IMG/VR virus record: IMGVR_UViG_3300032214_000715
Span: 1-64,000 of that record
Length of the DNA stretch: 64,000 nucleotides
Strand: one strand, 5' to 3'
The notes beneath the pieces were generated by a model that saw nothing but the letters and a program-made list of their open reading frames with translations, did not search any database and was not told where the DNA came from. Position numbers and translations under genes: made by a program. How positions within the stretch are numbered: the stretch's first letter is position 1; every line of letters starts with the position of its first letter. This document shows, in pieces, positions 1-64,000 of this stretch.

Positions 1-1
1 A

Positions 2-304
2 ACGGTAATCGATGATCGTAAGGATAGTAAGATTGTGGTGGTAAGTCACATGGCTCCATCTTACCAAAGTATCCACGAAAATTATCGTAATGATAAAATA
101 ATGAATGGCGCCTATTACACTGAACTAAGTGAATTCATTTTGGATCGTCCACAAATCAAAATATGGATCCATGGGCATGTCCATACTGATTTTGACTACC
201 AAGTTGGTGATTGTCGTGTGGTATGTAATCCTCGTGGTTATGTGGGATTTGAGCGTGACACACAGGAAAATGATCCATATCAACCATTATTGATAGAAGT
301 TTAA
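2..304 (+). CDS. Calcineurin-like metallophosphoesterase, C-terminal part (5' truncated by window edge)
   Basis: Frame open from base 2; VSHMAP and WIHGHVH motifs, VVCNPRGY tail. Confidence 0.85.
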   Translation, partial: TVIDDRKDSKIVVVSHMAPSYQSIHENYRNDKIMNGAYYTELSEFILDRPQIKIWIHGHVHTDFDYQVGDCRVVCNPRGYVGFERDTQENDPYQPLLIEV

Positions 305-314
305 CCAATTGACG

Positions 315-343
315 TTGACACTGTGTTACAACTATGTCATAAT
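315..343 (+). promoter_or_regulatory. Sigma70-type early promoter
   Basis: TTGACA-17 nt-CATAAT upstream of ORF 389. Confidence 0.7.
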
Positions 344-388
344 CAGTACACGTTGAGCAAACAACGATTTAATAAGAAGGAAATAAAA

Positions 389-655
389 ATGCAAACAACA
401 AAGACCAAGCAAGCTCGTCTACTAGAAACTCTAAAGAGCGGAGAGCAACTAACCGCAAAGCAAATCTCTTCACGATTTGGAATCGGCAACCCAACTGCCA
501 CCATTAGCGACCTTCGTTTGCGTAGCGGATATGCTATCTATGCTAATCCATATACCAACAGCGAAGGGCGTCGTGGCTTCAAGTATCGTCTTGGCACTCC
601 AAGTCGCGAGGTCGTGGCTGCTGGCTATCGTGCTCTTGCCAGTGAGCAAGTTTAA
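389..655 (+). CDS. Small winged-HTH DNA-binding protein
   Basis: LTAKQISSRFGIGNPTATISDLR helix-turn-helix pattern; AAGG SD before ATG 389. Confidence 0.6.
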   Translation: MQTTKTKQARLLETLKSGEQLTAKQISSRFGIGNPTATISDLRLRSGYAIYANPYTNSEGRRGFKYRLGTPSREVVAAGYRALASEQV

Positions 656-671
656 TATAGTGTAATACAAT

Positions 672-701
672 AAAAGGCAAGGCGTGGCTTTGCCTTTTTT
701 T
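672..701 (+). terminator. Rho-independent terminator
   Basis: AAAAGGCAAGGC-GTG-GCTTTGCC followed by T7. Confidence 0.8.
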
Positions 702-707
702 CTTATC

Positions 708-992
708 ATGAACAACGAACTATTATTGATCTTATCTGAAGAATGCGCCGAAGTGATTCAGGCTATTTCTAAATGCCAGCGATTTGGATTAGAAGGCAGT
801 AAGCCTGGAAAGCCTCTGACTAATCTTGAACATCTAGAAGAAGAACTGGGCGATCTACTATGTATGATTGATCTACTGCGCGATAGTGGTGTCGTATCAT
901 GGGGCAACATGGAAGTTGCCCGTCGTGCCAAGCGTGAAAAGCTAAGGTGCTGGAGTACGATTGATCAATCTATTCTAAATAATAATGCTTGA
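708..992 (+). CDS. mazG: MazG-like nucleotide pyrophosphohydrolase
   Basis: EECAEVIQA...EEELGDLL acidic motif. Confidence 0.75.
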   Translation: MNNELLLILSEECAEVIQAISKCQRFGLEGSKPGKPLTNLEHLEEELGDLLCMIDLLRDSGVVSWGNMEVARRAKREKLRCWSTIDQSILNNNA

Positions 993-1368
993 AGTATTCA
1001 TCTTTATTGTTGTAATGGTCGTCTGTTGGGTTGGCGGATACTTTTACGCACACTACGCAATCATTCAAGATATCAACAAGGTATCATCCACTCTGAAAAA
1101 TAAAATTCAACCGCATGAAAACGACAATGATGTCATTACTCGTGATGGAATGATGCTTGTTCATGAAATCATCAATGATGTACACTACTTCTTTGATAAG
1201 AAAGATAATAGTTTTATTTGTCAGGGTAGTAGTTTAGAAGATGCTGCTACGTCATTTAATTCTCGTATTAATGGACTCGTCGCGTGTTTCAAACACGTTG
1301 CTGATAATCAGTATTACTGTTTTATTGACGGGAATGTAGTTCCCGCTGATCAGGCGATTGAAGCATGA
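985..1368 (+). CDS. Membrane-anchored hypothetical protein
   Basis: Hydrophobic N-terminal helix; overlaps neighbours. Confidence 0.6.
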   Translation: MLEVFIFIVVMVVCWVGGYFYAHYAIIQDINKVSSTLKNKIQPHENDNDVITRDGMMLVHEIINDVHYFFDKKDNSFICQGSSLEDAATSFNSRINGLVACFKHVADNQYYCFIDGNVVPADQAIEA

Positions 1369-1583
1369 TTAACACTCCATGGGATCAATTGTTGCCTCGT
1401 GATAATTTCAAAATCTCACTAGATGAATATGAGCAGTTTAAGCGAGAATATGTTATATACGCTCTGGCTGATAAAAGATTTGGACAAGCGTTTTGTGAAA
1501 AATTTAATTTGAGCGGCACACTGTACTTCTTCAAAGATCAAAAAATTAGTGATCGTTGGATAAAAGATAATTACTTAGAATGA
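1365..1583 (+). CDS. Hypothetical protein
   Basis: ATGA-coupled ORF in operon. Confidence 0.6.
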   Translation: MINTPWDQLLPRDNFKISLDEYEQFKREYVIYALADKRFGQAFCEKFNLSGTLYFFKDQKISDRWIKDNYLE

Positions 1584-2098
1584 AGAAAAAGTTTATTGAC
1601 TACTACATGCGAATAGCGGAAGAAACTGCTAAACTAAGCAGTGCGATTAAACTTCAAGTTGGCAGCGTTATTGTTCGTCAGAATCAAATATTGGCCACTG
1701 GATATAATGGCATGCCCGCAGGTTGGGATAACAACTGCGAAGATAAAGTATGGGACAAAGGTGCAGGTGGTTGGCTAAGTCCCGAAGAGATTGAGGAACA
1801 GTATCCTTACGAAGGATGGCACGAAGGCGCAGGCCGCAATGTTCGATACGGATTAAAAACCAAACCAGAGGTGCTTCATTCAGAATCTAACGCTTTGATG
1901 AAGGTAGCACGTAGTACTGAAAGTAGTCAAGGTGCCACTTTATTCTGCACACATGCGCCGTGTTTACAATGTGCCAAGTTAATATATCAGAGCGGTATTA
2001 GCAAACTATACTATCGTGATACGTATCGTGAGTCTGACGGCGTTGAGTTTTTGAAACGGAGCGGCGTAGATGTTGAACAGTACACAAATCAGAGTTAA
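1580..2098 (+). CDS. dCMP deaminase
   Basis: GYNG, HSESNAL and PCLQC zinc-binding motifs. Confidence 0.92.
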   Translation: MKKKFIDYYMRIAEETAKLSSAIKLQVGSVIVRQNQILATGYNGMPAGWDNNCEDKVWDKGAGGWLSPEEIEEQYPYEGWHEGAGRNVRYGLKTKPEVLHSESNALMKVARSTESSQGATLFCTHAPCLQCAKLIYQSGISKLYYRDTYRESDGVEFLKRSGVDVEQYTNQS

Positions 2099-2288
2099 CG
2101 TAAATGTAAAATTTGGTAGTTTAAAATACGTCATGAATTGGTGTCGAGAAAACTGCAGTGGTGATTGGACTATAACAAATTACACACCCGATTTATTTTC
2201 TGGAGATTATAATCTCAACGATGATGTGTATGAGTTTACGTTTGAGAACGAACATGATGTACTAGCGTTTACTTTAAAATGGACATGA
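2070..2288 (+). CDS. Small hypothetical, FxLRW family
   Basis: WCRENC...FTFENEHDVLAFTLKWT. Confidence 0.65.
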   Translation: MLNSTQIRVNVNVKFGSLKYVMNWCRENCSGDWTITNYTPDLFSGDYNLNDDVYEFTFENEHDVLAFTLKWT

Positions 2289-2581
2289 AAACACTAAAAC
2301 TAACAAAAATGGATCGCAGACATAAGGGATACGGCAAATTTAACTATTTTGTTTCTGTTCCCTTTTCACACTCTCCGTTGTTAGCTGATCGTGAAGAGAT
2401 TTTTTGTAATTGGAGAATTTGGTGTTGGAATACCTGGGGTCCTAGTTGTGAGTTAGCGTATCATGATGGATATAAAACGTACAGTAGTAAAAATTGGTGT
2501 TGGGAAACAAGTGAATACGGAATGAGATTATATTTGGCTGACGAACTAGAAGCAAGTGCGTTTTCTCTACAATGGCTATGA
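2285..2581 (+). CDS. Small hypothetical, FxLRW family
   Basis: WCWNTWG...EASAFSLQWL; ATGA overlap. Confidence 0.65.
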   Translation: MKTLKLTKMDRRHKGYGKFNYFVSVPFSHSPLLADREEIFCNWRIWCWNTWGPSCELAYHDGYKTYSSKNWCWETSEYGMRLYLADELEASAFSLQWL

Positions 2582-2826
2582 TTACATACAGCATATCTCC
2601 CATCACCATTAATCAAGCACTTGAATTGATTGCTGTGTTACGAATTGATGGATTTAAACAAAGTGTAGACTGGGACTTTTCTTATATTCACGCAAGTGAA
2701 GAGTTTAGGGTTAGAACACCTCCAAAACTACATATCATGATTTACAATGAAAGCATGGCAATCTATTTCATGTTGAAACATGGCGATCTTCGCCCAACAG
2801 AAGTAAACGAAATTTTGGAAGAATAA
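2578..2826 (+). CDS. Small hypothetical, divergent FxLRW family
   Basis: IYNESMAIYFMLKHG; ATGA overlap. Confidence 0.55.
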   Translation: MITYSISPITINQALELIAVLRIDGFKQSVDWDFSYIHASEEFRVRTPPKLHIMIYNESMAIYFMLKHGDLRPTEVNEILEE

Positions 2827-2866
2827 GTCTTTTACTTTTATCTAAACTCGGAGTATAATTACTATT

Positions 2867-3730
2867 ATGGCACAAAGATCACATTATTGGAGTTGCAGCA
2901 AGTTCGCTGACTGGCTGCGTGGTACAGCAAAACCCGGCGCTCAAACTGGCAAAGGATGGAATGATTGGCACAAGATTGCTAAAAAGTCTCATCCTATTCG
3001 CTATTGGATCGCAGAAGAAGGGTTAGACAAAGTTCAAAACTTTATTTGGTATCCTGTGGATAAACTATATGATGTAAAATACTATATCAACAATCGTTGG
3101 GTGACCAAGACGCATCAACTTACCGCGCATTCACGTGATATCAAACCAGGCGAATGGCGTGATGTTGGCAACCGTTTTCTGCCCTGCTTGATGAATGAAC
3201 TAGTTGACTTCGTTGAGGTAGAAACTGCCTGGAGCAACGTTGCTTGGAGCAAGGAAGCACGACAAAAATACAACGCACCATTCTACTCATGGGGATGGTT
3301 CCGTTGGCGTACATGGCGTTGTCCAGAAGCAGGCATTGAACACCTCAAGTGGGCTATGACTTTGACCAACGAAGATTGGTTAGAAGACGATAAAAAACAC
3401 GAAGCAGTTCTTACTGGACAAGCTCTAGCCGCTAAAGAAATCTTTGAACTTTATACATGGTGGAAAGAAGTTTATCCAACTCGTAAGGATCCACATGATC
3501 TAAGTGGCTGGACTGCGTGGTGTAATCGTCGTCGCGAAAAACTCAAAGAAGAAGACGGCGAAGATTATCGTTGGACTGCTATGTTAAGTGGAGAAGATGA
3601 AACAGAAGAGGAACAAACAGAAACACGCCGCATTCTTGATCTTTGTCGTGAGATTGAAAAGCAACAAGAAGACGAGGATACAGAAATGATGATTAGATTG
3701 ATCAAGGTAAGGAATCATTTATGGACTTGA
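2867..3730 (+). CDS. Trp-rich hypothetical phage protein
   Basis: 287 aa ORF with upstream GGAG. Confidence 0.7.
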   Translation: MAQRSHYWSCSKFADWLRGTAKPGAQTGKGWNDWHKIAKKSHPIRYWIAEEGLDKVQNFIWYPVDKLYDVKYYINNRWVTKTHQLTAHSRDIKPGEWRDVGNRFLPCLMNELVDFVEVETAWSNVAWSKEARQKYNAPFYSWGWFRWRTWRCPEAGIEHLKWAMTLTNEDWLEDDKKHEAVLTGQALAAKEIFELYTWWKEVYPTRKDPHDLSGWTAWCNRRREKLKEEDGEDYRWTAMLSGEDETEEEQTETRRILDLCREIEKQQEDEDTEMMIRLIKVRNHLWT

Positions 3731-4053
3731 ACTATGAAAAACCAGCAGAAGGTATCCTAAAAACCAATGATTGGGGTAACTCAAAAGTATACAAAGTAGT
3801 TTGTCATTGCGGTAGTGACGGTCATGATCATGATGTTTGGGTAGAAGCAGACCGGTATGATGTAACTGTTACTATATACACTAACGTAAAAAGCAATTGG
3901 CGAGTAAATCGGTTCCGTCAAATTTGGGACTTGTTGACTAAAGGTTATTCACAACACAGTGTAGACATTTCTCTAACTCAACAACAGGCGTTTAATTATT
4001 CTCTGACTCTACAGGAAGCAATTAAAGACGTTGAGTCTTTTAGAAAACAATGA
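3721..4053 (+). CDS. Hypothetical protein
   Basis: 110 aa coupled ORF. Confidence 0.6.
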   Translation: MDLNYEKPAEGILKTNDWGNSKVYKVVCHCGSDGHDHDVWVEADRYDVTVTIYTNVKSNWRVNRFRQIWDLLTKGYSQHSVDISLTQQQAFNYSLTLQEAIKDVESFRKQ

Positions 4054-4062
4054 CTCTTCATA

Positions 4063-4284
4063 ATGGTCATCCGATCACCAGAACACGAAGTTATTTTTGG
4101 TAAGAAAAATCATCAGAGACAAATTGACTGGTGTACTGAAAAGTTTGGCAAACGATGGAGTGTAATAGATAATCGTGAAGGGACTTGGACCTGCTTTTGG
4201 GCAGGTGTAGATTCTCCTAGAAACTATCGTTGGTTATTTAAAGACGAAAAAGATTTGGTAATGTTTGTATTGAGGTGGATGTGA
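4063..4284 (+). CDS. Small hypothetical, FxLRW family
   Basis: WCTEKFG...FKDEKDLVMFVLRWM. Confidence 0.7.
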   Translation: MVIRSPEHEVIFGKKNHQRQIDWCTEKFGKRWSVIDNREGTWTCFWAGVDSPRNYRWLFKDEKDLVMFVLRWM

Positions 4285-4472
4285 TTACGATACGATATCC
4301 GGACGAACACGATTTTTTGATTGTGTATAAGTGGTGTCAAGATAACTGCCGCGGCAAATTCTATAGTGGAACAGATTGGGATATTCAACGCTGGCAATCA
4401 GACAACCAAAATCGTATATATCAATTTGATTCTGAAGAGGATGCAGCACTATTTGTATTGAGGTGGTCATGA
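4281..4472 (+). CDS. Small hypothetical, FxLRW family (GTG start)
   Basis: WCQDNC...FDSEEDAALFVLRWS; GTGA overlap. Confidence 0.7.
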   Translation: MITIRYPDEHDFLIVYKWCQDNCRGKFYSGTDWDIQRWQSDNQNRIYQFDSEEDAALFVLRWS

Positions 4473-4678
4473 ATAAATTAGAACGTGATTTGGATGACTT
4501 GATGTGGTTTGAACGTGGCACAGCACCATTTACAAAAGCGTTGACTCCTATGGAGTGGAATGATTTGGAAGACTGGTGTGATTCTAACTTCGGCGTCAAT
4601 AATTGGTTCATCGAAAAGAACAAGATTCATACCAGAAAAGCAGAGCACCTGACACTATTCTTGTTGAGGTGGTCATGA
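4469..4678 (+). CDS. Small hypothetical, FxLRW family
   Basis: WCDSNFG...HLTLFLLRWS. Confidence 0.7.
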   Translation: MNKLERDLDDLMWFERGTAPFTKALTPMEWNDLEDWCDSNFGVNNWFIEKNKIHTRKAEHLTLFLLRWS

Positions 4679-4983
4679 AAGCGAATTTTAGTTTTCTATA
4701 TCCTGGTGATCACCGTGATCCAGACACGGTTGCGGATGCTCATGCTGCGTGGATTGGAAGTCATGGAGAGGTAATATCCCTACCTCCAGAAATTCATCCG
4801 GTAAGAGCACCGGATGTACCTCCCGGATTCGAAAACTACTATCTTGTAGATGTAATTGGTAAAGAGTTTGTATGGTTGAACAAAACATTTCCTAAGGAGC
4901 GTTTCAAGTGGTATTGTTGGTATGAGTCAGTGTTTTTGGTACCACCAGAGATGGCTACATTTTTACGGTTGAAATGGTCATGA
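4675..4983 (+). CDS. Small hypothetical, FxLRW family
   Basis: Ends MATFLRLKWS; ATGA overlaps both sides. Confidence 0.65.
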   Translation: MKANFSFLYPGDHRDPDTVADAHAAWIGSHGEVISLPPEIHPVRAPDVPPGFENYYLVDVIGKEFVWLNKTFPKERFKWYCWYESVFLVPPEMATFLRLKWS

Positions 4984-5168
4984 AACTTAATCTAAAAAAC
5001 TTGCCAGCAATAAAATCTATGGAGATTGTTCAGTATTGTTGGGACAATCAAATTGAACCAAAAAAGTGTATGGATTTTGTATATTGGCGTGGAGACCTCG
5101 ATTTTGAATTTGATATTCCAGATGAACACATAACTTGGATGACATTGAAGGGATACTTCAATGAATAA
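4980..5168 (+). CDS. Small hypothetical, divergent FxLRW family
   Basis: YCWDN...IPDEHITWMTLKG. Confidence 0.55.
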   Translation: MKLNLKNLPAIKSMEIVQYCWDNQIEPKKCMDFVYWRGDLDFEFDIPDEHITWMTLKGYFNE

Positions 5169-5415
5169 GATTACCGTATATTGCGGCAATGGTGGCGACT
5201 ATGAATACGAGCGTGATCGTGTTCGGTGGAATATATGGATTGCTGAACATATTCCTGGATGCGGGAGAGTTGGTTATTATACCACAGAAGGATTTACGAT
5301 AACTCCACATAAAGAAGCCGATAAAGCCATCATTGAATTCGACAATCCACATAATGCTACCTTGTTTGCTCTCAAGGCGCCAGAATATATACATACAGAA
5401 TATGAATATGTTTGA
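5161..5415 (+). CDS. Small hypothetical, divergent FxLRW family
   Basis: IEFDNPHNATLFALK. Confidence 0.6.
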   Translation: MNKITVYCGNGGDYEYERDRVRWNIWIAEHIPGCGRVGYYTTEGFTITPHKEADKAIIEFDNPHNATLFALKAPEYIHTEYEYV

Positions 5416-5800
5416 CTACATCAAAGACAAATGGTTGACTTGGCGTACTGGTCTTAAGAAACAGGATCGAGAATTTAGCAAGTGGGTTGAAGAAACCGTT
5501 GTTCAAAATGCCCCGACGATTGAAAATATGTTTATGAACTTTAAGTTCATACTGCCAGTCTCTACACAGATATTTGATCACAATGAACCATTTGGTTGGG
5601 TGCCTAACGAAGAATTTCGCCAGTATATGTATCCTAATAGAGCAATAGGCGATTGTGCGGTCTATTATTTTGCCCGTGGTTATAGAGATCGTTGGGACGG
5701 TAGGTTTTATAAAGATGATATAAGTTGCGATCAAGACCAAGTGTTTGTAGCGACAAATAATGAACGAGATGCTATAATGATAGCGTTGAGGTGGGTATGA
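5408..5800 (+). CDS. Hypothetical, FxLRW family
   Basis: Ends NERDAIMIALRWV; start could be 5402. Confidence 0.65.
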   Translation: MFDYIKDKWLTWRTGLKKQDREFSKWVEETVVQNAPTIENMFMNFKFILPVSTQIFDHNEPFGWVPNEEFRQYMYPNRAIGDCAVYYFARGYRDRWDGRFYKDDISCDQDQVFVATNNERDAIMIALRWV

Positions 5801-5994
5801 AGTTATATGTAACTGATCCTCCAGTTCGCCGTGCTGCTAACGCATTGTTTGGCTCGGGTGCTATTGTCAATAGTGACACTATTTTTAAGTTTGAACAAGC
5901 CTACAACTGCCGTATAGAACAATTCGGAATACCCCTCAAAGTCTTCTTCAACAGTGAAAAGGACTTTACATTTTTTGTATTGAGGTGGTCATGA
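5797..5994 (+). CDS. Small hypothetical, FxLRW family
   Basis: Ends FNSEKDFTFFVLRWS. Confidence 0.7.
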   Translation: MKLYVTDPPVRRAANALFGSGAIVNSDTIFKFEQAYNCRIEQFGIPLKVFFNSEKDFTFFVLRWS

Positions 5995-6263
5995 TTAACT
6001 ACGATCCATGGGCCTCAACAAATTATAAGGCAAACATTCTAGGTATGTTAGCCGTACCTTCTAAGGTTTATCATGGCCGCAACGAATGCTTCTTCTATGG
6101 CCGAAATGGGCAAGAAATAAAGTATTGGATAAGAAGTATGTTTGGTGATACTGATGATTTAGTGTATGCTAATGGGGATATAGACGGAAGCAATGTTCAT
6201 GCAGATTGCGGAGCATTGATCACAGATGGGCAACTCACTATGACATTATTGAGGTGGTCATGA
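5991..6263 (+). CDS. Small hypothetical, FxLRW family
   Basis: Ends QLTMTLLRWS. Confidence 0.65.
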   Translation: MINYDPWASTNYKANILGMLAVPSKVYHGRNECFFYGRNGQEIKYWIRSMFGDTDDLVYANGDIDGSNVHADCGALITDGQLTMTLLRWS

Positions 6264-6508
6264 CTGTTACATATAAGGCTAACAGCATAGGAATCCAGTG
6301 TCCTGTATTACATAAAGTAGTGTACTACAAGGGTACCGACGGCATACAATCACAGTATTATCATAGTTATAAAGACTGTCTTGTTGATGAATGGTTGAAG
6401 GCAAACTGTAAGCATCCTTATTATCATGGACCAGGATACTTACCAGAAAAGTCAATTCAGTTTGAATGTGACGAAGAGGCCATGTTGTTTGCGTTGAGAT
6501 GGATATGA
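6260..6508 (+). CDS. Small hypothetical, FxLRW family
   Basis: WLKANC...FECDEEAMLFALRWI. Confidence 0.7.
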   Translation: MTVTYKANSIGIQCPVLHKVVYYKGTDGIQSQYYHSYKDCLVDEWLKANCKHPYYHGPGYLPEKSIQFECDEEAMLFALRWI

Positions 6509-6702
6509 AAAAGATTTACGAGTATAATACTAAGAATAGTAATGAAGCGGTGAACATTCTGAGATGGTTACGAACTAATGGCGTTCATGATGTTACTTAC
6601 AAAGTTCGTCAGGCAAATTATCATAAGTTATCAATTGAGTTTTTTGACGATAAGCTAGAACTAGCTTACACCATTCAATATGATTGGACCAAGCGTGAAT
6701 AA
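6505..6702 (+). CDS. Small hypothetical, divergent FxLRW family
   Basis: IEFFDDKLELAYTIQY; ATGA overlap. Confidence 0.55.
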   Translation: MKKIYEYNTKNSNEAVNILRWLRTNGVHDVTYKVRQANYHKLSIEFFDDKLELAYTIQYDWTKRE

Positions 6703-6720
6703 ATACAAAAAGGAAACACT

Positions 6721-6966
6721 ATGGCCCTACCATCAGTACCAGCATCATATCAATCATGGAACGATTACATCAAAACTAATGCTCCAGCGTTGGCAGCAGC
6801 ACAGAGCATAACATTACAACAGGCAAAAGCAAGCTTGAAACTATTGTATGTAGCAAAGCCAATTCGTGAGACAGCAGGACAGCCCTACTATAGAGCGTAC
6901 AATAAATTCACAACATGGGCTGCGAGAGCGTTATCACCTGATTCAGGCAGACCCTGGAAGCTTTAA
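6721..6966 (+). CDS. Late hypothetical protein (possible virion component)
   Basis: ATAAATA at 6699-6705, AAGG SD. Confidence 0.65.
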   Translation: MALPSVPASYQSWNDYIKTNAPALAAAQSITLQQAKASLKLLYVAKPIRETAGQPYYRAYNKFTTWAARALSPDSGRPWKL

Positions 6967-7050
6967 GCAGTACTGCCGATTATGAAGTACGGTGTGTAGT
7001 ATAGCTGTAGAAACATCGCTACATAACAATCGTAGTACAGTTCGTAGATA

Positions 7051-7407
7051 TTAATCATCGTGTCTTCTACGCATGTTCATACTGCTTACATCTTTTCTAA
7101 CTGTATGTAGTAACATAATAAAACCAGTAACAGCTAAGAAGAAATTAATCATTGTTTCTCCAATAATCCCAAATCTACTGTAAGAAAAAATAAATTGAGG
7201 CCCTAGTGTCCATTCGCAAGCTATTGACATAGCAACCAAGAAACACGAAACTCCCAAATACCATAGAGGAGTTCTAATCCAAATTGGTATCATTCTAGAA
7301 TGAATGGCTACATACAAGCTACTTACGAACGCTATTAGCAAACATACAAAGTTAATTTTTGTTGCCATTCCCTGTAGTGTAAAAAAGAAAATTATTAGCT
7401 CGCTCAT
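7051..7407 (-). CDS. Multi-pass membrane protein (possible holin partner)
   Basis: 3-4 hydrophobic segments, basic C-tail. Confidence 0.55.
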   Translation of the reverse strand: MSELIIFFFTLQGMATKINFVCLLIAFVSSLYVAIHSRMIPIWIRTPLWYLGVSCFLVAMSIACEWTLGPQFIFSYSRFGIIGETMINFFLAVTGFIMLLHTVRKDVSSMNMRRRHDD

Positions 7408-7775
7408 TTATTTTGCTCCGTTTTGGATTTTCCTTGTCTCAAATCATCAACTGCTGTTTTAAGATCACTGACTACTTCAACTATATCTTTATTTTGTCTG
7501 GCGGCAAAAAAATTAGCAACCATGCCCAATACACTGTAGGAAACGAATCCAATGATAAACCCTGCCATTAATTGTGTTTCCCAGTCAAGCGGCCACTCAA
7601 GTAGATGTAATAGCGGAGTACTAAAAATAAGAGCGCTACCGACGCTAGTTCCTCCACGAGTAAACGCTTCGCCTATTGTTTTTGGTCTAATAAAGGTCAA
7701 TATAACCGATCCGCCAATGAATCCGCCTATCATTGATGCTATTTTTGTTCCGATGTAGCTAGCTGGGTCAGCCAT
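7404..7775 (-). CDS. Holin-like membrane protein
   Basis: 3 TM segments (GGFIGGSVIL, ALIFSTPLL, AGFIIGFVSY) and charged C-terminus; start moved to MADP. Confidence 0.45.
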   Translation of the reverse strand: MADPASYIGTKIASMIGGFIGGSVILTFIRPKTIGEAFTRGGTSVGSALIFSTPLLHLLEWPLDWETQLMAGFIIGFVSYSVLGMVANFFAARQNKDIVEVVSDLKTAVDDLRQGKSKTEQNK

Positions 7776-7892
7776 AATAGTCCTATACTTTAGTATAGTA
7801 TTTAATAGTAGACTTTTATTAATAAAAGCAGCATATATTATAAGCAATATATTGAAAGTTATTGTGATAAATAGTACAGGAGAATGGTCATC

Positions 7893-8651
7893 ATGATAAT
7901 TAGAGACATTACAAATTATGAGCCCGCAATAGGAGACATACTTCAACTAGAGTGCGGTGATACGCTCGTTGAAGCTAGCATCAGTGACATAACTGATGAT
8001 GGTTATGTTGTTGAGATTATGAACGAAGGCGTGTTTGATAAACTTAAACAAAGAGTACAGAATATTGCCGGTGATCTTACACAACGAGTAGAGAAGCATG
8101 CTGGCAATACAGCAATGAAGTCTCTAGGTTATATATTTGGAATAGCAGCCTCACATCCAGACGGCTGGAATGTAGTTACAAAAGCACTAAAAGATGAAGA
8201 CAAATTAAAACTTCAAAGAGCAATTGATCAATTACAAACCGATCCAGAATGGGTTAATAATGAGCAACTTAAAAACGGAATGCGAGACGGAATCAGTGAT
8301 GCTCGTTCAGAGATGTCTAATCTAGACAGCAATATCAAAAACAAATTCTTCAATATTTCAAATTCAATGGAGTTTCTCAATATCAAAGAATCAACAGACG
8401 TAACGGAAGCTGAGTATCAGGGTCGTAAAGTGTCATTGGGCAAACCATTCTTAACACCAGATGGGCCCAAGAAGCGTAGTGTCTATGTTAAGAATCCCAA
8501 GGGCAATATAGTCAAGGTTAACTTTGGTGACAAGAACATGAAGATCAAGAAGAGCAACCCAAATCGTCGCAAGAGTTTTCGTGCCAGACATAATTGCGCG
8601 AATCCTGGGCCAAAGCACAAAGCTAGGTATTGGAGCTGTAAAGCTTGGTAA
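7893..8651 (+). CDS. Late protein with conserved basic C-terminal domain (RRKSFRARHNC...ARYWSC)
   Basis: Late promoter 7867-7873; internal xxE sites; C-terminal domain recalled from T4-like phages. Confidence 0.7.
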   Translation: MIIRDITNYEPAIGDILQLECGDTLVEASISDITDDGYVVEIMNEGVFDKLKQRVQNIAGDLTQRVEKHAGNTAMKSLGYIFGIAASHPDGWNVVTKALKDEDKLKLQRAIDQLQTDPEWVNNEQLKNGMRDGISDARSEMSNLDSNIKNKFFNISNSMEFLNIKESTDVTEAEYQGRKVSLGKPFLTPDGPKKRSVYVKNPKGNIVKVNFGDKNMKIKKSNPNRRKSFRARHNCANPGPKHKARYWSCKAW

Positions 8652-8654
8652 TAT

Positions 8655-9371
8655 ATGCGTATAAGCGAAATTCAACGACAACAGTCTGACACTCAACCGC
8701 TACACATGGAAGTTGATTATGAATCAGTGACTGGACTCAAGCCTGTGCCGCAGAATCCCGAGTACGCTTATACGATTGTCAACGTCAGTGATCAATTAAG
8801 TTTAGTTCAAGCCGACACTAGCGTTGAATTTTATCATGTAAAGAACGACGGCGCTCGATTCATAGGGTTTCTAAATCTTAGAAGAATCGCTCATCGCGGA
8901 TTGAAGAACCCAGTACAAGTTAGCAATGTCGCTTTAGATAGTGACTTTCGTAATCGCGGCGTAGGGTTGATGATGTATGGTGTGATATTGGGTCTTGGTC
9001 ACACTATAGTCGCTGATGATTCTCAAACATCCGAATCGCGCAAGCTGTGGGTACGTCTGTGGAACATGCCCGGAGTTACTGTACGTGGCATGATAGATGT
9101 GTTGAGTAGTTATGTTGACCCAGAGAAAGACAACTCATGGAACAATGAGGCTAAACAAATCAAGTCGCAACTCAAGCGCATAAAAGCACAACCACTTCAA
9201 GATTTTAATCGTAGGCGTGATCGTTATGGTGATGAATGGGAACGATACTCTTTTGAAGTCATGCCAAAGACCGACGGTAGTGAGTTGACTGCTCCCGGAA
9301 TATCAATCTACAGTCGCAATAGTTCATACGATGACTACGATCCTGTTGGTCTGTATGCTACTATGAATTGA
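8655..9371 (+). CDS. GNAT-fold acetyltransferase, capsid-targeting-like N-terminus
   Basis: VALDSDFRNRGVG acetyl-CoA motif A, SQT..SRKLW; MRISEI start. Confidence 0.7.
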   Translation: MRISEIQRQQSDTQPLHMEVDYESVTGLKPVPQNPEYAYTIVNVSDQLSLVQADTSVEFYHVKNDGARFIGFLNLRRIAHRGLKNPVQVSNVALDSDFRNRGVGLMMYGVILGLGHTIVADDSQTSESRKLWVRLWNMPGVTVRGMIDVLSSYVDPEKDNSWNNEAKQIKSQLKRIKAQPLQDFNRRRDRYGDEWERYSFEVMPKTDGSELTAPGISIYSRNSSYDDYDPVGLYATMN

Positions 9372-9426
9372 CTACTTGATTGCGTTAATAAATCTATACA
9401 GATAAATACTCATAGTACTATACACT

Positions 9427-10146
9427 ATGAGAGCCGATCAATTTATTACCGAAATAGAAGCACTGAGCAAGGACGAGTTTAATCCTCGGGCCGAACAGTT
9501 CAGAATTCAACATATATCCACTCAGTGGTTTGCTGATGCCAAGCCTCTAAAGTCACTGCCTGGGTACACTTACTATCTCAAGCCTGACTTCACTGGGTCT
9601 ATAGCAGTGTATATTTTTGATCCCAAGAATCCCGACATTTTCGTTGGAGAGTTAACCGCACACCCATACTGGGCTATGGATAACGCAGAGCGTAAATCAG
9701 TGTATGGGACTCCCACACTAATGGTACATCCGGATTATAAAAACCAGGGTATAGCAACAGAGCTTTATAAGTTAGTATTGCTGCCACCACCAGAGGGCGC
9801 GGGCATCACTCTACTATCAGACTCAGCGCAAACAAGTGGTGGCGCAGGAGTATGGGCATCATTAGCTAAAAAGATTCCAGGCGTGTCAGTAATTGGGTTG
9901 TTGAGAATGAGGAAACGAGACGAATACAGTGATACTGAACTAAAATTATATAATCATCTGTTTGGTGATTTGGGCGCCACCTATTATGCTCAGACCTTAC
10001 ACTATTACTTTTACTGGATTCCAGTTAGGAAAATGGGCCGTCGTTTAGAGAACGCCGTTAAAGACTCACTTGTAAAAATTTATCCCAAGGCTCATCACAG
10101 AATGTACGATAGCTTTTTAATGGCGCGATGGATGAGTGAACAATGA
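9427..10146 (+). CDS. GNAT-fold acetyltransferase, capsid-targeting-like N-terminus
   Basis: VHPDYKNQGIAT motif A, SDSAQTSGGAGVW; MRADQFITE; late promoter 9402-9408. Confidence 0.72.
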   Translation: MRADQFITEIEALSKDEFNPRAEQFRIQHISTQWFADAKPLKSLPGYTYYLKPDFTGSIAVYIFDPKNPDIFVGELTAHPYWAMDNAERKSVYGTPTLMVHPDYKNQGIATELYKLVLLPPPEGAGITLLSDSAQTSGGAGVWASLAKKIPGVSVIGLLRMRKRDEYSDTELKLYNHLFGDLGATYYAQTLHYYFYWIPVRKMGRRLENAVKDSLVKIYPKAHHRMYDSFLMARWMSEQ

Positions 10147-10793
10147 AAATACACGACATAATCAACGAAATACGTTGGACAAAAACTAATGAGCCATATA
10201 GTTCTATGGTCAGTAGAATGGCCAACATTAACAAATATGAAACACTTGGAAGCGGTGAATACGGACATGTGTTTAAGCATCCTAGCATGGATCGCGCAGT
10301 CATCAAATTGTTTGCCAATGATCGTGGGTACGCTGAGTACTTGCGTTGGATGGCTCAAAATCAACAAAACAGTTATGTGCCAAAAATTATTCCCTACGAA
10401 GACGGTAGCATTATAAAACCATATAAGCAAGTTATGAAAACCGCTGATGGTATTTTAAGTTCTCGCATAGGTATGATTCAATTGCGTAAATTAGAACCTA
10501 TATCTACTGCTCAATTATTTGAATTAAAAAAATACATATTCAATTTTTTGAATCCAGACAACAAAACTCGTATAAGCGTTCGCACACATTTCTTGTTTGA
10601 TATACGAGAAAATGATTTAGAACAGATTCAACAAAATAGTCGCGAAGCAGATCCTGATTTAAGTAATCTATTCACGGAGTTACTTCGCATGTATCGTCGT
10701 TGGGGTGGTCTAGATATACACAATCAAAATTTGATGTGGGATCCAGAAACAAATCATGTAGTATTCATTGATGTATTGAGCGTAAGCAAATGA
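10143..10793 (+). CDS. Ser/Thr protein kinase-like
   Basis: LGSGEYG P-loop, VIK, DIHNQN catalytic loop, FID; MKIHDIINE. Confidence 0.75.
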   Translation: MKIHDIINEIRWTKTNEPYSSMVSRMANINKYETLGSGEYGHVFKHPSMDRAVIKLFANDRGYAEYLRWMAQNQQNSYVPKIIPYEDGSIIKPYKQVMKTADGILSSRIGMIQLRKLEPISTAQLFELKKYIFNFLNPDNKTRISVRTHFLFDIRENDLEQIQQNSREADPDLSNLFTELLRMYRRWGGLDIHNQNLMWDPETNHVVFIDVLSVSK

Positions 10794-11419
10794 AAATTCT
10801 AGACATTATTACCTACGAGACTGACATAGATCCACTATTCATTACTAAAAATGTATTAGACGAGAGCACCGATATATCTTCAGAATTACAGCAATTAATT
10901 GATACCTCAATAATGAATGGTAACAAAATGGCAAGTTCAAGAACTCTCAAGTATCAATTATATGTTCCTCGTGTTGCTAAAGTAAATGAAGATATTAAAC
11001 CCAATGCTGAATTATGGACCAGTACTGCTGAGTTTCGTGGCGACAATGATTATACCAGTGCCTGGGCAGAATGGTGTTACTATAATATGCCCCAGTGGTT
11101 AGCTAAACGTGGTAAATTATATCAGGTTCAACCTGGCGCACGAGTATTATATATAGGTAGCGATGCGGTTGCTAAAAAGGTAGCACGAATACTAGGACAC
11201 GAATTTGCTGGCAGTAAATATACTATTCTACAATATCCTTGGGAAAAATTATCGGAACATTTTGATGCTATCAGATATCCAGCAAGATTAAAAAATCGAT
11301 TTACCAGTAGAATGAATAATATACTAATGAGTTTATGGGACGTAGAGTCTACTGCTTGGTTCAGAACTGATAAATTAAAACTGTTAAATGAAGTAGATAT
11401 AAAAACAAGAGAGTGGTAA
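10790..11419 (+). CDS. Hypothetical internal-head-like protein
   Basis: MKILDIITYE...VLDE N-terminus. Confidence 0.6.
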   Translation: MKILDIITYETDIDPLFITKNVLDESTDISSELQQLIDTSIMNGNKMASSRTLKYQLYVPRVAKVNEDIKPNAELWTSTAEFRGDNDYTSAWAEWCYYNMPQWLAKRGKLYQVQPGARVLYIGSDAVAKKVARILGHEFAGSKYTILQYPWEKLSEHFDAIRYPARLKNRFTSRMNNILMSLWDVESTAWFRTDKLKLLNEVDIKTREW

Positions 11420-12892
11420 ATGAGAGCAAATCAATTTTTGTTAGAATATAGTAGACAGATAACTGCTCAACAGTTAGGCAACAAGATATTGAATGCCATG
11501 GTCAATACCGTTGAGGGAGATATTCCCGATAATGACGTTGGTCTGGCTAGAGCTGCGTGGATATTAGGTGCCGCAAATAATCCAAGCGCGTATCGAGCTT
11601 ATAATTCGCGACTTTCAAAAGGCACTGCTATGTATCTGTTTGGCAAAATTTATATTATAAACAACGTTAATGATGCTATTCCATTAGCAGAAGAAATAAA
11701 ACCAAAAGTCATTGATTACATACTGAACTATATAGAAAGCAATGATCCCACACCAAATCATCAATACACACAATGGATGGCACGTGCGTGGGCCAATGAA
11801 AATGGCGATTGGAGATTAGAAGATTTAAATCGTAATGACATATTAACTGCCTTTCATGTCGGTAAAAGCAGTAGAAAGATTAAAGCGGAACATCTTGACA
11901 TTAACAAATTTAAAACTTATCGCGAGCTTGAGAAAACAATGCGCGAAAATTATGATATTAATGAGTTGCTAGGTAATAAAGCAACTCCAAATCAAATGGG
12001 TAAATTTGAAATCATACATAAAGATTCAGATGTCACACTAGTAAAATTAATAGATTTTCGTTCCAGCGAATACTGGGGCGAAAAATACGGTCCAAAAGAA
12101 AGACGAGCAGTATGGTGTACGCTACAGCCAAATAAATTCAATGAATATAACAGTAAGGGTCCGCTGTATGTTATAAAACCCAATCAAGAAGAATATGTGG
12201 GTGAAAAATATCAACTACATTTTCCAACTAGTCAGTTTATGGATGTAGAAGACGAGCCAGTTGATTTAGTAGTACTGCTAAAACAAAAATACCCACAACT
12301 TGAAGAAGTATTTAAAAAAATAGAGCCGGAAATAAAAGATTATGTATTTTTTGCTCCAGATGATGTTCTACTGGAATTATGGAGCAAGATATACAATATA
12401 GCAGACATGTATTATGATAAGATACTAGATGAGTGGATAGAAACAGATTATGATTATCAGAATTTAGTAGAGCCACGAGCAAAACAATTGGGATATGTTA
12501 CCGATAGTGGTGAAGTTGATTGGAATAAAATACCAAGAACTAGCAAACTTCATTATTCTAAGCATGAAAGACAGGCTGCGACGATGTTGGATGATCTTAA
12601 GACTATAAAAATCACTCGTGCTTCAGCTATAAGAAACATGGCAGCACGACTTCTTGAAACTGTTGATTATGAAGAAGAATTAACATTAAGTATATTACCT
12701 AGATTGGCCTCTGACACAATTACTTATAGTAATGTATATGGATCACGAATATCCAGTTTCTTGGGTGATTATGTGTATGTTGAGAAAATGCCAAAAGATG
12801 ATTCTTCCAAACGAAGTCAAGAAATAAAACGATCAATAAATCCCGATATGATTGTTGGCGATTGGTTTGTTAAATCAACTAGAGATTTATAA
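11420..12892 (+). CDS. WCT-domain family protein 1
   Basis: MRANQFLLEY; DPTPN..Y..W, WCT, GPLY, EKYQLHF, QFMD. Confidence 0.75.
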   Translation: MRANQFLLEYSRQITAQQLGNKILNAMVNTVEGDIPDNDVGLARAAWILGAANNPSAYRAYNSRLSKGTAMYLFGKIYIINNVNDAIPLAEEIKPKVIDYILNYIESNDPTPNHQYTQWMARAWANENGDWRLEDLNRNDILTAFHVGKSSRKIKAEHLDINKFKTYRELEKTMRENYDINELLGNKATPNQMGKFEIIHKDSDVTLVKLIDFRSSEYWGEKYGPKERRAVWCTLQPNKFNEYNSKGPLYVIKPNQEEYVGEKYQLHFPTSQFMDVEDEPVDLVVLLKQKYPQLEEVFKKIEPEIKDYVFFAPDDVLLELWSKIYNIADMYYDKILDEWIETDYDYQNLVEPRAKQLGYVTDSGEVDWNKIPRTSKLHYSKHERQAATMLDDLKTIKITRASAIRNMAARLLETVDYEEELTLSILPRLASDTITYSNVYGSRISSFLGDYVYVEKMPKDDSSKRSQEIKRSINPDMIVGDWFVKSTRDL

Positions 12893-12893
12893 T

Positions 12894-13931
12894 ATGAGAG
12901 CTACACAGTTTATAACAGAAGCCGCCACTGATATTGTGTATCATTATATGAATACATACGATGCCATTAGAACTCTGCGTGATAATCATTATTCATTAGA
13001 AAGTAGTACTGGTTTAGATGTTGAAGAAAAAATGATGCCAAAGAATAAGCACTGGTATCTAGCAACTACACGCAGCAAAGTAGGTGATTATCATATACAA
13101 AAAGCAGGTACCAGTGGAGCAATATTTGTATTGAATGGTCGTTGGTTAAATCAAAATTACGAAACTAGACCAGTAGATTATTGGTCACCAGTCTGGAATT
13201 ATAAATCATTTCTAAAGAAGGGAGTATGGAGTAAAGAAATATCAGCGTCTAGTAAACGAAGTATGTGGCAAGATAAACCCTATAGTGGTAGTGAAGCCGA
13301 AGATCGCGTATTCAGCGATACTCACGCTATACCGCTGCGTGGTAGTACACTAGAAATACACGTATTTGTAATATCTACGGTACATAAACCATTTTCTGAT
13401 ACTACAAAAAAGTCATTACAATTATCTACCTATTATGATAAAGAATCATTAGGCGCAAGAGCGGCCGAAGTTAGAGAAATATTGAGGTGGGGGCAAAAAC
13501 GAGATATACCCGTGTATCTGTATGATAATAAACAGGATTGGATAACACAGCGACCCAATAATCGTATTGACCCCAACAGTGAATATGGGCGCAAATTATT
13601 ATCTGGTAAACCCGCAAAATCTTATATTAGAACGCCATACGTATCAGATTATTATAATAATGCCCCATATTGGATTGAATTGATTGAAAAGAATCCTGCT
13701 ACTGATAAATTAAGTGAACCTGCTGATAAACTGCGATACAATATACTATATTATTGGGATACCTTTAAATCATTTCAAACAAATGTTATGGGTAATGCTG
13801 CTCGTAATCCTGAATCACCAGATTATCCTGGTGTAATAGAAATCAATAAATTTTTATCACAAAAGCGACTACCAGATATTAAATCACTACAAGAATTCTT
13901 AAAGCGTAAATGGTCCAGCTATAAACACTAA
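12894..13931 (+). CDS. Possible ADP-ribosyltransferase-fold protein
   Basis: MRATQFITE; VYHY, YLATTRS, EAEDRV spacing resembles ART catalytic strands (function tentative). Confidence 0.45.
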   Translation: MRATQFITEAATDIVYHYMNTYDAIRTLRDNHYSLESSTGLDVEEKMMPKNKHWYLATTRSKVGDYHIQKAGTSGAIFVLNGRWLNQNYETRPVDYWSPVWNYKSFLKKGVWSKEISASSKRSMWQDKPYSGSEAEDRVFSDTHAIPLRGSTLEIHVFVISTVHKPFSDTTKKSLQLSTYYDKESLGARAAEVREILRWGQKRDIPVYLYDNKQDWITQRPNNRIDPNSEYGRKLLSGKPAKSYIRTPYVSDYYNNAPYWIELIEKNPATDKLSEPADKLRYNILYYWDTFKSFQTNVMGNAARNPESPDYPGVIEINKFLSQKRLPDIKSLQEFLKRKWSSYKH

Positions 13932-13949
13932 GATGATAAATACTAAATT

Positions 13950-16103
13950 ATGCGTGTAAAAGAATACTATTCAAATAAATCAGTACTACTTGAGTACAAT
14001 CGCTCAATTACGGCAAGACATTATGGTGCCAAATTAATTAGAGCACTATTAAATACTGAGTATGGTAAGAAAACATTAGCCTCATACGGTACAAATGAAA
14101 AAGAATTACTTGATAAATTAAGCACAGATCAGAATTTACAAACGGCAGTATTGGCTCCGTTTGAAGAAATGGACCCTACCAGCAATAAAGAATTTACACC
14201 TTGGATAATCAATAAGTTTGTAAATAATGAATTACCCAGTATTGATGGGACTGATATTGCGACTTATATTAAAAAATTATTAACTAACTTTGCTTGGGCT
14301 CGGGGTAAAAAACTATTATCACAAACAGATATTAATCGTTATTCATACGCAGAATTAGTAAGTAAATGTGATTTCTATCCTGAGATAGCGGATACCAAAG
14401 TATTGTATAACGGTCCGGAAGGTCAATTTGTAATACCAAATACCGTAAAGGCAAGTATGGAATTACAAAAGATTGGAACTGTAACTAGTTGGTGTACTGC
14501 TGACAGTCGTGCTCCTAGACATTATCCTGGATACACCAGTCGTGGTCCCTTATATGTTTGGATTGATCATACTGGCGACAAAGTTCAATTTCATTTTCCC
14601 GATGGTCAGTTTCAAAAAGAAAATAATATGAGTATTAGGCCCGAAGAACTTGAAACTCTATTAAATAGCAGACCGCAATTTGCTAAAGTGTTTATGCCAA
14701 TACTAACACGAGAGTTTGTTAATCGCCCAGAACTTTCTAGATTATTACCACAGAGCATAATTAAGAAAATTAGTGAGCGAGTAAATCTAGATTGGGCTAG
14801 AGTTATTAAAGGCAATCCAGAAATAATTCTGACCCTACCATCATATGTAATTACTCGTGAAATGCTTGAAGTAGCAATTGATTCTGACGCAATGCTTTTA
14901 TTAAGAGTTCCATCACAATTAGTAGATCGTGAATTATTAGAATTAGCTATTCTACACAAAGCATATAAAGTAGATTTATTCGTAGAGAGATTTCCAAAAC
15001 TTGTAGACAATAAATTATTATTTGATCTGATGAAGGAGGATTATACTGTAGCTAAAGCCTTATCTCCACTATATTGGAATCAAGAGTTGGTAACTGCTGC
15101 TGTAAATGCTGTGCCAGAATATATTAAATATGTTCCGATACAGTATGTTAATAAAGAACTGTTATTAAAAGCCGGGCATTATGATCCAAATTTATTTTTA
15201 ATATCAGAATTTAAAGAATATATGACACCCGCGGTTGCCATGGGTATTGTGAAGGAAAACGGTCTAAGACATTTTGACAAAATACCAGAACGATTAGTAA
15301 ATAAGACGTTATTGGCAACTGCGTTAAAGTATTCTGAATCAAGATTAGATAGAGATGGACAACCAAGTGCTTATGTAAATCGTGAATTTCTCACTAAAGC
15401 ATATCAAGCATATCCCGACTTATTTACTGATGATGTAATTAAAATTGGTATCAAATATAACTCGGCTATGCTTAGAATAATGCCCGATGATAGAAAAACT
15501 TTAGAGGTATGTACCACGGCAGTTAAAAAGAATCCTACAAATATTGCTTATGTGCCGGAAGAATTTAGACCTAAATTATGGGTGTTGGCATTGACAATGG
15601 AGCCAGATTTGATAGTTCATAACGAGTCACATCAATATATTACCAAAGAAGTAGCACACGCTATGATAAAACGAGATGGCGGTCAAATTCTGAATCCAGT
15701 GATACCAAAAGAGTTTAAAACTCTACCGATGTATAGATTGGCTGCTATTAGTACGCCCAGTATAAACTCTCAAGTAAGAATATCAGATGCTATAAAAGAA
15801 CAAAGAAAATCAGCAAATATATTTGCTGATGTTGATTCAGAAAAATACCCAACACTAAGTGCGGTATATCAAAAGTACGGTAATAAAAACTGGCCACACG
15901 GCGAAAACTCATTATTAACCCGAGTACCAATTAATTTATTTGATAGTCTCAGAGCAGATTTAAGTAAATTCTCTCGTGATATTGGCGGTCGTTATAAAGT
16001 AATGTGGCGTGGTAAACGTGCCGAAAGAAGAGCACATACTAAACGAGAGGAAGCAGTGGCATTCTCAATTTATGCCTCTATGAGTCACCTTTACAAAAGA
16101 TAA
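13950..16103 (+). CDS. WCT-domain family protein 2 with DUF4116-like repeats
   Basis: VLLEY; DPTSNKEF..W, WCTA, GPLY; repeats like TAVKKNPTNIAYVP; late promoter 13936-13942. Confidence 0.75.
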   Translation: MRVKEYYSNKSVLLEYNRSITARHYGAKLIRALLNTEYGKKTLASYGTNEKELLDKLSTDQNLQTAVLAPFEEMDPTSNKEFTPWIINKFVNNELPSIDGTDIATYIKKLLTNFAWARGKKLLSQTDINRYSYAELVSKCDFYPEIADTKVLYNGPEGQFVIPNTVKASMELQKIGTVTSWCTADSRAPRHYPGYTSRGPLYVWIDHTGDKVQFHFPDGQFQKENNMSIRPEELETLLNSRPQFAKVFMPILTREFVNRPELSRLLPQSIIKKISERVNLDWARVIKGNPEIILTLPSYVITREMLEVAIDSDAMLLLRVPSQLVDRELLELAILHKAYKVDLFVERFPKLVDNKLLFDLMKEDYTVAKALSPLYWNQELVTAAVNAVPEYIKYVPIQYVNKELLLKAGHYDPNLFLISEFKEYMTPAVAMGIVKENGLRHFDKIPERLVNKTLLATALKYSESRLDRDGQPSAYVNREFLTKAYQAYPDLFTDDVIKIGIKYNSAMLRIMPDDRKTLEVCTTAVKKNPTNIAYVPEEFRPKLWVLALTMEPDLIVHNESHQYITKEVAHAMIKRDGGQILNPVIPKEFKTLPMYRLAAISTPSINSQVRISDAIKEQRKSANIFADVDSEKYPTLSAVYQKYGNKNWPHGENSLLTRVPINLFDSLRADLSKFSRDIGGRYKVMWRGKRAERRAHTKREEAVAFSIYASMSHLYKR

Positions 16104-16105
16104 TT

Positions 16106-17461
16106 ATGAGATACAGTGAATTATTACTTGAATATCAGCAGACAGTTACTGTGCGTAATTATGGAGATGCTCTATTTGATAAATTCTTACGGCACGAATC
16201 TGATACTACAAAAATCAATATATTGAAACACGTACATAGCGATGCTCAATTTGAATTAATACTAAATCGTACAAAACTTAATCAAGAATTAATTGCTCGT
16301 AAAACTGAAATTGTTGGCGCGATTGTAGGAATAATTGAAGATGCTGATCCTACACCAAATAAACAATATGTAGTATGGTTAATCAGAATGTATATCAAAG
16401 ATAATCATACAGAAAAATTAGAAGATGTAGCTAGTACTATCAGTGATTATCTTAAAGATTTTGTTAATTTAAATAGTCGTGGTATTATACCCAGCCCACA
16501 AAATGATATTAATAGATATCGGAGTTTTGATGAGTTTTCTTTTGAAGTAGTATCATTACGCACAGAGTATAAAGACAAATTAAAAATACAAACTGATTTG
16601 AAAAATAGTCAAAGTCGTGTGTATTACGAAGATGAATTACTTAAAGTAATTGTGCCGTTTAATATGGAAGCCGCGATTAAGTATGGACAATATGTAAATG
16701 GTGCTACTGGTCGCTCTGAGCCAAATCAACATACTAAATGGTGTACGGCTGCCACCAAGGCTAATAATTATTTTCAAGACTATCATGATAGTGGTCCACT
16801 GTATATAGTATTCCCTAAACAACCCGAATATGAGGGAGAAAAATATCAGATACATCCTGCTACTGGTGAGTTTATGGATCCAACAAATAAACCGGCTGAT
16901 TCAAGAAAAGTATTTGATAGATTTCCCGAGTTTGCTGATACTATAATAGATGATGAGCCCGATCTAAAAAATATGATAGGGTTAACTGACGATAAAACAT
17001 TAATTGAAATATTTGACGCTTGTGTGCGAATGGCTCAGGTATCTATTGAAAATATACATAGCAATGATTCTGATGCTGAAGAGTATGGTTCTCAGTATGA
17101 TGTGTTGTACAGAGCGTTATTCTATCTATACAGTGATAAAGTTCCACACAGTACCGTACTCAATCAAATAAAACAAAAAACTGCTGATTCTAGAATTTAC
17201 AGTGTACTTCAAATGTCAGTCATAGTCAGAGACATGATTACTATTATAATAATGAAATCCACTGGTAATACCAGTAAAGATATTCAATCTCAATTCGGTG
17301 ATCTATTAGATTTAATAGAAATGGATGTCAAGGTATTAGTTAATAATCCAGACGATGATTCACAAATTCGCAAAATAACACCGATTGATAGTGAAGAAGT
17401 GGGTAATTATATAGTAGCAGCAATTGTTGGTATGGGTAATTACTTGAATCGTGACTATTAA
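16106..17461 (+). CDS. WCT-domain family protein 3
   Basis: MRYSELLLEY; DPTPNKQY..W, WCTA, GPLY, EKYQIH, EFMD. Confidence 0.75.
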   Translation: MRYSELLLEYQQTVTVRNYGDALFDKFLRHESDTTKINILKHVHSDAQFELILNRTKLNQELIARKTEIVGAIVGIIEDADPTPNKQYVVWLIRMYIKDNHTEKLEDVASTISDYLKDFVNLNSRGIIPSPQNDINRYRSFDEFSFEVVSLRTEYKDKLKIQTDLKNSQSRVYYEDELLKVIVPFNMEAAIKYGQYVNGATGRSEPNQHTKWCTAATKANNYFQDYHDSGPLYIVFPKQPEYEGEKYQIHPATGEFMDPTNKPADSRKVFDRFPEFADTIIDDEPDLKNMIGLTDDKTLIEIFDACVRMAQVSIENIHSNDSDAEEYGSQYDVLYRALFYLYSDKVPHSTVLNQIKQKTADSRIYSVLQMSVIVRDMITIIIMKSTGNTSKDIQSQFGDLLDLIEMDVKVLVNNPDDDSQIRKITPIDSEEVGNYIVAAIVGMGNYLNRDY

Positions 17462-17478
17462 AATTACTAAATACTAAT

Positions 17479-19770
17479 ATGCGTGCGTCGGAATTTTATA
17501 GATCAGTATTACTTGAATATAATCGTGATGTTACCAAGCGTCAATTTGGTAATAAATTATTGGCGGCGTGGGAGCGTGGTGCTGATTTAGGCAATGATTC
17601 ACATGCTGCTGGACATATTCTGAAACTATACGGACCAGATGAAACTCCCGAGAATATAGTAAATAAAATACTGTCAATAATAGAGCGCAGTGACCCTACA
17701 TATACTCAAGGAGGCGGAGGGTTATATGTGCCCTGGTTAGCTCGCGAATATGCTGCTGGTAATATCAAAAGATTAGAAGACTTATTTGGTTGGAAACAAT
17801 TATTAGCCGATTTTCATCGCTATAAAGTGCGTGGTAATTTCCCACAACAATATAAAGATATTGGTAAATTAACTGCTACAAGTGGTATCAGTGAGTATGG
17901 ATTGGCTGATGTGTTGGAGAAATATTCAGGTAATGTCACAACTGAATTCAGTAATACCTATCGCAGTACAGTAACCGAATTAGTTAAGCGTGGCGAAGCA
18001 ACAGAATTATATAGCGACAATAATGTCATATTGGTGAGACCATTAACAGAATCAGCCTCTAAACAATTAGGCTCGCCAAGATGGTGTACTGCGTGGGAGA
18101 AAAATAATCGTTTTCATTTCTACAATAACGCAGGTCCACTTTACATACTATTACCCTTACACCCAACTCATCGCACTGAAAGATATCAGATACATTTTGA
18201 ATCTAGACAAATAATGAATGAGCACGATAATGAGGTGTCACTCAGTATTATTTTCAAACGATTCCCAGAATTACAGAAGGTATTTAATCAAATAGTACCA
18301 GATCAGATAGACTATATTTCTACAATTCCGCACGCCACGGTAATGAAATTATTTCAGGCATGCTGTAAATTAATTACAACGCCCGAGGCAACAAATGTAA
18401 TTGAATTAGGTATAGACGATGATTCAAATACTCCAGTCAAATATTATATAGATGATATTGAAAATTTGTTATCAGATTTTGCCGATAATTTTGATGAAGA
18501 GTATATGGAAGCAATGATAACTGAAGGATTAGGAATAGATACTCATATATCTGATTTACCAAGATTAATTGGTGCTATGTTAGCTAACAACTTCTATGCC
18601 GATAGAGCTATCAATGGAAGAGAATCTCTATTAACAGGAGAATTACTAGAGCCATATATTAAGTGGATCAATGAACATATTGAAATCAGTAGAAAAGATG
18701 CCAATTTATCAGCCGAGATTCGCAGCACTATTCGCAAATCTATTAATGTTGATCGTTGGATGGCATATATGTCTATTCCGAAAAAAACATATAAATTACG
18801 AGAATCAATATTAACAGAAGATCCAGAACGAAGAAGAGAATATGTATATACCAAATACTTTGACAAGTTATTTAATAAAGCGACTAATGACGACACTGAT
18901 TTATATATGTTCTTCAATGAGCGTGGGGATGATGTCAGTGACGAATATTTTGATTTCTTCACTCGCGAGTGGTACAAACCAGGAGTAGTAGAGAAAATAA
19001 TTCAGATACTGGTAGATAGTGATCCAACTCGTGAGTTAATATATATTGACTGGTTAGCTCGTCAATACTTAAATGAAACTATTCCTAGTCTAGAAGATGT
19101 TTATTCTTATGAGAATCCTCTTAGACAGTATCAACGATATAAGAACTCACCCGATTTCCCACAAGAATACAAAGATATCAATCGTTTAAATGGTTCCAAC
19201 TTCATGGAGTTAATGACAAAATGGTATAAACCTCCAGAAAACAAAAACCCAGGAAAAACTTTAGTCGTAGACGATAACGAACTATATACTGCTATGGTAC
19301 CATTAGATGAACCGGGTTCTCAAAAACTAGGGTTGGGTACTAACTGGTGTACGGCATATACTCAAGCACCGTGTAGATATGTTGATTACAGTGAGCGCGG
19401 TGAATTAATAGTATTGATACCTAAGAAACCAGCACAAGCCGGAGAAAAGTATCAGATACATTTAAGACTAAGACTAAGAAAATCAGATTCTGGTATTCGT
19501 GGATGGCAAGTTATTACAGACATGGGAGATTTTAACGAATATTTCGGTAAAGATAGTGAAATTGCTTTGGGCGAGTGTAGCACTCAAACAAATCATGATA
19601 TCAGATTTCGTGGAATAGTTAATAGATTTGGTGCTGGTCCAGTACTTAATACTCTAAACAAACTAGGTGCTCTACAAGCCACTGGAAAATATAAGTCTCA
19701 TGCTAATCAAAATATCTCAGATATTGCTGAGTTATATGGTCAATTATATGAATATGATTGGAAAGACTGA
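17479..19770 (+). CDS. WCT-domain family protein 4 (two domain copies)
   Basis: VLLEY; WCTA twice, EKYQIH/ERYQIH; internal LRESILTE; CTAAATA 17467-17473. Confidence 0.75.
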   Translation: MRASEFYRSVLLEYNRDVTKRQFGNKLLAAWERGADLGNDSHAAGHILKLYGPDETPENIVNKILSIIERSDPTYTQGGGGLYVPWLAREYAAGNIKRLEDLFGWKQLLADFHRYKVRGNFPQQYKDIGKLTATSGISEYGLADVLEKYSGNVTTEFSNTYRSTVTELVKRGEATELYSDNNVILVRPLTESASKQLGSPRWCTAWEKNNRFHFYNNAGPLYILLPLHPTHRTERYQIHFESRQIMNEHDNEVSLSIIFKRFPELQKVFNQIVPDQIDYISTIPHATVMKLFQACCKLITTPEATNVIELGIDDDSNTPVKYYIDDIENLLSDFADNFDEEYMEAMITEGLGIDTHISDLPRLIGAMLANNFYADRAINGRESLLTGELLEPYIKWINEHIEISRKDANLSAEIRSTIRKSINVDRWMAYMSIPKKTYKLRESILTEDPERRREYVYTKYFDKLFNKATNDDTDLYMFFNERGDDVSDEYFDFFTREWYKPGVVEKIIQILVDSDPTRELIYIDWLARQYLNETIPSLEDVYSYENPLRQYQRYKNSPDFPQEYKDINRLNGSNFMELMTKWYKPPENKNPGKTLVVDDNELYTAMVPLDEPGSQKLGLGTNWCTAYTQAPCRYVDYSERGELIVLIPKKPAQAGEKYQIHLRLRLRKSDSGIRGWQVITDMGDFNEYFGKDSEIALGECSTQTNHDIRFRGIVNRFGAGPVLNTLNKLGALQATGKYKSHANQNISDIAELYGQLYEYDWKD

Positions 19771-19772
19771 CA

Positions 19773-20447
19773 ATGAGAGTCAAAGACTTATTAGAATATG
19801 ACAGTGATAGTCCAGCCGGCAAACAGATAATGGACATATTGTCTGATAACGGATATGAATTATTAGGCAGCGGTGTAGATAAATCAGTATGGGCAAAAAC
19901 TGAAGACAATGTTGTTGGTATATTGATGCCGTCATCAAAAAAGATAGATGATGCTATGAAGAGCTTTTTAGTTCTGTATAACTTGGCAAAAGAATTTCCC
20001 AATAATAAACATTTGCCACGATATGTTAAGTTTAGAGATGAATCGGGTAAAGAATCGCACTATAGTGAATTTACTGTAGCGGGACGAAAATTCATACAAT
20101 TTGGTATGGAACGATTAATATCAATTGACTGGAATAGCGATCTTATGAATGTTTTATATCAAGTAAGAAACTTTGCTCAATTTCGTCATCATATGCGTTG
20201 GCCCGAAATATGGACTAGATTATGTGGTATGTCTAAGTATTTAAAATCTAAAGAGATTAAATCTCGTTTAGAAGATGTAGAGATATCATTCAAAGAGTTA
20301 TACGATACTATGAAATTAATTATTGATCGTGGTATGGCGGCTGACTTATATATTGATAGATTTGAAAATAATATAATGATGCGTAAAGATGGTACTCCAG
20401 TAATAGTTGACCCATATTACTACACTTCAGTTAATAGACCCAAGTAA
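19773..20447 (+). CDS. Ser/Thr protein kinase-like
   Basis: MRVKDLLEY; LGSG, DRFENNIM, VIVDPY. Confidence 0.7.
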   Translation: MRVKDLLEYDSDSPAGKQIMDILSDNGYELLGSGVDKSVWAKTEDNVVGILMPSSKKIDDAMKSFLVLYNLAKEFPNNKHLPRYVKFRDESGKESHYSEFTVAGRKFIQFGMERLISIDWNSDLMNVLYQVRNFAQFRHHMRWPEIWTRLCGMSKYLKSKEIKSRLEDVEISFKELYDTMKLIIDRGMAADLYIDRFENNIMMRKDGTPVIVDPYYYTSVNRPK

Positions 20448-20450
20448 ATT

Positions 20451-21914
20451 ATGAGAGCAGATCAGTTTATATTATTAGAGTATGATGCCAAGAAAACGAT
20501 ACAGGCACTGGGCAATAAATTATTAATTGCTCTGGCTAAAACTCACCCATTTTTTATACCTGATCATCTATATGGCGCAAGTGTATTAGCAGCAACGGCA
20601 TTTTTTCCAGCAAAATATGATCAGGGTCGTGATATTGTGATGGATATTGTTGGTAAAATGGCGGCATTTAGTTCATTAAATGCTCCCGAAGTACTTGAAA
20701 AATTCAAAGAGCCAATATTAATCGCATTGTTGAAAGAGATAGAAGAAAAAGATCCAACCGCACACAAAGAATATACTCCGTGGTTAGCCCGGGTATGGGC
20801 CGCGGCTGGTCAGCCGAACTCTACTGAGGGAAGTCTTAAACTTGAAGATTTAAATCGTGGTAATGTCTTGGGCGCTTTTGATATAGGTAAGCGTAAAAGA
20901 AAGATTAAACCAGAACACAGTGATATTGGTAGATATCGCAGTTACGCGGAGTTTGAAAACACAATTAAATCAAATTACAATATATATAATTTACTGGGCG
21001 TGGAAGACCCAGATGAAGATCCAGGTAATTATGAGGTTGTTTATAATGACGGCAGTATTGTGCGTGTAATTGTTCCGCTAGATAAACAAGCTGCTTGTTA
21101 TTGGGGGAAAAATACTGAGTGGTGTACTGCTACTCGCACTGGAAAAAATTATTATGACTACTATAGTAGTCGTGGCAAACTATACATAATACTACCATAT
21201 AACCCAAAATATCCCGAAGAAAAATATCAATTACATTTTGAAACTGAACAATTCAAAGATGAAAATGATGATGATGTAGATTTGTCAGCAATACTACGCA
21301 AGTATCCTGGATTAGAAGAATTCTTTGTCAGACAAATCCCCCAATTAAAAAAATACATGGCGTTTATTAAAGATGACACACTGACTGAAATTATAAAAGT
21401 AATACTACCAGTGGCACTTGATACGGCATGGGAGATTGTAAATGAGTGGGAATCAAATGATGAGTACTGGTATTCATGGCGAGCAGAACAAGCAATTGAA
21501 TTGGGATATGTCACTGATGATGGAGATATAGATTGGGATCGTGTAAATGAAGATGATCGTCTAAATGATTATACTAGATATAGTGATGAAGCTCGTAGAT
21601 TTATTAATGATGTAAAAAGTATCGGCAACTTAACTGGTAAAACAATTAAAAAATTAACCACCGAGTATGTAGAAAGCGGGCATGCTGAAGAATCTATGCC
21701 AACGATAAGTTTATTACCATATATATTAATCTATTACGTAAATGGATTCAAGAATGGTGATAATGGTGATTCTTTACGCTCAGTGTTTTTTAAGTTTTCT
21801 TTCTATGAGTCTGATTACTATAATACTGTCAGTGTTAATCGTGAATTAAAAAAATATATTCAAAAAATAGGCGAAGTTGATGATATTTCCATTATGGCAA
21901 GAACCAACATATAA
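20451..21914 (+). CDS. WCT-domain family protein 5 (closest to 11420)
   Basis: MRADQFILLEY; LEDLNR, KIKPEH.DI, WCTA, EKYQLHF. Confidence 0.75.
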   Translation: MRADQFILLEYDAKKTIQALGNKLLIALAKTHPFFIPDHLYGASVLAATAFFPAKYDQGRDIVMDIVGKMAAFSSLNAPEVLEKFKEPILIALLKEIEEKDPTAHKEYTPWLARVWAAAGQPNSTEGSLKLEDLNRGNVLGAFDIGKRKRKIKPEHSDIGRYRSYAEFENTIKSNYNIYNLLGVEDPDEDPGNYEVVYNDGSIVRVIVPLDKQAACYWGKNTEWCTATRTGKNYYDYYSSRGKLYIILPYNPKYPEEKYQLHFETEQFKDENDDDVDLSAILRKYPGLEEFFVRQIPQLKKYMAFIKDDTLTEIIKVILPVALDTAWEIVNEWESNDEYWYSWRAEQAIELGYVTDDGDIDWDRVNEDDRLNDYTRYSDEARRFINDVKSIGNLTGKTIKKLTTEYVESGHAEESMPTISLLPYILIYYVNGFKNGDNGDSLRSVFFKFSFYESDYYNTVSVNRELKKYIQKIGEVDDISIMARTNI

Positions 21915-21928
21915 CGATAAATATTACT

Positions 21929-22360
21929 ATGAAAATACTACTATCACTATTACTAGCAATATCTGTTTTATCAGCAACTGCCGCAGAAAAATCCGGCGTG
22001 GCATATAACTATAAAGTCACTAGAGTCGTTGATGGTGACACCGTTGGATTTGAAGCATCGTTTTTACCTGTCCCTCTCAAAAAAGAGTTAAGCGTCAGAG
22101 TGTATGGTGTTGATACTCCAGAAAAGGGACATCGTGCTAAGTGTGACGCAGAAAACAAGCGTGGATTAGAAGCAACTGCGTTTACTAAAAAAATGATAAC
22201 CTCGGCCAAAAGAACACAGATTGTTATCATTGATTGGGACAAATACGGTGGGCGTGTATTGGGCGATGTTCTAATAGATGGAATCAGTTTGCGTTCTATG
22301 TTGATTAGCAGCGGATATGCTAGACCGTATTTTGGCGAAGCAAAACAAAGCTGGTGTTAA
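21929..22360 (+). CDS. Secreted thermonuclease (SNase-like)
   Basis: Signal peptide; VVDGDT, RVYGVDTPE, DKYGGRVL; late promoter 21917-21923. Confidence 0.9.
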   Translation: MKILLSLLLAISVLSATAAEKSGVAYNYKVTRVVDGDTVGFEASFLPVPLKKELSVRVYGVDTPEKGHRAKCDAENKRGLEATAFTKKMITSAKRTQIVIIDWDKYGGRVLGDVLIDGISLRSMLISSGYARPYFGEAKQSWC

Positions 22361-22380
22361 TATACTAGGAAAAATATATC

Positions 22381-22890
22381 ATGAAGAAAAAATTAGATGA
22401 GAATAAAATTGTTGGTAGTTTTTTTGGAATACCAGTTTCAAAAAAACAACTGAATGAATTTGCTAATCTATCTAAGTCAGCGATCACAGATGACGATGTT
22501 GTTATTGACAGACCGGATCAAGTCACCGATGTAAGTTCAGCCAGAAATGAACTACTAAGAATAATGAAGTTGGCTGGGCAAGGCGGTTCTCAAAATAAAC
22601 CCGCTGGTTGGAATCTAGTATTATACAACGATGATATTACTCCGGGAGAAGCAGTTATTGACGGGCTTAAAAGTGTCATGAACATGAGTGGGGCTGCGAT
22701 ATCAAGAGTTATACATGACTGTACTCTTAAGGGTCACGCAGTTCTTGGAACATATGCAATAGAAGACAAAGCACTCAGATTAAGAGATTCACTGAAACAA
22801 GCAATAGACAGTAATCGTGAACATGTCGGTGGAAATAATACTAACGGGCCCTGGGATGTAAAGATAGAAGTGCTTAAAGCAGGCGACTAA
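22381..22890 (+). CDS. ClpS-like domain protein with N-terminal extension
   Basis: LVLYNDDITPGEAVI..L...H..G.AV matches ClpS core. Confidence 0.6.
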   Translation: MKKKLDENKIVGSFFGIPVSKKQLNEFANLSKSAITDDDVVIDRPDQVTDVSSARNELLRIMKLAGQGGSQNKPAGWNLVLYNDDITPGEAVIDGLKSVMNMSGAAISRVIHDCTLKGHAVLGTYAIEDKALRLRDSLKQAIDSNREHVGGNNTNGPWDVKIEVLKAGD

Positions 22891-22891
22891 T

Positions 22892-23356
22892 GTGAAAATT
22901 TTTGATATTCTCAATGAGATAGCCAATAATCCTTATCCAGTTGAGTTGGCAAAAGATACTGGTGACACTATCAATTACAAATTTGTCACTGACAGTGGTG
23001 TAGATTATTGGGTTAGTTTTAGAACAGAAAAAAATAAAGATAAGCGTGGTGCTTGGTTGGTGGTAACAGCGGGCAAACCAACAGGGCTAAAAGACAAAAA
23101 CTATAAAAACAAAACAGGAATTACTGGTACTGGCGATCAATTTCGTGTATTCGCATCTATAGGAAATGCCATCAATCAATATGTTAATTCCTCTCATCAA
23201 CCAGACTTTATTACATTTACAGCAAGAGAAGAATCACGCGTCAAATTGTACAATTTGATTACTAGAAATATCAGTGATTATGTCAGTGGATGGACTCGCG
23301 GAAAAGTAATAAGAACTCCCAAATACACTTTATACACTGTAGTAAAGCAAAAATAG
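22892..23356 (+). CDS. Hypothetical internal-head-like protein (GTG start)
   Basis: MKIFDILNE N-terminus. Confidence 0.6.
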   Translation: MKIFDILNEIANNPYPVELAKDTGDTINYKFVTDSGVDYWVSFRTEKNKDKRGAWLVVTAGKPTGLKDKNYKNKTGITGTGDQFRVFASIGNAINQYVNSSHQPDFITFTAREESRVKLYNLITRNISDYVSGWTRGKVIRTPKYTLYTVVKQK

Positions 23357-23476
23357 ATAAATACTAATAGCACACTACCTTGGGACTTTTTAGTCACGGT
23401 GTGTTCAGAGCGGCTGCTGCTATTTCTACTCTTATCGCCATTCGTGTAGAATAAAGTGAGCACTAATTTATGTATT

Positions 23477-24112
23477 ATGCTGTCAAAAGAAATTATAAAT
23501 GAGATGGATAGAAGAAATTTTCTAGGGGCAACTTTAGGAACAGTCGCCGGTGTCGGACAAGCACAGGCAGCACCCTATGTGAATTTTGATAATATGACTA
23601 CTCAACAGCATAACTTTTATAGAGAAAAAATCTCTGATCTTCAATGGAGAGCATCAAGAATATTAGGAAATCTTAAAGAGACATTAGCCTCCAAAAATGC
23701 AGCAGCCTATAAAAAAATAGAAAATAAAAAAGTGACGGTGTTTTACTATAAGTGGCTAGCAGGCGTTACAGAAAAGGGTTTAGAACTGGACGTTACTGTT
23801 TTTTGGGATTTGCCAGACGATAGTATTGCTTGTACACTCGGGCATGAATTGGCACACATTGTGCTAGGGCACAATTCAAATGTAAATAATAAGCAGGAAG
23901 AACACGCCGCCGATTTATGGGGAGCAAAATTGGCGCAACAAGCAGGATACTCAGTAGAAGAGGCATTACGAGGTGTTTATGAGGCCGGGGGACAGTATGG
24001 CAAGGGAAGCGCTAGTCATCCGAGTTATACTGAAAGAGTATTACATCTTAGAAAAAATGGATATCCATTAAAAATCAATGGAACATTTCATCCAGAAACA
24101 ATAAAAAAATAA
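23477..24112 (+). CDS. M48-family zinc metallopeptidase with Tat-like signal
   Basis: HELAH, E..AD..G, SHP..R motifs; IINE then MDRRNFLG...AQAA. Confidence 0.78.
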   Translation: MLSKEIINEMDRRNFLGATLGTVAGVGQAQAAPYVNFDNMTTQQHNFYREKISDLQWRASRILGNLKETLASKNAAAYKKIENKKVTVFYYKWLAGVTEKGLELDVTVFWDLPDDSIACTLGHELAHIVLGHNSNVNNKQEEHAADLWGAKLAQQAGYSVEEALRGVYEAGGQYGKGSASHPSYTERVLHLRKNGYPLKINGTFHPETIKK

Positions 24113-24144
24113 CGAACATAAAGTGAGTACTAATATCAAGTATT

Positions 24145-25509
24145 ATGCGTGTAAATGAAATAGAACGATATCCGGCCGATTCTGATAACAACGATATACA
24201 AGCTAATCGTGAGTCTATGGTATCCGAAGCAGAAACTAGAACCAAAGCCGCAGATATAAAATCAAATCGTGTTCATCTAATCGTGTTTGATATAGATGAC
24301 ACCTTATTTCATACCACGGCAAAGATCAATGTTATAAAGCCAGACGGTACTAAACTTAGTTTAACTAATCAACAATACAACAACTACGTTTCTGAACCCG
24401 GTGATAAATTTGACTTTGAAGAGTTTAAGGACGCGGAAAAGTTTAGTCGCGAAAGTGATCCTATCCGTCCAATGATAGCAAAGCTAAAAGCAATACTAAA
24501 CAACTCACGAACTAGCAAAATCATTATGCTTACCGCACGTAGTGATTTTGACGATAGAGATAAATTTCTAGAAACGTTTGCCAGATACGGCATAGATATG
24601 AGTCGCGTACACGTACATCGTGCTGGTAACTTGAATCACCCAAATAGTCCAGCAGAAAAAAAGGCAGTGTTTATTAGAAACTATCTGAATACTAATAAGT
24701 ATGATCGCGTTACAATGTACGATGATAGTATGAAGAATCTACGTGTATTCTCTGAATTAAAGAGTGAGTATCCGAACGTACAATTTTCTCCCTACTTCGT
24801 AGATCATCACGGAAGAATTAAGTTAATTCGTGAGTCTATGGTATCCGAAGCAGAAACTAGAACCAAAGCCGCAAAAGAAATCAACAAGACTTTCAAAGAA
24901 AGTGGCTACAAAAAATTAGGTAGTGGCGCAGAAGCAACTGTATGGGCAAAAGATGAGCATAGCGTTATAAAAATAATTATGCCAGAAGATCGCTCAAGTA
25001 TGGATTCTGCTGTGCGTACATTTAAGAAGTTCTATGAATTTTGTATTAAAAATGCGGAGCAGTCAAATTTGCCACGATTCGTACAAGTTACCAAAAACGG
25101 ACACGTGGAAACATTTACTGCTGCCAATCGTGAATTTACTATGATCGGCATGGAACGTCTAAAGCCTCTAAAAGAGGGTAGCTTCAGTCAAGCGCTAATA
25201 TGGATGATGAGCGATCTTGTCACTCACGGAAAAAGATGGAACGAAGCACACAAATTAATGACTAAGCCATCAACATGGAAACACTGGGACGGTCCACCAA
25301 CCGTAAAAGAGTTAGTAGCTAAAATAAAAAATCTTGATGATCTAACTTATGCCAAGTTTGATGTGCTATATACTCTAATGCTGCTATTGTACAAGCGAGG
25401 CAAGCTAGACAAAGTTGGTTGGGATTTACACACAGAGAATGTCATGCAGCGTTCTGACGGAACACTGGTTATAGTTGATCCATGGTTTGCCAGTGAGATG
25501 AAAGATTAA
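24145..25509 (+). CDS. HAD phosphatase / protein kinase fusion
   Basis: FDIDDTL, LTAR, YDD (HAD); LGSGAE, VIK, DLHTEN, IVDPW (kinase). Confidence 0.8.
   Translation: MRVNEIERYPADSDNNDIQANRESMVSEAETRTKAADIKSNRVHLIVFDIDDTLFHTTAKINVIKPDGTKLSLTNQQYNNYVSEPGDKFDFEEFKDAEKFSRESDPIRPMIAKLKAILNNSRTSKIIMLTARSDFDDRDKFLETFARYGIDMSRVHVHRAGNLNHPNSPAEKKAVFIRNYLNTNKYDRVTMYDDSMKNLRVFSELKSEYPNVQFSPYFVDHHGRIKLIRESMVSEAETRTKAAKEINKTFKESGYKKLGSGAEATVWAKDEHSVIKIIMPEDRSSMDSAVRTFKKFYEFCIKNAEQSNLPRFVQVTKNGHVETFTAANREFTMIGMERLKPLKEGSFSQALIWMMSDLVTHGKRWNEAHKLMTKPSTWKHWDGPPTVKELVAKIKNLDDLTYAKFDVLYTLMLLLYKRGKLDKVGWDLHTENVMQRSDGTLVIVDPWFASEMKD
24207..24873 (+). repeat. 46-bp perfect direct repeat flanking the HAD domain
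   Basis: TCGTGAGTCTATGGTATCCGAAGCAGAAACTAGAACCAAAGCCGCA at 24207-24252 and 24828-24873. Confidence 0.92.
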
Positions 25510-25835
25510 CTCTTTGGCACAAAACTGCTGCCACACCCGCAACTAGTTTCTGCGTTTGGATTATCAACGACGAATTTCTTTTCCCACAATTCATCTACAT
25601 AATCAACTTTGGCGCCCTCTAAGTACTGAGCACTTATGGGATCAATTACCACTCTAGCAGAGTCAGCATTCAATAGAAAATCATCTTCACTGAAATCTTC
25701 GTCCAACACGAATTGATAACTTAAACCAGCACATCCTCCACCACGCACTGCTATGCGTATGCGAGTATCGTTGTTGTTGGTTTCTAACAATACATCAGTT
25801 ATCTTTGCTCGGGCACTGTCTGTAAAATTTATCAT
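25506..25835 (-). CDS. iscA: A-type Fe-S carrier (IscA/ErpA/HesB family)
   Basis: GGGCAG and CGCGSSF motifs. Confidence 0.9.
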   Translation of the reverse strand: MINFTDSARAKITDVLLETNNNDTRIRIAVRGGGCAGLSYQFVLDEDFSEDDFLLNADSARVVIDPISAQYLEGAKVDYVDELWEKKFVVDNPNAETSCGCGSSFVPKS

Positions 25836-26392
25836 TTGTATCCCTGACCCCATCTTGTGTTCAGTACATTCCAATCCATTATTCGCCAGATGTTGTCAAG
25901 ATATCGTTGCTTATTAGAACCATAATCATGTTGATAGGCATGCTCCCATAAATCTATCAGAATTAGAATGTCATTTCTAACTTGATGATTATTTATGATT
26001 TTAATAGAACCATCACGTGATAGATATATCCATCCGCTACCGTGTAGCTTCATTGCTTCTGTTTCTATAGCATCTTTGAACCCATCAAAACTTTTGAATT
26101 TAGTTTTTATCAGATTTCCAATTGGACCGTTGGGCACATTATTCATTCTAGCTGGTCTAAATTGCTGAAAATACACATTGTGTAACCAGGCACCAGCATA
26201 GTTGAATACGGAATCGCCCTGTCTGTTATTGAAGCGATCAGCATAGCCATGAGCAAGTTTCTCGTAGTGTAGCTTCATCAATGATGAAGATAACACCGGA
26301 GCAAATTGACTGATGCTATGTGCCAACTTAACAATCTCAACTTTGTCTTGAGAGTTAAGTTTTGATTCAACTAAATCTATAATATCACGCAT
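25832..26392 (-). CDS. sod: Fe/Mn superoxide dismutase
   Basis: LHY, LHN, DLWEHAY ligands; GSGW; start moved to MRDIIDLVE, late promoter 26398-26404. Confidence 0.88.
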   Translation of the reverse strand: MRDIIDLVESKLNSQDKVEIVKLAHSISQFAPVLSSSLMKLHYEKLAHGYADRFNNRQGDSVFNYAGAWLHNVYFQQFRPARMNNVPNGPIGNLIKTKFKSFDGFKDAIETEAMKLHGSGWIYLSRDGSIKIINNHQVRNDILILIDLWEHAYQHDYGSNKQRYLDNIWRIMDWNVLNTRWGQGYK

Positions 26393-26420
26393 AAATGTAT
26401 TTATCATGCGTGATCACGAA

Positions 26421-26639
26421 TCACAGTCGTTTCACAATTCGTCCCTTGCTCAAATCGTAGGGTGAAAATTCTAGTTCTACTGCGTCTCCGAGTAGAATTC
26501 TAATTTCATGCTGTCTCATACGCCCGCTAATATGCCCAATAACTATTTGATTATTGTTTCCTAGCTTAACGCGAAACATTGCGTTAGGTAGTACATCTGT
26601 TACTGTACCTTCAAGTTTGATTACATCTGTTTTTGCCAT
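26421..26639 (-). CDS. infA: Translation initiation factor IF-1
   Basis: [26 protein letters not shown]...[10 protein letters not shown]. Confidence 0.95.
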
Positions 26640-26641
26640 AA

Positions 26642-27016
26642 TTAATTCCGTCGCATAGTTGCGATTTCCAATGCCTCCTGATCCGAAAAAATTGGAACTG
26701 CGTTACTCTTGTGCATGGTTCCAATGCCAACGAGTTTTGTGCCCGTATACTGTTGTGTGATTTTTGACGATACTGCCCCGACAGTCCAAGAATTAAGACT
26801 CGTGGGACGTTCTGTAGTACGAATTGATGATTTTGCCACAGTGGGTAGTTCCACCACTGTAGATGATTGCTTAGACTTATCAGTTACACCCCACTTGGAC
26901 TTGAGAGATTCCCAGTCACGCTGTAGTTGTTCGTGATTGCGCTTAGCCTCAGCACTTGCGAATTTTACTTTGCGCTTGGTTCTGCCAGTGGTCGTAAGAC
27001 CTCGTACTAGACTCAT
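26642..27016 (-). CDS. Hypothetical phage protein
   Basis: [19 protein letters not shown] tail; early promoter upstream. Confidence 0.65.
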
Positions 27017-27047
27017 AGAGTTGACACCGTTTTGCTACGATTTATAC

Positions 27048-27076
27048 AGTATAATACAAAGATCATTATTTGTCAA
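27048..27076 (-). promoter_or_regulatory. Sigma70-type early promoter
   Basis: TTGACA-17-TATACT. Confidence 0.8.
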
Positions 27077-27465
27077 GTTTTGAGTATGTTGTAGATTTTT
27101 TCTTTTTCAATAATTTCAGCCTCTAGTTCCATATACATTTTACGCAATCCACGAAGATTTTCCCATTTTTCTTCTAGTTCTTTGTTCGGGTGTAGTATCG
27201 CTAGACGATCTTCTATTTTTTTCAAAGACTCTGCGATATCTTTTCCGCCCACTTTGAGACTTCCTGATATTTCAGCATTACCGCTAACTGAAAGCTCAGA
27301 ATGATTGGGGCTAGTAAAAGTATCCCATGTATTATTGGTCACATAGACACGATTGGAATAAATTCCTGTATTCACACTGTGATTGTAATAATCCGCGGGT
27401 GAGCCAGTAGTTGTAGTTCCTAAAGTTATAGTGTCAGTGTAATTGGTTGACATATTATCGTTCAT
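27073..27465 (-). CDS. Hypothetical protein
   Basis: Thr-rich N-terminus, coiled C-terminus. Confidence 0.6.
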   Translation of the reverse strand: MNDNMSTNYTDTITLGTTTTGSPADYYNHSVNTGIYSNRVYVTNNTWDTFTSPNHSELSVSGNAEISGSLKVGGKDIAESLKKIEDRLAILHPNKELEEKWENLRGLRKMYMELEAEIIEKEKIYNILKT

Positions 27466-27648
27466 TTATGAATTCGTTTTTGAAAGATACCAGGCCCCGT
27501 TTTCTCCTGGTTGCCAATCTAGAGTGTCGCCCTCTTTCCAGTTCAGCTTTTCAAGTAACTCTGGTGGAAGAGGTAGAATAACGTCTCCAGTCTCAGTGTC
27601 TTCCTGAGCAGTTACTTCATAGGTAATTTTTTCGTTGTGTGTAGTCAT
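27466..27648 (-). CDS. AbrB/MazE-like DNA-binding protein
   Basis: LPLPPELLEKLNWKEGDTL swapped-hairpin signature. Confidence 0.7.
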   Translation of the reverse strand: MTTHNEKITYEVTAQEDTETGDVILPLPPELLEKLNWKEGDTLDWQPGENGAWYLSKTNS

Positions 27649-27938
27649 TTTTTCGTTGATTTTTGTCGCATTTGTTTTTCAAGCAAATTGAGTTCTCGTT
27701 CACGAATAGCAAGCTCGGCTTGTTTTGTCTTTATTCCCTCGGCATATGCTAATCCTAATAGTCGTCCAAGTTCAAACAAGTTATCGTAATTACTACTTCT
27801 GACCGAATTGCCCGAATTTGCTGAATACACCGATCTAGAAGATTCTCGCACAGTTCTTTGGATTCTACACGTGTTACAGTGAATTTGTCCTCCAGCCGGC
27901 ATTTCGGAATTACAACTAGAGCATCTATATTTGTACAT
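27645..27938 (-). CDS. Hypothetical protein with CxxC pairs
   Basis: CSSC and CNTC; promoter upstream. Confidence 0.55.
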   Translation of the reverse strand: MYKYRCSSCNSEMPAGGQIHCNTCRIQRTVRESSRSVYSANSGNSVRSSNYDNLFELGRLLGLAYAEGIKTKQAELAIRERELNLLEKQMRQKSTKK

Positions 27939-27968
27939 AATTAATATAAAATTGTTACTATAATCTAT

Positions 27969-27997
27969 AGTATATTATATAAAAAACTAAATGTCAA
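27969..27997 (-). promoter_or_regulatory. Sigma70-type early promoter
   Basis: TTGACA-17-TATACT. Confidence 0.75.
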
Positions 27998-27999
27998 GT

Positions 28000-29553
28000 T
28001 TATCGGCGTTCTCTTCCAGCGCCCCCACGAGCACGAGCACCCTTGGTGACTTCAAGTTCCTCTCCTGGTGCTCTAATATCTGGCTCTACATCGTTAGAGT
28101 TTGGTACTTCATCCGTATCATCTTCTGGAGCGACTTTAGCATTTCCGCGTAAAATCTTGAATGTAAAGTTTCCTTTTATTCCCTTGCTAGCGTAGTTTTT
28201 TTGAGCACTTAAAACAACTCCGCTAATACTGGTACCAGGATAAACAGTATCAAATCTTTCAAGAATCCACTTTCCATTTTTTTCTTTTGCTTTAGTGTAC
28301 ACTTGAACCAGCGCACCGTTATTTAGAATGTCGGACGCGGCGTCACTGAAATTTGTCTTTTCGTTAACTTGATCTGCTGCTTTATGAGCTACCGCAGCAA
28401 TCAAGTGATAAAACATACTAGTACTTTCAGGTGTTTTTGTTCCGCGACTCTGCGCCAGTGTTATAAGAGATGCGGTTAATCCAGCTTTCTTCAGTTGTTC
28501 TTTGCTATTAATATCAACCGGGCCTGAATTTTTTAGTCCTCGTATGATATCAGCCTCTTCTTTTGTAATGACGTCAAATTTAACACCAAGATAAAGAGGG
28601 GCATTACTCTGACCCTGCTTTTGAAGCTCCTTGATCATTTCAATTACGTCTTTGTACTTGCTAAGTAGTTTTTTACCACGATCAGTTTCTGCCAATTCGT
28701 TAACACTATCAACCAGATTCTTGGCACTGGCCTCAGCGCCCTTGTCGCCTTTACTACTGACCTTGACGTACTTACCATCAGCGGTATCTAGAATACTATC
28801 ACTTAGACCGGCATTTTTTGCCGCATCAAAATTTATTCTAGTTGATGCGAATCCAGCGCCACCAAGAAAAATTTCCGCCGCTTCCCCGGCATTGCCTTCG
28901 TATAGACCCTTGTGTAGTGCTATTGGTTGTAGTATCTCACAAAAGTAATCACGAAACGCAGTAAAACTTTGACCTTCAGGAGCATCAAATTCAAACGGAA
29001 GCGGTTGACCAAGAGCAACATGATGCGCAGCATGATATAGCGGGCTATCAGTTCCTAACTTTTTGGCAAGTTGATTCATTATCTCAGAAATAGATAGACC
29101 ATCTCTTTTTTCTAACAAATCCTGCGGAGTCAACCCAGCCTGGGTTTTTGCGGCTGCTTTCCCGGCAAATTGATATCGTCCTAACACTGTGTTGGATATA
29201 TAATTTTCTGATGAGATTGGTTTAATTTCTTGTAGATAGGTTCCAACTGCCAACTGAGTGCCGTCGTCTTTACTGAACGTGGCAATACCAAAACCACCAG
29301 ATTTTGGTCCACGCTTATTTTCCCACTGTACTGGAATCTCTAGTTCAGCTTCAATTTTTGTCACAGCATTGAGTAAATCTTCTGGTGAAAATTTACCGCC
29401 CTCTTGTGGATAAAACTGTAGATCATTAAATATCAGAGTTTCGTTCGTTTGCGCATCAGTAAACACAGCGCCAGACTTGCGTCCAGCAAGCCCTGTGCTT
29501 TCAGTAAGCATATTTACTTTGTTAAGTATATTTCGTATTGCTATTGGATCCAA
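28000..29553 (-). CDS. Late hypothetical, probable virion protein (TTG start)
   Basis: Late promoter 29575-29581, GAGG SD, NMLTES cleavage-like motif. Confidence 0.65.
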   Translation of the reverse strand: MDPIAIRNILNKVNMLTESTGLAGRKSGAVFTDAQTNETLIFNDLQFYPQEGGKFSPEDLLNAVTKIEAELEIPVQWENKRGPKSGGFGIATFSKDDGTQLAVGTYLQEIKPISSENYISNTVLGRYQFAGKAAAKTQAGLTPQDLLEKRDGLSISEIMNQLAKKLGTDSPLYHAAHHVALGQPLPFEFDAPEGQSFTAFRDYFCEILQPIALHKGLYEGNAGEAAEIFLGGAGFASTRINFDAAKNAGLSDSILDTADGKYVKVSSKGDKGAEASAKNLVDSVNELAETDRGKKLLSKYKDVIEMIKELQKQGQSNAPLYLGVKFDVITKEEADIIRGLKNSGPVDINSKEQLKKAGLTASLITLAQSRGTKTPESTSMFYHLIAAVAHKAADQVNEKTNFSDAASDILNNGALVQVYTKAKEKNGKWILERFDTVYPGTSISGVVLSAQKNYASKGIKGNFTFKILRGNAKVAPEDDTDEVPNSNDVEPDIRAPGEELEVTKGARARGGAGRERR

Positions 29554-29582
29554 GATAGTTACCTCTGTATCTAATATTTATC

Positions 29583-29652
29583 ATAAATAAAGTGTAGTTC
29601 GCGAATGTTGGAATTCCAACTACTCTATAACTGATAGGAGTCACAGCAAATG
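29583..29652 (+). promoter_or_regulatory. Late promoter plus structured leader of GIY-YIG gene (copy 1)
   Basis: ATAAATA; GTAGTT/AACTAC stem; GAAT/ATTC inner stem; GGAG; CAGCAAATG. Confidence 0.7.
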
Positions 29653-30462
29653 TATTTAGCATACGTGTATAGACTTACACACAAAATTAATGGGCATTTT
29701 TATATAGGATATCGATGTAGAAACATAAAACTCAAACTTCTTCCAGAAGATGATTTGGGAGTAGTATACTTTACTTCGTCAAAATATATTAATAAAACCA
29801 ATTTTTCTGAATATCACGCTGAGATATTATTTAAATCAACTTCTTCAAATGAAGCATATGATTTTGAAAATAAACTCATACAGGAATCTTGGAATAATCC
29901 CTTATTACTGAATAGAAGTTTTCAACAAAACGGAAATCTTAGATTCAAAATAACAGAGGACGGGTCTAACAAGCTGAGTAAACTAAATAAAAATAAAAAA
30001 TGGTATAACAACGGCGTCAAAGAAATTTATTCTCACTATAAACCAGATAATTTTGAAGAAGGGAGACTTAAAAATCCATTTCCAAAAAATAAAGGGTGGA
30101 CAAAAAATTATAATTGGTATAATAACGGGAACAAAGAAATACTTCTCGAAAAAGACAAAGTTCCTCCTTTCGGATTTATTAAAGGAAAATTACCTGCCAC
30201 AGAAGATACTAATAAAAAAATTAGTATCACTATGAAACAAATTGCCCCAGCAAAAGGAAAAAAATGGTATACTAACGGAAAACAGTCTGTTTTGACACAC
30301 AAGTGCCCACATGGGTGGAATCCAGGACACTCGCATGGATCAGGAAATTCTCATTTAAATAGAGATTACAGCGGCTATCATTGGTATACAGACGGAAAGA
30401 ACACTATAAGGGCACGAGAGTGCCCAGAAGGATTTTCATTAGGAAGAAAAGTTAAATTCTAG
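29650..30462 (+). CDS. GIY-YIG homing endonuclease-like with KWYxxG repeats
   Basis: [18 protein letters not shown]; five KWYNNG/WYTDG repeats; antisense to neighbours. Confidence 0.8.
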
Positions 30463-31036
30463 AATTAATTACTTTGTCGGCTAATCCAAAATTAACTGAT
30501 GACTGAGCGTCCATATAGTTATCTCTAGTCATTGCTTGCTTTAATTCTTCTACACTTTTTCCGGTATTTTTTGAATATATATCTATAAGTGTATTATTCA
30601 GTCTAATCATTTCTTCCATTTGAATTTCTGCATCCCACACTGTTCCACGCGACCCGCCAGAAACAGAATGAATCATGTGTCTTGCTCGCGGCAATATAAA
30701 TCTTTTACTTTTGACGCCAGCACTCGCAAGTAAACTACCCATTGAGCAAACGCTTCCGATAGCTATGGTACTTACGTCGCAACTTATAAAATCCATAGTG
30801 TCCAATATAGCCAATCCAGCTGTAACAGACCCACCGGGACTATTAATATAGAGATGAATATCCTTATTGGAATCTTCGCTTTCTAGAAACAATAATTGAG
30901 CTACAATTAAATTTGCCATTTGATCATTAACTTCGCCTTCTAATAAAATAACTCTGTCTTTTAGAAGACGACTATAGATATCCATAGCCCTTTCGCCTTT
31001 TGAAGTGTTCTCAATTACCATTGGTACTAGTGCCAT
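30452..31036 (-). CDS. clpP: ATP-dependent Clp protease proteolytic subunit
   Basis: [21 protein letters not shown] (Ser), MIH, RDNY. Confidence 0.95.
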
Positions 31037-31641
31037 TATTTAACCTTTCTTGTTGTTGAGTTTGTAATCATTTGTGTGGGTGTGGATATCATATCGCACA
31101 CTTTAAATTTTAGTGCCTCTTCGGCGCTAAGCCAACGATCTTGCGCCGGCAATAAGTATTCTTTTATCACATCATCGTCCGCTTCAGTACAAAGACGATA
31201 ATTTTCTATCATCCTTGTGTGAGTCAACTCATATTCACGCATAGTAGCAAAAAGCTCGTGTAGTTTTCCTTCGTTATACCAACTAAATTGATGAGATAGT
31301 ATGCTTGTATTTGGAGTTAGTGTTCTACGACCCTTTGTACCGTTCATAAAAATAAGTAATCCACAACTAGCAATCTGCCCTAGACCTACTGTTTTAATCG
31401 GTATGTTGCTGTTTCTCATTACATCAATCAGAGCAAAAGTAGTTTGTAATTCTCCGCCCTCGCTACAGATCAGTAACTGTAACTCAGTCTTTTTTTTCTT
31501 AGAAACGTAGTTTTCGTACAGAATCCATTCAATAACCGGCTTTATTGACTCGTCATTTACTTCGCCCATAAACACGTATATTCCGGAATTATTCAATGCT
31601 TCAGAATGCGTGCTATCAGTGTCTTCTTGTTCAGTTGCCAT
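31036..31641 (-). CDS. clpP: Second, divergent ClpP paralog
   Basis: ICSEGG, IASCG (Ser), [13 protein letters not shown]. Confidence 0.85.
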
Positions 31642-31745
31642 AGTGTAATCCTTTGTGTATACTACATTAAAAATTTATCACGGTCAAGCGATAAGGAAAA
31701 TTTTTACTTACAGTCGTACCAATAAATATTACTGAGGAGAACATT

Positions 31746-31994
31746 ATGTTTAAGAAAATAAAAGAATTCTTTTTTGGGAAAGCAGAGCAAAAACCAGAAC
31801 AAGAGAAGATAGTACCGCCTATGATCAACGATCAAATCACCGATTCTGTTACTCAAGCAAATCCAAAGAGACCGCGTAGACCAAGAGCATTAAAAAATTC
31901 AGAAGTAAAATCTTCTCAATCAAAAAGTACCGCTCCAGCTATAAAAGCAGTTGCTTCAAAGACAGCAAAGAAAACTACAACGAATAAAAAATAA
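31746..31994 (+). CDS. Late basic hypothetical protein
   Basis: ATAAATA 31722-31728, GAGGAG SD; Lys/Ala-rich tail. Confidence 0.6.
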   Translation: MFKKIKEFFFGKAEQKPEQEKIVPPMINDQITDSVTQANPKRPRRPRALKNSEVKSSQSKSTAPAIKAVASKTAKKTTTNKK

Positions 31995-32695
31995 TGAAAA
32001 CTTCACTGGCAATAGACTTTATAAGTGATTTGAACTTGGATCACGATGATGTGTTTGACTGGTCCGACAAGCCTACTAGCTTATTTTGTGTTGTTGCCGG
32101 CGGAATAAGTTACAGTATTGAAAAAGTAAAAGAAGTACTAGATCATTTAAGTAAGCATTATCGTGGTATATTTTACATTGATGGAGCGCTAGAACACGAG
32201 TTGATTCCGGAATATGAAAGTAACATAGAGCAAATTAAGACTATCTGCGATAACATCAACAATGTGGTATTCTTACACAATCACGTTGTTGTTCTAAATG
32301 GGGTCGCGTTTGTTGCGTGTAATGGATGGTTTAGAAACAATCCTAATATTCAAACATCCGATGACATCGCGCTAGTATCAAGTCTAAAAATAGAAGATAT
32401 TGGCTATTTAACTAACACTATAAAAAATCTACAAAGTCACAGTGAGACCAAGCAAATAGTTGTTATTACAAGTTCAATACCGTCAGAGGAATTTTTATAC
32501 AAGTCCGAACACGAACTACAGGATAAAGTTGATCCAATAATAGCATTGCTAAACGATACCTCAAGTAAAGTAAAAACTTGGCTATTTGGCGGATCAAATT
32601 TATCGGTAGACGTTAAATTGAATAGCAGACGTTATGTTAATAACTCATTTAATTCTGCTCAGCCGTACTGGCCAAAAAGAATTGAAATAGATTAA
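31994..32695 (+). CDS. Degenerate metallophosphoesterase-fold protein
   Basis: ISDLNL (SDLH variant), AGGI, GALEHE in place of GNHE, WLFG. Confidence 0.6.
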   Translation: MKTSLAIDFISDLNLDHDDVFDWSDKPTSLFCVVAGGISYSIEKVKEVLDHLSKHYRGIFYIDGALEHELIPEYESNIEQIKTICDNINNVVFLHNHVVVLNGVAFVACNGWFRNNPNIQTSDDIALVSSLKIEDIGYLTNTIKNLQSHSETKQIVVITSSIPSEEFLYKSEHELQDKVDPIIALLNDTSSKVKTWLFGGSNLSVDVKLNSRRYVNNSFNSAQPYWPKRIEID

Positions 32696-32997
32696 GCTTC
32701 GCTTTCTATTTTAATTTGTAATGGATACCCTTGATTTCTTGCTTCAACTGTAACTTCTATTCCTTTTTGCTCGGCAATTTCGTAAGGAAGTACAGCCACT
32801 ACGGCACTACCACTGGTATGAATGTTTTCTGTTACTTTAATCGCCGAGTCACTAGTGTAATCAAAGTGAGACATTAAACTTTCTACTACAAATTCCATAG
32901 TAGTTATATCATCATTTACATAGATAATCTTAAACAGAGAAGGCTCTGAAATTTTTAGATTGGGTTTAATTTTTGTTTTGGTTTCTGTGTTTGCCAT
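32692..32997 (-). CDS. clpS: ClpS adaptor protein
   Basis: YVNDDITTMEFVV...IHTSGSAVV...AEQK. Confidence 0.88.
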   Translation of the reverse strand: MANTETKTKIKPNLKISEPSLFKIIYVNDDITTMEFVVESLMSHFDYTSDSAIKVTENIHTSGSAVVAVLPYEIAEQKGIEVTVEARNQGYPLQIKIESEA

Positions 32998-33044
32998 ATT
33001 GTGTTCCTATACACAGTGAGATATCTCACTGTGTATTTATTATA

Positions 33045-33479
33045 TTACTTAACGTAAGTTATAGCAATAGATTTTGGTCGGCTTTCTTCTGGAATTACAC
33101 GCTCCAAATGAATACTAAGAATTCCATTCTCTTGTGTGGCATCACGCACTTCTACGTGATCAGCAAGAGTCCAACTACGTACAAAATCACGACTGCTCAA
33201 ACCACGATGTACATAATCATAATGATCGTTACCAGTTTGTTTTCCTTCAATAGTTAGTTGCTGCTGCTTCACAGTAATGTTAATATCCCCCTGCTTAAAA
33301 CCAGCCACTGCTAATTCAATGAGCCAATTGTTTTCATCGGTTTTGATGATGTTAAAAGGGGGATAATTAGTTTGATTCGCACGTACAGCTTCTTCAAAGT
33401 GATCAAACATACGATCAAAGCCTACACCAAAGCGATGTAGTTGTGGAATATCAATAGAACGAACTTGTAGATTTGTCAT
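33045..33479 (-). CDS. Small heat shock protein Hsp20 (IbpA-like)
   Basis: GVGFDRMF, NYPPFNI, LAVAGF, HRGLSSRDF, NGILSI. Confidence 0.92.
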   Translation of the reverse strand: MTNLQVRSIDIPQLHRFGVGFDRMFDHFEEAVRANQTNYPPFNIIKTDENNWLIELAVAGFKQGDINITVKQQQLTIEGKQTGNDHYDYVHRGLSSRDFVRSWTLADHVEVRDATQENGILSIHLERVIPEESRPKSIAITYVK

Positions 33480-33614
33480 TTTATTTCTCCTATAAGCAAG
33501 AATGACTTTTGAACCGTAACCCTCTAGGGCGTTACTAATGTAGTGTGACTCATTCACACTACATTCTTATTTATCTTAACATACACTACGCAAAATAGTA
33601 TACTATTTTGGTAA

Positions 33615-33821
33615 TTAGTACATCTTTTTTGGAAGTTCCTGACTATCTAGATATTTTTTCCAGCGATTACGAGCTTTGCTCTTTGCTACTTTTTTATCTA
33701 TGCTGGGCTTTACATAAAATTCACGTTCTCGTAGTGTTTGTAGCAAACCACTATCGGCTACTTTCTTTTTGAACTTACGCATCGCAATTTCGAAATTGTC
33801 TTTTGTATTAACTACCTTCAT
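33615..33821 (-). CDS. rpsU: Ribosomal protein S21
   Basis: FEIAMRKFKKKV..SG....REFYVKPS. Confidence 0.88.
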   Translation of the reverse strand: MKVVNTKDNFEIAMRKFKKKVADSGLLQTLREREFYVKPSIDKKVAKSKARNRWKKYLDSQELPKKMY

Positions 33822-35032
33822 TGTTTCTCCAACAAAAACTTAGCGTCTTGTACTAATTCCGCTGTTATATTTATACTCTTTATCTTTTCTTTAAGATAAC
33901 TCTGTATATTGTACATATGAGGCAAAAGCACTCTTTCTATTTCACTGTGTAAGCCTCTTGCCCCAGTTTTTAGAGATAAACAATTTTCTGCTATAAGTTC
34001 TATAGCATTGTTATCAAATGAAAGTGATATTCCATCTAACTGAAATAGATACTTGTATTGATCAATATAGCTATTTTTTACATTTAACAAAATTTGAATC
34101 AATTGTTCTTTTGTCAATTCTCCAATAGACACTCTGCTGGTAAATCTTCCAGTAAATTCCGGTATCATTCCAAATTTAGTCAAGTCATCAGGAGTAACTA
34201 GTGGTAAATAATCCTGTTCTTTTACGTCAGCTTTTATTTTTGCTCCAAAGCCAATACTGTTTCCATCTACTCGTTTAGCTATGATTTCATTTAATCCAAC
34301 GAATGCTCCTCCGGCAATAAAGAGAATATTAGTAGTATCCACTTCTATCATATCGCTATTTGGGTTTTTTCGCTTGCTGCCCTGTGGCACTCTACACATA
34401 GTGCCTTCTACTAATTTAAGCAGTGCTTGTTGAACACCCTCACCGCTAACGTCACGTGTGATACTGGCACTTTCACTTTTACGAGCAACTTTGTCGATTT
34501 CGTCTATAAATACTATACCACGTTGAGCCTTGTCAACGTCTCCATCGGCGGCAGCCAATAGTCTAACAATCATACTTTCAACATCGTCGCCAACATAGCC
34601 AGCTTCAGTTAAGCTAGTAGCATCGGCCACGACAAATGGAACATCCAGATACTCGGCAACCGTTTTTGCTAACAATGTTTTTCCACTGCCAGTGGGTCCC
34701 AATACAAGAACATTACTTTTTTGTATTTTGATGTTTGAATCTTTATTGTTGATTCTCTTGTAATGATTGCTCACGGCAACACTTAGTATCATTTTGGCGT
34801 GTTCTTGCCCAATAACATAACGATCCAAGAACGATTTGATATCATCTGGATACAAACTCGTCTTTACATTTTGTAAATCGTTGATGCTATCGGACTCATC
34901 CAATAGTAACTCATTACATAGTTCAACGCAGTCATTACATATGGCTGTTTTTTCACCTACGATTAGCTTTTTTACTACACTCTTGTGTTTACCACAAAAG
35001 GAGCATTCTTGGAAATAAAGTACTTCGCTCAT
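33818..35032 (-). CDS. clpX: ClpX ATPase
   Basis: CSFC zinc domain, [23 protein letters not shown] loop, GARGL. Confidence 0.97.
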
Positions 35033-35057
35033 TAATTTAGTTGTAATATACAGATAT

Positions 35058-36566
35058 TTAGTTATTTTTTAAGTAATTTGATATTTCAGCTTGTTCGCCA
35101 TCGGTCAAGTACTCTAGCTTGTATTTGTTTGCTTCTAACTGAGAAATCAAGTACATAATGTATTTTACACTATGTGTGTAATCAGTCACTACTTTTTTAT
35201 CAATGCTTACCCATTTTTTAGAATCAAACACGTACACCTTATTTGGAACACTATCTGTTCTTATATAAAACTCTCCATTAAACGCTTCCTTAGGAAACTC
35301 AGTTCCAAAATTTACAATAGTCGTATTTTTGCTTGAGTTCTTAAATACCAAATCAGGTCTAATAGCTTTCAGCGCGTTTATACTGGTTAATTTTCCATTA
35401 TAGTGAACATAGGACTGATCTTCATAAAATTTAATTTTTTCAACAGTATTACTAGTATCCTCACTGTTAGTCTCGATTACTATTGTAGTTGGTAGCAGAT
35501 TGTAACGAGTACTGTAATTATCAGCACGATAATCGGCGACGTTATGCGGAACATCATCTTCATTCGATGAGTGCTTAAACACTTGTGGACCTACTGGTTC
35601 AACACCCGGTGGATGTCTAGTGTCTGGAGTTTTAAATAAATATTTGTGTTTACTCAAATCAAACTGATCTTTTATCGCATCTGATAAATTTTCTGCTGTG
35701 ACTGGCTCAACACCGTCATTTAACGCTTTTTGCTCTATATCATCTGTCGTTTCAGTCACCTCATCAGTCATCACAGCTTGTTGTGGTTTCTTTTCTTCTC
35801 GTTCCCATTTTAGACTGTTATTTGCGGCCAAAATTAATATGATGGCAAGCGGATCAAACACAATAACTATCATAATAATTACCCAGCGAACCGCTCTTTC
35901 AAGTAAATTTGTATCGGGATTATCACCGTATATCAGCGCTGCGATATATTTAATTGGCCCAACTTCTGCCTCTACTTTGCGCTGACTTGCTGATATTGGT
36001 GCTCGTTCCTCGTTGAGTTTAGCAATTATTGTTTGTGCCTCGCCAATTTCCTTTTGTAGCTTTGTTCTTTCTGCTGACTGTTGACGGCGAATTTGTACAG
36101 AACGTTCAGCACTCTGCTCACTATCACTGCGAGACATTCTTTGATTTACTTGCTCGTCCATCTGCTGTAATGCGCGACGAGCAGTATCTATATTATCACG
36201 CTGTGTTTTAATTTTTTCATCAATCAACGCAACTTTTGCCGCTACATCTCCGCTAACTAATCCGGTGTCACTGTGTGCTTTTGAAAGTAATCCAAAAATT
36301 CCCATACTGGTTAAAAATGCCAGCGCAATAACCGCTGCGGTAAGATAAAGCTTGATGCTCCAAGCGGCACGATTCCAATATTTGTGTAGCCATACTGTAG
36401 TAGTAATTTTGGCTATCTCTAAAATTGCTCCCATTACTATGATTGGGATAACTGCTCCGGCAAATATCGCAGTCAAACCAATTACACTGTAATAAGCGGC
36501 AATAGCACTGATACACAGTGCTATAAATAGTACAAATCTACTAAAGGTAAAAAAATTATTAAGCAT
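35058..36566 (-). CDS. Membrane protein with long coiled coil
   Basis: 3 N-terminal TM, coiled coil, TM pair; CTAAATA 36573-36579. Confidence 0.7.
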   Translation of the reverse strand: MLNNFFTFSRFVLFIALCISAIAAYYSVIGLTAIFAGAVIPIIVMGAILEIAKITTTVWLHKYWNRAAWSIKLYLTAAVIALAFLTSMGIFGLLSKAHSDTGLVSGDVAAKVALIDEKIKTQRDNIDTARRALQQMDEQVNQRMSRSDSEQSAERSVQIRRQQSAERTKLQKEIGEAQTIIAKLNEERAPISASQRKVEAEVGPIKYIAALIYGDNPDTNLLERAVRWVIIMIVIVFDPLAIILILAANNSLKWEREEKKPQQAVMTDEVTETTDDIEQKALNDGVEPVTAENLSDAIKDQFDLSKHKYLFKTPDTRHPPGVEPVGPQVFKHSSNEDDVPHNVADYRADNYSTRYNLLPTTIVIETNSEDTSNTVEKIKFYEDQSYVHYNGKLTSINALKAIRPDLVFKNSSKNTTIVNFGTEFPKEAFNGEFYIRTDSVPNKVYVFDSKKWVSIDKKVVTDYTHSVKYIMYLISQLEANKYKLEYLTDGEQAEISNYLKNN

Positions 36567-36606
36567 AGATAGTATTTAGCGACAAGATGTCGCTCAAAAC
36601 ACTAGA

Positions 36607-37056
36607 CTACTTTACTAGACTATACACAAGCATGAATTGCTCATATGCTTTCTTTACTTCAGGATGTTGTAGCTTTTTATTGGCCTCAACGATTAAAGCA
36701 TCTACTCCAGCTTCGGCTGCTTCTCTGGCACTTGGCCATTCTAATTGTTTTGCGCTTTTTCCGAATACTTCAACTAAATTATCCCACGCTTGTTTTTGTT
36801 CGGGCGTGAGTAGTGTTTTAGATTCACGATGTCTTAGAGAAGTAGCTTGAACTAATACTCCACTAATAGCATCAGTGGCAAACGTTCCAGCCGCAATTAA
36901 TGGAGCAAATTCTGGATCAATATTATAGCGTGTGATCTTATGCCCAGGCTCACTTACAACAATGTGTGTGCCCTTTTGATAGGCATCCATCAACTGATCG
37001 TCATACTCCTTGACCGGAATATATTTACGACCTTCTTTTCTGTAAAAAGTAGTCAT
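36607..37056 (-). CDS. Hypothetical protein
   Basis: 149 aa ORF in coupled operon. Confidence 0.65.
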   Translation of the reverse strand: MTTFYRKEGRKYIPVKEYDDQLMDAYQKGTHIVVSEPGHKITRYNIDPEFAPLIAAGTFATDAISGVLVQATSLRHRESKTLLTPEQKQAWDNLVEVFGKSAKQLEWPSAREAAEAGVDALIVEANKKLQHPEVKKAYEQFMLVYSLVK

Positions 37057-37277
37057 ACAACTTTGCCTAATACTTCGTAAATGTAACTATCTAACTCAGC
37101 ATCAAAGGACTTGCCTATACGGCGCAGTTCATAAATTCTCATTAGCAGTTCATTATCACCGTCAACGTTTTGTCCACGATTTTCTAATTCTTCAACTAAA
37201 TCAGCAGTATCGATATCCGCCAAATCAATGTCTACAGTGACATAGGTTTCAACAGGTATGGTTCGTTTGTATCTCAT
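37053..37277 (-). CDS. Hypothetical protein
   Basis: Coupled ORF. Confidence 0.6.
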   Translation of the reverse strand: MRYKRTIPVETYVTVDIDLADIDTADLVEELENRGQNVDGDNELLMRIYELRRIGKSFDAELDSYIYEVLGKVV

Positions 37278-37279
37278 GA

Positions 37280-37558
37280 TTACCTCGCCAGAATTTCTAC
37301 AATTTTCTTTGAATCAACAACATCAATTACTTCTTTGGTATCCTTGACTACCATTTCTAGTTCAACGATTTCCCATTCACCTAAGTCTACGTGTCTGCTG
37401 TACCGACCGTACTGACAATTCATAACACCAGTTAAGAATGCCCTAAGTCGTCCCATTTTTTGAAAGATACGCCCAGTGCCATCATATGAAAGATAGTGTG
37501 GGGTACCCTTCACAAAAAGGCCTGTTTCTTTATGCCGAATTTTGTAGTAAACAGTCAT
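37280..37558 (-). CDS. Hypothetical protein
   Basis: Coupled ORF. Confidence 0.6.
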   Translation of the reverse strand: MTVYYKIRHKETGLFVKGTPHYLSYDGTGRIFQKMGRLRAFLTGVMNCQYGRYSRHVDLGEWEIVELEMVVKDTKEVIDVVDSKKIVEILAR

Positions 37559-37842
37559 CAGTCATACTCAACATGATGAATCATCTTTTCGCCCATCCAA
37601 GGGCTACCACTCTCTGGACGATAGTGTGTACCATCTCCGTGTTCTTCTAATGACTTACTCATGCGAGTGAATTCCTCACGGGTGATTTCATGACCAGTGA
37701 TAATCTGTTCACCTAAACTCATTTGACTGAATTCTTCGGCTTCTTCCATAGCTACAGTATCATAAGCATGATCTAGACTCTTACAGTCAATCACGTACTT
37801 GTGACGAAATGTGTGAATAGTTTCAACTACAAATAATGGCAT
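37558..37842 (-). CDS. Hypothetical protein
   Basis: Coupled ORF. Confidence 0.6.
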   Translation of the reverse strand: MPLFVVETIHTFRHKYVIDCKSLDHAYDTVAMEEAEEFSQMSLGEQIITGHEITREEFTRMSKSLEEHGDGTHYRPESGSPWMGEKMIHHVEYD

Positions 37843-37844
37843 GG

Positions 37845-38438
37845 TTATTCCTCTTCTGTTTCTTCAATATGATGTAGTGAGAAGTCACCGTACTTGCCAG
37901 ACCAGTCACCGCCGTAGTTTTCAATGTCTACGCCATTATATTCTACACTGGTGATAACTTCGCAGTTCTCGACTTCTGTTACTTTAAACTTTAGTAATTT
38001 AGGATCAAACTTTTCAATTTCAATTTCACCATGGAAGTATAGTCCCTTACCTCCTTGTTCCCAGTATACGTAGTATCCAGGCTTTAGATCATCAATGAAC
38101 GTTGACTCAATACACTCCATATTTTCATCGGTGCCATCTTCCTCATTCAGGAACGCTGAGATTTCATCATTGAAAATTTCAGTTTCGCCTTCCTTGATAA
38201 CTAGCGTACTATAGTTGGCGTCAGCTCCATATGCTTCTGCTTCACTAGAATAGTCATTGTAATACCATTCAAACCGCGCATCTTCGGGAACTTCTTCTGA
38301 ATCATAGTCAATATTTTGATTTAGCGCTTCGCCCAAATCAGCTTCACGCTCAGACCAATATTCGTATTGTTCTTTGGTAATCTCACCAATACCGACTTCG
38401 TATCCGCGACTATAAATTTCAATTTTATACTTATTCAT
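37845..38438 (-). CDS. Acidic hypothetical protein
   Basis: 197 aa, Glu/Asp rich. Confidence 0.65.
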   Translation of the reverse strand: MNKYKIEIYSRGYEVGIGEITKEQYEYWSEREADLGEALNQNIDYDSEEVPEDARFEWYYNDYSSEAEAYGADANYSTLVIKEGETEIFNDEISAFLNEEDGTDENMECIESTFIDDLKPGYYVYWEQGGKGLYFHGEIEIEKFDPKLLKFKVTEVENCEVITSVEYNGVDIENYGGDWSGKYGDFSLHHIEETEEE

Positions 38439-38712
38439 CGTTATCTCCTAGTTCGTAAGTTACATCAAACCCGCCCTTACGACTTGTCCACCAGTCATCA
38501 TAGACAGGATTCCATTCTAGATCAACATCGTTATTAATAGCGTCAGTTACGATATCATCAATGTCTGCTTCACCGTTTTCAAGAGCAACGAGAAATTTCT
38601 CTAGTTCTTCTTCTGGTAGATCAGGATAAATCTCTGACAATAAATCAATATCAAAATTTAGTTCAAACTGACTATCCACTTGGTGCCATTCGTGCTTTAC
38701 TACAGTTACCAT
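38431..38712 (-). CDS. Acidic hypothetical protein
   Basis: Coupled ORF. Confidence 0.6.
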   Translation of the reverse strand: MVTVVKHEWHQVDSQFELNFDIDLLSEIYPDLPEEELEKFLVALENGEADIDDIVTDAINNDVDLEWNPVYDDWWTSRKGGFDVTYELGDNDE

Positions 38713-38713
38713 T

Positions 38714-38953
38714 TTACTTCTCCAGTTTGTTGCGTAGTGCTTCTAGATTATTGTTGATGTTGATCATTAGAGCGATATAGCCACATGTTAGAATGCCTAC
38801 ACCAATAATTGTAAGAGACTCAAATACTGCGCCTAGAAAGTTCTCAGTAAGAAGATCAACGAATTTAAAAATTGCCAGGAAAGCAAAGATGCCAGCTAAA
38901 ACCTTGTTTAAGTGATCCAAGCTTTCTACGATTGTTGTATTGAATTTGCCCAA
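38714..38953 (-). CDS. Two-TM membrane protein (TTG start)
   Basis: Two hydrophobic helices; GGAG SD. Confidence 0.55.
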   Translation of the reverse strand: MGKFNTTIVESLDHLNKVLAGIFAFLAIFKFVDLLTENFLGAVFESLTIIGVGILTCGYIALMININNNLEALRNKLEK

Positions 38954-39044
38954 GATGTACTCCTGATGTTAAGTTGTTATTATATGATCTTGTTGATATA
39001 GAAGCAATAATTTTGGATTAATGACAGCATTCAAACATCAATCA

Positions 39045-39245
39045 TTATTTTAACCCAAAGTGTTCTTTAATTTCTTTAGCAGTTGCTGTATCACCTTTGA
39101 ACACAGCAATCTTTACGCATTCAAACAGAATTAAGTCGGCGAACTTTTCAATATTCTCATAACCAACCAATGCTCGTTCCCTCGGTGCACCACCAATAGG
39201 AACTGCCCTAGCCTGTTCGGCAAGTTCTCTAACTAGTCCGTTCAT
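39045..39245 (-). CDS. MNERIKE-family paralog
   Basis: ELAEQA, KFADLILFEC, IKEHFGLK. Confidence 0.75.
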   Translation of the reverse strand: MNGLVRELAEQARAVPIGGAPRERALVGYENIEKFADLILFECVKIAVFKGDTATAKEIKEHFGLK

Positions 39246-39619
39246 CGTGGATCCATTCCGCCATCACTGACCACATCGCTATAAGTAGCACCGCCGCCTT
39301 CTTGAAGTTTCTTCTTTAGACGACGGATTTCAGCCTTGAGATTACGATTCTCATAGTCTGCCCAACCGGCACGTTCCTGCATCTCTGTCATTTGCTTGAC
39401 GAAGTCTCGATCACTTGGTGTTAGGTCTTCTTCAGGTGTGATGATGAATTTACCATGATCCCAATCAAAGCCCATCTGGATATTTTTTACCTTAACAGTA
39501 GGTAGTCCACCAACAGTAGAGTATGGCAGTTTGATCTTAATCACCACTTCGGGGTCTTCGTAGTGACCATCACGGTGGTGGCAATCAACAATGTGCTTTA
39601 GTTCACTTAGTTTCATCAT
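39242..39619 (-). CDS. Hypothetical protein
   Basis: 125 aa coupled ORF after GGGAGTTGA junction. Confidence 0.6.
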   Translation of the reverse strand: MMKLSELKHIVDCHHRDGHYEDPEVVIKIKLPYSTVGGLPTVKVKNIQMGFDWDHGKFIITPEEDLTPSDRDFVKQMTEMQERAGWADYENRNLKAEIRRLKKKLQEGGGATYSDVVSDGGMDPR

Positions 39620-39921
39620 TCAACTCCCGTTCTTCTTACGTTGTTGGATATAGTATTCATCCATCTTCTTTTTCCATTCTTCGGGTGTAGGATCACGAAA
39701 GTATCCTTGTGGCTTACTTGAACCACGCCCGCTTTTGAAACTATTGTATGCTGTTCTAAAACTCACGATTCAACTCCTATTCAACACTGCCTGTAGAGCA
39801 TAGACAGCATCGTGTGTAGTAAAGAGTATAACATCATTTTCAATTACTGTATAGAGGTTAGGTTCTACCTCATTGGCTTCATTTACCCGCTTTTCAACTT
39901 TTAGAACTATAGTTTCAGTTT

Positions 39922-40155
39922 TCACGATTCAACTCCAAAAAATGTTTTATGTAAGGCTTCGAGATAATCGTCTGTGCCCATATGCGAATTGCCATTGTCA
40001 ATCTTACTATAGATGCCAGCACATTCTTTCACAATCAACTCGGCGAGTTTTTCCGCAAACGCATATAATTCAGGGTTGGCAGAAATTTTCCTGTTGACTG
40101 TTTCTTCTGCCATAAACTTTGCCTGATTCGCAAGTTCCTTAATTCGTTCGTTCAT
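39922..40155 (-). CDS. MNERIKE-family paralog
   Basis: MNERIKELA, LAELIVKEC, FFGVES. Confidence 0.8.
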   Translation of the reverse strand: MNERIKELANQAKFMAEETVNRKISANPELYAFAEKLAELIVKECAGIYSKIDNGNSHMGTDDYLEALHKTFFGVES

Positions 40156-40273
40156 TTTGTTATCCTATATCCTACATACCAGAGATCAATACGGAAAAAC
40201 CAATTGCCTTTATTTTTACCAAAGCCGATTCGTAGCATACGGTCATCTTTGTCTAGTAAGATTTTTGTCAACA

Positions 40274-40492
40274 TTATAAGAACAGACCTTTTCTGTCTAC
40301 GCCAGTTTCATAGTATTCTTTTGCGGCCCCACTGTAATACATTACCTCTCCACATTGAGCACACTTATAGCGATGTAGGTCCAAGTCCACTGTGGTACTA
40401 ACAGTTTCAGACTCCCACTCACCTTCAGTTTCTTCACCAAAGCAATTTGTGGTTACCCATGTCTGTTTGGTTCTACTATGTGAGCAAGTCAT
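40274..40492 (-). CDS. Zn-ribbon hypothetical protein
   Basis: CAQC motif. Confidence 0.55.
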   Translation of the reverse strand: MTCSHSRTKQTWVTTNCFGEETEGEWESETVSTTVDLDLHRYKCAQCGEVMYYSGAAKEYYETGVDRKGLFL

Positions 40493-40770
40493 TCTTTAAC
40501 TCCGAAATGTTGTTTCAATCGTTCTACACACACATCCTGTCCATCAATAAAGGCCTTGTCTATTGCGCTGGCCTGCTCATACAGAATATCCGATTCTCCG
40601 CCTGGCCAACAAACCATAATACATTCCCGAACAATCAACTCGGCGAACTTTTCAATTCTGTCATCCCATAGTTCCACAGTTTCAACATGCTGTGGAGGAT
40701 TTGACATTAGATTTCTAGTGCTAATATGAGCACCGGCCTCTTTAGCAAGTTTCCTAATTCGTTCGTTCAT
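40489..40770 (-). CDS. MNERIKE-family paralog
   Basis: MNERIRKLA, KFAELIVREC, HFGVKE. Confidence 0.8.
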   Translation of the reverse strand: MNERIRKLAKEAGAHISTRNLMSNPPQHVETVELWDDRIEKFAELIVRECIMVCWPGGESDILYEQASAIDKAFIDGQDVCVERLKQHFGVKE

Positions 40771-40872
40771 TTGCAATCTCTTTTAATCTAAGGACAAAAT
40801 CTGTTTGTTCGTATTCACCATAAACATTAACGAGCCTTGAGGCTAACCATAGTAGAAATTCTTTATCACTCA

Positions 40873-41061
40873 TTATTCAACTCCAAAGTATTCCTTGATC
40901 ATTGGTCCAGGATATTCACCACCGTCGTGGGCATAGTTGCCAATCATAACACACTTTTTGATAATCAACTCGGCGAATTTATCCTGCCACTTGTCTCGGT
41001 CAAACGCTGGACTAAATTCCTGAGTAGCCTGTTTAGCCAGTTCTTTAATTCGTTCGTTCAT
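40873..41061 (-). CDS. MNERIKE-family paralog
   Basis: MNERIKELA, KFAELII, YFGVE. Confidence 0.8.
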   Translation of the reverse strand: MNERIKELAKQATQEFSPAFDRDKWQDKFAELIIKKCVMIGNYAHDGGEYPGPMIKEYFGVE

Positions 41062-41062
41062 A

Positions 41063-41257
41063 TCAATCATCCCTACAATTACAATCACCAGTGCCGAAAC
41101 GAAGTTCTCCGCAATATGGACAACCTATACGATAATGTGGATCTAACTCGTTGAGAACACGATAGTATTCTGTTGTGCCAACAGGGCCGCCGCAATCCAT
41201 AGCAATTGCTACATGTGAGTAGCCTTTACTCAACAGTTCCTTAATTCGTTCGTTCAT
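41063..41257 (-). CDS. Chimeric ORF: MNERIKEL N-terminus plus Zn-finger
   Basis: MNERIKELL then CPYC...CNC. Confidence 0.65.
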   Translation of the reverse strand: MNERIKELLSKGYSHVAIAMDCGGPVGTTEYYRVLNELDPHYRIGCPYCGELRFGTGDCNCRDD

Positions 41258-41430
41258 AATGTTAGACCGCCCTTCTTTTCAAGACTTGCTTGATGCTCTT
41301 GTGGACTACGATTTACACACAACCCACCATCGTAAAGCAGGGGTTGTCCACACCAAGCTAACCATTCTAACCCACTCGGAGTAAATTTAGTTCCTGTGAC
41401 ATTCCAAGCCCGCCTGAATTGTTCGTTCAT
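41254..41430 (-). CDS. 58-aa ORF starting MNEQ (below ORF-track cutoff)
   Basis: Own translation MNEQFRRAWNV...KGGLTL; ATGA overlaps both ends. Confidence 0.55.
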   Translation of the reverse strand: MNEQFRRAWNVTGTKFTPSGLEWLAWCGQPLLYDGGLCVNRSPQEHQASLEKKGGLTL

Positions 41431-41750
41431 ACCATACTCCTTCCAATCTCAGCCGCAGCCCTGACGATGGCGCGGCGTGTGGCGGCATATCCATCTTCGC
41501 CGCACTTTTCCCAGTCCTCTCTTGAGTAGCGCAGGGTGTAGAAGGGTAGGCATTTCACCGCCAGCCTGAAAGCATCGCCGTCGTCGGTGAGGGGGTTCCA
41601 AAGCGTTGGGTAGTCACTTGTTCTAGTCGGATGCCTTGACCTAAGATAGAACTCGAAAGCCGAAGGGAACAAAGGAAATCGTTTTTCAATGAAATCGTAC
41701 TTAGCCGCCTTCGCAGCGTATTCCAGCAGTTCTCTATCTGTATCAATCAT
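41427..41750 (-). CDS. Hypothetical protein, higher GC
   Basis: WNPLTDDGDAFRLAV; ends RAAAEIGRSMV. Confidence 0.65.
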   Translation of the reverse strand: MIDTDRELLEYAAKAAKYDFIEKRFPLFPSAFEFYLRSRHPTRTSDYPTLWNPLTDDGDAFRLAVKCLPFYTLRYSREDWEKCGEDGYAATRRAIVRAAAEIGRSMV

Positions 41751-41751
41751 T

Positions 41752-41946
41752 TTACTTACTCTGAATACAACGGTATTCGTTAGTTTTGAGACTCAATTGC
41801 CTAGCAGCATCATCGCACATTTCTCGTGCTGTCTTTTTGCCCATACGACCCTCTTCCATATGGAACTCCCCAATAGGTCGCCAATCGTACTTACAGACAG
41901 CAGGCACACAGGCAATCACGGTCCAAATTACAAGAATGTAGGTCAT
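41752..41946 (-). CDS. Small secreted/membrane hypothetical
   Basis: Hydrophobic N-terminus, Cys pairs. Confidence 0.55.
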   Translation of the reverse strand: MTYILVIWTVIACVPAVCKYDWRPIGEFHMEEGRMGKKTAREMCDDAARQLSLKTNEYRCIQSK

Positions 41947-42186
41947 GGTTCAATTACCTTTCCACTTACTATAGATCCAACTTGTTAATAAAGTCACGCC
42001 GGATGCTACCATAATAATACCAACAATTCCAACGGTTGCTATTAAAATGTCTATTAGAGCGCCAGCCACTTCACTCACCTCTCCACGCACTATAAATCAT
42101 CTGATAAGCACAATAGGGAATCATAAGTGTGACTCCAGTAATGGCCAATAGCCAAACGGTTATAAACACATCCATCAAAATGTTAA

Positions 42187-42321
42187 TCATTTCAGTGATC
42201 TCCTAAATTCTCTGTAAGCATCATATAGCAAGGGAATTACCAGTGACAGGAACATAGCCATAGAACCCAGCAATATAATTATCATGACTAATTGTACCAC
42301 AAAAATAAAAATGCTTTCCAT
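42187..42321 (-). CDS. Small single-TM peptide
   Basis: MESIFIFVVQLVMIIILL; coupled to upstream stop. Confidence 0.45.
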   Translation of the reverse strand: MESIFIFVVQLVMIIILLGSMAMFLSLVIPLLYDAYREFRRSLK

Positions 42322-42545
42322 TATTTTACTCCAAAATGTTCCCGAATCGCACCTTCTGCAATTCGCAATCCATCTTCCCATTCATCTTTAGAATTCATAG
42401 ATTCGTTTTGAATTGCTTGAATACATTCCTGAATAATTAGTTCAGCAAACATTTTATGATCGACCAAACGCTGGCTGTCACCACGATACCAGTAATCATG
42501 GACTTCTGAAGCCTGCTCTAATAGTTCTTGGAGTCTTTCGTTCAT
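42321..42545 (-). CDS. MNERIKE-family paralog
   Basis: MNERLQELL, MFAELIIQEC, HFGVK. Confidence 0.8.
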   Translation of the reverse strand: MNERLQELLEQASEVHDYWYRGDSQRLVDHKMFAELIIQECIQAIQNESMNSKDEWEDGLRIAEGAIREHFGVK

Positions 42546-42790
42546 AGTCCCAGTACCTTTCGTTCTTGCTCAGTAAGTTTAGCAAGGGCACGTTTACGGA
42601 GTTCACCGTTTTTGTATTCTTCCAGTTCTGTCAGATCATCCAAGATAACAATCTCTCGCTCGTAGATTTCGTCAAACTTGTTTTTGGCTTTCCAAGCATC
42701 CGCAGCTTCCTTAGTTGCCACATAGTACAGATGGTTGTGACGTTCGCCGCCGTCCCACACTTGAATGTCCCAGCATTTGATGATTTTCAT
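42542..42790 (-). CDS. Hypothetical protein
   Basis: MKIIKCWDIQ; ends ALAKLTEQERKVLGL. Confidence 0.6.
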   Translation of the reverse strand: MKIIKCWDIQVWDGGERHNHLYYVATKEAADAWKAKNKFDEIYEREIVILDDLTELEEYKNGELRKRALAKLTEQERKVLGL

Positions 42791-43044
42791 TCCGAAACTC
42801 CGAAACGCCACTTGATCATTTGACTGAATGTTAGTTGAGCATTAGTCCAAATCTTACCCTCATTATCGGTCTTTGCCTTTGTTAGATTAACCACGAGGTC
42901 TTTTTCAACAATATCAATACATTCCCTAACAATCAACTCGGCGAACTTTCTTTGTGCTTTAGTAAGGCCAGTGGGATCAAATCCGTTATATTCTGCTGAA
43001 ATGATTCCAGCCTCAACAGCAAGTTCTTTAATTCGTTCGTTCAT
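42787..43044 (-). CDS. MNERIKE-family paralog
   Basis: MNERIKELA, KFAELIVREC, RFGVSE. Confidence 0.8.
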   Translation of the reverse strand: MNERIKELAVEAGIISAEYNGFDPTGLTKAQRKFAELIVRECIDIVEKDLVVNLTKAKTDNEGKIWTNAQLTFSQMIKWRFGVSE

Positions 43045-43049
43045 CGTCT

Positions 43050-43105
43050 GCTCCTGATTTCTAACTTAGTGAATATAGTATAACAGGAAACGAAATTATT
43101 GTCAA
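43050..43105 (-). promoter_or_regulatory. Early promoter/RBS cassette copy 1
   Basis: TTGACA-17-TATACT...GGAG; 50/56 identical to 48230-48285. Confidence 0.85.
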
Positions 43106-43112
43106 GTGCTGG

Positions 43113-43583
43113 TCATTTATTACCCTGGGATACGCTACTAGCAGAACTAGAACTACTTGAACCAGAACCTGACGAAACCAATTGTAGTAGTCTAGCAGTT
43201 CCACTAGCATCGCTTTGTTGAAAGATTGCGACAAGTTTTGATTGTAGTGTTTGACCAGTATTGTCACGCCAACTGACAACCACTTGAATGTTCTTGTGTT
43301 GAGCGTTTGGTTGTGACACTGTATATCTTACACTATAAGTAGCAGATTTTCCCAGTGTGTCGGGCAAAGTTTTTTCACCTACTCCAAGTTCTGGGTCAGT
43401 CCAAGACCGTGTTCGTAGATTTTCAATAACACCTTGAGCAATGAATCCTGCTTCAGATTGTTGTTTAGCCGCTGAACTTGCGGTAAATTGAATACCCTGT
43501 AGTCTAGTCAGAGCCAACAGCCCGCCGCCGATTATGATCGTTGCGATCATAATATCAATTAGTCCTACTCCACGCTGATTCAT
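43113..43583 (-). CDS. Type IV pilin-like protein (PilV-like minor pilin)
   Basis: MNQRG/VGLIDIMIATIIIGGGLLAL prepilin class III signal; A...A...IENLR helix. Confidence 0.75.
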   Translation of the reverse strand: MNQRGVGLIDIMIATIIIGGGLLALTRLQGIQFTASSAAKQQSEAGFIAQGVIENLRTRSWTDPELGVGEKTLPDTLGKSATYSVRYTVSQPNAQHKNIQVVVSWRDNTGQTLQSKLVAIFQQSDASGTARLLQLVSSGSGSSSSSSASSVSQGNK

Positions 43584-43777
43584 TCTGAAACTCCGAAATG
43601 TTTTTTAGCAGCATTCCAACCATAGCAGAAGGCTTCCCATTCTGCTTCGTCATACCCTAGTGCTTCATGGTTTCTGGGCCTATCTCTGAGGTCTGCGGTT
43701 TCTTTAACATATTCTTCGAACATGTCTACTTGTTCTTTAGTATCCCATTCCCAACCTGGTTCGCCGTATCCCATCAC
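43580..43777 (-). CDS. Chimeric ORF with family C-terminus only
   Basis: Unrelated N-terminus, ends KKHFGVSE. Confidence 0.65.
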   Translation of the reverse strand: MMGYGEPGWEWDTKEQVDMFEEYVKETADLRDRPRNHEALGYDEAEWEAFCYGWNAAKKHFGVSE

Positions 43778-44019
43778 TTGACTCCGAAATGTTCTTTAAT
43801 CAATTGCGCCGTTTCCCATAGTGGGTCTGCTTCATGATATGAATATTCTTTGCGATTGACAATAGCCAAACATTCCCTAATAATCAAGTTAGCGAATCGT
43901 TGGGCACTGGCTTCACCTTGCCAATATACGGTAGGAGGATTACCATCAAGTGCAGGATCACCATCGTAGTGGCGAGTTCCGTGGGCTTGGCGATATAGTT
44001 CTTTCAATCTTTCGTTCAT
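43774..44019 (-). CDS. MNERIKE-family paralog
   Basis: MNERLKELY, RFANLIIREC, IKEHFGVK. Confidence 0.8.
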   Translation of the reverse strand: MNERLKELYRQAHGTRHYDGDPALDGNPPTVYWQGEASAQRFANLIIRECLAIVNRKEYSYHEADPLWETAQLIKEHFGVK

Positions 44020-44396
44020 ACTGTCTCCAATTCATCAATTTTTTCGTATGCGACAACCGCTGGTAGTAGTAAAATTGCGGCTGGGTCTTCACTTAGAACT
44101 GCCCATACTCGCAATTTATCACTAGACATATCTAGGTATTTGGCAGCATCATCATATGCGATTAGTGCTAGGATCGCATCCCGAGCCGCATTCCAAACCG
44201 CAGCCCTCGCCGCAGCCCGCCCCGTCAGCGCCAGAGCCGCATCCCAAGCCGCAATCCGAGCCGCATCATAAGCCGCATCATAAGCCGCATCATAAGCCGC
44301 ATCCCAAGCCGCATCCCAAACTTCGGGATGTGATTTTGAAGACTCCAACACGCGATCAATATGTGTCGCATTTGGCAAATGACTCCAGGCGTTCAT
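44016..44396 (-). CDS. Ala-rich protein with (W/Y)DAA tandem repeats
   Basis: 12-bp tandem units GCGGCTT(GG/AT)GAT, about 44236-44318. Confidence 0.7.
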   Translation of the reverse strand: MNAWSHLPNATHIDRVLESSKSHPEVWDAAWDAAYDAAYDAAYDAARIAAWDAALALTGRAAARAAVWNAARDAILALIAYDDAAKYLDMSSDKLRVWAVLSEDPAAILLLPAVVAYEKIDELETV

Positions 44397-44632
44397 TTTA
44401 CAAACCTACCGTCCTCTTCAATGTAAATATCAAAATGTGATTCAATATTGCTGGCAATAGCAAGTCCTGGTCCAGACAGTTTAGGTTTGTCATACTCGTA
44501 TGCGATATTGATACATTCCCTGATCAACAACTCGGCGAACTTTAGTTGAATGCGTTCATAGTAATCTGCACAGTCGGAATCAACTATTTCGTCCTGCGCC
44601 TGTTCGTAAAGTTTTATAATTCGTTCGTTCAT
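44393..44632 (-). CDS. MNERIKE-family paralog
   Basis: MNERIIKLY, KFAELLIREC; ends GRFVK. Confidence 0.78.
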   Translation of the reverse strand: MNERIIKLYEQAQDEIVDSDCADYYERIQLKFAELLIRECINIAYEYDKPKLSGPGLAIASNIESHFDIYIEEDGRFVK

Positions 44633-44645
44633 TATCAACTTTCTG

Positions 44646-44978
44646 TTAAGTATTCTCAGTTTGGCACTGCCCGTCTGGACCATAGGTACAAGCATAGACA
44701 GCAGAACTATCAGTTAGTGGCTGCTCAAAGATACGGTAGAAACAATATTGCTCCCCTTCTGTGTCAAAGAAGAACATACTACCATTGACCAACCCTGCCA
44801 TGATATTATAGAACTCATCAGTCTCACCGTAAAGGGCTTTGACTTCTGCCATGATAAACTTCCAAATTTCGTCATCTTCGGGTTTATCGTACTCTAACCC
44901 ATTGCCTACATAAACAGCAGGTTTACCCATTTGCTTCACAGCAAGACTTTGAATTTCATTCCATTGACAAACTTTCAT
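44646..44978 (-). CDS. Hypothetical protein
   Basis: Starts in ATGA overlap after FGVEE. Confidence 0.6.
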   Translation of the reverse strand: MKVCQWNEIQSLAVKQMGKPAVYVGNGLEYDKPEDDEIWKFIMAEVKALYGETDEFYNIMAGLVNGSMFFFDTEGEQYCFYRIFEQPLTDSSAVYACTYGPDGQCQTENT

Positions 44979-45232
44979 TCCTCAACTCCGAAATGTTGTT
45001 TAATGTTATCAATACATTTTTTTACGCCCCTATTATGTGCGTTAGAATGCGTACCGACTGTACCGACAAAATTAACATTACATTGCTCAACACATTCTGC
45101 CACAATGAGTTCGGCGAACTTTTTTCGGTCAAATACTGTCCGGATAGTGCTCAATCCACCAGCATTCATATCAAAGTCGCAAGGCACCTTTACCCAACAT
45201 TGGGATTCAAGTTCTTTAATTCGTTCGTTCAT
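44975..45232 (-). CDS. MNERIKE-family paralog
   Basis: MNERIKELE, KFAELIVAEC, IKQHFGVEE. Confidence 0.8.
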   Translation of the reverse strand: MNERIKELESQCWVKVPCDFDMNAGGLSTIRTVFDRKKFAELIVAECVEQCNVNFVGTVGTHSNAHNRGVKKCIDNIKQHFGVEE

Positions 45233-45468
45233 ACCATACCCTTTCCAATCTCTGCTGCGCGGATGTGCCAGGCGCACCATGAGGCTCCGACGCCGCGTTC
45301 GAGTCCAGAGTTCCGATGAGCGATCTTGTCGCACTCCTTCGCGCACTGCTCCCGCTCATCAGCCCGGACAAGGGCGGCGAAGCGTTCAAGTTGCCTGTCG
45401 AAATAGACGTCGGTGTGTTTTGCGGAAAACCCAGCCTGCTTGGCAAGTTGTCGAATTTGTTCGTTCAT
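45229..45468 (-). CDS. MNEQ-start paralog, higher GC
   Basis: FAALVRADEREQCA; ends RAAEIGKGMV like 41427. Confidence 0.72.
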   Translation of the reverse strand: MNEQIRQLAKQAGFSAKHTDVYFDRQLERFAALVRADEREQCAKECDKIAHRNSGLERGVGASWCAWHIRAAEIGKGMV

Positions 45469-45698
45469 TCCGAAACTCCGAAATGTCTGGCAATATGCTC
45501 TGCGGCGGTTAATTTGGTTTGGGGGTGTGGATAATTTACTGTGACTGCCATACATTCACTGATCAACAACTCGGCAAACTTTTCAAATTCTGAATACGAA
45601 ACAAACCGAGCCATTCCTCTCGGATCGCCATCTAATATAGCCATTCTACCGAAACGTATATTAGCCTGTTCGGCAAGTAGTTTAATTCGTTCGTTCAT
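45465..45698 (-). CDS. MNERIKE-family paralog
   Basis: MNERIKLLA, KFAELLISEC, HFGVSE. Confidence 0.8.
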   Translation of the reverse strand: MNERIKLLAEQANIRFGRMAILDGDPRGMARFVSYSEFEKFAELLISECMAVTVNYPHPQTKLTAAEHIARHFGVSE

Positions 45699-45719
45699 TC
45701 TTTAACTCCGAGATGTTGT

Positions 45720-45959
45720 TTAATCAATCCCCACTTGACGAGTACAGCCTTTGCCACATTGTTCTTGCCAACTGGTAGAACCTTGACAGTTGGTAAAGTA
45801 GCGAATGATGCCACCGTCACTGAATCGATAGACAGTACAGCCTTCGTGAGTAAACAGTTTATCCACTACAAACTCTTTGCCTACAGCAGTGCTGGTTTCA
45901 GCAGGCTTGCTACAGCCCGCCAACAGGGTGATAGCGAGGATAGTCAATACAGTTTTCAT
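45720..45959 (-). CDS. Small lipoprotein
   Basis: MKTVLTILAITLLAGC lipobox. Confidence 0.75.
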   Translation of the reverse strand: MKTVLTILAITLLAGCSKPAETSTAVGKEFVVDKLFTHEGCTVYRFSDGGIIRYFTNCQGSTSWQEQCGKGCTRQVGID

Positions 45960-46207
45960 TCTTCAACTCCAAAATGTGTTTTGATCATTGTAGCACAACT
46001 ATCAGCCGTTGCTTTAGTTTTGCGAGCCATTTCACCTGTGTTGGTGATTGTAGCCATATTAGCAACAAACTCACACTTGCCTACGCATTCTGCCACAATC
46101 AACTCAGCGAACTTTTCAAACTGCTGACTATATGAAAAAGTACCATCTTGCTCATAATGAAGTTCAAACCCAGCCTGTTCGGCTAGTTCCTTGATTCGTT
46201 CGTTCAT
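45956..46207 (-). CDS. MNERIKE-family paralog
   Basis: MNERIKELAEQAG, KFAELIVAEC, HFGVEE. Confidence 0.8.
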   Translation of the reverse strand: MNERIKELAEQAGFELHYEQDGTFSYSQQFEKFAELIVAECVGKCEFVANMATITNTGEMARKTKATADSCATMIKTHFGVEE

Positions 46208-46359
46208 TTTACAAACCTTCCCCAAATGAATTTCAGCGATAGACCATCCATAAATGCCTGCTTGAACGGTGTTAGAGGTGCCCAAATAATGTAGCCAATT
46301 ACAAGACCTTCAAGCCAAGCAATGACAACAAAGATAGCAATGGTTAGATCACTCATCAT
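46204..46359 (-). CDS. 51-aa membrane peptide ending GRFVK (below cutoff)
   Basis: Own translation MMSDLTIAIFVVIAW...FIWGRFVK; ATGA overlaps. Confidence 0.5.
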   Translation of the reverse strand: MMSDLTIAIFVVIAWLEGLVIGYIIWAPLTPFKQAFMDGLSLKFIWGRFVK

Positions 46360-46601
46360 TCAACCTCGAACAACAGATGCTCACCTTGACTACGGATGCG
46401 AACAACCTTACGACCTTCGATTCGATAACCAATACCAATAAAAGGTCCACCGCTGGGGTCAACAAACCCTAGATTGTCGTAGTCAATACGCTCTTGACCT
46501 TCTTGACCACCATAACGCCAGTATTGTAGATCACCGATAATGGTGTAAGTGTTGTCACTAATCTTTACGAATTGGTATTCAACACCATTACGATTACGCA
46601 T
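46356..46601 (-). CDS. Hypothetical protein
   Basis: MRNRNGVEYQF; FVDPSGGPFI. Confidence 0.6.
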   Translation of the reverse strand: MRNRNGVEYQFVKISDNTYTIIGDLQYWRYGGQEGQERIDYDNLGFVDPSGGPFIGIGYRIEGRKVVRIRSQGEHLLFEVE

Positions 46602-46842
46602 TTTCAACTCCAAATCTTTCTTGAATTTTCGTAACACAGTCTCTACGGAATGCGTCTTCAATTTGATTCCTGTAATCAATGTAACCAGGAGGCAAGTTTT
46701 CTACAATGTGTGTACATTCACGTACAACGTATTTCGCGAATTTCACTAATTCTGCATTAGTGAAGGTCCAACTTTGTAGCGTAGGTTGATCCTTCAACAC
46801 CTCTAACGCAAGGTCAAAAATAATGTCGTTTTCCTTGTCCAT
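46594..46842 (-). CDS. Divergent MNERIKE-family paralog
   Basis: KFAKYVVREC, RFGVENA. Confidence 0.7.
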   Translation of the reverse strand: MDKENDIIFDLALEVLKDQPTLQSWTFTNAELVKFAKYVVRECTHIVENLPPGYIDYRNQIEDAFRRDCVTKIQERFGVENA

Positions 46843-47213
46843 TATACTTCCTTCATTTCATCAACGTGCTTACACTTGTGCCTAAACTGGTAGCCGGGAC
46901 AAGAACAGGACCAACCCTTGCCAAACTTGCTAAGAAAATACTTCTTACCGTTACTACCTGACACTTCGATAACTTGACCTACAGGCTTTTCTACAGACTT
47001 AGGAAAATATACTTCGTCACTCTCACCCTTCTTGGGGAGGACAACAAACTTGCGACCTTTAGAGTCAAAGTTCATGGGCTTGCTGAACTTGATCAGTGCC
47101 TTAGTACCAGTCTTGATATAACCTACCATCTTACGCTTGTCGTCAGTAAGGTAGTAAACGTGATTAGGGACGTAGCTAGCGTCCCATTCTGTGACTTCTT
47201 GAAAGTATTTCAT
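46842..47213 (-). CDS. SWIM zinc-finger protein
   Basis: WSCSCPGYQFRHKCKH. Confidence 0.75.
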   Translation of the reverse strand: MKYFQEVTEWDASYVPNHVYYLTDDKRKMVGYIKTGTKALIKFSKPMNFDSKGRKFVVLPKKGESDEVYFPKSVEKPVGQVIEVSGSNGKKYFLSKFGKGWSCSCPGYQFRHKCKHVDEMKEV

Positions 47214-47214
47214 C

Positions 47215-47628
47215 TCACGCAGCCTTCTTAAAGTAGTCGAAGGGCAGACCGTTCTTGTAGCAGAGGAACTCATCATCCCCGTCCGTGCCGTCTGCCTCGT
47301 GAATCCAACGCAGTGCGGTCTCGCGAGTCTTTGCCCCCAATGCGATCATCTCTCCAATCCGTGCTTCGAAGTCCACAGCCGCAGCCTTCTCATTCTCACG
47401 GCGCCGTGCCTCCTCGCGCTCAATCACAGTGCCCAAGTAGGTGATCTCACGCTGGAAATCCTCTGCGGTGAAGTGTGACACCTCCTGCCCGCGTGGACGG
47501 AAACCAAACGCATCCTTGTAGGCATCCCACCAGATGGTGTGAAGCTGCTCAACATCGCTCATCTGCTCCCAAGAAGGGAACTCTTCGGTTTGAGTGGCCA
47601 GGGCTTGGGACAGTGTGACTTGAGACAT
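47215..47628 (-). CDS. Early hypothetical protein, higher GC
   Basis: WDAYKDAFGFRPR; promoter cassette upstream. Confidence 0.7.
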   Translation of the reverse strand: MSQVTLSQALATQTEEFPSWEQMSDVEQLHTIWWDAYKDAFGFRPRGQEVSHFTAEDFQREITYLGTVIEREEARRRENEKAAAVDFEARIGEMIALGAKTRETALRWIHEADGTDGDDEFLCYKNGLPFDYFKKAA

Positions 47629-47633
47629 TTCTT

Positions 47634-47686
47634 ACTCCGTTTTCTGACTATGAATACAGTATATCAAATACCGTATTATTTGTCAA
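47634..47686 (-). promoter_or_regulatory. Early promoter/RBS cassette copy 2 (diverged)
   Basis: TTGACA-17-TATACTGTATTCATAGTCAGAAAACGGAG. Confidence 0.8.
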
Positions 47687-47694
47687 ATTTTGGT

Positions 47695-47937
47695 TCAGTA
47701 TTCTGCTACAAGTTCACCATTGGTGTTTTCAGAGACAAATACCTTACAGTAGGTCAATCCCTGCCCGGCAAGATCAATATCTTGATAACCAATTTGATAG
47801 CAGAAATGACCACTATTTGTGATTCCTAGAAATTCACTTCTGATAACATGATCATTAGCGTAGCGTTTACGCAACAGTGATTCCAGTGTAATAGTATCAA
47901 TCCAAGCGCCTTTGCGTATAGATTCTGCGGAAATCAT
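47695..47937 (-). CDS. Hypothetical protein
   Basis: GGAG SD, 80 aa. Confidence 0.55.
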   Translation of the reverse strand: MISAESIRKGAWIDTITLESLLRKRYANDHVIRSEFLGITNSGHFCYQIGYQDIDLAGQGLTYCKVFVSENTNGELVAEY

Positions 47938-47951
47938 AAAACTCTCCTAAA

Positions 47952-48224
47952 TCAGTGAAGATCAATCTGAACTTGACGAAACCCAGCTACATCCTTGACT
48001 AGTCCAGTGGGGATAGGCTTACTCTGACTCTTAGCCATGTAACGATCATACGCCAATCGCTCAAGTGCGGTCCATACGGCCACTCGGGCATCACGTGTAG
48101 CGAACAGATCCGACATTTGCTGAATGGTAATCGTCATACCAACTTCTTCACCGCTGTTGGCAGTCAGAATGAAACGAAACTTTTGTGAATTCTTGAAACC
48201 GTCAACAATAGTCTTAGTACGCAT
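47952..48224 (-). CDS. Early hypothetical protein
   Basis: Downstream of promoter cassette. Confidence 0.6.
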   Translation of the reverse strand: MRTKTIVDGFKNSQKFRFILTANSGEEVGMTITIQQMSDLFATRDARVAVWTALERLAYDRYMAKSQSKPIPTGLVKDVAGFRQVQIDLH

Positions 48225-48229
48225 TTGTC

Positions 48230-48285
48230 GCTCCTGTTTTCTAACTCAGTGAATGCAGTATATCAGGAAACGAATTTATTGTCAA
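48230..48285 (-). promoter_or_regulatory. Early promoter/RBS cassette copy 3
   Basis: TTGACA-17-TATACT...GGAG. Confidence 0.85.
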
Positions 48286-49037
48286 ACTATTTGTAACTCT
48301 TTTGATAAGTCTGGAATATCAAAAATCCATTGTTCAAGCATGTATTCGCTATAGTAGTCAAATGGCATGTAAAAGTAGCCCGCATCGCCCCAGTTTTTCC
48401 CAAAACTGTTCTCAACGATAAACACTTTTTTGGAACTGTCGTATCCAACTAATAACACCGCGTGACCTTCTGATGATCCTACATCTTCGGTTATTATTGA
48501 ACGCTCTTCGGTCAAATCGTAAAATGATTCAAAAACTTCAATGCCAGAAACAACAGGATAATAATTATTTATGGCATCTATTGCGTCCGCGATACTGACC
48601 AATCGTTCATATTTAGTAATTTGTCTATGTTTTGCCTCAGCGTATGCTTCATCGCTTGGTTTAGCAAACAAATTGTTTAATGTATATGGCCAAATAGATT
48701 CTTTACACACTCCGTATGTTTTTAAGCCACGCAGACCACTTTTGATGCTGGCCCCACTGTCCCAAGTTACAGTGTCTTCGTATATTCGTGCGTTGTAATA
48801 TACAAACATTCTACTAAGTTCGGTATAGTGTTCTGGATATAAACGTTGAGTCATTAATTCATACGCACTCACCAACGCATTTCCGGTACAACTGCCAACT
48901 TGTTGTTGATTCTCAATCAACATTCCCCATTGACGCAAATCAATCGCATCGGCGGATTGTTTTCCAGAATTAGAATATATGTAATTGTTAATATCCGGAT
49001 CGCTGCTCTTGTATCTTGAAGTTTTTAAAATATTCAT
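48282..49037 (-). CDS. Papain-like cysteine protease (C1A)
   Basis: NQQQVGSCTG (Cys), GHAVLLVGY (His), ENSFG..WG..GY (Asn). Confidence 0.92.
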   Translation of the reverse strand: MNILKTSRYKSSDPDINNYIYSNSGKQSADAIDLRQWGMLIENQQQVGSCTGNALVSAYELMTQRLYPEHYTELSRMFVYYNARIYEDTVTWDSGASIKSGLRGLKTYGVCKESIWPYTLNNLFAKPSDEAYAEAKHRQITKYERLVSIADAIDAINNYYPVVSGIEVFESFYDLTEERSIITEDVGSSEGHAVLLVGYDSSKKVFIVENSFGKNWGDAGYFYMPFDYYSEYMLEQWIFDIPDLSKELQIV

Positions 49038-49091
49038 CGGTCACTCGCTCTCTATGCTACTTGAATGTGAAAGATATGACATGTTGTCTTC

Positions 49092-49754
49092 CTATGATTT
49101 GTTATTTCTTCTCAACGAATCTAGAATGTTAGTTATTATTCTCGTTGACGTTGGAGTTCTGTTCTCTATCTCATTGGCAACTTTTAGACGAGTGTATGCT
49201 AACAAATTATCAGGAAGATTGAAGTTCTTCATGCCAGGAATTTTTTCACTATCATTTTCAAGTGCTTCAATCTGAGATACATTTGGTTTAACTTCAGCTT
49301 GTTTATTCTCTACTGTTTCTGTTTTATTTTCTGTTGGCGGAAGTTCTTTAACTTCTTCCTTAACTTCTTCCTTAACTTCTTCCTTAACTTCTGTAACTGG
49401 CTCGGCAACTGTATTCGTAGAGATGTCTTCAGTATTTTTAAGTTCTTCTTTCGGTTCTTCTTTTACTGATTCCTTCGGCTCTTCTATGATAGGTTCAATC
49501 ATTGGTTTTAATTTTTCTTCTTTTGATGTTTGAGCATCAACGAATTCCATTAGGCTACGAGCCTTTTCCAAAATTAGCGTTTCTGTTGGGAATGGAGGGA
49601 ATGAAGGATGTTCTAACTTTGTTCTACTAATCATCCATGCCTTCTCACTTTCAATTATCCACCGATTATGATCTTGCGCTTTCTTATCGTGATACTCAAG
49701 CATCAACAGTTCTTTTGCTATTTCTAGCATCTTAACATTAATATCTTTACTCAT
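49092..49754 (-). CDS. Hypothetical protein with EEVK low-complexity repeats
   Basis: 12-bp tandem units around 49346-49392. Confidence 0.6.
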   Translation of the reverse strand: MSKDINVKMLEIAKELLMLEYHDKKAQDHNRWIIESEKAWMISRTKLEHPSFPPFPTETLILEKARSLMEFVDAQTSKEEKLKPMIEPIIEEPKESVKEEPKEELKNTEDISTNTVAEPVTEVKEEVKEEVKEEVKELPPTENKTETVENKQAEVKPNVSQIEALENDSEKIPGMKNFNLPDNLLAYTRLKVANEIENRTPTSTRIITNILDSLRRNNKS

Positions 49755-49999
49755 GGGTATCTACGTCTTTCTGCTCTTAATTGATTTACGATAGAGTTTT
49801 GTTGAACATCATACATATAACCGAAATTGCTTATATTTTGGCTTACATTTGATAATTGACTATCATATATGTAGTTATTGTATGGATATGGATTATAGTA
49901 TGGACGATAGTATGGATATGGATTATAGTATGGACGATAATAATTATCATATCTACGTCTAAACATAACATCAGTATAGTAGTCGCCTAATCTTTTCAT
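49751..49999 (-). CDS. Tyr/Pro/Asn-rich small protein
   Basis: YYRPYYNPYP x2 (30-bp tandem duplication 49880-49939); GGAG SD. Confidence 0.6.
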   Translation of the reverse strand: MKRLGDYYTDVMFRRRYDNYYRPYYNPYPYYRPYYNPYPYNNYIYDSQLSNVSQNISNFGYMYDVQQNSIVNQLRAERRRYP

Positions 50000-50009
50000 A
50001 ATAATTCTC

Positions 50010-50597
50010 CTAGATAATGTGAAATGAGTTGTCGCGATAAAGTAGCGAGGCACTTTCGCATGACGCACTCATTGCGTATTCGTTATGAAATACGAATGTA
50101 ATATTGCGATTGCTTGATGAGTTCTCTTCTTTTACTACAAGAGCTTTACAATCTTTAATATTTCCGGGAAGTGTAAAAGTAACCGATCCATCACTAGTAA
50201 CGCCAATATAATAATCATCCATCGTAGCAGTGCGGTCTTGTGATACCAGAATTGTCTTGCTCCTCCGATTACACTTTCCAGTCGGGCCAATAAATTCTGA
50301 AGACTCTGATTCTCCACGAGTGCCAGTTTTTCCAGATGAGTCACTCTCTTCACTATATCCTTGTGAATCATCATTTCCAGATGGAGTAGCCGATCCTCTA
50401 TATCTCTGTGAACCTGTTGATCTAGTCGGTTCGGTAGGTTCAGTGGGTTCTGAGAGAGATTTGTATCCATTATTATCTCCTTGATTTATTATAACGGTGT
50501 CGTTTTCGAGATCATCGTTAATGCCATTGTCGGCGAGGATGTCGGCTTGAACTACGCCTAAACTTGAAGTAGTTGCTATTAGAAATAAGTATGTCAT
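50010..50597 (-). CDS. Fibre-like paralog with decayed collagen segment
   Basis: ATTSSLGVVQ; xPT triplets; YYIGV...FTLP...VVKEE domain. Confidence 0.55.
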   Translation of the reverse strand: MTYLFLIATTSSLGVVQADILADNGINDDLENDTVIINQGDNNGYKSLSEPTEPTEPTRSTGSQRYRGSATPSGNDDSQGYSEESDSSGKTGTRGESESSEFIGPTGKCNRRSKTILVSQDRTATMDDYYIGVTSDGSVTFTLPGNIKDCKALVVKEENSSSNRNITFVFHNEYAMSASCESASLLYRDNSFHII

Positions 50598-51073
50598 AGT
50601 ATATTCCAACGTGTTCCATCAAACACCACAATCATACCAGACTCGCTACCTAAAGTTTTAAAAGCAGCGCCGTCAAGAGTTTGCCCGCCCGATCCTTGAA
50701 CTTTAATATTTCCACGAGATTGATTTTTTACATAATAAACTCTACCAAGAATACCTGTAGGTAGAGTAATGGTTATGTTATTATTAGTAGCACCTACATA
50801 ATAATCATCATCGGTAATTGTGTAATTTGTGCTAGTTAATTTAACTTTGACCTTTTCACAGCAATCATCGTCTCCACCAGTGGCACTTAATACACCACTT
50901 GGAGTAATAGACAACCCACTACCAACCTGAACTACGCCCAAGCCAGTGGTAGTTGCTATAGCAGCATCCAATGTGACAGGAACAATACCTGCCGGCTGAA
51001 TCACACTTGGTGGGGGATTTTGTTTTAACGCAGTCCCCGCCAAGACGGTCTGTGGTTGTCTATTGTAAGCCAT
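50594..51073 (-). CDS. Fibre-like protein
   Basis: ATTTGLGVVQVGSGLSITPSGVLS; ITLPTG..G.VYYVKN...DGTRW. Confidence 0.65.
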   Translation of the reverse strand: MAYNRQPQTVLAGTALKQNPPPSVIQPAGIVPVTLDAAIATTTGLGVVQVGSGLSITPSGVLSATGGDDDCCEKVKVKLTSTNYTITDDDYYVGATNNNITITLPTGILGRVYYVKNQSRGNIKVQGSGGQTLDGAAFKTLGSESGMIVVFDGTRWNIL

Positions 51074-51074
51074 A

Positions 51075-51476
51075 TTATAAAATCAACCACTGTGTACCGT
51101 TATACACAAATGTCAATGATCCGTATGGTGCGTTGATAACAGCAGTTGCTGCCCCATCGATTGTGCCAGCAGTTGGTGTAATAGTAATAGGAGTTGCCGG
51201 AGCAGCCAATCCTAAACCATCTTTGATTGTGAACTCTTGACCCAGTACACCAGCTGGTAATGTTACTGCTACAGCAACTGGTCCGGGAACTGCTACATCA
51301 ATTATATTATCGGTTGCGGCTACTACTGTAATAGGAGTTGCCACTGCGGTTCTAATATCTACGATTGTAGCGCCACTCGAACTGATGGTAATAGTAGTAG
51401 CACCTGTAGCGGTTGTTGGTGTTACTGAGATGCCTGCTCCCGCGGCGATTGATAATGAGTTATTTGTATATGACAT
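51075..51476 (-). CDS. Fibre-like protein
   Basis: VTLPAGVLGQEFTIKDG...IDG...GSLTFVYNGTQW. Confidence 0.65.
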   Translation of the reverse strand: MSYTNNSLSIAAGAGISVTPTTATGATTITISSSGATIVDIRTAVATPITVVAATDNIIDVAVPGPVAVAVTLPAGVLGQEFTIKDGLGLAAPATPITITPTAGTIDGAATAVINAPYGSLTFVYNGTQWLIL

Positions 51477-51495
51477 TTAGTTTCTCCTTTTATGT

Positions 51496-52059
51496 TTATA
51501 CTTGTAATAGTGTCACTCTGACACTAACTCCCGATGGTATTGCTGGCGGACCTACTTGTGCGGGTACCGCCAGCAATTGAACATTTGTCGAATCGCTTAC
51601 CCAAGCAATTTGTAAATACTGTCCTGCTGTCATTGTCAATGTATAATTTGCTGCCAATAAACTGGTTGGCGTAGCATTGCTTATAAAAGTACTTGCGGTA
51701 CTGTTGGCAACGTCTGCTCCATTTAATCTTACCCAAAGTCGTATTTCAGCATTGGTAGCGCCACCTGTTAATTTTTCCATCTGCATGACATAAGTGAAAG
51801 TATAGTTTCCATTTTTACTCACTGTAAAATCTGTACCACCTACTACTGTCACGCCTTGACTTAATGTTGTGCCGTTTGCGGTTATGATGTTTATAGCATT
51901 GGCAACAGGATTAGTTTGTGTTGTCGTGCTAAAAAAATATCCAACATCTAATGCGGTCGTGGGATCAACGCTGACTATGCCATTTGAGACACTCAGTCCA
52001 GTGCCGGCGCGCATAATGCCCCAGTTGGAACTTGTCGCGAATGGCTCCTTGTAAGCCAT
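51496..52059 (-). CDS. Fibre-like protein with beta-sandwich (BclA/C1q-like) C-terminus
   Basis: GTGLSVSNGIVS; NGNYTFTY..Q...IRLWVRLNG. Confidence 0.55.
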   Translation of the reverse strand: MAYKEPFATSSNWGIMRAGTGLSVSNGIVSVDPTTALDVGYFFSTTTQTNPVANAINIITANGTTLSQGVTVVGGTDFTVSKNGNYTFTYVMQMEKLTGGATNAEIRLWVRLNGADVANSTASTFISNATPTSLLAANYTLTMTAGQYLQIAWVSDSTNVQLLAVPAQVGPPAIPSGVSVRVTLLQV

Positions 52060-52607
52060 CACACTATACTCCAATTAGTTCCGTTGAATACTAATTGTAA
52101 GCTACCAAAATTAGTGTTAATCGTAGCTGCGCCGCCATCAACTAGTTGTCCACCTGTACCTTGTACAGTAATTGGATTATTTGCCGCATCGCCAAAACAA
52201 TCTTTAACTATGTAAACTGTGCCTAATATTCCAGTTGGTAGAGTAATTGTAACTGGAGCATTGGTCAACACACATAAAAAATAATCGGTGCTTAGTGCTG
52301 TATACGTTGCGGTGGCAACATCAGTTACTGTTACTGGGCTAGGATTTCCTGATGGTCCTGGAGGACCTGATGGTCCTGGAGGACCTGATGGTCCCGGAGG
52401 ACCTGGTGGACCTGGTGGACCTGGTGGGCCTGGAGGGCATTCGCAATTTTCTCCTTGTATTACTTGTCTGACGTTAATAATATCATCACCTCCAGTTTGA
52501 AACTGTTCGGCATAATTTATCGCCTGTACGGCATAAGAAACTTCACTGGATCTTAATTGTTCCATTAAAGTTCTTAGTTCTATTAATCGTCTGTCTAATG
52601 AATCCAT
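52059..52607 (-). CDS. Collagen-like (GPP/GPS) fibre protein
   Basis: About 9 perfect G-P-P/S triplets then TITLPTG..G.VYIVKD domain. Confidence 0.75.
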   Translation of the reverse strand: MDSLDRRLIELRTLMEQLRSSEVSYAVQAINYAEQFQTGGDDIINVRQVIQGENCECPPGPPGPPGPPGPPGPSGPPGPSGPPGPSGNPSPVTVTDVATATYTALSTDYFLCVLTNAPVTITLPTGILGTVYIVKDCFGDAANNPITVQGTGGQLVDGGAATINTNFGSLQLVFNGTNWSIV

Positions 52608-52622
52608 TTACGATCTCCAAGC

Positions 52623-52648
52623 AAAAAAGGCGGGCATTTGCCCGCCTT
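52623..52648 (-). terminator. Rho-independent terminator inside the fibre operon
   Basis: AAGGCGGGC-AAAT-GCCCGCC-T6 on minus strand. Confidence 0.85.
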
Positions 52649-52658
52649 GAAGCTCACT

Positions 52659-53348
52659 TTAGCGAACGTTGTTTGATGTTGAAGTTTGTCCAACACCAGC
52701 CATTGTGCCAAAGTTTACCATTCCTTGACGAGTCTCTTGTAGTTGACTCTGGAATGCCTGTAGCTGACTGTTTAGAGCCTGCCACTGACCTTGGTCATAA
52801 CGGCCGCGCCAATGACGACCATCATCGAGAGCGGCAACCAATTCGGTATTACGCTCAATCAGATTACGATTCAACCCATCATCGTTGAGTCTATTGATCA
52901 ACTCGCGTGTTTTTTCTGCTTGTCCGTCAATCTTATCGCTTAGATAAGTTGACTGTCTAGCCAAATCTACTTGCGTCTTGAGTGCGTTGATCTCAGCGTC
53001 CTTAGCTGCGCCCATGAATCCGGCGACCATTGCCTGCTGTGCGGAGATGACTTGAGCACGGATGTCTTGCGTGTCGCGAGCAACGTCAAAGAAACGAGCG
53101 TCTAGACGATCTGCGTTGCGATCTACATCCGCTGTGATTCTTGATGTTGAATCAGTGATGCGACTGTTGATGTCGAAGCGTGCGTCCTTGAGAGAACCCT
53201 GCGTGTTATAGTCGCCTTTTAGACCTTCTTTGACGATTTCGTTTGTGTGCTCAACTGCCTCACGACGAATGTCGCTTAGACTTGCTGCTGTCTGTTCCGG
53301 ATAATTGTTTACAAAACCAGTAACAGTACCTGATACGATGTCTGCCAT
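52659..53348 (-). CDS. Coiled-coil hypothetical protein, higher GC
   Basis: AGGAG SD; helical heptads. Confidence 0.65.
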   Translation of the reverse strand: MADIVSGTVTGFVNNYPEQTAASLSDIRREAVEHTNEIVKEGLKGDYNTQGSLKDARFDINSRITDSTSRITADVDRNADRLDARFFDVARDTQDIRAQVISAQQAMVAGFMGAAKDAEINALKTQVDLARQSTYLSDKIDGQAEKTRELINRLNDDGLNRNLIERNTELVAALDDGRHWRGRYDQGQWQALNSQLQAFQSQLQETRQGMVNFGTMAGVGQTSTSNNVR

Positions 53349-53459
53349 AATTTTTTCTCCTAATAAAAAAATATGAGAGATTTTTACGTCTCTCATAACT
53401 ACTTACTAGAAGAAAAAGGCAGGTAAGTACTACTTGGGTTTATACTGTACTAAATAATT

Positions 53460-54194
53460 TTACATCAGACTGATGTTTTCTTTTTGTGTTTCTTTAGAAA
53501 ATACCGCTAACTGAGTTCTGTTACGAACTTTGTGCTTCTTTAGCAATGCGCTCATGTGTAATTTAACAGTGCTCTCACTTATGTTTAACATCTTGGCAAT
53601 AATCTTGTTACTGACGCCGCGATTGGCCACAAGATTAAAAATCTGACGCTGACGAGGAGTCAGATTAATAGTATTTTTAGATTCGTTGCTTTTTTTCTTT
53701 CGTGACAAAATTTCTTGTACTTGCGAAGGAATCGTAGTATCATTATTAATGATTGCTCGTAAAGACTTTGCGATTTCATCGTCACTAAACCCATCACCTG
53801 TTCTCAGACCAATGAATGAAACCATTGGCAAAGACATTACTTCTTTAATGTACTCGGCGGGTGTTTTTGTTCCCACCAAAATAACAATTTTTGTCTTACG
53901 TTGAACAAAAGCTCCGTTTTCGTCGCGAACTAGCGTACAAGTAAGAAGCGTGTTGATCGTATTAAGTAGAGCAAAAATATCAACATTGTTGACATGATAT
54001 AGCTGCTCCAAGTCAACACTGATATAATCACAGTAAAAATCTTCTTTGCTAAGTAGCGGTAACAGTTCCTTTACTCCGTCTAAAGAAACAAATTCTATTG
54101 GAAATTCTTTTACTAATTTGTCATGTAGACATTGCCCTTGACTAGGATTAATGTCTGGGCAAATTGTAATCATAATTTTGTTATCTTGTGTCAT
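53460..54194 (-). CDS. LuxR-family transcriptional regulator with receiver-like N-domain
   Basis: LTPRQRQIF...SNKIIAKMLNISESTVKLHMS...RNRTQLA. Confidence 0.88.
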   Translation of the reverse strand: MTQDNKIMITICPDINPSQGQCLHDKLVKEFPIEFVSLDGVKELLPLLSKEDFYCDYISVDLEQLYHVNNVDIFALLNTINTLLTCTLVRDENGAFVQRKTKIVILVGTKTPAEYIKEVMSLPMVSFIGLRTGDGFSDDEIAKSLRAIINNDTTIPSQVQEILSRKKKSNESKNTINLTPRQRQIFNLVANRGVSNKIIAKMLNISESTVKLHMSALLKKHKVRNRTQLAVFSKETQKENISLM

Positions 54195-54358
54195 GCTGTA
54201 CTCCCTTGTTTTGTGATGTGCTAAGTATATATGATTATTGTCACTGTGACTAGATATGCCCTGGTACAATATAGACTACAGTAGTAGTACTATTTTTGAC
54301 CAAAAGTAATCTGGTGGCTTATTTTAGTTACGAATAACTGAAGAAAAATTATATAGCG

Positions 54359-55207
54359 TTAGCTAATAGCCAAGCGTTGTTTGATTTCTGGGATTGCGTC
54401 ATCTACGTCAGGTGAATAAATCGCAATGATGTTTAGTAATTCATTTCTGACTTGAACTTGCTGTGATATTGGAATATTTCTGAATGCTTGTGATAGAGTT
54501 GGATTGGATCTAAAGAGTCTCACCAGATCAGGCTCATATTTTTTAAGAGTAGCAGAAGACAGTTTAGTTGAACCCGTGTTCGCTGTAGCAGTCGCTTGAG
54601 TGGGCGTAGAAACGGGATAGCTATCGCGTGGGTTAACTTCAACCGCAACGTTGCTAGTGTCTTCTGGATACACTGAGCGTAAATATTCTGCCAAATTCTT
54701 AAACTCATAGGGCATACTTCTTAAGTTTTTACCGTTTATATACACGTGTACATATCCATAGTCGCGAATCAATCGCTTGATAAGCGTGAATAATCGTTGT
54801 GATAGTGGGCTATTACCTAATCGCTCTACTTGACCATATGGCTCAACCAAATCAATGTTTTCAATACCAGATTTTGACCAATAAGCCCAGACATTTTGTT
54901 CTTTGCTTAGTGGATCTTTTCGCGTAGTGAAGTTAAGATAAACGCCCTGTTCGTCATCGTCAGATACCGCGTATTTTGCTAATTCTGGATCAGCAAGAAA
55001 GCCAGTAGGCTCCTCTTTTTTTGGAACTTCAATCGGTTTTAGCTGCTGTGCTACTTTTTGTTGACGCAGCGTTGCTCTTAACTTGTCCTGATTTACGGTA
55101 CTTGCTCGCGTAGTAGCAGAAGCAAGTTTTCTAGCCGCCAAAACTTCTTTTCGTTGTCTGACTTTTTCTGCCTTGCTTACTTCAACTATAATCTGATTAA
55201 TTTTCAT
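54359..55207 (-). CDS. Late protein with capsid-targeting-like N-terminus
   Basis: MKINQIIVE; ATAAATA 55229-55235. Confidence 0.6.
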   Translation of the reverse strand: MKINQIIVEVSKAEKVRQRKEVLAARKLASATTRASTVNQDKLRATLRQQKVAQQLKPIEVPKKEEPTGFLADPELAKYAVSDDDEQGVYLNFTTRKDPLSKEQNVWAYWSKSGIENIDLVEPYGQVERLGNSPLSQRLFTLIKRLIRDYGYVHVYINGKNLRSMPYEFKNLAEYLRSVYPEDTSNVAVEVNPRDSYPVSTPTQATATANTGSTKLSSATLKKYEPDLVRLFRSNPTLSQAFRNIPISQQVQVRNELLNIIAIYSPDVDDAIPEIKQRLAIS

Positions 55208-55234
55208 AATAAATATCCTGCTATTAGATATTTA

Positions 55235-55456
55235 TTATTTTAATTTATTAATTACTTCGTTGGCCTCTTCTAAAGAACTCGTAGTCACTACTTCATCTAT
55301 GTAATTTACTATCAACAGTTCCTGTAGAGCTACCGCCAGAGTGTGATCGGACTTACTTAATGATAGCTTCCAAAGTTCCAATTCTAGAGCATCGGGTATA
55401 TTCCACATGATGTCTAGCATTTCAATTTGTTTTGTAGTTAATCCAGTTATTATCAT
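55235..55456 (-). CDS. Hypothetical protein
   Basis: MIITGLTTKQIEMLDIMW. Confidence 0.55.
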   Translation of the reverse strand: MIITGLTTKQIEMLDIMWNIPDALELELWKLSLSKSDHTLAVALQELLIVNYIDEVVTTSSLEEANEVINKLK

Positions 55457-55491
55457 TGTTTTCTTACTAGTTGTATACACCACAATCTGAA

Positions 55492-55782
55492 TTAATGTAG
55501 TGTCTCGGTAAGTGGTAGAGCGAAATCATCAACCGCCTTCTTTAAATCTTCTATTTCCCATCCACTATCTACTAGAATTTCTATTAGTCTTGTAAATAAT
55601 GTAAAAGAGGCCATGCCCTGAACATAGTTTTCGTCACGATTATCAAAGTCAAAACTTTGTAATTTTGGCAATACGTCGTCTTCTAAGAATTCATCTACGA
55701 TATTACTGGTATAGTCAAATTCCCAATCTTCGTAAACAGCATCGTCTACATCCGCGCTAACTTCATTTGTTTCGTTTTTCAT
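55492..55782 (-). CDS. Acidic hypothetical protein
   Basis: AGGAG SD; late promoter about 55807. Confidence 0.6.
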   Translation of the reverse strand: MKNETNEVSADVDDAVYEDWEFDYTSNIVDEFLEDDVLPKLQSFDFDNRDENYVQGMASFTLFTRLIEILVDSGWEIEDLKKAVDDFALPLTETLH

Positions 55783-55858
55783 ATTTGCTCCTATAGTAGA
55801 CTTAAGTATTTATCTACTATAGCACAACTAGCAAGCCGAGTCACTATATTTAGTAGTG

Positions 55859-56290
55859 TTATTTGTACCGATAATTTATAGAGTCTACGTTTTCTCTGAA
55901 AATCACCGCGCCGTTTTTTAGATGAAATCTGCGAGCCATCTCTGTTTTTGGACTTAGTGTTACAAAAGTGTTTATGGTATTGAATTTTTCAGTGATGGCA
56001 GACAAACATTCACGCAACAATTGTGCTCCAGCGCCCGGGCAGTAACTCCATATGGTATAGAAAACCGCGGTAGTTGGACACGATGATGTTAGGATTAAAT
56101 CATTTACAGATTCTGGAATAAAATCGTGAAGACTTATACACACCATACTAGTTGGTCGTTGATTCTCAACTAAAGTGGCTATAAATCTATTTTCAGTAAC
56201 ACGAAATTCTCTTGAAATTTCTGGACGAACTGGGTCATCCTTAATGTATTCAATCAATGAGTCGGCGGTAGAGGTAATTAAATGTAGCAT
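55859..56290 (-). CDS. Hypothetical, possible GNAT-like fold
   Basis: FYTIWSY..GAG..LL, TLSP, RFHLKNG. Confidence 0.5.
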   Translation of the reverse strand: MLHLITSTADSLIEYIKDDPVRPEISREFRVTENRFIATLVENQRPTSMVCISLHDFIPESVNDLILTSSCPTTAVFYTIWSYCPGAGAQLLRECLSAITEKFNTINTFVTLSPKTEMARRFHLKNGAVIFRENVDSINYRYK

Positions 56291-56405
56291 AATAACCGTA
56301 TTTATGACGTAAAGTTAAAAATAGCATTTTATATAAAAAAATAGAGACTATATCAACTTAGAATCAATACTGTAACAGGAGTTTGATTTATTGTCAAGTA
56401 ATAAT

Positions 56406-56477
56406 GATAAATAAAGGTGTAGGTCACGGAATTGGCGTTCCCACCTACTCTAATGCTTACAAGGAGCAATCAGCATG
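56406..56477 (+). promoter_or_regulatory. Late promoter plus structured leader of GIY-YIG gene (copy 2)
   Basis: ATAAATA; GTAGGT/ACCTAC stem; GGAAT/GTTCC inner; TGCT/AGCA over GGAG. Confidence 0.7.
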
Positions 56478-57347
56478 TTTATTTATTACGTTTACGCATA
56501 CCTCAGAAAAGATGGCACACCCTACTACATTGGTAAGGGTAAAGGTTACAGGGCGTGGATAGATCACCGTAAAAAGAAGAATGGAAAACTTATTGGAGTA
56601 TCAACACCAACAGACAGAAGTCGAATAGTTCTTCTAGAGACTAATCTGAGTGAAGTTGGAGCATTGGCGTTGGAGCGTAGATACATCATTTGGTATGGAC
56701 GCAAAGACAACAAGACAGGAATCCTTAGAAACCTTACCAATGGTGGTGAAGGATTGTCAGGAATAGTTAGAGATCCTGTAAAATTTATGGGGGAAAAGAA
56801 TGGAATGTATGGTAAAAATCATACAGAGAAAGTTCGCACTGAGCACTCTCAAAGAATGCTTGGGAACAAGAATGGGTGTGGATGGGAACCTACTCCCGAG
56901 CAGCTTGCCAAGATGAGGCATCGTGCAAAAAACAGAGAACAGAAAGTCTGTCCTCATTGTGGAAAGAGTGTCAGCGGATCAAATTACACACGTTGGCATG
57001 GTGACAACTGTAGAGTTATTTTAGATCCAGTATTACTGGAGAAACGTGGATCAAAGTTTAGAAAAGAAAAGATAAAGTGCTTATATTGCGATGGTGAATT
57101 TATACCATGTAGGTATCATGAACTGCACGGGGAAAATTGTTCTAAAAGTCCTTCTAAAATTGCCACGCGAGAAGAGAATAGAAGAAGATCGTTAGACTTG
57201 AGACCAGAGTATACATGTGAATACTGTAGTATAAAGACAAAGACCCGCACCAACTACACGAGATGGCACGGGCCTAATTGCAAGGACAGTATCAGATGTC
57301 GTAGCGAGGAATCATTACTGCCTTCCTCATTACAAATTCTGGGGTGA
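56475..57347 (+). CDS. GIY-YIG-like homing endonuclease with CxxC-NYxRWHGxxC zinc repeats
   Basis: [18 protein letters not shown]; NLTNGGEG; three C-terminal Zn repeats. Confidence 0.8.
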
Positions 57348-58719
57348 ACTGCTCACTGTCTCCACTCAGCACTGCACTAGCGATAGCAGGTGAGAACCCA
57401 CTAACCAGTGCAACACCGCTCTCATCAAACTTGGCAGGTGCATGTCCTGAATGGTTTAGGTTCCAGAAAACGATGCGGGGCACTTGATAACCTGCTTCTT
57501 CGTATTGACGAGCGATCATTTGCATGGCACTCTCGGATACGCTTACAGACTGGTCAAAATTCATGTCACTTAGGATCACCAGAGTTCCTGGCATCTCAGA
57601 CTGACCTACGCCAGCATTGACTGCGGTTCTCAGGATCAACTCCATGGCCGCGTTCAAGTTGGTGTTCATGCCCCAATCACTCCTAGTCATCTGAGCGATC
57701 TTCTCGGTGATAGTGCCCTTCAAACGCAGCAGTTCCGGTTGTGCGCTGAAGGTCAGAAAACAGTCCTTGAATACGCCACTGTTCTTGTCAGCGAAGTACA
57801 GACCAAGACTCACAGCAACATCCATGCAAGACAACTCGCTCTTACTGTTACGACCACCGACCTTACAGGTCATACTGCCACTAACGTCTACTAGAGGCAG
57901 AACACTAGCGTCACCGATGAAGTCGGGCAGTGCAGCCCACTGTGCTTCAATCACCGCGATCTCATCAGCAGAGACTTCACTCTCACGCATCCAAGTGTCG
58001 ATAGGGGTGATGTGACCCTTCAACACATCATAGGGGTATACTGCGCTGGCCGAAATTTTTACACCGTCCTCACCCTTGATCAGAGACTGGACATACTCAC
58101 TGTACTTGGCTGTGTTGCGACCAAAAGCCTTCTTGTAACGTGCGTGAGCAACACTAGGAACATGGCTGAAGTTGATGTTGTCCCAGTCCTTGGCGCACAT
58201 CTGGGACTCCACGACCTTAGTCAGACCGACCAACATCTTGCGGTAAGCCTTAGGGCTCAGACCCATGAAGACGCGCAGTTCCAGTGCCAGCGGACCCTGA
58301 CGAGGCATCCACTTCGCGCACAGTCCGTTTCCAGACTTCAGCGCATCACTGATCATGGTGTATGCTACCTGCTTGAGTTCAGGTGTCATTACGACCAACA
58401 GATCGTCCCAACGGCCCAACTCAGGCAACTTGGTCATAAGACGCATTGCGTCCTGTGGGTAGTACTGCTCCATGTGAAGCAGAATGTCCCGAACCAGTTG
58501 TCGTTCGCCGCTACCACCACGAGCATCACGGATCCACTGTACCACGCGCAGTGTCAGTTCGCTGTCCTGCACGTATGCAGCTACGAACTTAGGCACAATG
58601 CCAACACCACGGGTAGCGCCGTAGAACAGGTCTATCACAGCGTTAGCGGTAGCCACACGTGCTACCATACCGTTCTCGGTAACGGTCAGTTGATTGTCGA
58701 TTGCTTGTGCGAATGTCAT
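57292..58719 (-). CDS. DUF2828-type vWA protein, Ro60/TROVE-related
   Basis: [44 protein letters not shown]. Confidence 0.85.
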
Positions 58720-58734
58720 TTATTTTTTCCTTTC

Positions 58735-58823
58735 AACAGATTAGTTATCATTGGTCCTATCACGGTCTCCAGCCAGATTCGGGCTTTTTTATAGTGATTA
58801 AAATTGGTTGCTGGATCTAATCT
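58735..58823 (-). ncRNA. Y-RNA-like element A
   Basis: AGAUUAG-AUC-CAGCAA...CUAAUCU-GUU. Confidence 0.6.
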
Positions 58824-58872
58824 AAGAACTTATTATATGTTACTTACTATTTTTAGTCTACAAATTCGGATA

Positions 58873-58989
58873 AACTGTATACGTTTCTTGCCTGCTGCTC
58901 TGCCGACTGAGCTACATCTCACATTTGAGAGATGGAAGGACTCGAACCTTCGACACACTGGGTGATTTAATCGTTGCTGTATGTATACA
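58873..58989 (-). ncRNA. YrlA-like Y RNA (circularly permuted tRNA mimic), element B
   Basis: UGUAUAC-AUA-CAGCAA; T arm GAAGG-UUCGAGU-CCUUC; looped acceptor CAUCUC/GAGAUG; D arm GCUC-AGUCGGCA-GAGC; GUAUACA-GUU. Confidence 0.75.
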
Positions 58990-59129
58990 AAAATATAACA
59001 GGATGATCGATACGGGTATTTTATTTCTCTGCTTGCCCCTTACACTAAAGGATTTTGTATCACAAGCACAGTCTAAATCGTTTAGACCCGATCCTAGTAT
59101 CTTGACTAGACACAAAGTTGGCTAACCCC

Positions 59130-59187
59130 AACAGGACGATTAGTTGACTAATCAGTTCAGAGTATTTTAAATTGCCGAAATCATCCT
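59130..59187 (-). ncRNA. Y-RNA-like element C (alternative distal 3' partner at 58997-59007)
   Basis: AGGAUGAU-UU-CGGCAA...AUCGUCCU-GUU. Confidence 0.55.
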
Positions 59188-59195
59188 AATCAAAT

Positions 59196-59348
59196 AACGG
59201 GATAGTTGTTGCCTTCTTTTATTCAAGTGAGAAATGCTAGACTCACCTCGACCGGATAAACATAAAACGCTTCACAGGTTGCCCTCTGCAAGATATGTCT
59301 ACTTTGCCCAGTCCATCCATAATTTTATGAATTTGCTGTACCTATCCC
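59196..59348 (-). ncRNA. Y-RNA-like element D
   Basis: GGGAUAG-GUA-CAGCAA...CUAUCCC-GUU. Confidence 0.6.
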
Positions 59349-59381
59349 AAATCTCTTTGTTGTTACGATAGATGTATTATG

Positions 59382-59594
59382 TCATCGTTTACTATTCATT
59401 TCAAGCATTTTGGATGACTTGCTTTCTTTGACCTTGACCAAATTGGCAAGATTCATCCAAACTAAACGCTGATTGTCCGGGCGATGAACCTCAACGAAGT
59501 CCACGCCATCTACACGCCTACGATTATCAAAATTCTCGCATACCCATACTTCACCGGTACGTGGATTAGATAGAGTCACTGACTTTGCCTTCAT
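59382..59594 (-). CDS. Hypothetical protein
   Basis: AAGGAG SD; MKAKSVTLSNPRTGEVW. Confidence 0.55.
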   Translation of the reverse strand: MKAKSVTLSNPRTGEVWVCENFDNRRRVDGVDFVEVHRPDNQRLVWMNLANLVKVKESKSSKMLEMNSKR

Positions 59595-59604
59595 AGTTTT
59601 CTCC

Positions 59605-60090
59605 TTACGCTGTCTGACGACGAGATTCCAAACTTTTGAATTGATCCGCAGCATACGATGCCGCAAAAGCACGAGGTTTCACAAATGGAATTACTCCACA
59701 CATGCCCTTAACGTAACCAATGGCTTCATTGATAACGAGATTGCTATTGTGAAACTCACTTGGATTTAGGTCCAAGTGAACTTCTACCTCAAATGGCACT
59801 TCCTTGGCTAGTTCTAGATAAAGATTGGCTACACGATATACTTCATTCATTAATCGCATGCGTGGCTTATCCGCACGTTGATCGTAGTCACGTTCACGAT
59901 CCACTGCGCCGAAAATCTTACAACCATTATTGCCGTTTACGTGAATAACTACAGCGGTAATATAATCAGCATACCAGACATTGTTATGCTGTAGGCGTTC
60001 ACTGTCACAGCCAATATAAATTTTAGTGTTGTCGGACAGATTTTCACAAAACGTCACAACTTCATCAATGTCAATATGCTTCTTATACAT
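59605..60090 (-). CDS. RNase H-like YkuK (DUF458) family protein
   Basis: IYIGCDS, RLMNEV, EVHLDLNP, KP.AFAAS.AAD. Confidence 0.8.
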   Translation of the reverse strand: MYKKHIDIDEVVTFCENLSDNTKIYIGCDSERLQHNNVWYADYITAVVIHVNGNNGCKIFGAVDRERDYDQRADKPRMRLMNEVYRVANLYLELAKEVPFEVEVHLDLNPSEFHNSNLVINEAIGYVKGMCGVIPFVKPRAFAASYAADQFKSLESRRQTA

Positions 60091-60101
60091 TTTAGTCTCC
60101 T

Positions 60102-60389
60102 TTAAAAAACATCATGCCTCTTTGGTTTATTTCTTTCACTTCTATCTTTGATTTTACCTAGATACTCTCGCCCAACTGCGCCAGACTCAATATCATCAAA
60201 TACAATCTTAGTGGGAATACTTTTTAGCTTGCGCTGCTCCAAATACGTAGACACGTTCATGTCACTGTACTTCATAGCATCGTCTTCTTGCTTACGCACA
60301 CGATGTATTTCCCTCAATCGCTCACTGGCAACTAGAATCAAATCGAATCTGTTGCCGATGCGATCACACATTTTATCAAAATCATTCAT
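60102..60389 (-). CDS. rpoZ: RNA polymerase omega subunit (RpoZ) homolog
   Basis: IGNRFDLILVASERLREI matches RpoZ N-terminal signature; TTGACA-16-TATAAT promoter 60415-60442. Confidence 0.65.
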   Translation of the reverse strand: MNDFDKMCDRIGNRFDLILVASERLREIHRVRKQEDDAMKYSDMNVSTYLEQRKLKSIPTKIVFDDIESGAVGREYLGKIKDRSERNKPKRHDVF

Positions 60390-60472
60390 TATTAGTCCTA
60401 TCAAAGTTATTATAATTATACACAAGCATCAACCGATGTCAAGCAGTATTTTACTATTTACTAAATAATAGT

Positions 60473-60637
60473 ATGGCATCACGCACTGTATACACGCTAA
60501 ACGGTCTTACTTTTCACGTAAGCATAAGTGATATGAGCACTTATTGTATTATAATACTTGATCGTTACACTGGTGACGTTGATATTAAGTACTTCAGTGA
60601 TTGGTATGAAGCACTAATGTACATTAAAGAATTTTAA
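60473..60637 (+). CDS. 54-aa late ORF (below cutoff)
   Basis: CTAAATA 60461-60467; MASRTVYTLNG...MYIKEF. Confidence 0.4.
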   Translation: MASRTVYTLNGLTFHVSISDMSTYCIIILDRYTGDVDIKYFSDWYEALMYIKEF

Positions 60638-60825
60638 TTAGCAATTAATTCTCTAAGCTTAAGCAATTGTGTCGGCGTCAGCACCATTTCAAACCGCATT
60701 TCTGTATTGTCATTCCATTGAGTGTAAAAACGCAAATGTTGAAATTCGGGACCGACCGAAATTGGCTGAGTCAACTCAGCATATACACGATAATTTCCAT
60801 TTTCACTAATTAGAACTTTGCTCAT
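60634..60825 (-). CDS. Hypothetical protein
   Basis: AAGG SD; downstream of tRNA. Confidence 0.55.
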   Translation of the reverse strand: MSKVLISENGNYRVYAELTQPISVGPEFQHLRFYTQWNDNTEMRFEMVLTPTQLLKLRELIAN

Positions 60826-60841
60826 ATTATACCTTTATGTT

Positions 60842-60931
60842 TGGCGGATAGTGTGAGATTCGAACTCACGATAGAATTTCTCCTATGACGGTTTAGTAGA
60901 CCGTTGGTTTCAGCCGCTCACCCAACTATCC
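60842..60931 (-). tRNA. tRNA-Ser, anticodon ACU, class II
   Basis: GGATAGT/ACTATCC acceptor, G73-CCA, ACGGT-CTACTAA-ACCGT, long variable arm, GTGAG-TTCGAAT-CTCAC. Confidence 0.9.
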
Positions 60932-60974
60932 TTTAGATATATTTACTACGCGAGACAAACGCTAAAATATTTTA

Positions 60975-61577
60975 CTACACAGTTTGTTGACGCTGTTCTA
61001 ACTTTTTGCGAAGCATGGTATGAATGCCAGGATTCACTCTGAGTACATCAGCCATAAGTTTATGCCTAATAAAATTCCTAGTATAACGAGTATCGTTATT
61101 AGAATGATCCTCAATCCACTTAACATTTTTGCGTCTCGCCCAATCTTCTAATTCATACTTTCTATTTAATAGAAATGGTCTGATAACGTTGCCACGACGA
61201 TATGGGATCAAGCTACTGGTTCCATGTAAACTACTCCACACCCAAGTCTCAGCTACATCATCTAAATGATGAGCAGTGACTACAGTATCAAATTGATTTA
61301 GAAAATTATATCGTTCCTCACGCCAATGTTCTTCTGGACTTTGCTCACGATCACGATGAACTTTTGTCATTTCACCAATATGTAATGCTACATTATTTTT
61401 TGAGCAAAAATCAGTTAAAAACTCCTGAGCACGATTACTGTTTTCGGTGTTATGATTAAAGAAAGCAGCATCGACGTTATGATTTCGTTGTAAGAAATCT
61501 AACAATACCATACTGTCAATGCCACCACTAAGTGCCACGGTCAACTTTCTGGGCAATGATCCTAAAACTTTGATCAT
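60975..61577 (-). CDS. tilS: tRNA(Ile)-lysidine synthase, catalytic domain only
   Basis: ALSGGIDS PP-loop, AHHLDD.AET, IRPFL, ED.SN....TRNFIRH. Confidence 0.9.
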   Translation of the reverse strand: MIKVLGSLPRKLTVALSGGIDSMVLLDFLQRNHNVDAAFFNHNTENSNRAQEFLTDFCSKNNVALHIGEMTKVHRDREQSPEEHWREERYNFLNQFDTVVTAHHLDDVAETWVWSSLHGTSSLIPYRRGNVIRPFLLNRKYELEDWARRKNVKWIEDHSNNDTRYTRNFIRHKLMADVLRVNPGIHTMLRKKLEQRQQTV

Positions 61578-61658
61578 ACTACATCACAACACTGTTTCCA
61601 TTACAGAATTTAAGTATAACATAATAAAAGAAAAACGCAAGAACTATCTTGTTCAAAT

Positions 61659-61730
61659 GATAAATAAAAGTGTCAGTCGCGATACGTCAATATCCACTGA
61701 CTCTAACGCTTTTTGGGAGCATCAGCAATG
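61659..61730 (+). promoter_or_regulatory. Late promoter plus structured leader of GIY-YIG gene (copy 3)
   Basis: ATAAATA; GTCAGT/ACTGAC stem; GATA/TATC inner; GCT/AGC over GGAG; CAGCAATG. Confidence 0.7.
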
Positions 61731-62339
61731 TATTTACACTATATCATCTATCGTGTCCAACATAAAAATGGACACTACTATATTGGACGACACGCTACAA
61801 ATAATCTCAACGATGATTATATTGGTAGCGGCACTTGGTCCAGAAGCATAAAAAATCCAAACAATGTTAGCAGAATCATTTTGGAAGTTTGCCAAAATGA
61901 ACAGCACTACATTGAGCGAGAACAATACTATTTGGATTTACATTTTGGCAAGCCTGGATGTATGAACCAAAGTAATAGGGCTACAGGATTTCCCTGCGGT
62001 GAAGCACACCATATGAAACAGCCCAAAAATAGACTCAAACATTCTATTCGCCAAAAGTCTTTAGGTAGTAATCATCATTTTAATACTCCAGAGAATCGCG
62101 AGCGTATGCGTATCAACAACCCCGGATCATTCCCAGAGAATCGTGCTCGTGCCTCTAAACAACTATTAGAAAACAATCCAATGTATGATCCTGTAGCATT
62201 AGCAAAGATAAGCGGTGAAAATCATTGGACAAAAAACAATGCCCACTTAAAAACTTGTGAGCATTGTAGTATTGCCGACATATCCAAATCGAACTACACC
62301 CGATGGCACGGTCCCAAATGTAAGTCTATTACATTGTAG
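61728..62339 (+). CDS. GIY-YIG homing endonuclease-like
   Basis: IIYRVQHKNGHYYIGRH, YIGSG, E.E..Y; C-terminal CEHC...[10 protein letters not shown]. Confidence 0.8.
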   Translation: MYLHYIIYRVQHKNGHYYIGRHATNNLNDDYIGSGTWSRSIKNPNNVSRIILEVCQNEQHYIEREQYYLDLHFGKPGCMNQSNRATGFPCGEAHHMKQPKNRLKHSIRQKSLGSNHHFNTPENRERMRINNPGSFPENRARASKQLLENNPMYDPVALAKISGENHWTKNNAHLKTCEHCSIADISKSNYTRWHGPKCKSITL

Positions 62340-62931
62340 GACCGTTTCCACTCTTAAAGCCCACAGAGCCACCTTGTTCCGTAATCCTCTTTAAGGCATC
62401 CTCAAAAAGGATAGGAGCAAAGTCTGTTTGTTCAACACAGGCACACCAGTATCTTGGATCTATCTCATCGCTGTATAAGATTTCACCAGTTCGGGCATCG
62501 ACACCTCTCGCCTTCATAACTCTGTTGGCGTGTAAGTGTCCGTGTATGTTACACGCCATCCTACCAAGGCTTGCTTCGTGGACAGGAATATGACTTAAAA
62601 TAAGTCCATTCATCACATGGTAGGCACGTAATTCTCTAAAGTACTGCCTGTACTCGTCATCACGAAAGATGTCGTGATTACCACGAATCAATACCTTGTC
62701 GCCGTTTAAGCGGGCTAATGTCTTTAAACTCTTACGATTGATAACCACATCGCCTAGGTGATATACCTTATCACTAGGTTTAACCCGTTCGTTCCAAGCC
62801 TTAACCATGTACTCGTCCATTTCTTCAGCGCAACTAAATGGGCGCAGTGAGCTACCATCTTCGCGCTTAAATACGGTACATGTCTTTTCGTGCCCGAAAT
62901 GCGTATCACTAATTAACCATACTGCTGGCAT
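62329..62931 (-). CDS. Calcineurin-like metallophosphoesterase
   Basis: SDTHFGH, HLGD, GNHD, SHIP, HGHLH. Confidence 0.9.
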   Translation of the reverse strand: MPAVWLISDTHFGHEKTCTVFKREDGSSLRPFSCAEEMDEYMVKAWNERVKPSDKVYHLGDVVINRKSLKTLARLNGDKVLIRGNHDIFRDDEYRQYFRELRAYHVMNGLILSHIPVHEASLGRMACNIHGHLHANRVMKARGVDARTGEILYSDEIDPRYWCACVEQTDFAPILFEDALKRITEQGGSVGFKSGNGPTM

Positions 62932-63096
62932 ATTATTCTCCTAACTTGTTAGAATTCAGTGATATCGGGAATTAATTTATCGTATAAGAAATTGAAACGA
63001 TAGAATCGCAATCATCATTACCACTAGAATATGACCTACATTCTGCCAGAATGTAAAGTCTTTACTATAAAACCACTCTAAAATAGACTTCATATT

Positions 63097-63564
63097 TTAC
63101 CTAAAACTCAGTGCTGTAGTACAAATCTTGTGAAAATTTTCTGTATCCTCTTTATACAGATCATGTGCGAATTGAATAAGTTTAAGTTTTTTCTCAATAT
63201 CTTCCTGTTTCTTGTTCTTAGAACGTTCAACGTATGTAGGACTAAGAGTTTCTTTAAAATGCTTCATGTTTCCGGCGTGATTAGTCCACTCTAGATTAGA
63301 AACATCATTATTTGACTTGTTACCATCAATATGATTGACAACATTATATCCTGGCGGGGGCCCCTTCAAAAATGTCATAGCAACGAGACGATGAACTGAA
63401 ATCGTTACTGTTTTGCCGTTTACTGACAGCCCAACTTTGCGATACCCTTGCCAGTAACTGCCATTAATTTCAACTGGTTCGCCTCCTCGTTTAGAGGAAA
63501 ATACTTTTCCACTATTAGTGACAAAGTAACCTGGAAAATTTTTGATTTCTACTGCGTCTTTCAT
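63097..63564 (-). CDS. NUMOD4-HNH endonuclease
   Basis: YFVTNSGKVFS, VHRLVA, NHIDGNKSNNDVSNLEW. Confidence 0.88.
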   Translation of the reverse strand: MKDAVEIKNFPGYFVTNSGKVFSSKRGGEPVEINGSYWQGYRKVGLSVNGKTVTISVHRLVAMTFLKGPPPGYNVVNHIDGNKSNNDVSNLEWTNHAGNMKHFKETLSPTYVERSKNKKQEDIEKKLKLIQFAHDLYKEDTENFHKICTTALSFR

Positions 63565-63573
63565 TATTGTTCC

Positions 63574-63792
63574 TTAATAAATCCCAAGAATTCGTAGTTC
63601 ATCAGCGGTGAGTAGTGATTGTAGCCTACTTACCAATATCTTACGATTTTCTTTGTATTCTCGCCAATGAGCATCAATTTGAACCCAACGTTTCTTGCTC
63701 ACTGTTTTGTTGTATCGTGCGATCTCCTCATCAATCTCTTGAAGTTTGCGCGTTGCGCCAGACTTTGGAGTGCTTTCGTCATCAGTTGTCAT
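63574..63792 (-). CDS. Hypothetical protein
   Basis: 72 aa ORF. Confidence 0.55.
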   Translation of the reverse strand: MTTDDESTPKSGATRKLQEIDEEIARYNKTVSKKRWVQIDAHWREYKENRKILVSRLQSLLTADELRILGIY

Positions 63793-63804
63793 GATTTTTC
63801 TTGA

Positions 63805-63999
63805 TTATTTTGTAAGAAGATAGGGCTTGTTCCACTTGCCGACCTTTACATCAACGTAGTAAGCAATGTCAAAGTGATCAACCATAGTATCACTGTTGTC
63901 ATACCAACCAGCCGACTTGAGAGCCCGAAAAGCCTCAGCCAGAAAATTCTTGGCACTGCCAGAAAAATGCTCCTGAAACCAATATGGATTCACATCAAT
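63805..63999 (-). CDS. Hypothetical protein, C-terminal part (probably starts beyond window)
   Basis: DHFDIAYYVDVKVGKWNKPY; frame open to window end. Confidence 0.6.
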   Translation of the reverse strand: MDVNPYWFQEHFSGSAKNFLAEAFRALKSAGWYDNSDTMVDHFDIAYYVDVKVGKWNKPYLLTK

Positions 64000-64000
64000 A

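What the first reader, a model, noticed from the sequence alone, without database searches (positions are those of the whole stretch)
2070..6702. Second, independent coupled array: 14 small ORFs whose conserved LRW tail is a Shine-Dalgarno
Seen: ORFs end F-x-L-R-W-x-stop, coded by TTG AGG TGG NNA TGA. GAGGTG is a strong SD 5-6 nt before the overlapping ATG of the next gene. Many members share a WC..N and F.FE.E.D..F pattern, but others share little beyond the tail. Inference: the same design as the MNERIKE array evolved with a different anchor, so the conserved LRW may reflect RBS selection and recombination at the junction rather than protein function.
Basis: partly seen in the sequence, partly recalled or inferred. 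Interest (0 to 1): 0.7.

Follow-up and report, generated by a model that had tools for sequence, protein, structure and literature searches.

The report
Phage paralog array with dual-coding tails
A freshwater jumbo phage carries a row of 14 small related genes whose last four codons finish a conserved protein fold and, through unusual codon choice, also spell the ribosome-binding site of the next gene; the same junctions are where related phages swap whole genes.

Summary
The array is real. Window 2070-6702 (+) holds 16 tightly packed genes. Fourteen belong to one uncharacterised phage family (no Pfam, PHROG or PDB sequence match; at least 415 clusters in metagenomes; 4 copies in Pseudomonas phage PA5oct). 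Ten end L-[R/K/Q]-W-x-stop, but only six are TTG AGG TGG. AlphaFold (pLDDT 96) gives a beta-alpha-beta-beta-alpha domain in which F-x-L-R-W ends the last helix. L and W are the best-conserved residues, so the tail is first a protein feature. It survives with CGN codons, in longer tails, in fused two-domain proteins and in terminal genes. On top of that, codon choice is strongly selected. Across 158 homologous Arg tails, 70% are AGG (8% elsewhere in the same genes; 3.6% genome-wide). Leu is TTG in 61% (about 24% elsewhere). Both biases collapse when the tail is one or two residues longer. The six GAGGTGG junctions are the strongest predicted SDs in the genome. DNA homology between related phages breaks at these junctions. 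Protein function remains unknown.

The parts
2070..2288 (+). Family member 1 (72 aa). Tail FTLKWT, coded TTA AAA TGG ACA TGA. ATGA overlap with the next gene; weak SD.
   Evidence: External-only profile E = 8e-17. Duplex energy for the next start -3.0.
2285..2581 (+). Family member 2 (98 aa; alternative in-frame ATG at 2279 inside AAATGG). Tail FSLQWL, coded CTA CAA TGG CTA TGA.
   Evidence: Profile E = 1e-3. The L001 ortholog has LRWL coded TTG AGA TGG.
2578..2826 (+). Family member 3 (82 aa). Tail is MLKHG plus 13 residues. Last gene before a 40-nt gap.
   Evidence: hhalign gives 94.8% for beta3-alpha2. Orthologs keep this tail (P0005, P0013, P0021, P0022).
2831..2859 (+). Promoter-like site (TTTACT-17-TATAAT) in the only sizeable intergenic gap of the block.
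   Evidence: This is a consensus match only.
2867..3730 (+). Unrelated 287-aa Trp-rich, acidic protein that ends NHLWT. Not a family member.
   Evidence: No profile hit. No Pfam or PHROG hit. 79% identical ortholog in L001.
3721..4053 (+). Unrelated 110-aa protein (HCGSDGHDH motif).
   Evidence: hhalign probability 0.3%.
4063..4284 (+). Family member (73 aa). Tail FVLRWM, coded TTG AGG TGG ATG TGA. The next gene starts at GTG 4281 (GTGA overlap).
   Evidence: Profile E = 5e-16. Duplex energy -10.1.
4281..4472 (+). Family member (63-65 aa; GTG start at 4281 or 4275). Tail FVLRWS, junction TTGAGGTGGTCATGA. This is the protein that was modelled.
   Evidence: Profile E = 1e-22. AF2 pLDDT 96, beta-alpha-beta-beta-alpha.
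4469..4678 (+). Family member (69 aa). Tail FLLRWS, junction TTGAGGTGGTCATGA.
   Evidence: (E = 6e-7).
4675..4983 (+). Divergent member (102 aa) with a 55-residue N-terminal extension. Tail LRLKWS, coded TTG AAA TGG TCA TGA.
   Evidence: Sequence shows only the tail. The AF2 model (pLDDT 89.5) has beta-alpha-beta-beta-alpha at residues 56-101. Most orthologs have LRW.
4980..5168 (+). Family member (62 aa) with tail TLKGYFNE. The next start (5161) overlaps it by 8 nt.
   Evidence: hhalign gives 84% over 45 residues. Orthologs keep the tail (P0004, P0010, P0011, P0027).
5161..5415 (+). Family member (84 aa) with tail FALKAPEYIHTEYEYV.
   Evidence: Profile E = 2.5e-7. Many orthologs have the same extended tail.
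5402..5800 (+). Family member (132 aa) with an N-terminal extension. Tail IALRWV, coded TTG AGG TGG GTA TGA.
   Evidence: (E = 8e-4). Cassette boundaries against L001 fall at both junctions.
5797..5994 (+). Family member (65 aa). Tail FVLRWS, junction TTGAGGTGGTCATGA.
   Evidence: E = 6e-5. Metagenome contigs match 5783-5996 only, with unlike DNA on both sides.
5991..6263 (+). Divergent family member (90 aa). Tail TLLRWS, junction TTGAGGTGGTCATGA.
   Evidence: hhalign gives 94.5% over the whole domain. About 93% DNA identity to L001, ending at both junctions.
6260..6508 (+). Family member (82 aa). Tail FALRWI, coded TTG AGA TGG ATA TGA; weak SD.
   Evidence: E = 2e-13; -3.4.
6505..6702 (+). 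Last family member (65 aa). Tail TIQYDWTKRE. An 18-nt gap follows, then a gene with its own AAGGAA SD.
   Evidence: Profile E = 2e-3. The L001 ortholog keeps this tail.

Best explanation
The block is a polycistronic run of translationally coupled accessory genes. It encodes a hyper-diverse, phage-specific family of about 60-residue beta-alpha-beta-beta-alpha domains.

**Two overlaid constraints.**
- The family's C-terminal helix ends in F-x-L-[R/K]-W, one residue before the stop. That is a protein (fold) constraint.
- In arrays the next gene starts at an ATG overlapping the stop (NNATGA). Selection has therefore fixed the rare synonymous codons TTG and AGG, so the DNA coding L-R-W reads GAGGTGG. 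That is a very strong Shine-Dalgarno site 5 nt upstream of the next start.
- The ribosome that terminates on one cistron, or a newly recruited 30S subunit, is thereby held at the next start.
- The same 9-15-nt junction recurs at every gene border. It gives each gene the properties of a portable cassette, complete with its neighbour's RBS, and it is where homology between related phages breaks. This probably happens by recombination in the junction microhomology.

**What is shown.** Family membership, the fold prediction, the codon bias and its dependence on geometry, and breakpoints at junctions.

**What is inferred.** Actual coupling of translation, recombination as the cause of the breakpoints, and the proteins' role. 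My guess for the role is that these are early host-takeover or anti-defence binders built on a conserved scaffold with variable loops.
For: **The family is real.**
- A profile built only from foreign homologues hits 10 array ORFs at E <= 0.002 among 2007 genome ORFs.
- It matches 415 clusters among 1.8 billion representatives.
- Related phage records carry 2-34 copies, and PA5oct carries 4.

**The tail is part of the fold.**
- AF2 gives pLDDT 96, with L62-R63-W64 closing helix 54-64.
- A tail-only member has the same beta-alpha-beta-beta-alpha topology.
- Residue conservation: F(-2) 97%, L 94%, W 91%, R 77% plus K 13%.

**Protein-level persistence.**
- CGN-coded LRW and extended tails.
- Eight terminal members.
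- Fused two-domain proteins P0038, P0071 and P0072.

**Codon selection.**
- Loci fetched by protein: AGG 25/34 and TTG 29/42.
- Members detected by a body-only profile, with seeded junctions removed: AGG 110/158 against 8% elsewhere in the same genes (p = 7e-81); TTG 119/196.
- Tails of 5-6 residues: AGG 7/17 and TTG 3/20.
- Genome-wide, AGG is 3.6% of Arg codons and TTG is 17.6% of Leu codons.

**SD strength.** -10.1 kcal/mol at the six junctions, against a genome median of -3.7.

**Cassette breakpoints.**
- Window against L001: about 93% identity that ends at the junctions.
- 32% of homology ends lie within 10 nt of a junction, against 4% for random positions.
- 13.7% of family gene ends are hit, against 5.4% of other gene ends.
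- Pieces of freshwater metagenome contigs end at 4285, 4473, 4975, 5783, 5801, 5996, 6249 and 6502.
Against: - Only 6 of 14 members in the window carry the strong SD. The LKW, LQW and AGA junctions have weak or no SD yet are equally tightly overlapped, so the SD is not required for the arrangement.
- Terminal members show AGG in only 3 of 7 cases, which is too few to prove that the bias needs a downstream gene.
- The host is unknown, so the anti-SD sequence is assumed to be canonical.
- No expression data were found. All runs that hold the sequence are DNA metagenomes.
- Breakpoints at gene borders are also what selection against broken genes would leave. Accessory regions are more variable anyway, so the junction's role as a recombination site is not proven.
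- Most loci were fetched with the exact junction as a probe. This was corrected by dropping one seed per locus and by a protein-fetched subset, but some bias may remain.
- Protein function is a guess. Fold matches are generic (Z <= 6.6).
Confidence: 0.7

Rival explanations
1. LRW is conserved for nucleotide-level reasons only (RBS and/or junction recombination). The protein would tolerate anything there.
For: - The codon bias is extreme.
- Some members share little detectable sequence beyond the tail.
- The PA5oct homologues, mostly outside arrays, lack Arg.
Against: - L and W are among the most conserved residues of the whole domain and lie in a confidently predicted helix.
- LRW is kept with CGC, CGG or CGA codons, in extended tails, in 8 terminal genes and inside fusion proteins.
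- The Arg site is R or K and never G, although GGG is one transition from AGG.
- PA5oct homologues keep L plus an aromatic residue.
- 'Tail-only' members share the fold.
Confidence: 0.08
2. Purely a protein motif. The AGG and TTG preference comes from shared ancestry or gene conversion between paralogues, not from selection for an RBS.
For: - Paralogues sit side by side.
- Identical 15-nt junctions could be homogenised by conversion.
- A metagenome contig shows a tandem repeat of cassette 5783-5994.
Against: - Paralogues are only about 15-35% identical in protein, so synonymous sites elsewhere are randomised. Yet the bias holds across hundreds of members in unrelated contigs.
- The bias depends on the distance to the next start (tail of 4 against 5-6 residues).
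- The favoured letters are exactly those that pair with the anti-SD.
- The final codon is NNA whenever the stop is TGA, whereas Ser is coded AGT or TCG before TAA.
Confidence: 0.07
3. The junction is mainly a recombination linker. Its nucleotide conservation is selected because it lets cassettes be exchanged and duplicated, and the SD activity is incidental.
For: - Breakpoints sit at junctions in pairwise loci and in four metagenomes.
- There is a 2.6-fold excess over other gene ends.
- Gene order and content differ between the window and L001 while anchor genes stay.
- One metagenome joint links 4269 to 5786 with 9 shared letters (short flank, so weak).
Against: - The conserved letters match the anti-SD rather than an arbitrary word.
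- The bias falls when the spacing to the start changes by 3-6 nt, which recombination would not care about.
- Selection for intact genes alone places breakpoints at gene borders.
Confidence: 0.15

Closest known systems
PeSL cassettes (promoter-early stem-loops) that mediate modular shuffling of small ORFs in hyperplastic regions of T4-type phages (PMC2839356, PMC4122927)
   Same: - Runs of small accessory ORFs of unknown function.
- A short conserved sequence recurs at each gene border, carries an expression signal, and coincides with insertion, deletion and replacement breakpoints between related phages.
   Different: - PeSLs are intergenic promoter-plus-terminator motifs.
- Here there is no intergenic space, promoter or hairpin.
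- The repeated word lies inside the coding sequence, encodes the fold's last helix turn, and carries a translational signal rather than a transcriptional one.
- The cassettes here are paralogues of one family.
Translational coupling of unidirectional gene pairs with -4 (ATGA) or -1 overlaps by termination-reinitiation (PMC10666635)
   Same: Same-strand genes overlap by 4 nt at 10 junctions (9 ATGA, 1 GTGA), with an SD inside the upstream gene's 3' end.
   Different: - Described cases are mostly pairs that encode subunits of one complex.
- Here there is a chain of up to 12 paralogues, with the SD supplied by a family-wide protein motif.
- Coupling itself was not tested here.
Effect of a downstream gene's SD on codon use at the 3' end of the upstream gene (Eyre-Walker 1996, J Mol Evol; cited from my own knowledge, not checked here)
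   Same: Synonymous codon choice in the last codons is shaped by the neighbour's ribosome-binding site.
   Different: Here the effect is focused on two codons of a conserved motif, reaches about a 9- to 20-fold enrichment of a rare codon, and is inherited across a whole gene family.
Hypothetical proteins EST35_0247, EST35_0274 and EST35_0275 of Pseudomonas phage PA5oct
   Same: They match the family profile (best E = 7e-10) with the WC.EN and F.F..E.A..F.L pattern.
   Different: - They are few and scattered copies, not an array.
- Their tails are L-Y-F, L-Q-F and L-I-H, with no Arg and no GAGG.
Generic two-layer alpha/beta domains (KH, ACT, RRM, secretin N/STN domains, viral DUF6614)
   Same: Similar arrangement of a three-stranded sheet with two helices. 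VIA Z is 5-6.6 and atlas TM is 0.54-0.58.
   Different: - No sequence relation.
- The topology beta-alpha-beta-beta-alpha lacks the KH alpha-alpha unit with its GXXG loop and the fourth strand of RRM and ACT.
- The scores are in the range of chance resemblance.

Membership tests
LRW-tail small-protein family (unnamed; defined here by profiles A3 and the body-only HMM) | Significant match to a profile built without the window's own sequences | tested here: met
   Ten array ORFs hit at E = 1e-22 to 2e-3 among 2007 genome ORFs. Four more are supported by hhalign or a structure model.
LRW-tail small-protein family | beta-alpha-beta-beta-alpha domain ending in F-x-L-[RK]-W | tested here: met
   AF2 pLDDT 96 for 4275-4472. 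Residues 56-101 of 4675-4983 have the same element order. These are predictions, not solved structures.
Translationally coupled operon (termination-reinitiation type) | Same-strand genes with -4 or -1 overlap or a very short spacer | tested here: met
   Nine ATGA and one GTGA overlaps. Three longer overlaps of 8-14 nt. Gaps only at 2826/2867, 4053/4063 and 6702/6721.
Translationally coupled operon (termination-reinitiation type) | Downstream translation depends on upstream translation | not testable with these tools
   No RNA or ribosome-profiling data. Only DNA metagenome runs hold the sequence.
PeSL-type shuffling cassettes of T4-type phages | Intergenic early promoter plus stem-loop terminator flanking each ORF | tested here: not met
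   No intergenic space at the junctions. The promoter and terminator scan finds no more sites than shuffled sequence, and none at junctions.
PeSL-type shuffling cassettes of T4-type phages | Indel and replacement breakpoints between related phages coincide with the repeated motif | tested here: met
KH domain | beta-alpha-alpha-beta-beta-alpha (type I) topology with a GXXG loop between the two helices | tested here: not met
   The model has a single helix between beta1 and beta2 and no GXXG loop. Best Z is 6.6, within the chance range.
Pfam DUF6614 (viral) | Match to PF20319 above the gathering score | tested here: not met
   No Pfam hit for 10 window proteins at E <= 1, nor for 115 family members at E <= 0.01. 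There is only a TM 0.54 shape resemblance.

The most novel reading that the evidence does not exclude
The junction is a coding-embedded 'universal cassette linker'. One 15-nt word would serve four roles at once:
- it ends the protein fold;
- it supplies the neighbour's strong RBS;
- it provides the stop/start overlap;
- it provides the microhomology for recombination.

Any member of a hyper-diverse binder family, plausibly anti-defence or host-takeover proteins, could then be plugged in, duplicated or swapped among freshwater jumbo phages and be expressed at once. This would be functionally analogous to integron cassettes or PeSLs, but written inside the genes themselves.
Probability: 0.3. Interest if true: 0.75.

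Novelty: new variant of a known kind. Interest (0 to 1): 0.55.

Why it matters
- **A clean natural case of dual coding.** Protein-level and mRNA-level selection on the same four codons can be separated by comparing hundreds of paralogues. It gives a quantitative handle on how strongly an RBS can bend codon use: roughly 9-fold against the same genes and about 20-fold against the genome.
- **A large unannotated phage family.** It has at least 415 clusters and up to 34 copies per genome, and it occurs in a cultured jumbo phage, PA5oct. It is absent from Pfam and PHROGs, so it is a candidate pool of host-interaction proteins.
- **A possible route of accessory-gene shuffling.** If the junction also drives cassette exchange, accessory genes could move between jumbo phages without any intergenic signals.

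Tried and rejected
- **No database matches.** Pfam, PHROGs and PDB sequence searches of window members and of 115 homologues found nothing.
- **No match in GenBank phage records.** Megablast of the region and tblastn with two members found nothing. The profile search did find PA5oct copies.
- I used an exact-pattern scan instead and corrected for its bias.
- **Fold searches gave only generic resemblances.** PDB, BFVD, AFDB clusters, VIA wide and atlas returned KH, ACT, RRM or secretin-N-like matches, or uncharacterised viral proteins.
- **Spurious hit.** The top profile hit, P0028 (1250 aa, 11 stretches), is a low-complexity repeat.
- **No D(-6)/R salt-bridge co-variation**.
- **Under-powered test.** The crude coupled/uncoupled split for AGG and the comparison with 7 terminal members had too few cases to be decisive.
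- **Unrelated genes.** 3721-4053 and 2867-3730 were tested as members and rejected.
- **Literature.** Searches for the motif found nothing.

Full report
**Context.**
- The window is the first 64 kb of a 239,163-bp single-contig virus record with 39.8% G+C.
- Its large proteins resemble only those of PA5oct-like jumbo phages, and distantly.
- The sequence is held by freshwater, lake and aquatic metagenomes.
- Upstream of the finding lie a metallophosphatase fragment, a MazG-like gene and a dCMP deaminase. The block therefore sits in an accessory and nucleotide-metabolism region.

**The observation.**
- Between 2070 and 6702 there are 16 same-strand genes.
- Ten junctions overlap by 4 nt (nine ATGA, one GTGA at 4281) and three overlap by 8-14 nt. 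The only gaps are 40 nt (2826/2867, with a promoter-like site), 9 nt (4053/4063) and 18 nt after 6702.
- Ten ORFs end L-[R/K/Q]-W-x-stop. In the whole genome (2007 ORFs of at least 40 aa) only one other ORF does.
- Six junctions read TTGAGGTGG. The only other copy of that word in 239 kb is a chance LRW inside a large gene.
- The remaining tails are TTG AGA TGG (6490), AAA TGG (2276, 4970) and CAA TGG (2568).
- Four members have different, longer tails.
- The pattern is real and far beyond chance, but the 'Shine-Dalgarno tail' applies to six of fourteen members.

**One family.**
- The small proteins align on W-C-x-x-N ... F-x-F-x-x-E-x-D-A-x-x-F-x-L-R-W.
- A profile built only from foreign homologues finds ten array ORFs at E between 1e-22 and 2e-3, and nothing significant elsewhere in the genome.
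- Profile-profile comparison adds 5991-6263 (94.5%, whole domain), 2578-2826 (94.8%) and 4980-5168 (84%).
- It rejects 3721-4053. The 287-aa gene 2867-3730 is also unrelated.
- For 4675-4983, which shows only the tail by sequence, a model built from 23 orthologs has the same element order in residues 56-101.

**How widespread the family is.**
- It has no Pfam, PHROG or PDB sequence relative.
- It matches 415 clusters at E <= 1e-3 among 1.8 billion representatives.
- I found 453 ORFs in 1.3 Mb of fetched phage loci.
- Four IMG/VR records of 240-339 kb carry 2-34 copies each. The cultured Pseudomonas phage PA5oct carries four, all annotated as hypothetical.

**Fold.**
- AlphaFold2 on 115 sequences gives pLDDT 96 for the 65-aa member: beta1 4-7, alpha1 14-24, beta2 29-33, beta3 47-51, alpha2 54-64.
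- L62-R63-W64 close the last helix.
- Structure searches return only uncharacterised viral proteins (BFVD; atlas TM 0.72-0.80) and generic KH, ACT, RRM or secretin-N-like two-layer domains at chance-level scores.
- The fold says nothing firm about function.

**Is LRW a protein feature?** Yes, for L and W.
- With a profile that stops before the tail, 297 non-redundant members were collected.
- In these, F(-2) is 97%, L is 94% and W is 91% conserved, which makes them the top positions of the domain. The Arg site is R 77%, K 13%, T 4% and never G.
- 84% of members stop exactly one residue after W.
- The motif is kept in several settings where it cannot serve as an SD:
  - where the codons are CTA CGC TGG, CTA CGG TGG or CTT CGA TGG;
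  - where the tail runs on for 3-12 more residues;
  - in eight members with no downstream ORF within 40 nt;
  - in the middle of fused two-domain proteins (P0038, P0071, P0072).
- In PA5oct, L and an aromatic residue remain but Arg is replaced by Y, Q or I.
- The alternative tails in the window are stable subfamilies with conserved orthologs. Two of them still have overlapping downstream genes, so loss of LRW is not simply a terminal-gene effect.

**Is there RBS selection?** Also yes.
- In loci fetched by protein alone (the genome, L001, L004), tail Arg is AGG 25/34 and AGA 9/34, never CGN. Tail Leu is TTG 29/42. Elsewhere in the same genes AGG is 10% and TTG is 21%.
- In the larger set the members were detected without the tail and one seeded junction was dropped per locus. 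There, Arg is AGG 110/158, AGA 30 and CGN 18, against a background AGG of 8% (binomial p = 7e-81). Leu is TTG 119/196.
- Genome-wide, AGG is 3.6% of Arg codons and TTG is 17.6% of Leu codons.
- When the tail is one or two residues longer, AGG falls to 7/17 and TTG to 3/20 (p = 0.028 and 9e-5). A site that depends on spacing would behave this way.
- The last codon is NNA when the stop is TGA (TCA dominant). Ser is still preferred, as AGT or TCG, before TAA.
- The six junctions pair with a canonical anti-SD at -10.1 kcal/mol, or -14.1 with the extended 16S tail. The median for 179 long genes is -3.7, and only one of them reaches -9.
- The other junctions in the array score -1.5 to -3.4, so a strong SD is frequent but not obligatory.

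**Cassette behaviour.**
- L001 is a syntenic contig with 60-90% identical anchor genes. Between these anchors, members are inserted, missing or moved.
- DNA identity of about 93% inside shared cassettes drops to noise within a few bases of the junction on both sides.
- Among all fetched loci, 32% of homology ends lie within 10 nt of a family junction, against 4% for random positions in the same arrays.
- 13.7% of family gene ends are hit, against 5.4% of other gene ends (odds ratio 2.8, p = 3e-8).
- Contigs from four other freshwater metagenomes match the window in pieces that end at 4285, 4473, 4975, 5783, 5801, 5996, 6249 and 6502.
- One contig repeats cassette 5783-5994 in tandem. One weak joint links junction 4269 to junction 5786 through 9 shared letters.
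- This fits exchange in the junction microhomology. Selection for intact genes and the general variability of accessory regions could give much of the same picture.

**Verdict.**
- The tail is a dual-coding element. A fold-terminal F-x-L-[R/K]-W motif has had its synonymous sites, and probably its preference for Arg over Lys, recruited to form the neighbour's ribosome-binding site in a chain of overlapping cistrons.
- The junction also marks, and may promote, cassette exchange.
- The nearest described systems differ in one respect or another. The PeSL shuffling cassettes of T4-type phages (PMC2839356, PMC4122927) are intergenic and transcriptional. Coupling of gene pairs by a -4 overlap (PMC10666635) has been described mainly for pairs, not for chains of paralogues.
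- The function of the proteins is unknown. A diversified scaffold for host-directed binding is my best guess, without direct evidence.

Noticed in passing
At least 8 ORFs start MNER[IL][KR][EK]L, and most end ...HFGVEE or ...FGVE. A gene with the same KEHFGVEE tail lies in locus L004 (2155-2460), upstream of that locus's LRW array, so the two families travel together.
   Followed up: partly
whole record G000 (239,163 bp): Proteins identical to window proteins (P0004, P0007, P0175) are also recorded on a 341,154-bp contig. Relatives sit on contigs of 333-352 kb. The 239-kb record may therefore be an incomplete genome of a jumbo phage of about 340 kb.
   Followed up: no
window 5783-5996: A contig in run X2 (depth 36) goes from 5994 back to 5783. 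Either this single cassette is duplicated in tandem or two near-identical paralogues lie side by side in another lake population.
   Followed up: no
window 4269 / 5786: A contig in run X8 joins the two TTGAGGTGG junctions and skips 1516 bp, with 9 shared letters at the joint. The flank is only 21 letters, so it may be another paralogue's tail rather than a true deletion.
   Followed up: no
window 2279, 2572, 3721, 4974, 6499: Whenever the codon before TGG ends in A (AAA, CAA, TTA, AGA), an extra in-frame ATG is created 6 nt upstream of the ATGA start, so the downstream protein could begin M-x-M. With AGG TGG the same position is a GTG. Which start is used is unknown.
   Followed up: partly
PA5oct MK797984.1 181548-182187 (L128): Two PA5oct family members (EST35_0274, EST35_0275) lie just downstream of the phage's ClpP protease subunit gene. 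Another (EST35_0247) lies next to a metallophosphoesterase, as in the window's neighbourhood.
   Followed up: no
window 131105-131443 (-) in G000 coordinates: This is the only ORF outside the array that ends L-K-W-x (..YFNLKWA). Its profile E-value is 0.29, so membership is unproven.
   Followed up: partly
window 672-698 (+): A strong terminator-like hairpin (12-bp stem followed by a T run) lies between the 110-aa gene that ends at 655 and the MazG-like gene. A near-consensus promoter-like site lies at 315-343.
   Followed up: no
window 7051-7946 (-): Two opposite-strand ORFs with several hydrophobic stretches (118 and 180 aa) bound the block downstream. They were not analysed.
   Followed up: no

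What the first reader, a model, noticed from the sequence alone, without database searches (positions are those of the whole stretch)
7893..25509. 17 kb cluster of likely capsid-packaged, ejected effector enzymes
Seen: at least 14 neighbouring late genes begin M-(R/K)-x-x-(E/D/Q)-(F/I/L)...(I/L)-x-E (MRADQFITE, MKIHDIINE, MRANQFLLE, MRATQFITE, MRYSELLLE, MRVKDLLE, MKIFDILNE), with ATAAATA promoters between groups. Known: the T4 capsid-targeting sequence of IPII/IPIII is MKTYQEFIAE and the prohead protease cuts after (I/L)-x-E. Inference: two GNATs, three kinase domains, a HAD phosphatase, a possible ART and a peptidase are loaded into the head and injected, forming a pre-made post-translational modification kit for host takeover or anti-defence.
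Basis: partly seen in the sequence, partly recalled or inferred. Interest (0 to 1): 0.78.

Follow-up and report, generated by a model that had tools for sequence, protein, structure and literature searches.

The report
T4-like capsid-targeting leaders on phage enzymes
A 17 kb block of late genes in an uncultivated giant phage puts the same nine-residue N-terminal tag, almost the T4 capsid-targeting sequence, on at least 14 unrelated proteins (kinases, acetyltransferases, ADP-ribosyltransferase-like proteins, a phosphatase, a superoxide dismutase), which most likely marks them for loading into the phage head and delivery into the next host.

Summary
In window 8655-25509, 14 of 17 + strand genes start M-[RK]-x-x-[EDQ]-[FILY], against 2 of about 97 ORFs elsewhere (Fisher p 2.5e-13). 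Codons differ between the copies, so selection acts on the peptide.

The tag is a clade-wide feature. In 77 related metagenomic loci, 370 of 1438 ORFs carry it, with consensus MRAxEF[LI]xE, on at least 76 unrelated protein clusters. T4 IPII and IPIII start MKTYQEFIAE.

Two related contigs place a tagged gene directly beside a T4-type portal, gp21-type protease, scaffold and gp23 capsid module. In the cultured relative PA5oct, two tagged proteins (gp150, gp205) are mass-spectrometry virion proteins.

The capsid-targeting reading is therefore well supported by comparison, but not shown: there are no proteomics, and this genome's own protease was not found. The window is part of a genome of at least 341 kb, of which I read about 100 kb.

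- More than half of the cluster is a large uncharacterised paralog family.
- The M48 peptidase (Tat-like signal), the nuclease (Sec signal) and the ClpS-like gene lack the tag.
- The adjacent superoxide dismutase and a gene at 54362-55207 carry it.

I class it as a new variant of a known kind.

The parts
7866..7873 (+). GATAAATA, T4-late-promoter-like motif 10 nt before gene 7884/7893
7893..8651 (+). 252-aa protein with a diverged leader (MIIRDITNYE) and a very basic C-terminal domain (phrog_7595). Orthologs of this domain in 6-8 related loci carry canonical leaders.
8655..9371 (+). GNAT-like protein 1, leader MRISEIQRQ; acetyl-CoA motif RNRGVG
9401..9408 (+). GATAAATA motif 18 nt before gene 9427
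9427..10146 (+). GNAT-like protein 2, leader MRADQFITE. Pfam Acetyltransf_1 E 0.0019, below the cut-off. All 13 weak PDB profile hits are GNATs.
10143..10793 (+). Protein kinase-like (T7 gp0.7-type, phrog_15752 E 1.8e-12), leader MKIHDIINE
10790..11419 (+). 209-aa protein, leader MKILDIITYE. Only embedding and structure leads to the ART superfamily (AcrIF11, ART-PolyVal, RES, PARP), scores 0.81-0.87.
11420..12892 (+). Paralog family member 1 (motifs DPT..W, LED, DINxY, WCTA, GPLY, EKYQxHF), leader MRANQFLLE|Y
12894..13931 (+). 345-aa protein with a DarT/Tpt1-like ADP-ribosyltransferase fold, leader MRATQFITE. YH at residues 16-17 and ExE at 134-136 are invariant in 5 orthologs.
13935..13942 (+). 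GATAAATA motif 7 nt before gene 13950
13950..16103 (+). Paralog family member 2 with C-terminal DUF4116 repeats, leader MRVKEYYSNKSVLLE|Y
16106..17461 (+). Paralog family member 3, leader MRYSELLLE|Y
17467..17474 (+). CTAAATAC promoter-like motif 4 nt before gene 17479
17479..19770 (+). Paralog family member 4 with two core modules, leader MRASEFYRSVLLE|Y
19773..20447 (+). Kinase-like protein homologous to the C-terminal half of gene 24145 (E 2e-29), leader MRVKDLLE|Y
20451..21914 (+). Paralog family member 5, leader MRADQFILLE|Y. AlphaFold model pLDDT 87.7; residues 1-10 have low confidence and the first helix starts at residue 13.
21916..21923 (+). GATAAATA motif 5 nt before gene 21929
21929..22360 (+). 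Staphylococcal-nuclease homologue with a Sec-type signal peptide and no leader. It is in the late block but probably exported, not head cargo.
22381..22890 (+). ClpS-like adaptor with a 72-aa N-terminal extension, no leader
22892..23356 (+). 154-aa protein (weak DUF6934), GTG start, leader MKIFDILNE. Its domain is fused to other leader proteins in relatives.
23356..23363 (+). GATAAATA motif upstream of the peptidase gene
23456..24112 (+). M48-type zinc peptidase (HELAH) with a Tat-like signal (MDRRNFLG...AQA). The start is ambiguous and a leader-like MLSKEIINE appears only from the ATG at 23477.
24145..25509 (+). Fusion of a HAD phosphatase (motif DIDDT) and a kinase-like domain, leader MRVNEIERY. 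An exact 45-nt direct repeat (24208-24252 and 24829-24873) marks the N-terminus and the junction. In locus L139 the two halves are separate leader genes.
25835..26392 (-). Fe/Mn superoxide dismutase whose probable start (MRDIIDLVES) lies 5 nt after GATAAATA (26405-26398). Four of six SOD orthologs in related loci start MRA[CTSQ][ED]FLTES.
54362..55207 (-). 282-aa protein outside the block with leader MKINQIIVE, close to that of PA5oct virion protein gp150 (MKINDIITE)

Best explanation
The shared N-terminus is a T4-type capsid-targeting propeptide. These genes are transcribed late, from T4-late-like (G/C)ATAAATA promoters. Each protein is made with a flexible 9-15 residue leader (consensus MRAxEF[LI]xE) that binds it to the scaffolding core of the assembling prohead. 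A gp21-family prohead protease then cuts after the Glu of [LI]-x-E, and the mature enzyme stays in the head with the DNA and enters the next cell with it.

The cargo in this window is two GNAT-like acyltransferases, three kinase-like domains, a HAD phosphatase, one DarT/Tpt1-like ADP-ribosyltransferase-fold protein plus a possible second, a basic DNA-binding-like protein, six modules of a large uncharacterised family, and probably a superoxide dismutase.

Shown here: the leader, its clade-wide spread on unrelated proteins, its likeness to the T4 CTS, and its physical linkage to T4-type head genes in relatives. Inferred: targeting, cleavage, ejection, and action on host proteins or nucleic acids.
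For: (1) Enrichment: 14 of 17 genes in the block against 2 of about 97 elsewhere, p 2.5e-13.

(2) Peptide-level selection: codons differ between copies. In 309 non-identical leaders, codon use at E5, F6 and E9 equals that of the gene bodies.

(3) Positions not in the search pattern are also conserved in 370 leaders from 77 related loci: A3 52%, [LI]7 67%, E9 62%. [LI]xE falls in residues 5-14 in 76% of leader ORFs against 15% of other ORFs, and 8% at an internal control position.

(4) Cargo is unrelated: at least 76 sequence clusters. These include amidoligase, GGACT, GH19 and NT5C proteins, GNAT, GP88, DUF6267 and HTH proteins, and SOD. Orthologs of the window's cargo carry the leader, and domains are shuffled between leader genes.

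(5) T4 IPII and IPIII begin MKTYQEFIAE. In T4 the first 10 residues suffice for packaging, residues 4 and 7 matter for targeting and residues 8 and 10 for cleavage (PMC9026906). The clade consensus keeps F, [IL] and E in that register.

(6) Loci L163 and L178 place a leader gene 1-3 genes after a portal, gp21-type protease, scaffold and gp23-type capsid module that is 41-68% identical to PA5oct. The capsid proteins carry Pfam Gp23, and their N-termini hold several L-x-E sites.

(7) In PA5oct, gp150 (MKINDIITE, lying between portal and protease) and gp205 (a homolog of the window paralogs, MKLFEVFTLYED) are annotated as ESI-MS/MS virion proteins.

(8) In the AlphaFold model of gene 20451, residues 1-10 have low confidence and the ordered fold starts at residue 13.
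Against: There is no proteomic or experimental evidence for this phage.

Its own head module was not found. I could read only about 100 kb of a genome of at least 341 kb, and two database tricks failed.

Several window leaders fit the cleavage rule poorly: MRISEIQRQ, MRVNEIERY and the I-x-x-Y-E forms.

In the paralog family the residues just after the leader (EY.R..TA) are as conserved as the leader. Leader-like sequences also occur inside fusion proteins. Part of the motif could therefore belong to the mature fold.

Codon 2 is AGA in 77% of leaders against 31% of Arg codons in gene bodies. In addition, 15-16 of the 17 genes lack a Shine-Dalgarno sequence. The M-R/K part may therefore serve translation.

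The PA5oct virion data do not say head rather than tail. PA5oct gp205 and the L132 homolog lie near tail sheath genes.
Confidence: 0.65

Rival explanations
1. The leader is a virion-incorporation or sorting signal, but not for the head interior. It might direct proteins to the tail or baseplate, or act as a tag read by the phage's own ClpX/ClpP/ClpS system to limit free enzyme in the producing cell.
For: PA5oct gp205 and the L132 homolog lie next to tail sheath genes. The window encodes ClpX, two ClpP-like proteins and a ClpS-like protein, the last of these inside the block. The virion mass spectrometry does not localise the proteins.
Against: The motif matches the T4 head CTS, including the cleavage register. 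PA5oct gp150 sits between portal and prohead protease, where T4 has core protein genes. The L163 and L178 family genes follow the capsid gene. No known tail-targeting signal has this form.
Confidence: 0.12
2. The conserved start is mainly an mRNA or translation feature. These late genes lack Shine-Dalgarno sequences and start a few nucleotides after the promoter or after the preceding stop codon, so an A-rich, unstructured 5' coding region is selected.
For: Only 1-2 of 17 block genes have a Shine-Dalgarno sequence, against 21 of 48 other genes. Codon 2 is AGA in 77% of leaders against 31% in gene bodies, and AAA in 80% against 67%. Promoter-to-ATG spacing of 4-7 nt suggests leaderless mRNAs.
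Against: Synonymous codon use at E5, F6 and E9 equals that of gene bodies. Selection for specific residues (F6, [LI]7, E9) has no translational rationale. The SD-less, leaderless nuclease gene 21929 starts MKILLS with a signal peptide instead.
Confidence: 0.08
3. The shared start is a recombination cassette or a relic of common descent: promoter plus first codons kept because they mediate gene shuffling, with no targeting role for the peptide.
For: Domains are shuffled between leader genes. An exact 45-nt repeat marks a fusion junction in gene 24145. Similar ideas were raised for the T-even internal protein loci (my own knowledge of that literature; not checked here).
Against: The leaders are not conserved at the DNA level. 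Conservation at the amino-acid level across proteins only 25-45% identical, and across at least 76 unrelated clusters, needs selection on the peptide.
Confidence: 0.05

Closest known systems
Phage T4 internal proteins IPI, IPII, IPIII and Alt with their capsid-targeting sequence
   Same: A short N-terminal propeptide (T4 MKTYQEFIAE; here MRAxEF[LI]xE) shared by otherwise unrelated late proteins and ending in (L/I)-x-E. The genes are scattered or clustered, variable between relatives, and include an ADP-ribosyltransferase (Alt). Relatives have a T4-type gp20/21/22/23 head module (PMC9026906, PMC3012670).
   Different: The leader is one residue shorter. There are at least 14-16 cargo genes per genome here against about 4 in T4. 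The cargo is mostly large enzymes and a paralog family with more than 10,000 clusters, rather than small basic proteins. The host phages are uncultivated jumbo phages only distantly related to T4. Most of the genes lack Shine-Dalgarno sequences. Nothing has been tested biochemically.
Inner-body and ejection proteins of phiKZ, 201phi2-1 and SPN3US
   Same: Giant phages that load many proteins, including enzymes, into the head. These proteins are processed after Glu by a T4-related prohead protease and injected (PMC5694885; PMC13282480).
   Different: Those propeptides are mostly longer than 100 residues, are not a common short tag, and are cut at S/A/G-x-E. No sequence relation to the proteins here was seen.
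Phage P1 Dar proteins (DarB N-terminal packaging signal)
   Same: An N-terminal signal of fewer than 30 residues suffices to load a large anti-restriction enzyme, or a reporter, into the head (PMC9024508).
   Different: No consensus is shared among the P1 Dar proteins, no protease-site logic applies, and the head type differs.
Polyvalent proteins of phages and conjugative elements (Kinase-PolyVal, ART-PolyVal and others)
   Same: The same kinds of effector domains (kinase, ART, metallopeptidase) are thought to be delivered with the DNA. Gene 24145 gives a weak Kinase-PolyVal hit, and gene 10790 has ART-PolyVal leads (PMC5512222 listed).
   Different: There the domains are strung into one giant polypeptide. 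Here each is mostly a separate gene with its own leader.
T7 gp0.7 protein kinase
   Same: The best family match of genes 10143 and 24145 (phrog_15752, E 1.8e-12 and 4.9e-10).
   Different: T7 gp0.7 is an early, non-virion protein. Here the kinases are late genes with a packaging-type leader.

Membership tests
T4-type CTS cargo (internal/ejected head proteins) | N-terminal propeptide of about 10 residues resembling MKTYQEFIAE and ending in (L/I)-x-E | tested here: met
   The window leaders and the consensus MRAxEF[LI]xE of 370 leaders were compared with T4 IPII and IPIII read from NC_000866. A few window genes fit only loosely.
T4-type CTS cargo (internal/ejected head proteins) | The same leader on proteins that are otherwise unrelated | tested here: met
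   At least 76 single-linkage clusters of mature parts, with different Pfam/PHROG families and folds.
T4-type CTS cargo (internal/ejected head proteins) | The phage builds a scaffold-core prohead with a gp21-family protease | tested here: inconclusive
   Met in relatives: L163, L178 and PA5oct have portal, gp21-like protease, gp22-like scaffold and gp23 capsid genes. Not located in this genome, where only about 100 kb of at least 341 kb could be read.
T4-type CTS cargo (internal/ejected head proteins) | Late expression | tested here: inconclusive
   (G/C)ATAAATA motifs like the T4 late promoter TATAAATA lie before gene groups (11 against 4.8 expected). There are no transcript data, and no gp55 homolog was sought successfully.
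T4-type CTS cargo (internal/ejected head proteins) | Presence in virions, with the propeptide removed after Glu | not testable with these tools
   Indirect only: PA5oct gp150 and gp205 are ESI-MS/MS virion proteins according to the record annotation. Their N-termini are not reported.
T4-type CTS cargo (internal/ejected head proteins) | Ejection into the host with the DNA | not testable with these tools
   None.
GNAT acetyltransferases (genes 8655, 9427) | Match to a GNAT profile, and the acetyl-CoA motif R/Q-x-x-G-x-G/A | tested here: inconclusive
   Pfam Acetyltransf_1 E 0.0019, 18.9 bits against a cut-off of 20.7, for 9427 only. The family profile hits 13 PDB chains, all GNATs, at E 0.015-0.7. 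The motifs RNRGVG and KNQGIA are present.
Protein kinases (genes 10143, 19773, C-terminal half of 24145) | Profile match plus a glycine-rich loop, a catalytic D-x-H/x-x-N loop and a metal-binding Asp | tested here: met
   phrog_15752 (T7 0.7-type kinase) at E 1.8e-12 and 4.9e-10, and weak Kinase-PolyVal. 19773 matches the C-terminal half of 24145 at E 2e-29. LGSG loops, DIHNQN/DLHTEN and a following (I/V)D are visible in the sequences. Pfam thresholds are not reached.
HAD phosphatase (N-terminal half of 24145) | Motif I DxDxT and a HAD profile match | tested here: met
   FDIDDT is present. DUF2608 (HAD-type) scores 24.8 bits against a cut-off of 22.6, Acid_phosphat_B gives E 9e-6, and phrog_415 gives E 3.3e-12.
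ADP-ribosyltransferase superfamily, DarT/Tpt1-like (gene 12894) | ART fold with an NAD-binding His and a catalytic Glu | tested here: inconclusive
   The model is only moderate (pLDDT 62). The top PDB matches are DarT and Tpt1/KptA (E about 1e-2, probability 0.97-0.99, TM 0.43-0.60 by target), followed by other ARTs. AFDB hits are DarT, DUF2971 and DUF4433. Y16-H17 and E134-x-E136 are invariant in 5 orthologs. There is no HMM hit.
PcfJ-like (PF14284) for the paralog family | Significant match to the Pfam model | tested here: not met
   Only 1 of 50 members matches, at E 0.069. There are only leads: embedding score 0.90-0.91 and Foldseek rank 17 at E 0.45. I do not file the family as PcfJ.

The most novel reading that the evidence does not exclude
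Cleavage at ...[LI]-x-E|Y would leave every member of the large paralog family with an N-terminal tyrosine; E10 and Y11 are invariant or nearly so in 50 members. About 30% of all leaders would be left with Y or L. These are bacterial N-degrons read by ClpS. The injected proteins would then be self-timing 'hit and run' effectors, destroyed by the host N-end-rule pathway. The leaderless ClpS-like gene inside the block and the phage ClpX/ClpP nearby would tune that timer. Prohead-protease processing would thus double as the step that arms the degron.
Probability: 0.1. Interest if true: 0.85.

Novelty: new variant of a known kind. Interest (0 to 1): 0.68.

Why it matters
If the leader works as in T4, a nine-residue motif becomes a sequence-only predictor of which proteins are packed into the virion and injected. 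It would apply to a very abundant, largely uncultivated clade of jumbo phages. The paralog family alone has 10,746 clusters at 50% identity, and the capsid search was saturated at 8,000 hits.

That would make a hard question, what a phage delivers before any gene is expressed, answerable from metagenomes.

It would also:
- extend the cargo of T4-type heads from a few small anti-restriction proteins to kinases, acyltransferases, ADP-ribosyltransferases, amidoligases, a lysozyme-type hydrolase and a superoxide dismutase;
- give a function context to a huge orphan family;
- offer a ready-made tag for loading foreign proteins into jumbo-phage heads, with PA5oct as a cultured test bed.

Tried and rejected
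- Megablast of the block against 50,697 phage records found no match. tblastn of the 516-aa protein at 28000-29553 also found none.
- I tried several ways to find this genome's own gp21-type protease. A 7-sequence protease alignment was too diverse for pattern search. A capsid-profile search, meant to spot the contig by its length, listed only the best 120 of 8,000 hits.
- I walked the contig with look-ups and scans to 93.4 kb, and 8.4 kb upstream on a 341-kb scaffold. This gave only early-type genes and a tRNA-rich stretch. I stopped the walk as too costly.
- Two look-ups were lost because I gave minus-strand references with the stop codon at the wrong end. The same 3-nt shift affects the minus-strand queries; it is harmless for HMM results.
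- Function of the paralog family: no Pfam or PHROG function, no Foldseek PDB match, only weak GNAT-like similarity of residues 193-300 (Z up to 6), and the PcfJ lead is not confirmed by HMM. Function stays unknown.
- Sigma-70 promoter-like and terminator-like sites are not enriched in the block.
- I rejected 'DNA repeats or recent duplication' as the source of the shared start, because the codons differ.
- I rejected 'the peptidase is head cargo', because it has a Tat-like signal and an ambiguous start.
- phmmer of gene 24145 against PDB sequences found nothing.

Full report
**Source.** The window is the first 64 kb of a 239,163-bp JGI metagenome contig (Ga0335250_1210714, also IMGVR_UViG_3300032214_000715). 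The same genes lie on a 341,154-bp ENA scaffold, so the genome is at least 341 kb: a jumbo phage. No cultured phage is close at the DNA level.

**The observation.** Between 7884 and 25509 there are 17 tightly packed + strand genes.
- A fifteenth (7893, MIIRDITNYE) is a diverged form.
- Only 2 of about 97 other ORFs in the window match. Fisher p = 2.5e-13.
- The copies use different codons.
- GATAAATA or CTAAATAC lies 4-18 nt before genes 7884, 9427, 13950, 17479 and 21929, and further upstream of 23456. GATAAATA occurs 11 times in the window against 4.8 expected, always in a spacer and pointing at a gene.

**What the genes are.**
- *Paralog family.* Five genes (11420, 13950, 16106, 17479, 20451) hold six modules of one family, with motifs DPT..W, LED, DINxY, WCTA, GPLY and EKYQxHF. 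Together they make up more than half of the block.
  - The family is huge: 10,746 clusters at 50% identity.
  - Its function is unknown. A good AlphaFold model (pLDDT 87.7) has no PDB match.
  - A PcfJ lead from embeddings fails the Pfam test.
  - Structure neighbours in the ESM Atlas carry variable LRR, Ank, DUF4116 or WG repeats after the same core. Gene 13950 has DUF4116.
- *Kinases.* 10143, 19773 and the C-terminal half of 24145 are kinase-like.
- *Phosphatase.* The N-terminal half of 24145 is a HAD phosphatase.
- *GNATs.* 8655 and 9427 are weak but consistent GNAT matches.
- *ART fold.* 12894 folds like DarT/Tpt1 ADP-ribosyltransferases, with conserved YH and ExE. 10790 has only ART-superfamily leads.
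- *Basic protein.* 7893 ends in a very basic domain, which is the commonest cargo domain after the paralogs in related phages.
- *No leader.* Three genes have none: a nuclease with a Sec signal, a ClpS-like protein, and an M48 peptidase with a Tat-like signal.

**The leader is a clade-wide tag.**
- A profile of the paralog family found 76 loci in IMG/VR, and two more came from exact look-ups. These loci also share SOD, IF-1, ClpX, Hsp20 and QueC with the window.
- In 77 of the related loci, 370 of 1438 ORFs of at least 70 aa start with the pattern.
- Positions I did not search for are conserved too: A3 52%, [LI]7 67%, E9 62%.
- [LI]-x-E lies in residues 5-14 in 76% of leader ORFs, against 15% of other ORFs and 8% at an internal control position.
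- The mature parts fall into at least 76 unrelated clusters. They include amidoligase, GGACT, GH19, NT5C, GNAT, GP88, DUF6267 and HTH proteins.
- Orthologs of nearly every window cargo carry the leader. Domains are exchanged between leader genes: the two halves of 24145 are separate leader genes in L139.
- Four of six SOD orthologs start MRA[CTSQ][ED]FLTES, followed by a short linker and then the normal SOD start. The window SOD (25835-26392, minus strand) most likely starts MRDIIDLVES, 5 nt after a GATAAATA.
- Gene 54362-55207 (MKINQIIVE) is a further candidate.

**Link to T4.**
- T4 IPII and IPIII start MKTYQEFIAE. In T4 these 10 residues suffice for packaging. Residues 4 and 7 matter for targeting and residues 8 and 10 for cleavage by gp21. 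The CTS has been proposed as the way T4-like phages load diverse proteins (PMC9026906; PMC3012670). The consensus here keeps E-F-[IL]-x-E.
- The only cultured relatives of the paralog family are PA5oct-type Pseudomonas jumbo phages. PA5oct has a T4-order head module, with a gp21-like protease that hits T4-like proteases across 2,551 records.
- PA5oct gp205 (a family homolog, MKLFEVFTLYED) and gp150 (73 aa, between portal and protease, MKINDIITE) are both ESI-MS/MS virion proteins in the record.
- In loci L163 and L178 a family gene with the leader follows directly after portal, protease, scaffold and gp23-type capsid genes. Those capsid proteins begin with several L-x-E sites.
- The AlphaFold model leaves residues 1-10 disordered before the first helix.

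**Caveats.**
- I could not find the head genes of this genome.
- Some window leaders fit the cleavage rule loosely.
- In the paralog family the residues after the leader (EY.R..TA) are equally conserved, and leader-like stretches occur inside fusion proteins. These could be internal cleavage sites or part of the fold.
- Codon 2 is biased to AGA or AAA, and 15-16 of the 17 genes lack a Shine-Dalgarno sequence, against 27 of 48 other genes. Translation may therefore shape the first two residues, but codon use at E5, F6 and E9 is ordinary.
- Virion detection in PA5oct does not prove a head location.

**Verdict.** The capsid-targeting interpretation is the best explanation (confidence about 0.65) but is untested. 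The cargo list is partly corrected.

The principle is known from T4. It is new that:
- the tag is conserved in distant jumbo phages;
- it is used on dozens of enzyme families, with many genes per genome;
- it marks a very large orphan family.

I found no description of this in the searched literature.

Noticed in passing
window 40155-46207, minus strand: Ten small genes (62-93 aa) all start MNER[IL]KEL, and several share a later KFAELI motif: a second array of paralogs with a conserved N-terminus, on the early-looking strand. Two more copies lie further along the contig (L122 7271-8084).
   Followed up: partly
window 29575-29660, 56400-56485, 61653-61725: Each of three GIY-YIG-type homing endonuclease genes (29650, 56475, 61713, + strand) is preceded by (G/C)ATAAATA, a conserved inverted repeat of about 35 nt (agtgtagt...actact), and then an AGGAG ribosome site. 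This recalls late-promoter plus hairpin control of T4 intron endonucleases (my recollection; not tested).
   Followed up: no
window 22381-22890 (+), 25506-26639 (-), 30452-35032 (-): The phage carries a proteostasis and stress set: ClpS-like, IscA-type Fe-S protein, Fe/Mn SOD, IF-1, two ClpP-like proteins, Hsp20 and ClpX.
   Followed up: partly
window 24208-24252 and 24829-24873: An exact 45-nt direct repeat (peptide RESMVSEAETRTKAA) sits near the N-terminus and at the HAD-kinase junction of gene 24145. The second copy aligns with the leader of paralog 19773, which suggests a recent gene fusion and perhaps an internal cleavage site.
   Followed up: partly
window 7884-25509: Almost none of the late block genes has a Shine-Dalgarno sequence. 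Many start 1-5 nt after the previous stop codon or 4-7 nt after the promoter motif (possible leaderless or coupled translation). Codon 2 is AGA in 77% of 309 related leaders.
   Followed up: yes
window 60975-61577 (-), 1580-2098 (+): A PP-loop ATPase (ATP_bind_3; its N-terminus recalls QueC, which was not tested) and a dCMP deaminase hint at modified DNA bases. A DUF2828/DUF7788 protein lies at 57292-58719.
   Followed up: no
window 60842-60931 (-): ARAGORN calls a tRNA-Ser with the unusual anticodon ACT. The contig has a tRNA-rich stretch at about 73-83 kb, outside the window (L098).
   Followed up: no
L094 1-3813: A related 52.9-kb contig carries CsgG, CsgF, FecR and a CHASE2-guanylate cyclase gene on the opposite strand, just upstream of its leader-gene cluster. 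This is either phage-borne curli-secretion genes or a chimeric or prophage-border contig.
   Followed up: no
window 21929-22360 and 23456-24112: Two late genes encode exported enzymes: a staphylococcal-type nuclease with a Sec signal and an M48 zinc peptidase with a Tat-like signal. They are embedded among the leader genes.
   Followed up: partly

Follow-up and report, generated by a model that had tools for sequence, protein, structure and literature searches.

Six copies of one module, with variable tails, in a leader-bearing gene array of a PA5oct-like jumbo phage: putative packaged effectors

The window analysed here, a stretch of 64,000 nucleotides taken as a whole, belongs to a jumbo phage, about 341 kb in size, that is PA5oct-like and related to T4. 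Five of its genes carry six copies of one module of about 210 residues, with mostly differing tails behind it, and our main finding is the setting: most genes of the surrounding run share a T4-like N-terminal leader. We tentatively read the products, at a probability of roughly 45%, as effectors that would be packaged in the head, trimmed by a protease and injected, an enzyme-like thiol core being aimed by the variable tail. Packaging, cleavage, injection and catalysis are all steps that we infer; presence in virions was shown elsewhere for the PA5oct homologue. The analysis itself establishes the number of copies, a shared leader and its enrichment, T4-type head genes, a promoter-like motif and how large the family is. 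Coordinates are collected in Table 1.

Table 1. Features of the gene array (a slash in a leader follows its Glu)
Feature	Position (nt)	Strand	Basis or details
ATAAATA, late-promoter-like heptamer	7867-7873	+	17-26 nt upstream of first cluster gene
Further ATAAATA copies	starts 9402, 13936, 21917	+	motif scan
Leader-bearing neighbour, MIIRDITNYE, family unassigned	7893-8651	+	N-terminal motif
Neighbour with first half of motif only, MRISEI	8655-9371	+	N-terminal motif
Leader-bearing neighbour, MRADQFITE, weak GNAT match	9427-10146	+	N-terminal motif, domain search
Leader-bearing T7 gp0.7-like protein kinase, MKIHDIINE	10143-10793	+	N-terminal motif, family match
Leader-bearing neighbour, MKILDIITYE	10790-11419	+	N-terminal motif
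Family member 1, 490 aa	11420-12892	+	leader MRANQFLLE/Y; core nt 11696-12352, profile E 3.1e-71; helical tail
Leader-bearing gene between family members, MRATQFITE/A, 345 aa	12894-13931	+	N-terminal motif
Family member 2, 717 aa	13950-16103	+	leader MRVKEYYSNKSVLLE/Y; core nt 14136-14747, profile E 1.7e-46; DUF4116-repeat tail
Family member 3, 451 aa	16106-17461	+	leader MRYSELLLE/Y; core nt 16298-16984, profile E 1.1e-70; tail unlike others
ATAAATA variant ACTAAATACT	17466-17475	+	ahead of ORF 17479
Family member 4, 763 aa, head-to-tail fusion of two complete copies	17479-19770	+	alignment and profile
ORF 17479, core a	17656-18324	+	profile E 1.0e-64
ORF 17479, fusion junction LRESILTE, residues 440-447	18796-18819	+	candidate internal cleavage site
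ORF 17479, core b	18973-19587	+	profile E 3.7e-58
Leader-bearing gene, MRVKDLLE/Y, 224 aa	19773-20447	+	weak T7 gp0.7-type kinase match (phrog_15752, E 0.0013)
Family member 5, 487 aa	20451-21914	+	leader MRADQFILLE/Y; core nt 20703-21365, profile E 2.8e-84; modelled protein
Gene with leader or near-leader, MKIFDILNE	22892-23356	+	N-terminal motif
M48-type peptidase, MLSKEIINE then twin-arginine signal	23477-24112	+	N-terminal motif, domain search
HAD/PNK-like phosphatase and Kinase-PolyVal-like kinase, MRVNEIERY (first half of motif only)	24145-25509	+	weak Kinase-PolyVal match

An earlier note on this DNA had described six copies of one domain in five genes, and open frames and a profile search bear this out: the five ORFs are all open under table 11, and a core profile gives exactly six matches in the entire 239-kb record, all within these genes (E 2.8e-84 to 1.7e-46). 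The same profile gives one match in phage PA5oct. This six-copy pattern is far beyond chance, and every motif listed in that note (DPT..W..LED..DI..Y..WCTA..GPLY..KYQxH) is found in the alignment of the six copies. In a MAFFT alignment of the six modules and the PA5oct homologue, numbered as in the 11420 protein, the invariant columns are D109, P110, T111, W119, D135, L142, D160, I161, W232, C233, T234, Y243, G247, L249, Q265 and H267. The Cys, which is the sole one in the 490-residue product of ORF 11420, and the Trp are invariant, while His, Gln and several Asp/Glu are nearly so and lie in loops. Of the five proteins, four have an acidic pI, of 4.9-5.4. The predicted fold of the 20451 protein (pLDDT 85.5; core 87.8) has two lobes, and in this model the module is an acidic domain made of a helical bundle, which bears three conserved acidic loops, and of a small alpha/beta lobe, where the invariant W-C-T and the conserved Q-x-H are placed. 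An enzymatic or nucleic-acid-binding core had been proposed; the enzymatic half fits this enzyme-like conservation, whereas nucleic-acid binding sits poorly with the acidity of four of the proteins. Over residues 106-221 the core can be loosely superposed on the first half of many GNAT-superfamily structures, and about 30 among the top 50 rows of an unbiased structure search are of the GNAT/MYST acyl-CoA N-acyltransferase type.

The conserved core with swapped tails holds across the family. The variable part invariably lies C-terminal to the module, and relatives have DUF4116, LRR or WG repeats, GNAT, a SleB-type hydrolase or GH19 behind it; in many members the tail is helical only, with no recognisable cargo. 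The DUF4116 assignment for the 13950 tail was recovered (PF13475, E 1e-07, 31.8 bits where the cut-off is 24.9), the best stretch being residues 495-540 (nt 15432-15569). The claim that the tails are unrelated needs correction for one pair: the 11420 tail is a homologue of the 20451 tail (BLASTP E 9e-14, 29% identity), and the other four show no mutual similarity. The LRESILTE reported inside ORF 17479 is indeed present ahead of the second module and aligns with the N-terminal leaders of other copies. It is the second copy's leader in fossil form, with Met changed to Leu (TTA) and the hydrophobic-x-E motif retained. The fusion itself is not an assembly slip, because the exact 763-residue product recurs on four contigs, the longest of 341 kb, in independent JGI, ENA and Logan assemblies. 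Support for the polyprotein idea is indirect: 25 of 172 relatives have two to five modules, with hydrophobic-L-x-E ahead of every module, and some of their junctions retain fossil N-termini (for example, an internal MRFKLTE). Multi-module relatives with conserved junction motifs translate under table 11. The hydrophobic-L-x-E lies directly ahead of helix 1 and could belong to the module fold, which would explain its retention at junctions without cleavage.

Of 17 consecutive + strand genes between 7893 and 25509, 13 begin with the leader, which reads M-(R/K)-x-x-(E/Q/D)-(F/I/L)-(I/L)-x-E in full or with slight changes. Its strict form at residues 5-9 is found in 12 of 309 genes where 0.52 are expected (Poisson p 5.6e-13), and both AGA and CGT are used for its Arg, so selection acts on the protein and not on the DNA. 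The N-terminus of T4 IPII and IPIII, MKTYQEFIAE, has the same pattern; for IPIII, the first 10 residues are enough to target the protein to the head, and cleavage depends on residues 8 and 10 (PMC9026906). The extension of the leader to unrelated neighbour genes was absent from the earlier note, as was the link to virions. One of these neighbours, 12894-13931, gives weak language-model leads to ADP-ribosyltransferase-fold families, all scoring below 0.9.

Of the 101 copies of the heptamer ATAAATA, 55 (54%) lie no more than 80 nt ahead of a gene on their own strand, against 6-27% for 20 composition-matched control heptamers. The heptamer stands ahead of tail sheath, adaptor, fibre and head-core genes and of cluster genes 7893, 9427, 13950 and 21929, and it is enriched at leader genes outside the cluster (4/7 against 47/286, p 0.019). 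Likeness to T4's TATAAATA and this positional enrichment suggest a late promoter.

The same phage encodes head genes of T4 type. A 341-kb contig, 100% identical over 11.4 kb to this phage, encodes Portal_T4 (6e-102), Peptidase_S77 (1.3e-26) and Gp23 (3.1e-98), and L/I-x-E sites are abundant in the N-terminal 50 residues of the capsid protein, in scaffold proteins and in the small core protein. The terminase is T4-type, with 52% identity to that of PA5oct, and a leader-bearing lysozyme- or transglycosylase-like protein adjoins its gene. The sole family member of PA5oct, gp205 (EST35_0205), is likewise encoded next to the terminase gene; it is annotated 'structural protein, ESI-MS/MS' and was detected in virions by that method (PMC7318152). 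Also leader-bearing are the virion proteins gp150, encoded between portal and scaffold, and gp381; of the six leader-like ORFs of PA5oct, mass spectrometry thus detected these three in virions and did not detect the other three. PA5oct gp205 has the same module (profile E 8.3e-46), a similar leader (MKLFEVFTLYE) and the same phage lineage, but it is a single copy beside the terminase gene, whereas the six copies of this phage form a separate array.

The closest known systems are T4 IPI, IPII, IPIII and Alt, which have unrelated mature parts behind one common leader of about 10 residues, with the same pattern and a hydrophobic-x-Glu end. Portal, Gp23 and S77 protease are of T4 type in this phage too, and its cargo, like Alt, would include host-modifying enzymes. 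Unlike the three small, basic IPs of T4, the leader genes here number at least 13 in one array, their products are large (209-763 aa) and, in the family, acidic, some form multi-module fusions, the leader is shorter by one residue, and packaging and cleavage are predicted. Polyvalent proteins and MuF-toxin fusions of phages and conjugative elements (Iyer et al. 2017, PMC5512222) resemble this array in their arsenals of kinases, acetyltransferases, peptidases and other enzymes that are predicted to reach the host along with the DNA, in placing variable C-terminal effectors after a packaging element and in a proposed proteolytic release, and ORF 24145 weakly matches Kinase-PolyVal. Here, in contrast, effectors are mostly separate genes with a short leader rather than domains of one giant protein, and a search for the signature MuF, ArdC-N and zincin-like metallopeptidase domains found none. 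The module, which is not mentioned by Iyer et al. (PMC5512222), is widespread yet undescribed.

Virion association would also suit a non-catalytic, MuF-like adaptor for packaging or ejection, docking in the prohead core or along the path of DNA ejection and carrying fused cargo, whose conserved Cys, His and acidic residues may bind metal or stabilise the fold. The constant N-terminal place of the module, the cargo-like fusions (SleB hydrolase, GH19, GNAT, repeat domains), the PA5oct virion homologue adjoining terminase and the established precedent of MuF-type packaging of fused effectors (PMC5512222) all agree with it, as does the relative P0141, where degenerate copies of the beta-sheet half, without Cys and His, are reused as if a structural unit. 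We nevertheless consider it rather unlikely: a 210-residue adaptor would be redundant where a nine-residue leader common to unrelated neighbours already gives targeting, an enzyme rather than a docking module is what one expects from six paralogues in a single genome that each keep many polar loop residues invariant, and many members have only their helical tail to carry. Similarly doubtful is the view that the leader is not capsid-targeting and that the cluster encodes host-takeover enzymes that are produced after infection and work inside the cell, the common N-terminus possibly serving translation start without a Shine-Dalgarno sequence, stability or localisation. Most cluster genes indeed show no visible Shine-Dalgarno sequence, a run of small + strand ORFs resembling an early region precedes the cluster, T7 gp0.7-type kinases are classic early proteins, the leader is also present in related jumbo-phage contigs on 5'-nucleotidase and dCMP deaminase, which are not obvious head cargo, and three leader-like PA5oct ORFs went unseen in virions. 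Yet at positions 5-9 the residues are kept while their codons change synonymously, the leader nearly matches the experimentally defined T4 capsid-targeting sequence, hydrophobic-x-E is kept at internal junctions where translation start is irrelevant, the upstream motif also precedes virion genes, and three PA5oct leader proteins are in virions.

Two further readings concern the module itself. Viral polyproteins have papain-like leader proteases, and MARTX toxins a cysteine protease domain, that cleave in cis; the module could similarly be a self-cleaving cysteine peptidase that cuts multi-module chains and module-cargo fusions. Its residues follow a papain-like order (Cys, His about 37 residues on, Asp 8-11 residues on), chains of two to five modules are common, and two relatives hold segments directly before a muralytic domain in mid-chain: a twin-arginine export signal in P0021, which would need cleavage to be exposed, and a hydrophobic segment in P0014. 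We think this very improbable, as no fold search returned a papain-like, CHAP or NlpC/P60 structure, most members are single-module with nothing to release, and the S77 protease already explains cleavage at hydrophobic-x-E. Slimmer still are the chances of a very distant member of the PcfJ superfamily (PF14284) with a common establishment or anti-defence function. PcfJ occurs in leading regions of conjugative plasmids and in phages, mobile elements entering new hosts; on pCF10, pcfJ adjoins an AcrIIA9-family gene. We know of no solved structure or known function for it. By eye and in hhalign the motif order is the same (strand-P, helix-G, [W/H]-C-x-[A/G], helix, G-x-hydrophobic strand), Foldseek against BFVD returns several proteins annotated PcfJ-like in weak rows (E 0.03-1), and PcfJ is the nearest named ESM-Atlas cluster (score 0.91, at 149 shared features, a level often due to chance). 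The resemblance that the earlier note saw is however not significant: two PcfJ alignments give hhalign probabilities of 0.08-0.11% (E 0.5-0.65) over only 43 columns, a Pfam search of the five proteins yields no PF14284 match even at E<=1, PcfJ has His-Cys in place of Trp-Cys, and the helical DPT/LED/DI lobe has no PcfJ counterpart.

On the preferred reading of packaged, injected effectors, the five genes and most of their + strand neighbours would encode late-expressed head cargo. The leader of about nine residues would steer each protein into the prohead core, where the phage's own S77 prohead protease would cleave after the leader Glu, and the trimmed protein would enter the next host together with the ejected DNA. 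The hydrophobic-x-E remnants kept inside ORF 17479, and inside relatives of up to five modules, would allow this protease to split the chain into single units. Variable tails (DUF4116, LRR, WG repeats and others) would select the target, and in some relatives the tail, a muralytic enzyme or GNAT, may itself be the effector. The module would then be a putative thiol-dependent enzyme or ligand-binding core, directed at a host component early in infection.

The earlier note had described six copies of a DPT...WCTA...GPLY...KYQxH module in five adjacent genes, and both an alignment and a profile search agree with this description. Once ORF 17479 had been cut at residue 440 and the homologue from the cultured Pseudomonas jumbo phage PA5oct added, the alignment contained 17 invariant columns, among them D-P-T, W, D-I, W-C-T, Y, G-x-L and Q-x-H; within the L-E-D motif the Asp is invariant, and the Leu and Glu are nearly so. 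A profile of the core (about 210 residues) matched the whole 239-kb record exactly six times, always in the five family genes (E 2.8e-84 to 1.7e-46). All translations used table 11, without spliced models. The tails, announced as unrelated, are so only in part: 11420 and 20451 have homologous tails (E 9e-14), the remaining ones are indeed unrelated, and the DUF4116-like tail was recovered for ORF 13950 only (Pfam PF13475, E 1e-07, 31.8 bits for a gathering cut-off of 24.9). The internal LRESILTE reported for ORF 17479 is present: the junction reads ...KKTYK-LRESILTE-DPERRREY... and falls, in the alignment, opposite the N-termini of the other copies (MRASEF..LLEY); this ORF thus corresponds to a head-to-tail fusion of two complete genes. 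The fusion is real, since the exact 763-residue product is found on four contigs from independent assemblies.

Features of the window discussed in the text
Feature	Position	Strand	Evidence
Neighbour of 9427, similar size	8655-9371	+	R-x-x-G-x-G-like motif RNRGVG; no Pfam match
GNAT-like protein	9427-10146	+	weak PF00583, E 0.0019; Q-x-x-G-x-A-like motif KNQGIA
Family gene	11420-12892	+	ORF listing
Leader-bearing protein, 345 aa	12894-13931	+	no family match
Family gene	13950-16103	+	ORF listing
Family gene	16106-17461	+	ORF listing
Family gene, two modules	17479-19770	+	ORF listing
Family gene	20451-21914	+	ORF listing
Staphylococcal-nuclease homologue	21929-22360	+	Sec-type signal peptide
ClpS-like adaptor gene	22381-22890	+	PF02617, E 2.7e-07; inside leader cluster
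M48-type peptidase	23477-24112	+	leader-like start MLSKEIINEM, directly followed by twin-arginine motif RRNFLG
GIY-YIG/HNH-like homing-endonuclease ORF	29650-30462	+	
AAA+ ATPase-like protein	33818-35032	-	phrog_4339, E 5.9e-101; unrelated to cargo finding
GIY-YIG/HNH-like homing-endonuclease ORF	56475-57347	+	
PHROG annotated 'RNA-binding protein'	57292-58719	-	phrog_850, E 4.3e-126; unrelated to cargo finding
tRNA-Ser, 90 nt, unusual anticodon ACT	60842-60931	-	ARAGORN
GIY-YIG/HNH-like homing-endonuclease ORF	61728-62339	+	

The first nine residues of the family are common to unrelated neighbouring genes. This leader, M-(R/K)-x-x-(E/Q/D)-(F/I/L)-(I/L)-x-E or a close variant, stands at the start of 13 of the 17 consecutive plus-strand genes from 7893 to 25509; all five family genes have it, in strict or gapped form, and in 8655 and 24145 the motif is limited to its first half. 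The strict motif occurs at residues 5 to 9 in 12 of 309 genes for 0.52 expected (p 5.6e-13), and the leader opens 118 of 172 family relatives. Its Arg codons vary (AGA or CGT), which argues for selection at the protein level. Read directly, the N-termini of T4 IPII and IPIII are MKTYQEFIAE, their capsid-targeting sequence, and the family leader resembles it: about ten residues, ending in hydrophobic-x-Glu. Replacing the Glu of the T4 sequence by Asp prevents cleavage yet leaves targeting intact. The first 10 residues of the T4 sequence are enough for head targeting, and cleavage by gp21 depends on its residues 8 and 10 (PMC9026906; PMC3012670).

Genes neighbouring the family in the cluster encode a weak GNAT-like protein, two T7 gp0.7-like kinases and a phosphatase-kinase fusion, and a leader-bearing lysozyme- or transglycosylase-like protein is encoded beside the terminase gene of this phage. 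A caveat to reading leader-bearing proteins as cargo is that nucleotidase and deaminase genes with a leader are present in related contigs. The nuclease and the M48-type peptidase look like periplasm-directed proteins within the cargo array, and the products of 8655 and 9427 may, by eye, both be acetyltransferases. For the 345-residue protein encoded at 12894, the language-model neighbours include families with an ADP-ribosyltransferase fold, namely DarT/PARP (0.88), OspC (0.85) and Arr (0.84), none of which reaches the 0.9 level; an Alt-like cargo enzyme is a possible identity, which is only a lead. Family leaders end in LLE|Y, so that a cut after the Glu would expose an N-terminal Tyr. Such a Tyr is a bacterial N-degron; a link between the ClpS-like gene and these leaders is pure speculation.

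The terminase of the record is of T4 type and 52% identical to that of PA5oct, and the record also carries gp32- and UvsX-like genes. Searches for S77 and Gp23, and tblastn with PA5oct head proteins, found no match in the 239-kb record, because this 68%-complete fragment stops short of the head genes. A scaffold of 341,154 bp (L032; ENA ERZ28594471 scaffold_5), 100% identical over 11,404 nt to the end of the record (227694-239097), is a more complete assembly of the same phage. Past the end of the record it encodes, in this order, Portal_T4 (E 6e-102), a 73-residue core protein, a scaffold-like protein, Peptidase_S77 (1.3e-26), a second scaffold-like protein and Gp23 (E 3.1e-98), that is, a T4-type core together with a gp21-family S77 prohead protease. 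The Gp23 domain begins at residue 54, and the propeptide that precedes it is, like the scaffold proteins, rich in L/I-x-E. The T4 member of the S77 family cuts after L/I-x-E, and the gene on L032 thus shows that this phage encodes a member of that protease family.

As to timing, the window shows no enrichment of the exact T4 late promoter TATAAATA (3 copies for 7.45 expected), and ATAAATA was used in its place, with 20 composition-matched permutations as controls. There are 101 copies of ATAAATA in the record, 55 of them within 80 nt upstream of a same-strand gene (6-27% for the controls). They precede the tail sheath, adaptor, large fibre and head-core genes, as well as the cluster genes 7893, 9427, 13950 and 21929; the variant CTAAATACT is found before both the portal gene and ORF 17479, and in PA5oct TATAAATA lies before the scaffold gene. 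Scans of the cluster for sigma-70 promoters and terminators gave the same result as shuffled controls. By analogy with T4 late promoters, the cluster is probably expressed late. A 15-mer, AAGTGAG[C/T]ACTAAT, has only two copies in the 239-kb record (about 23445-23470 and about 24115-24140, plus strand), one approximately 25 nt ahead of gene 23477 and the other at a similar distance ahead of gene 24145, both genes of the cluster; the 15-mer may represent a second type of promoter or operator.

PA5oct offers a link to the virion. Its single family member, gp205, is encoded between the terminase gene and other virion genes and is annotated 'structural protein, ESI-MS/MS'. Of the leader-like ORFs of PA5oct, six in number, three encode virion proteins (gp150, gp205 and gp381) and the other three went undetected, numbers too small to settle the matter. 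The presence of PA5oct leader proteins in virions is suggestive of packaging, not decisive.

The module itself looks like an enzyme or a ligand-binding core. Scans of the five family proteins against Pfam, NCBIfam and PADLOC yielded no family covering it, and against PHROGs only two families of 'unknown function', both for ORF 20451; a profile search of PDB entries returned no match with E under 0.4, and megablast of the region against phage records no match at all. Structure prediction followed by Foldseek had been put forward as a route to the fold: AlphaFold2 gave confident models (pLDDT 85.5 for the full-length 20451 protein, 87.8 for the core), yet neither the whole model nor the core found a PDB match at E<=0.001 that would name it. 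The models place a helical lobe first, a beta-beta-alpha-[WC loop]-alpha-beta-beta-beta lobe second and a helical tail last. Among predicted viral structures, Foldseek matched the model to uncharacterised phage proteins, to the PA5oct 'structural protein' and to Marseillevirus metagenome proteins fused to ankyrin, LRR or FNIP repeats; a shape search of the ESM-Atlas returned unnamed viral clusters only. The invariant polar residues are located in loops of both lobes, the acidic loops being those of D101, E132/D133 and D158, and one paralogue has no Cys other than the conserved one.

Several known chemistries can be set beside the module. With pI values of 4.9-5.4, four of the five family proteins are acidic, an argument against DNA condensation. 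No complete GNAT fold that includes the acetyl-CoA binding loop (Q/R-x-x-G-x-G/A) was found in the module. C225, H262 and D270 of the 20451 protein fit the papain-like Cys-His-(Asp/Asn) order and spacing as positions in the sequence only, and no papain-like, NlpC-P60 or CHAP structure appeared in any fold search of the module. The weak resemblance to PcfJ seen by the earlier note gained no significant support from sequence comparison. We compared the module with pcfJ from pCF10 and with two alignments using hhalign; widening the alignment yielded only close enterococcal relatives. Probabilities for the two alignments were 0.08% (E 0.65) and 0.11% (E 0.5), the comparison with pCF10 PcfJ alone was not significant, and the family proteins had no Pfam match to PF14284 at E<=1. 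On the side of kinship, hhalign chooses the pairing made by eye (VIVP..G..WCTA..G.LYI with FLTP..EG..HCVG..GKTTI), and the ESM-Atlas gave a score of 0.91 with 149 shared features for PcfJ; Foldseek reached PcfJ-annotated BFVD models only at E 0.03-1, and no solved PcfJ structure was found. With probabilities of only 0.08-0.11% and E of 0.5-0.65, a kinship is thus not supported by the sequences and seems unlikely.

The family is very large. A profile search of 1.84 billion representatives recovered 12,276 proteins at E<=0.001 and 8,644 at E<=1e-10, and the nearest ESM-Atlas clusters are 91-100% viral. Behind the module, relatives carry WG repeats, DUF4116, LRR, GNAT, a SleB-type cell-wall hydrolase or a GH19 lysozyme, and 25 of 172 contain two to five modules. 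A hydrophobic-L-x-E motif lies approximately 25 residues upstream of each DPT (LLxEAMS.., VLTEDI..KYYPNI, LLxEATLDDIY.KYY), which may simply be part of the module fold. Some junctions of multi-module relatives keep fossil starts, such as 'MRFKLTE', and two long multi-module proteins are translated without a stop in table 11. Just before their muralytic domains, two relatives have mid-chain a twin-arginine signal (P0021) or a hydrophobic segment (P0014). In another relative (P0141, 841 aa), one intact module is followed by five degenerate repeats of its beta-sheet half only, without the WCTA and His motifs, so that part of the module appears reusable as a repeat unit. The gene of a five-module relative (P0030), on an 18-kb metagenomic contig (L029), adjoins Cas6, Cas7fv-like and DEAD-helicase genes, and this locus may be a CRISPR-Cas system on a phage or other mobile element.

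Elsewhere in the window, the three homing-endonuclease ORFs have a near-identical ATxATAAATAAAxGT element 67-68 nt upstream of each and resemble copies of a single mobile cassette. A further ORF of this kind lies at 86722 in the record; examples of how such ORFs start are MYLAYVYRL and MFIYYVYAY.

The reading with the most support places the five genes in a late-expressed head-cargo array. A T4-type leader would address the cargo to the head, the S77 protease would trim the leader, the trimmed cargo would be ejected into the next host, and in fused copies the leader remnants kept at the junctions would provide the cutting sites; all the steps after transcription are ones that we infer. We give a probability of roughly 0.3, and hence consider it rather unlikely as a whole, to the broader proposal that in PA5oct-like jumbo phages a T4-style nine-residue tag loads a large, fast-evolving head arsenal (kinases, acetyltransferases, a phosphatase, a peptidase and six copies of a new Cys-His enzyme module), that S77 both removes the tag and cuts multi-module polyproteins, and that the module family, with more than 12,000 sequence clusters and no Pfam entry, is a major unrecognised class of injected effectors with new fold and chemistry.

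PA5oct, which is cultured and for which virion proteomics exists, is suited to a direct test, and the tag could be put to use in non-T4 phages for the packaging of foreign proteins. Should the leader prove to function in capsid targeting, the injected proteins of a jumbo phage would become readable from its genome, and a mechanism known mainly from T-even phages would extend to a distant lineage with genomes of approximately 290-340 kb. A very large uncharacterised family (12,276 cluster representatives) would then be flagged as an injected effector core, whose swappable targeting tails would make it a natural starting point in the search for new chemistry of host takeover or anti-defence.
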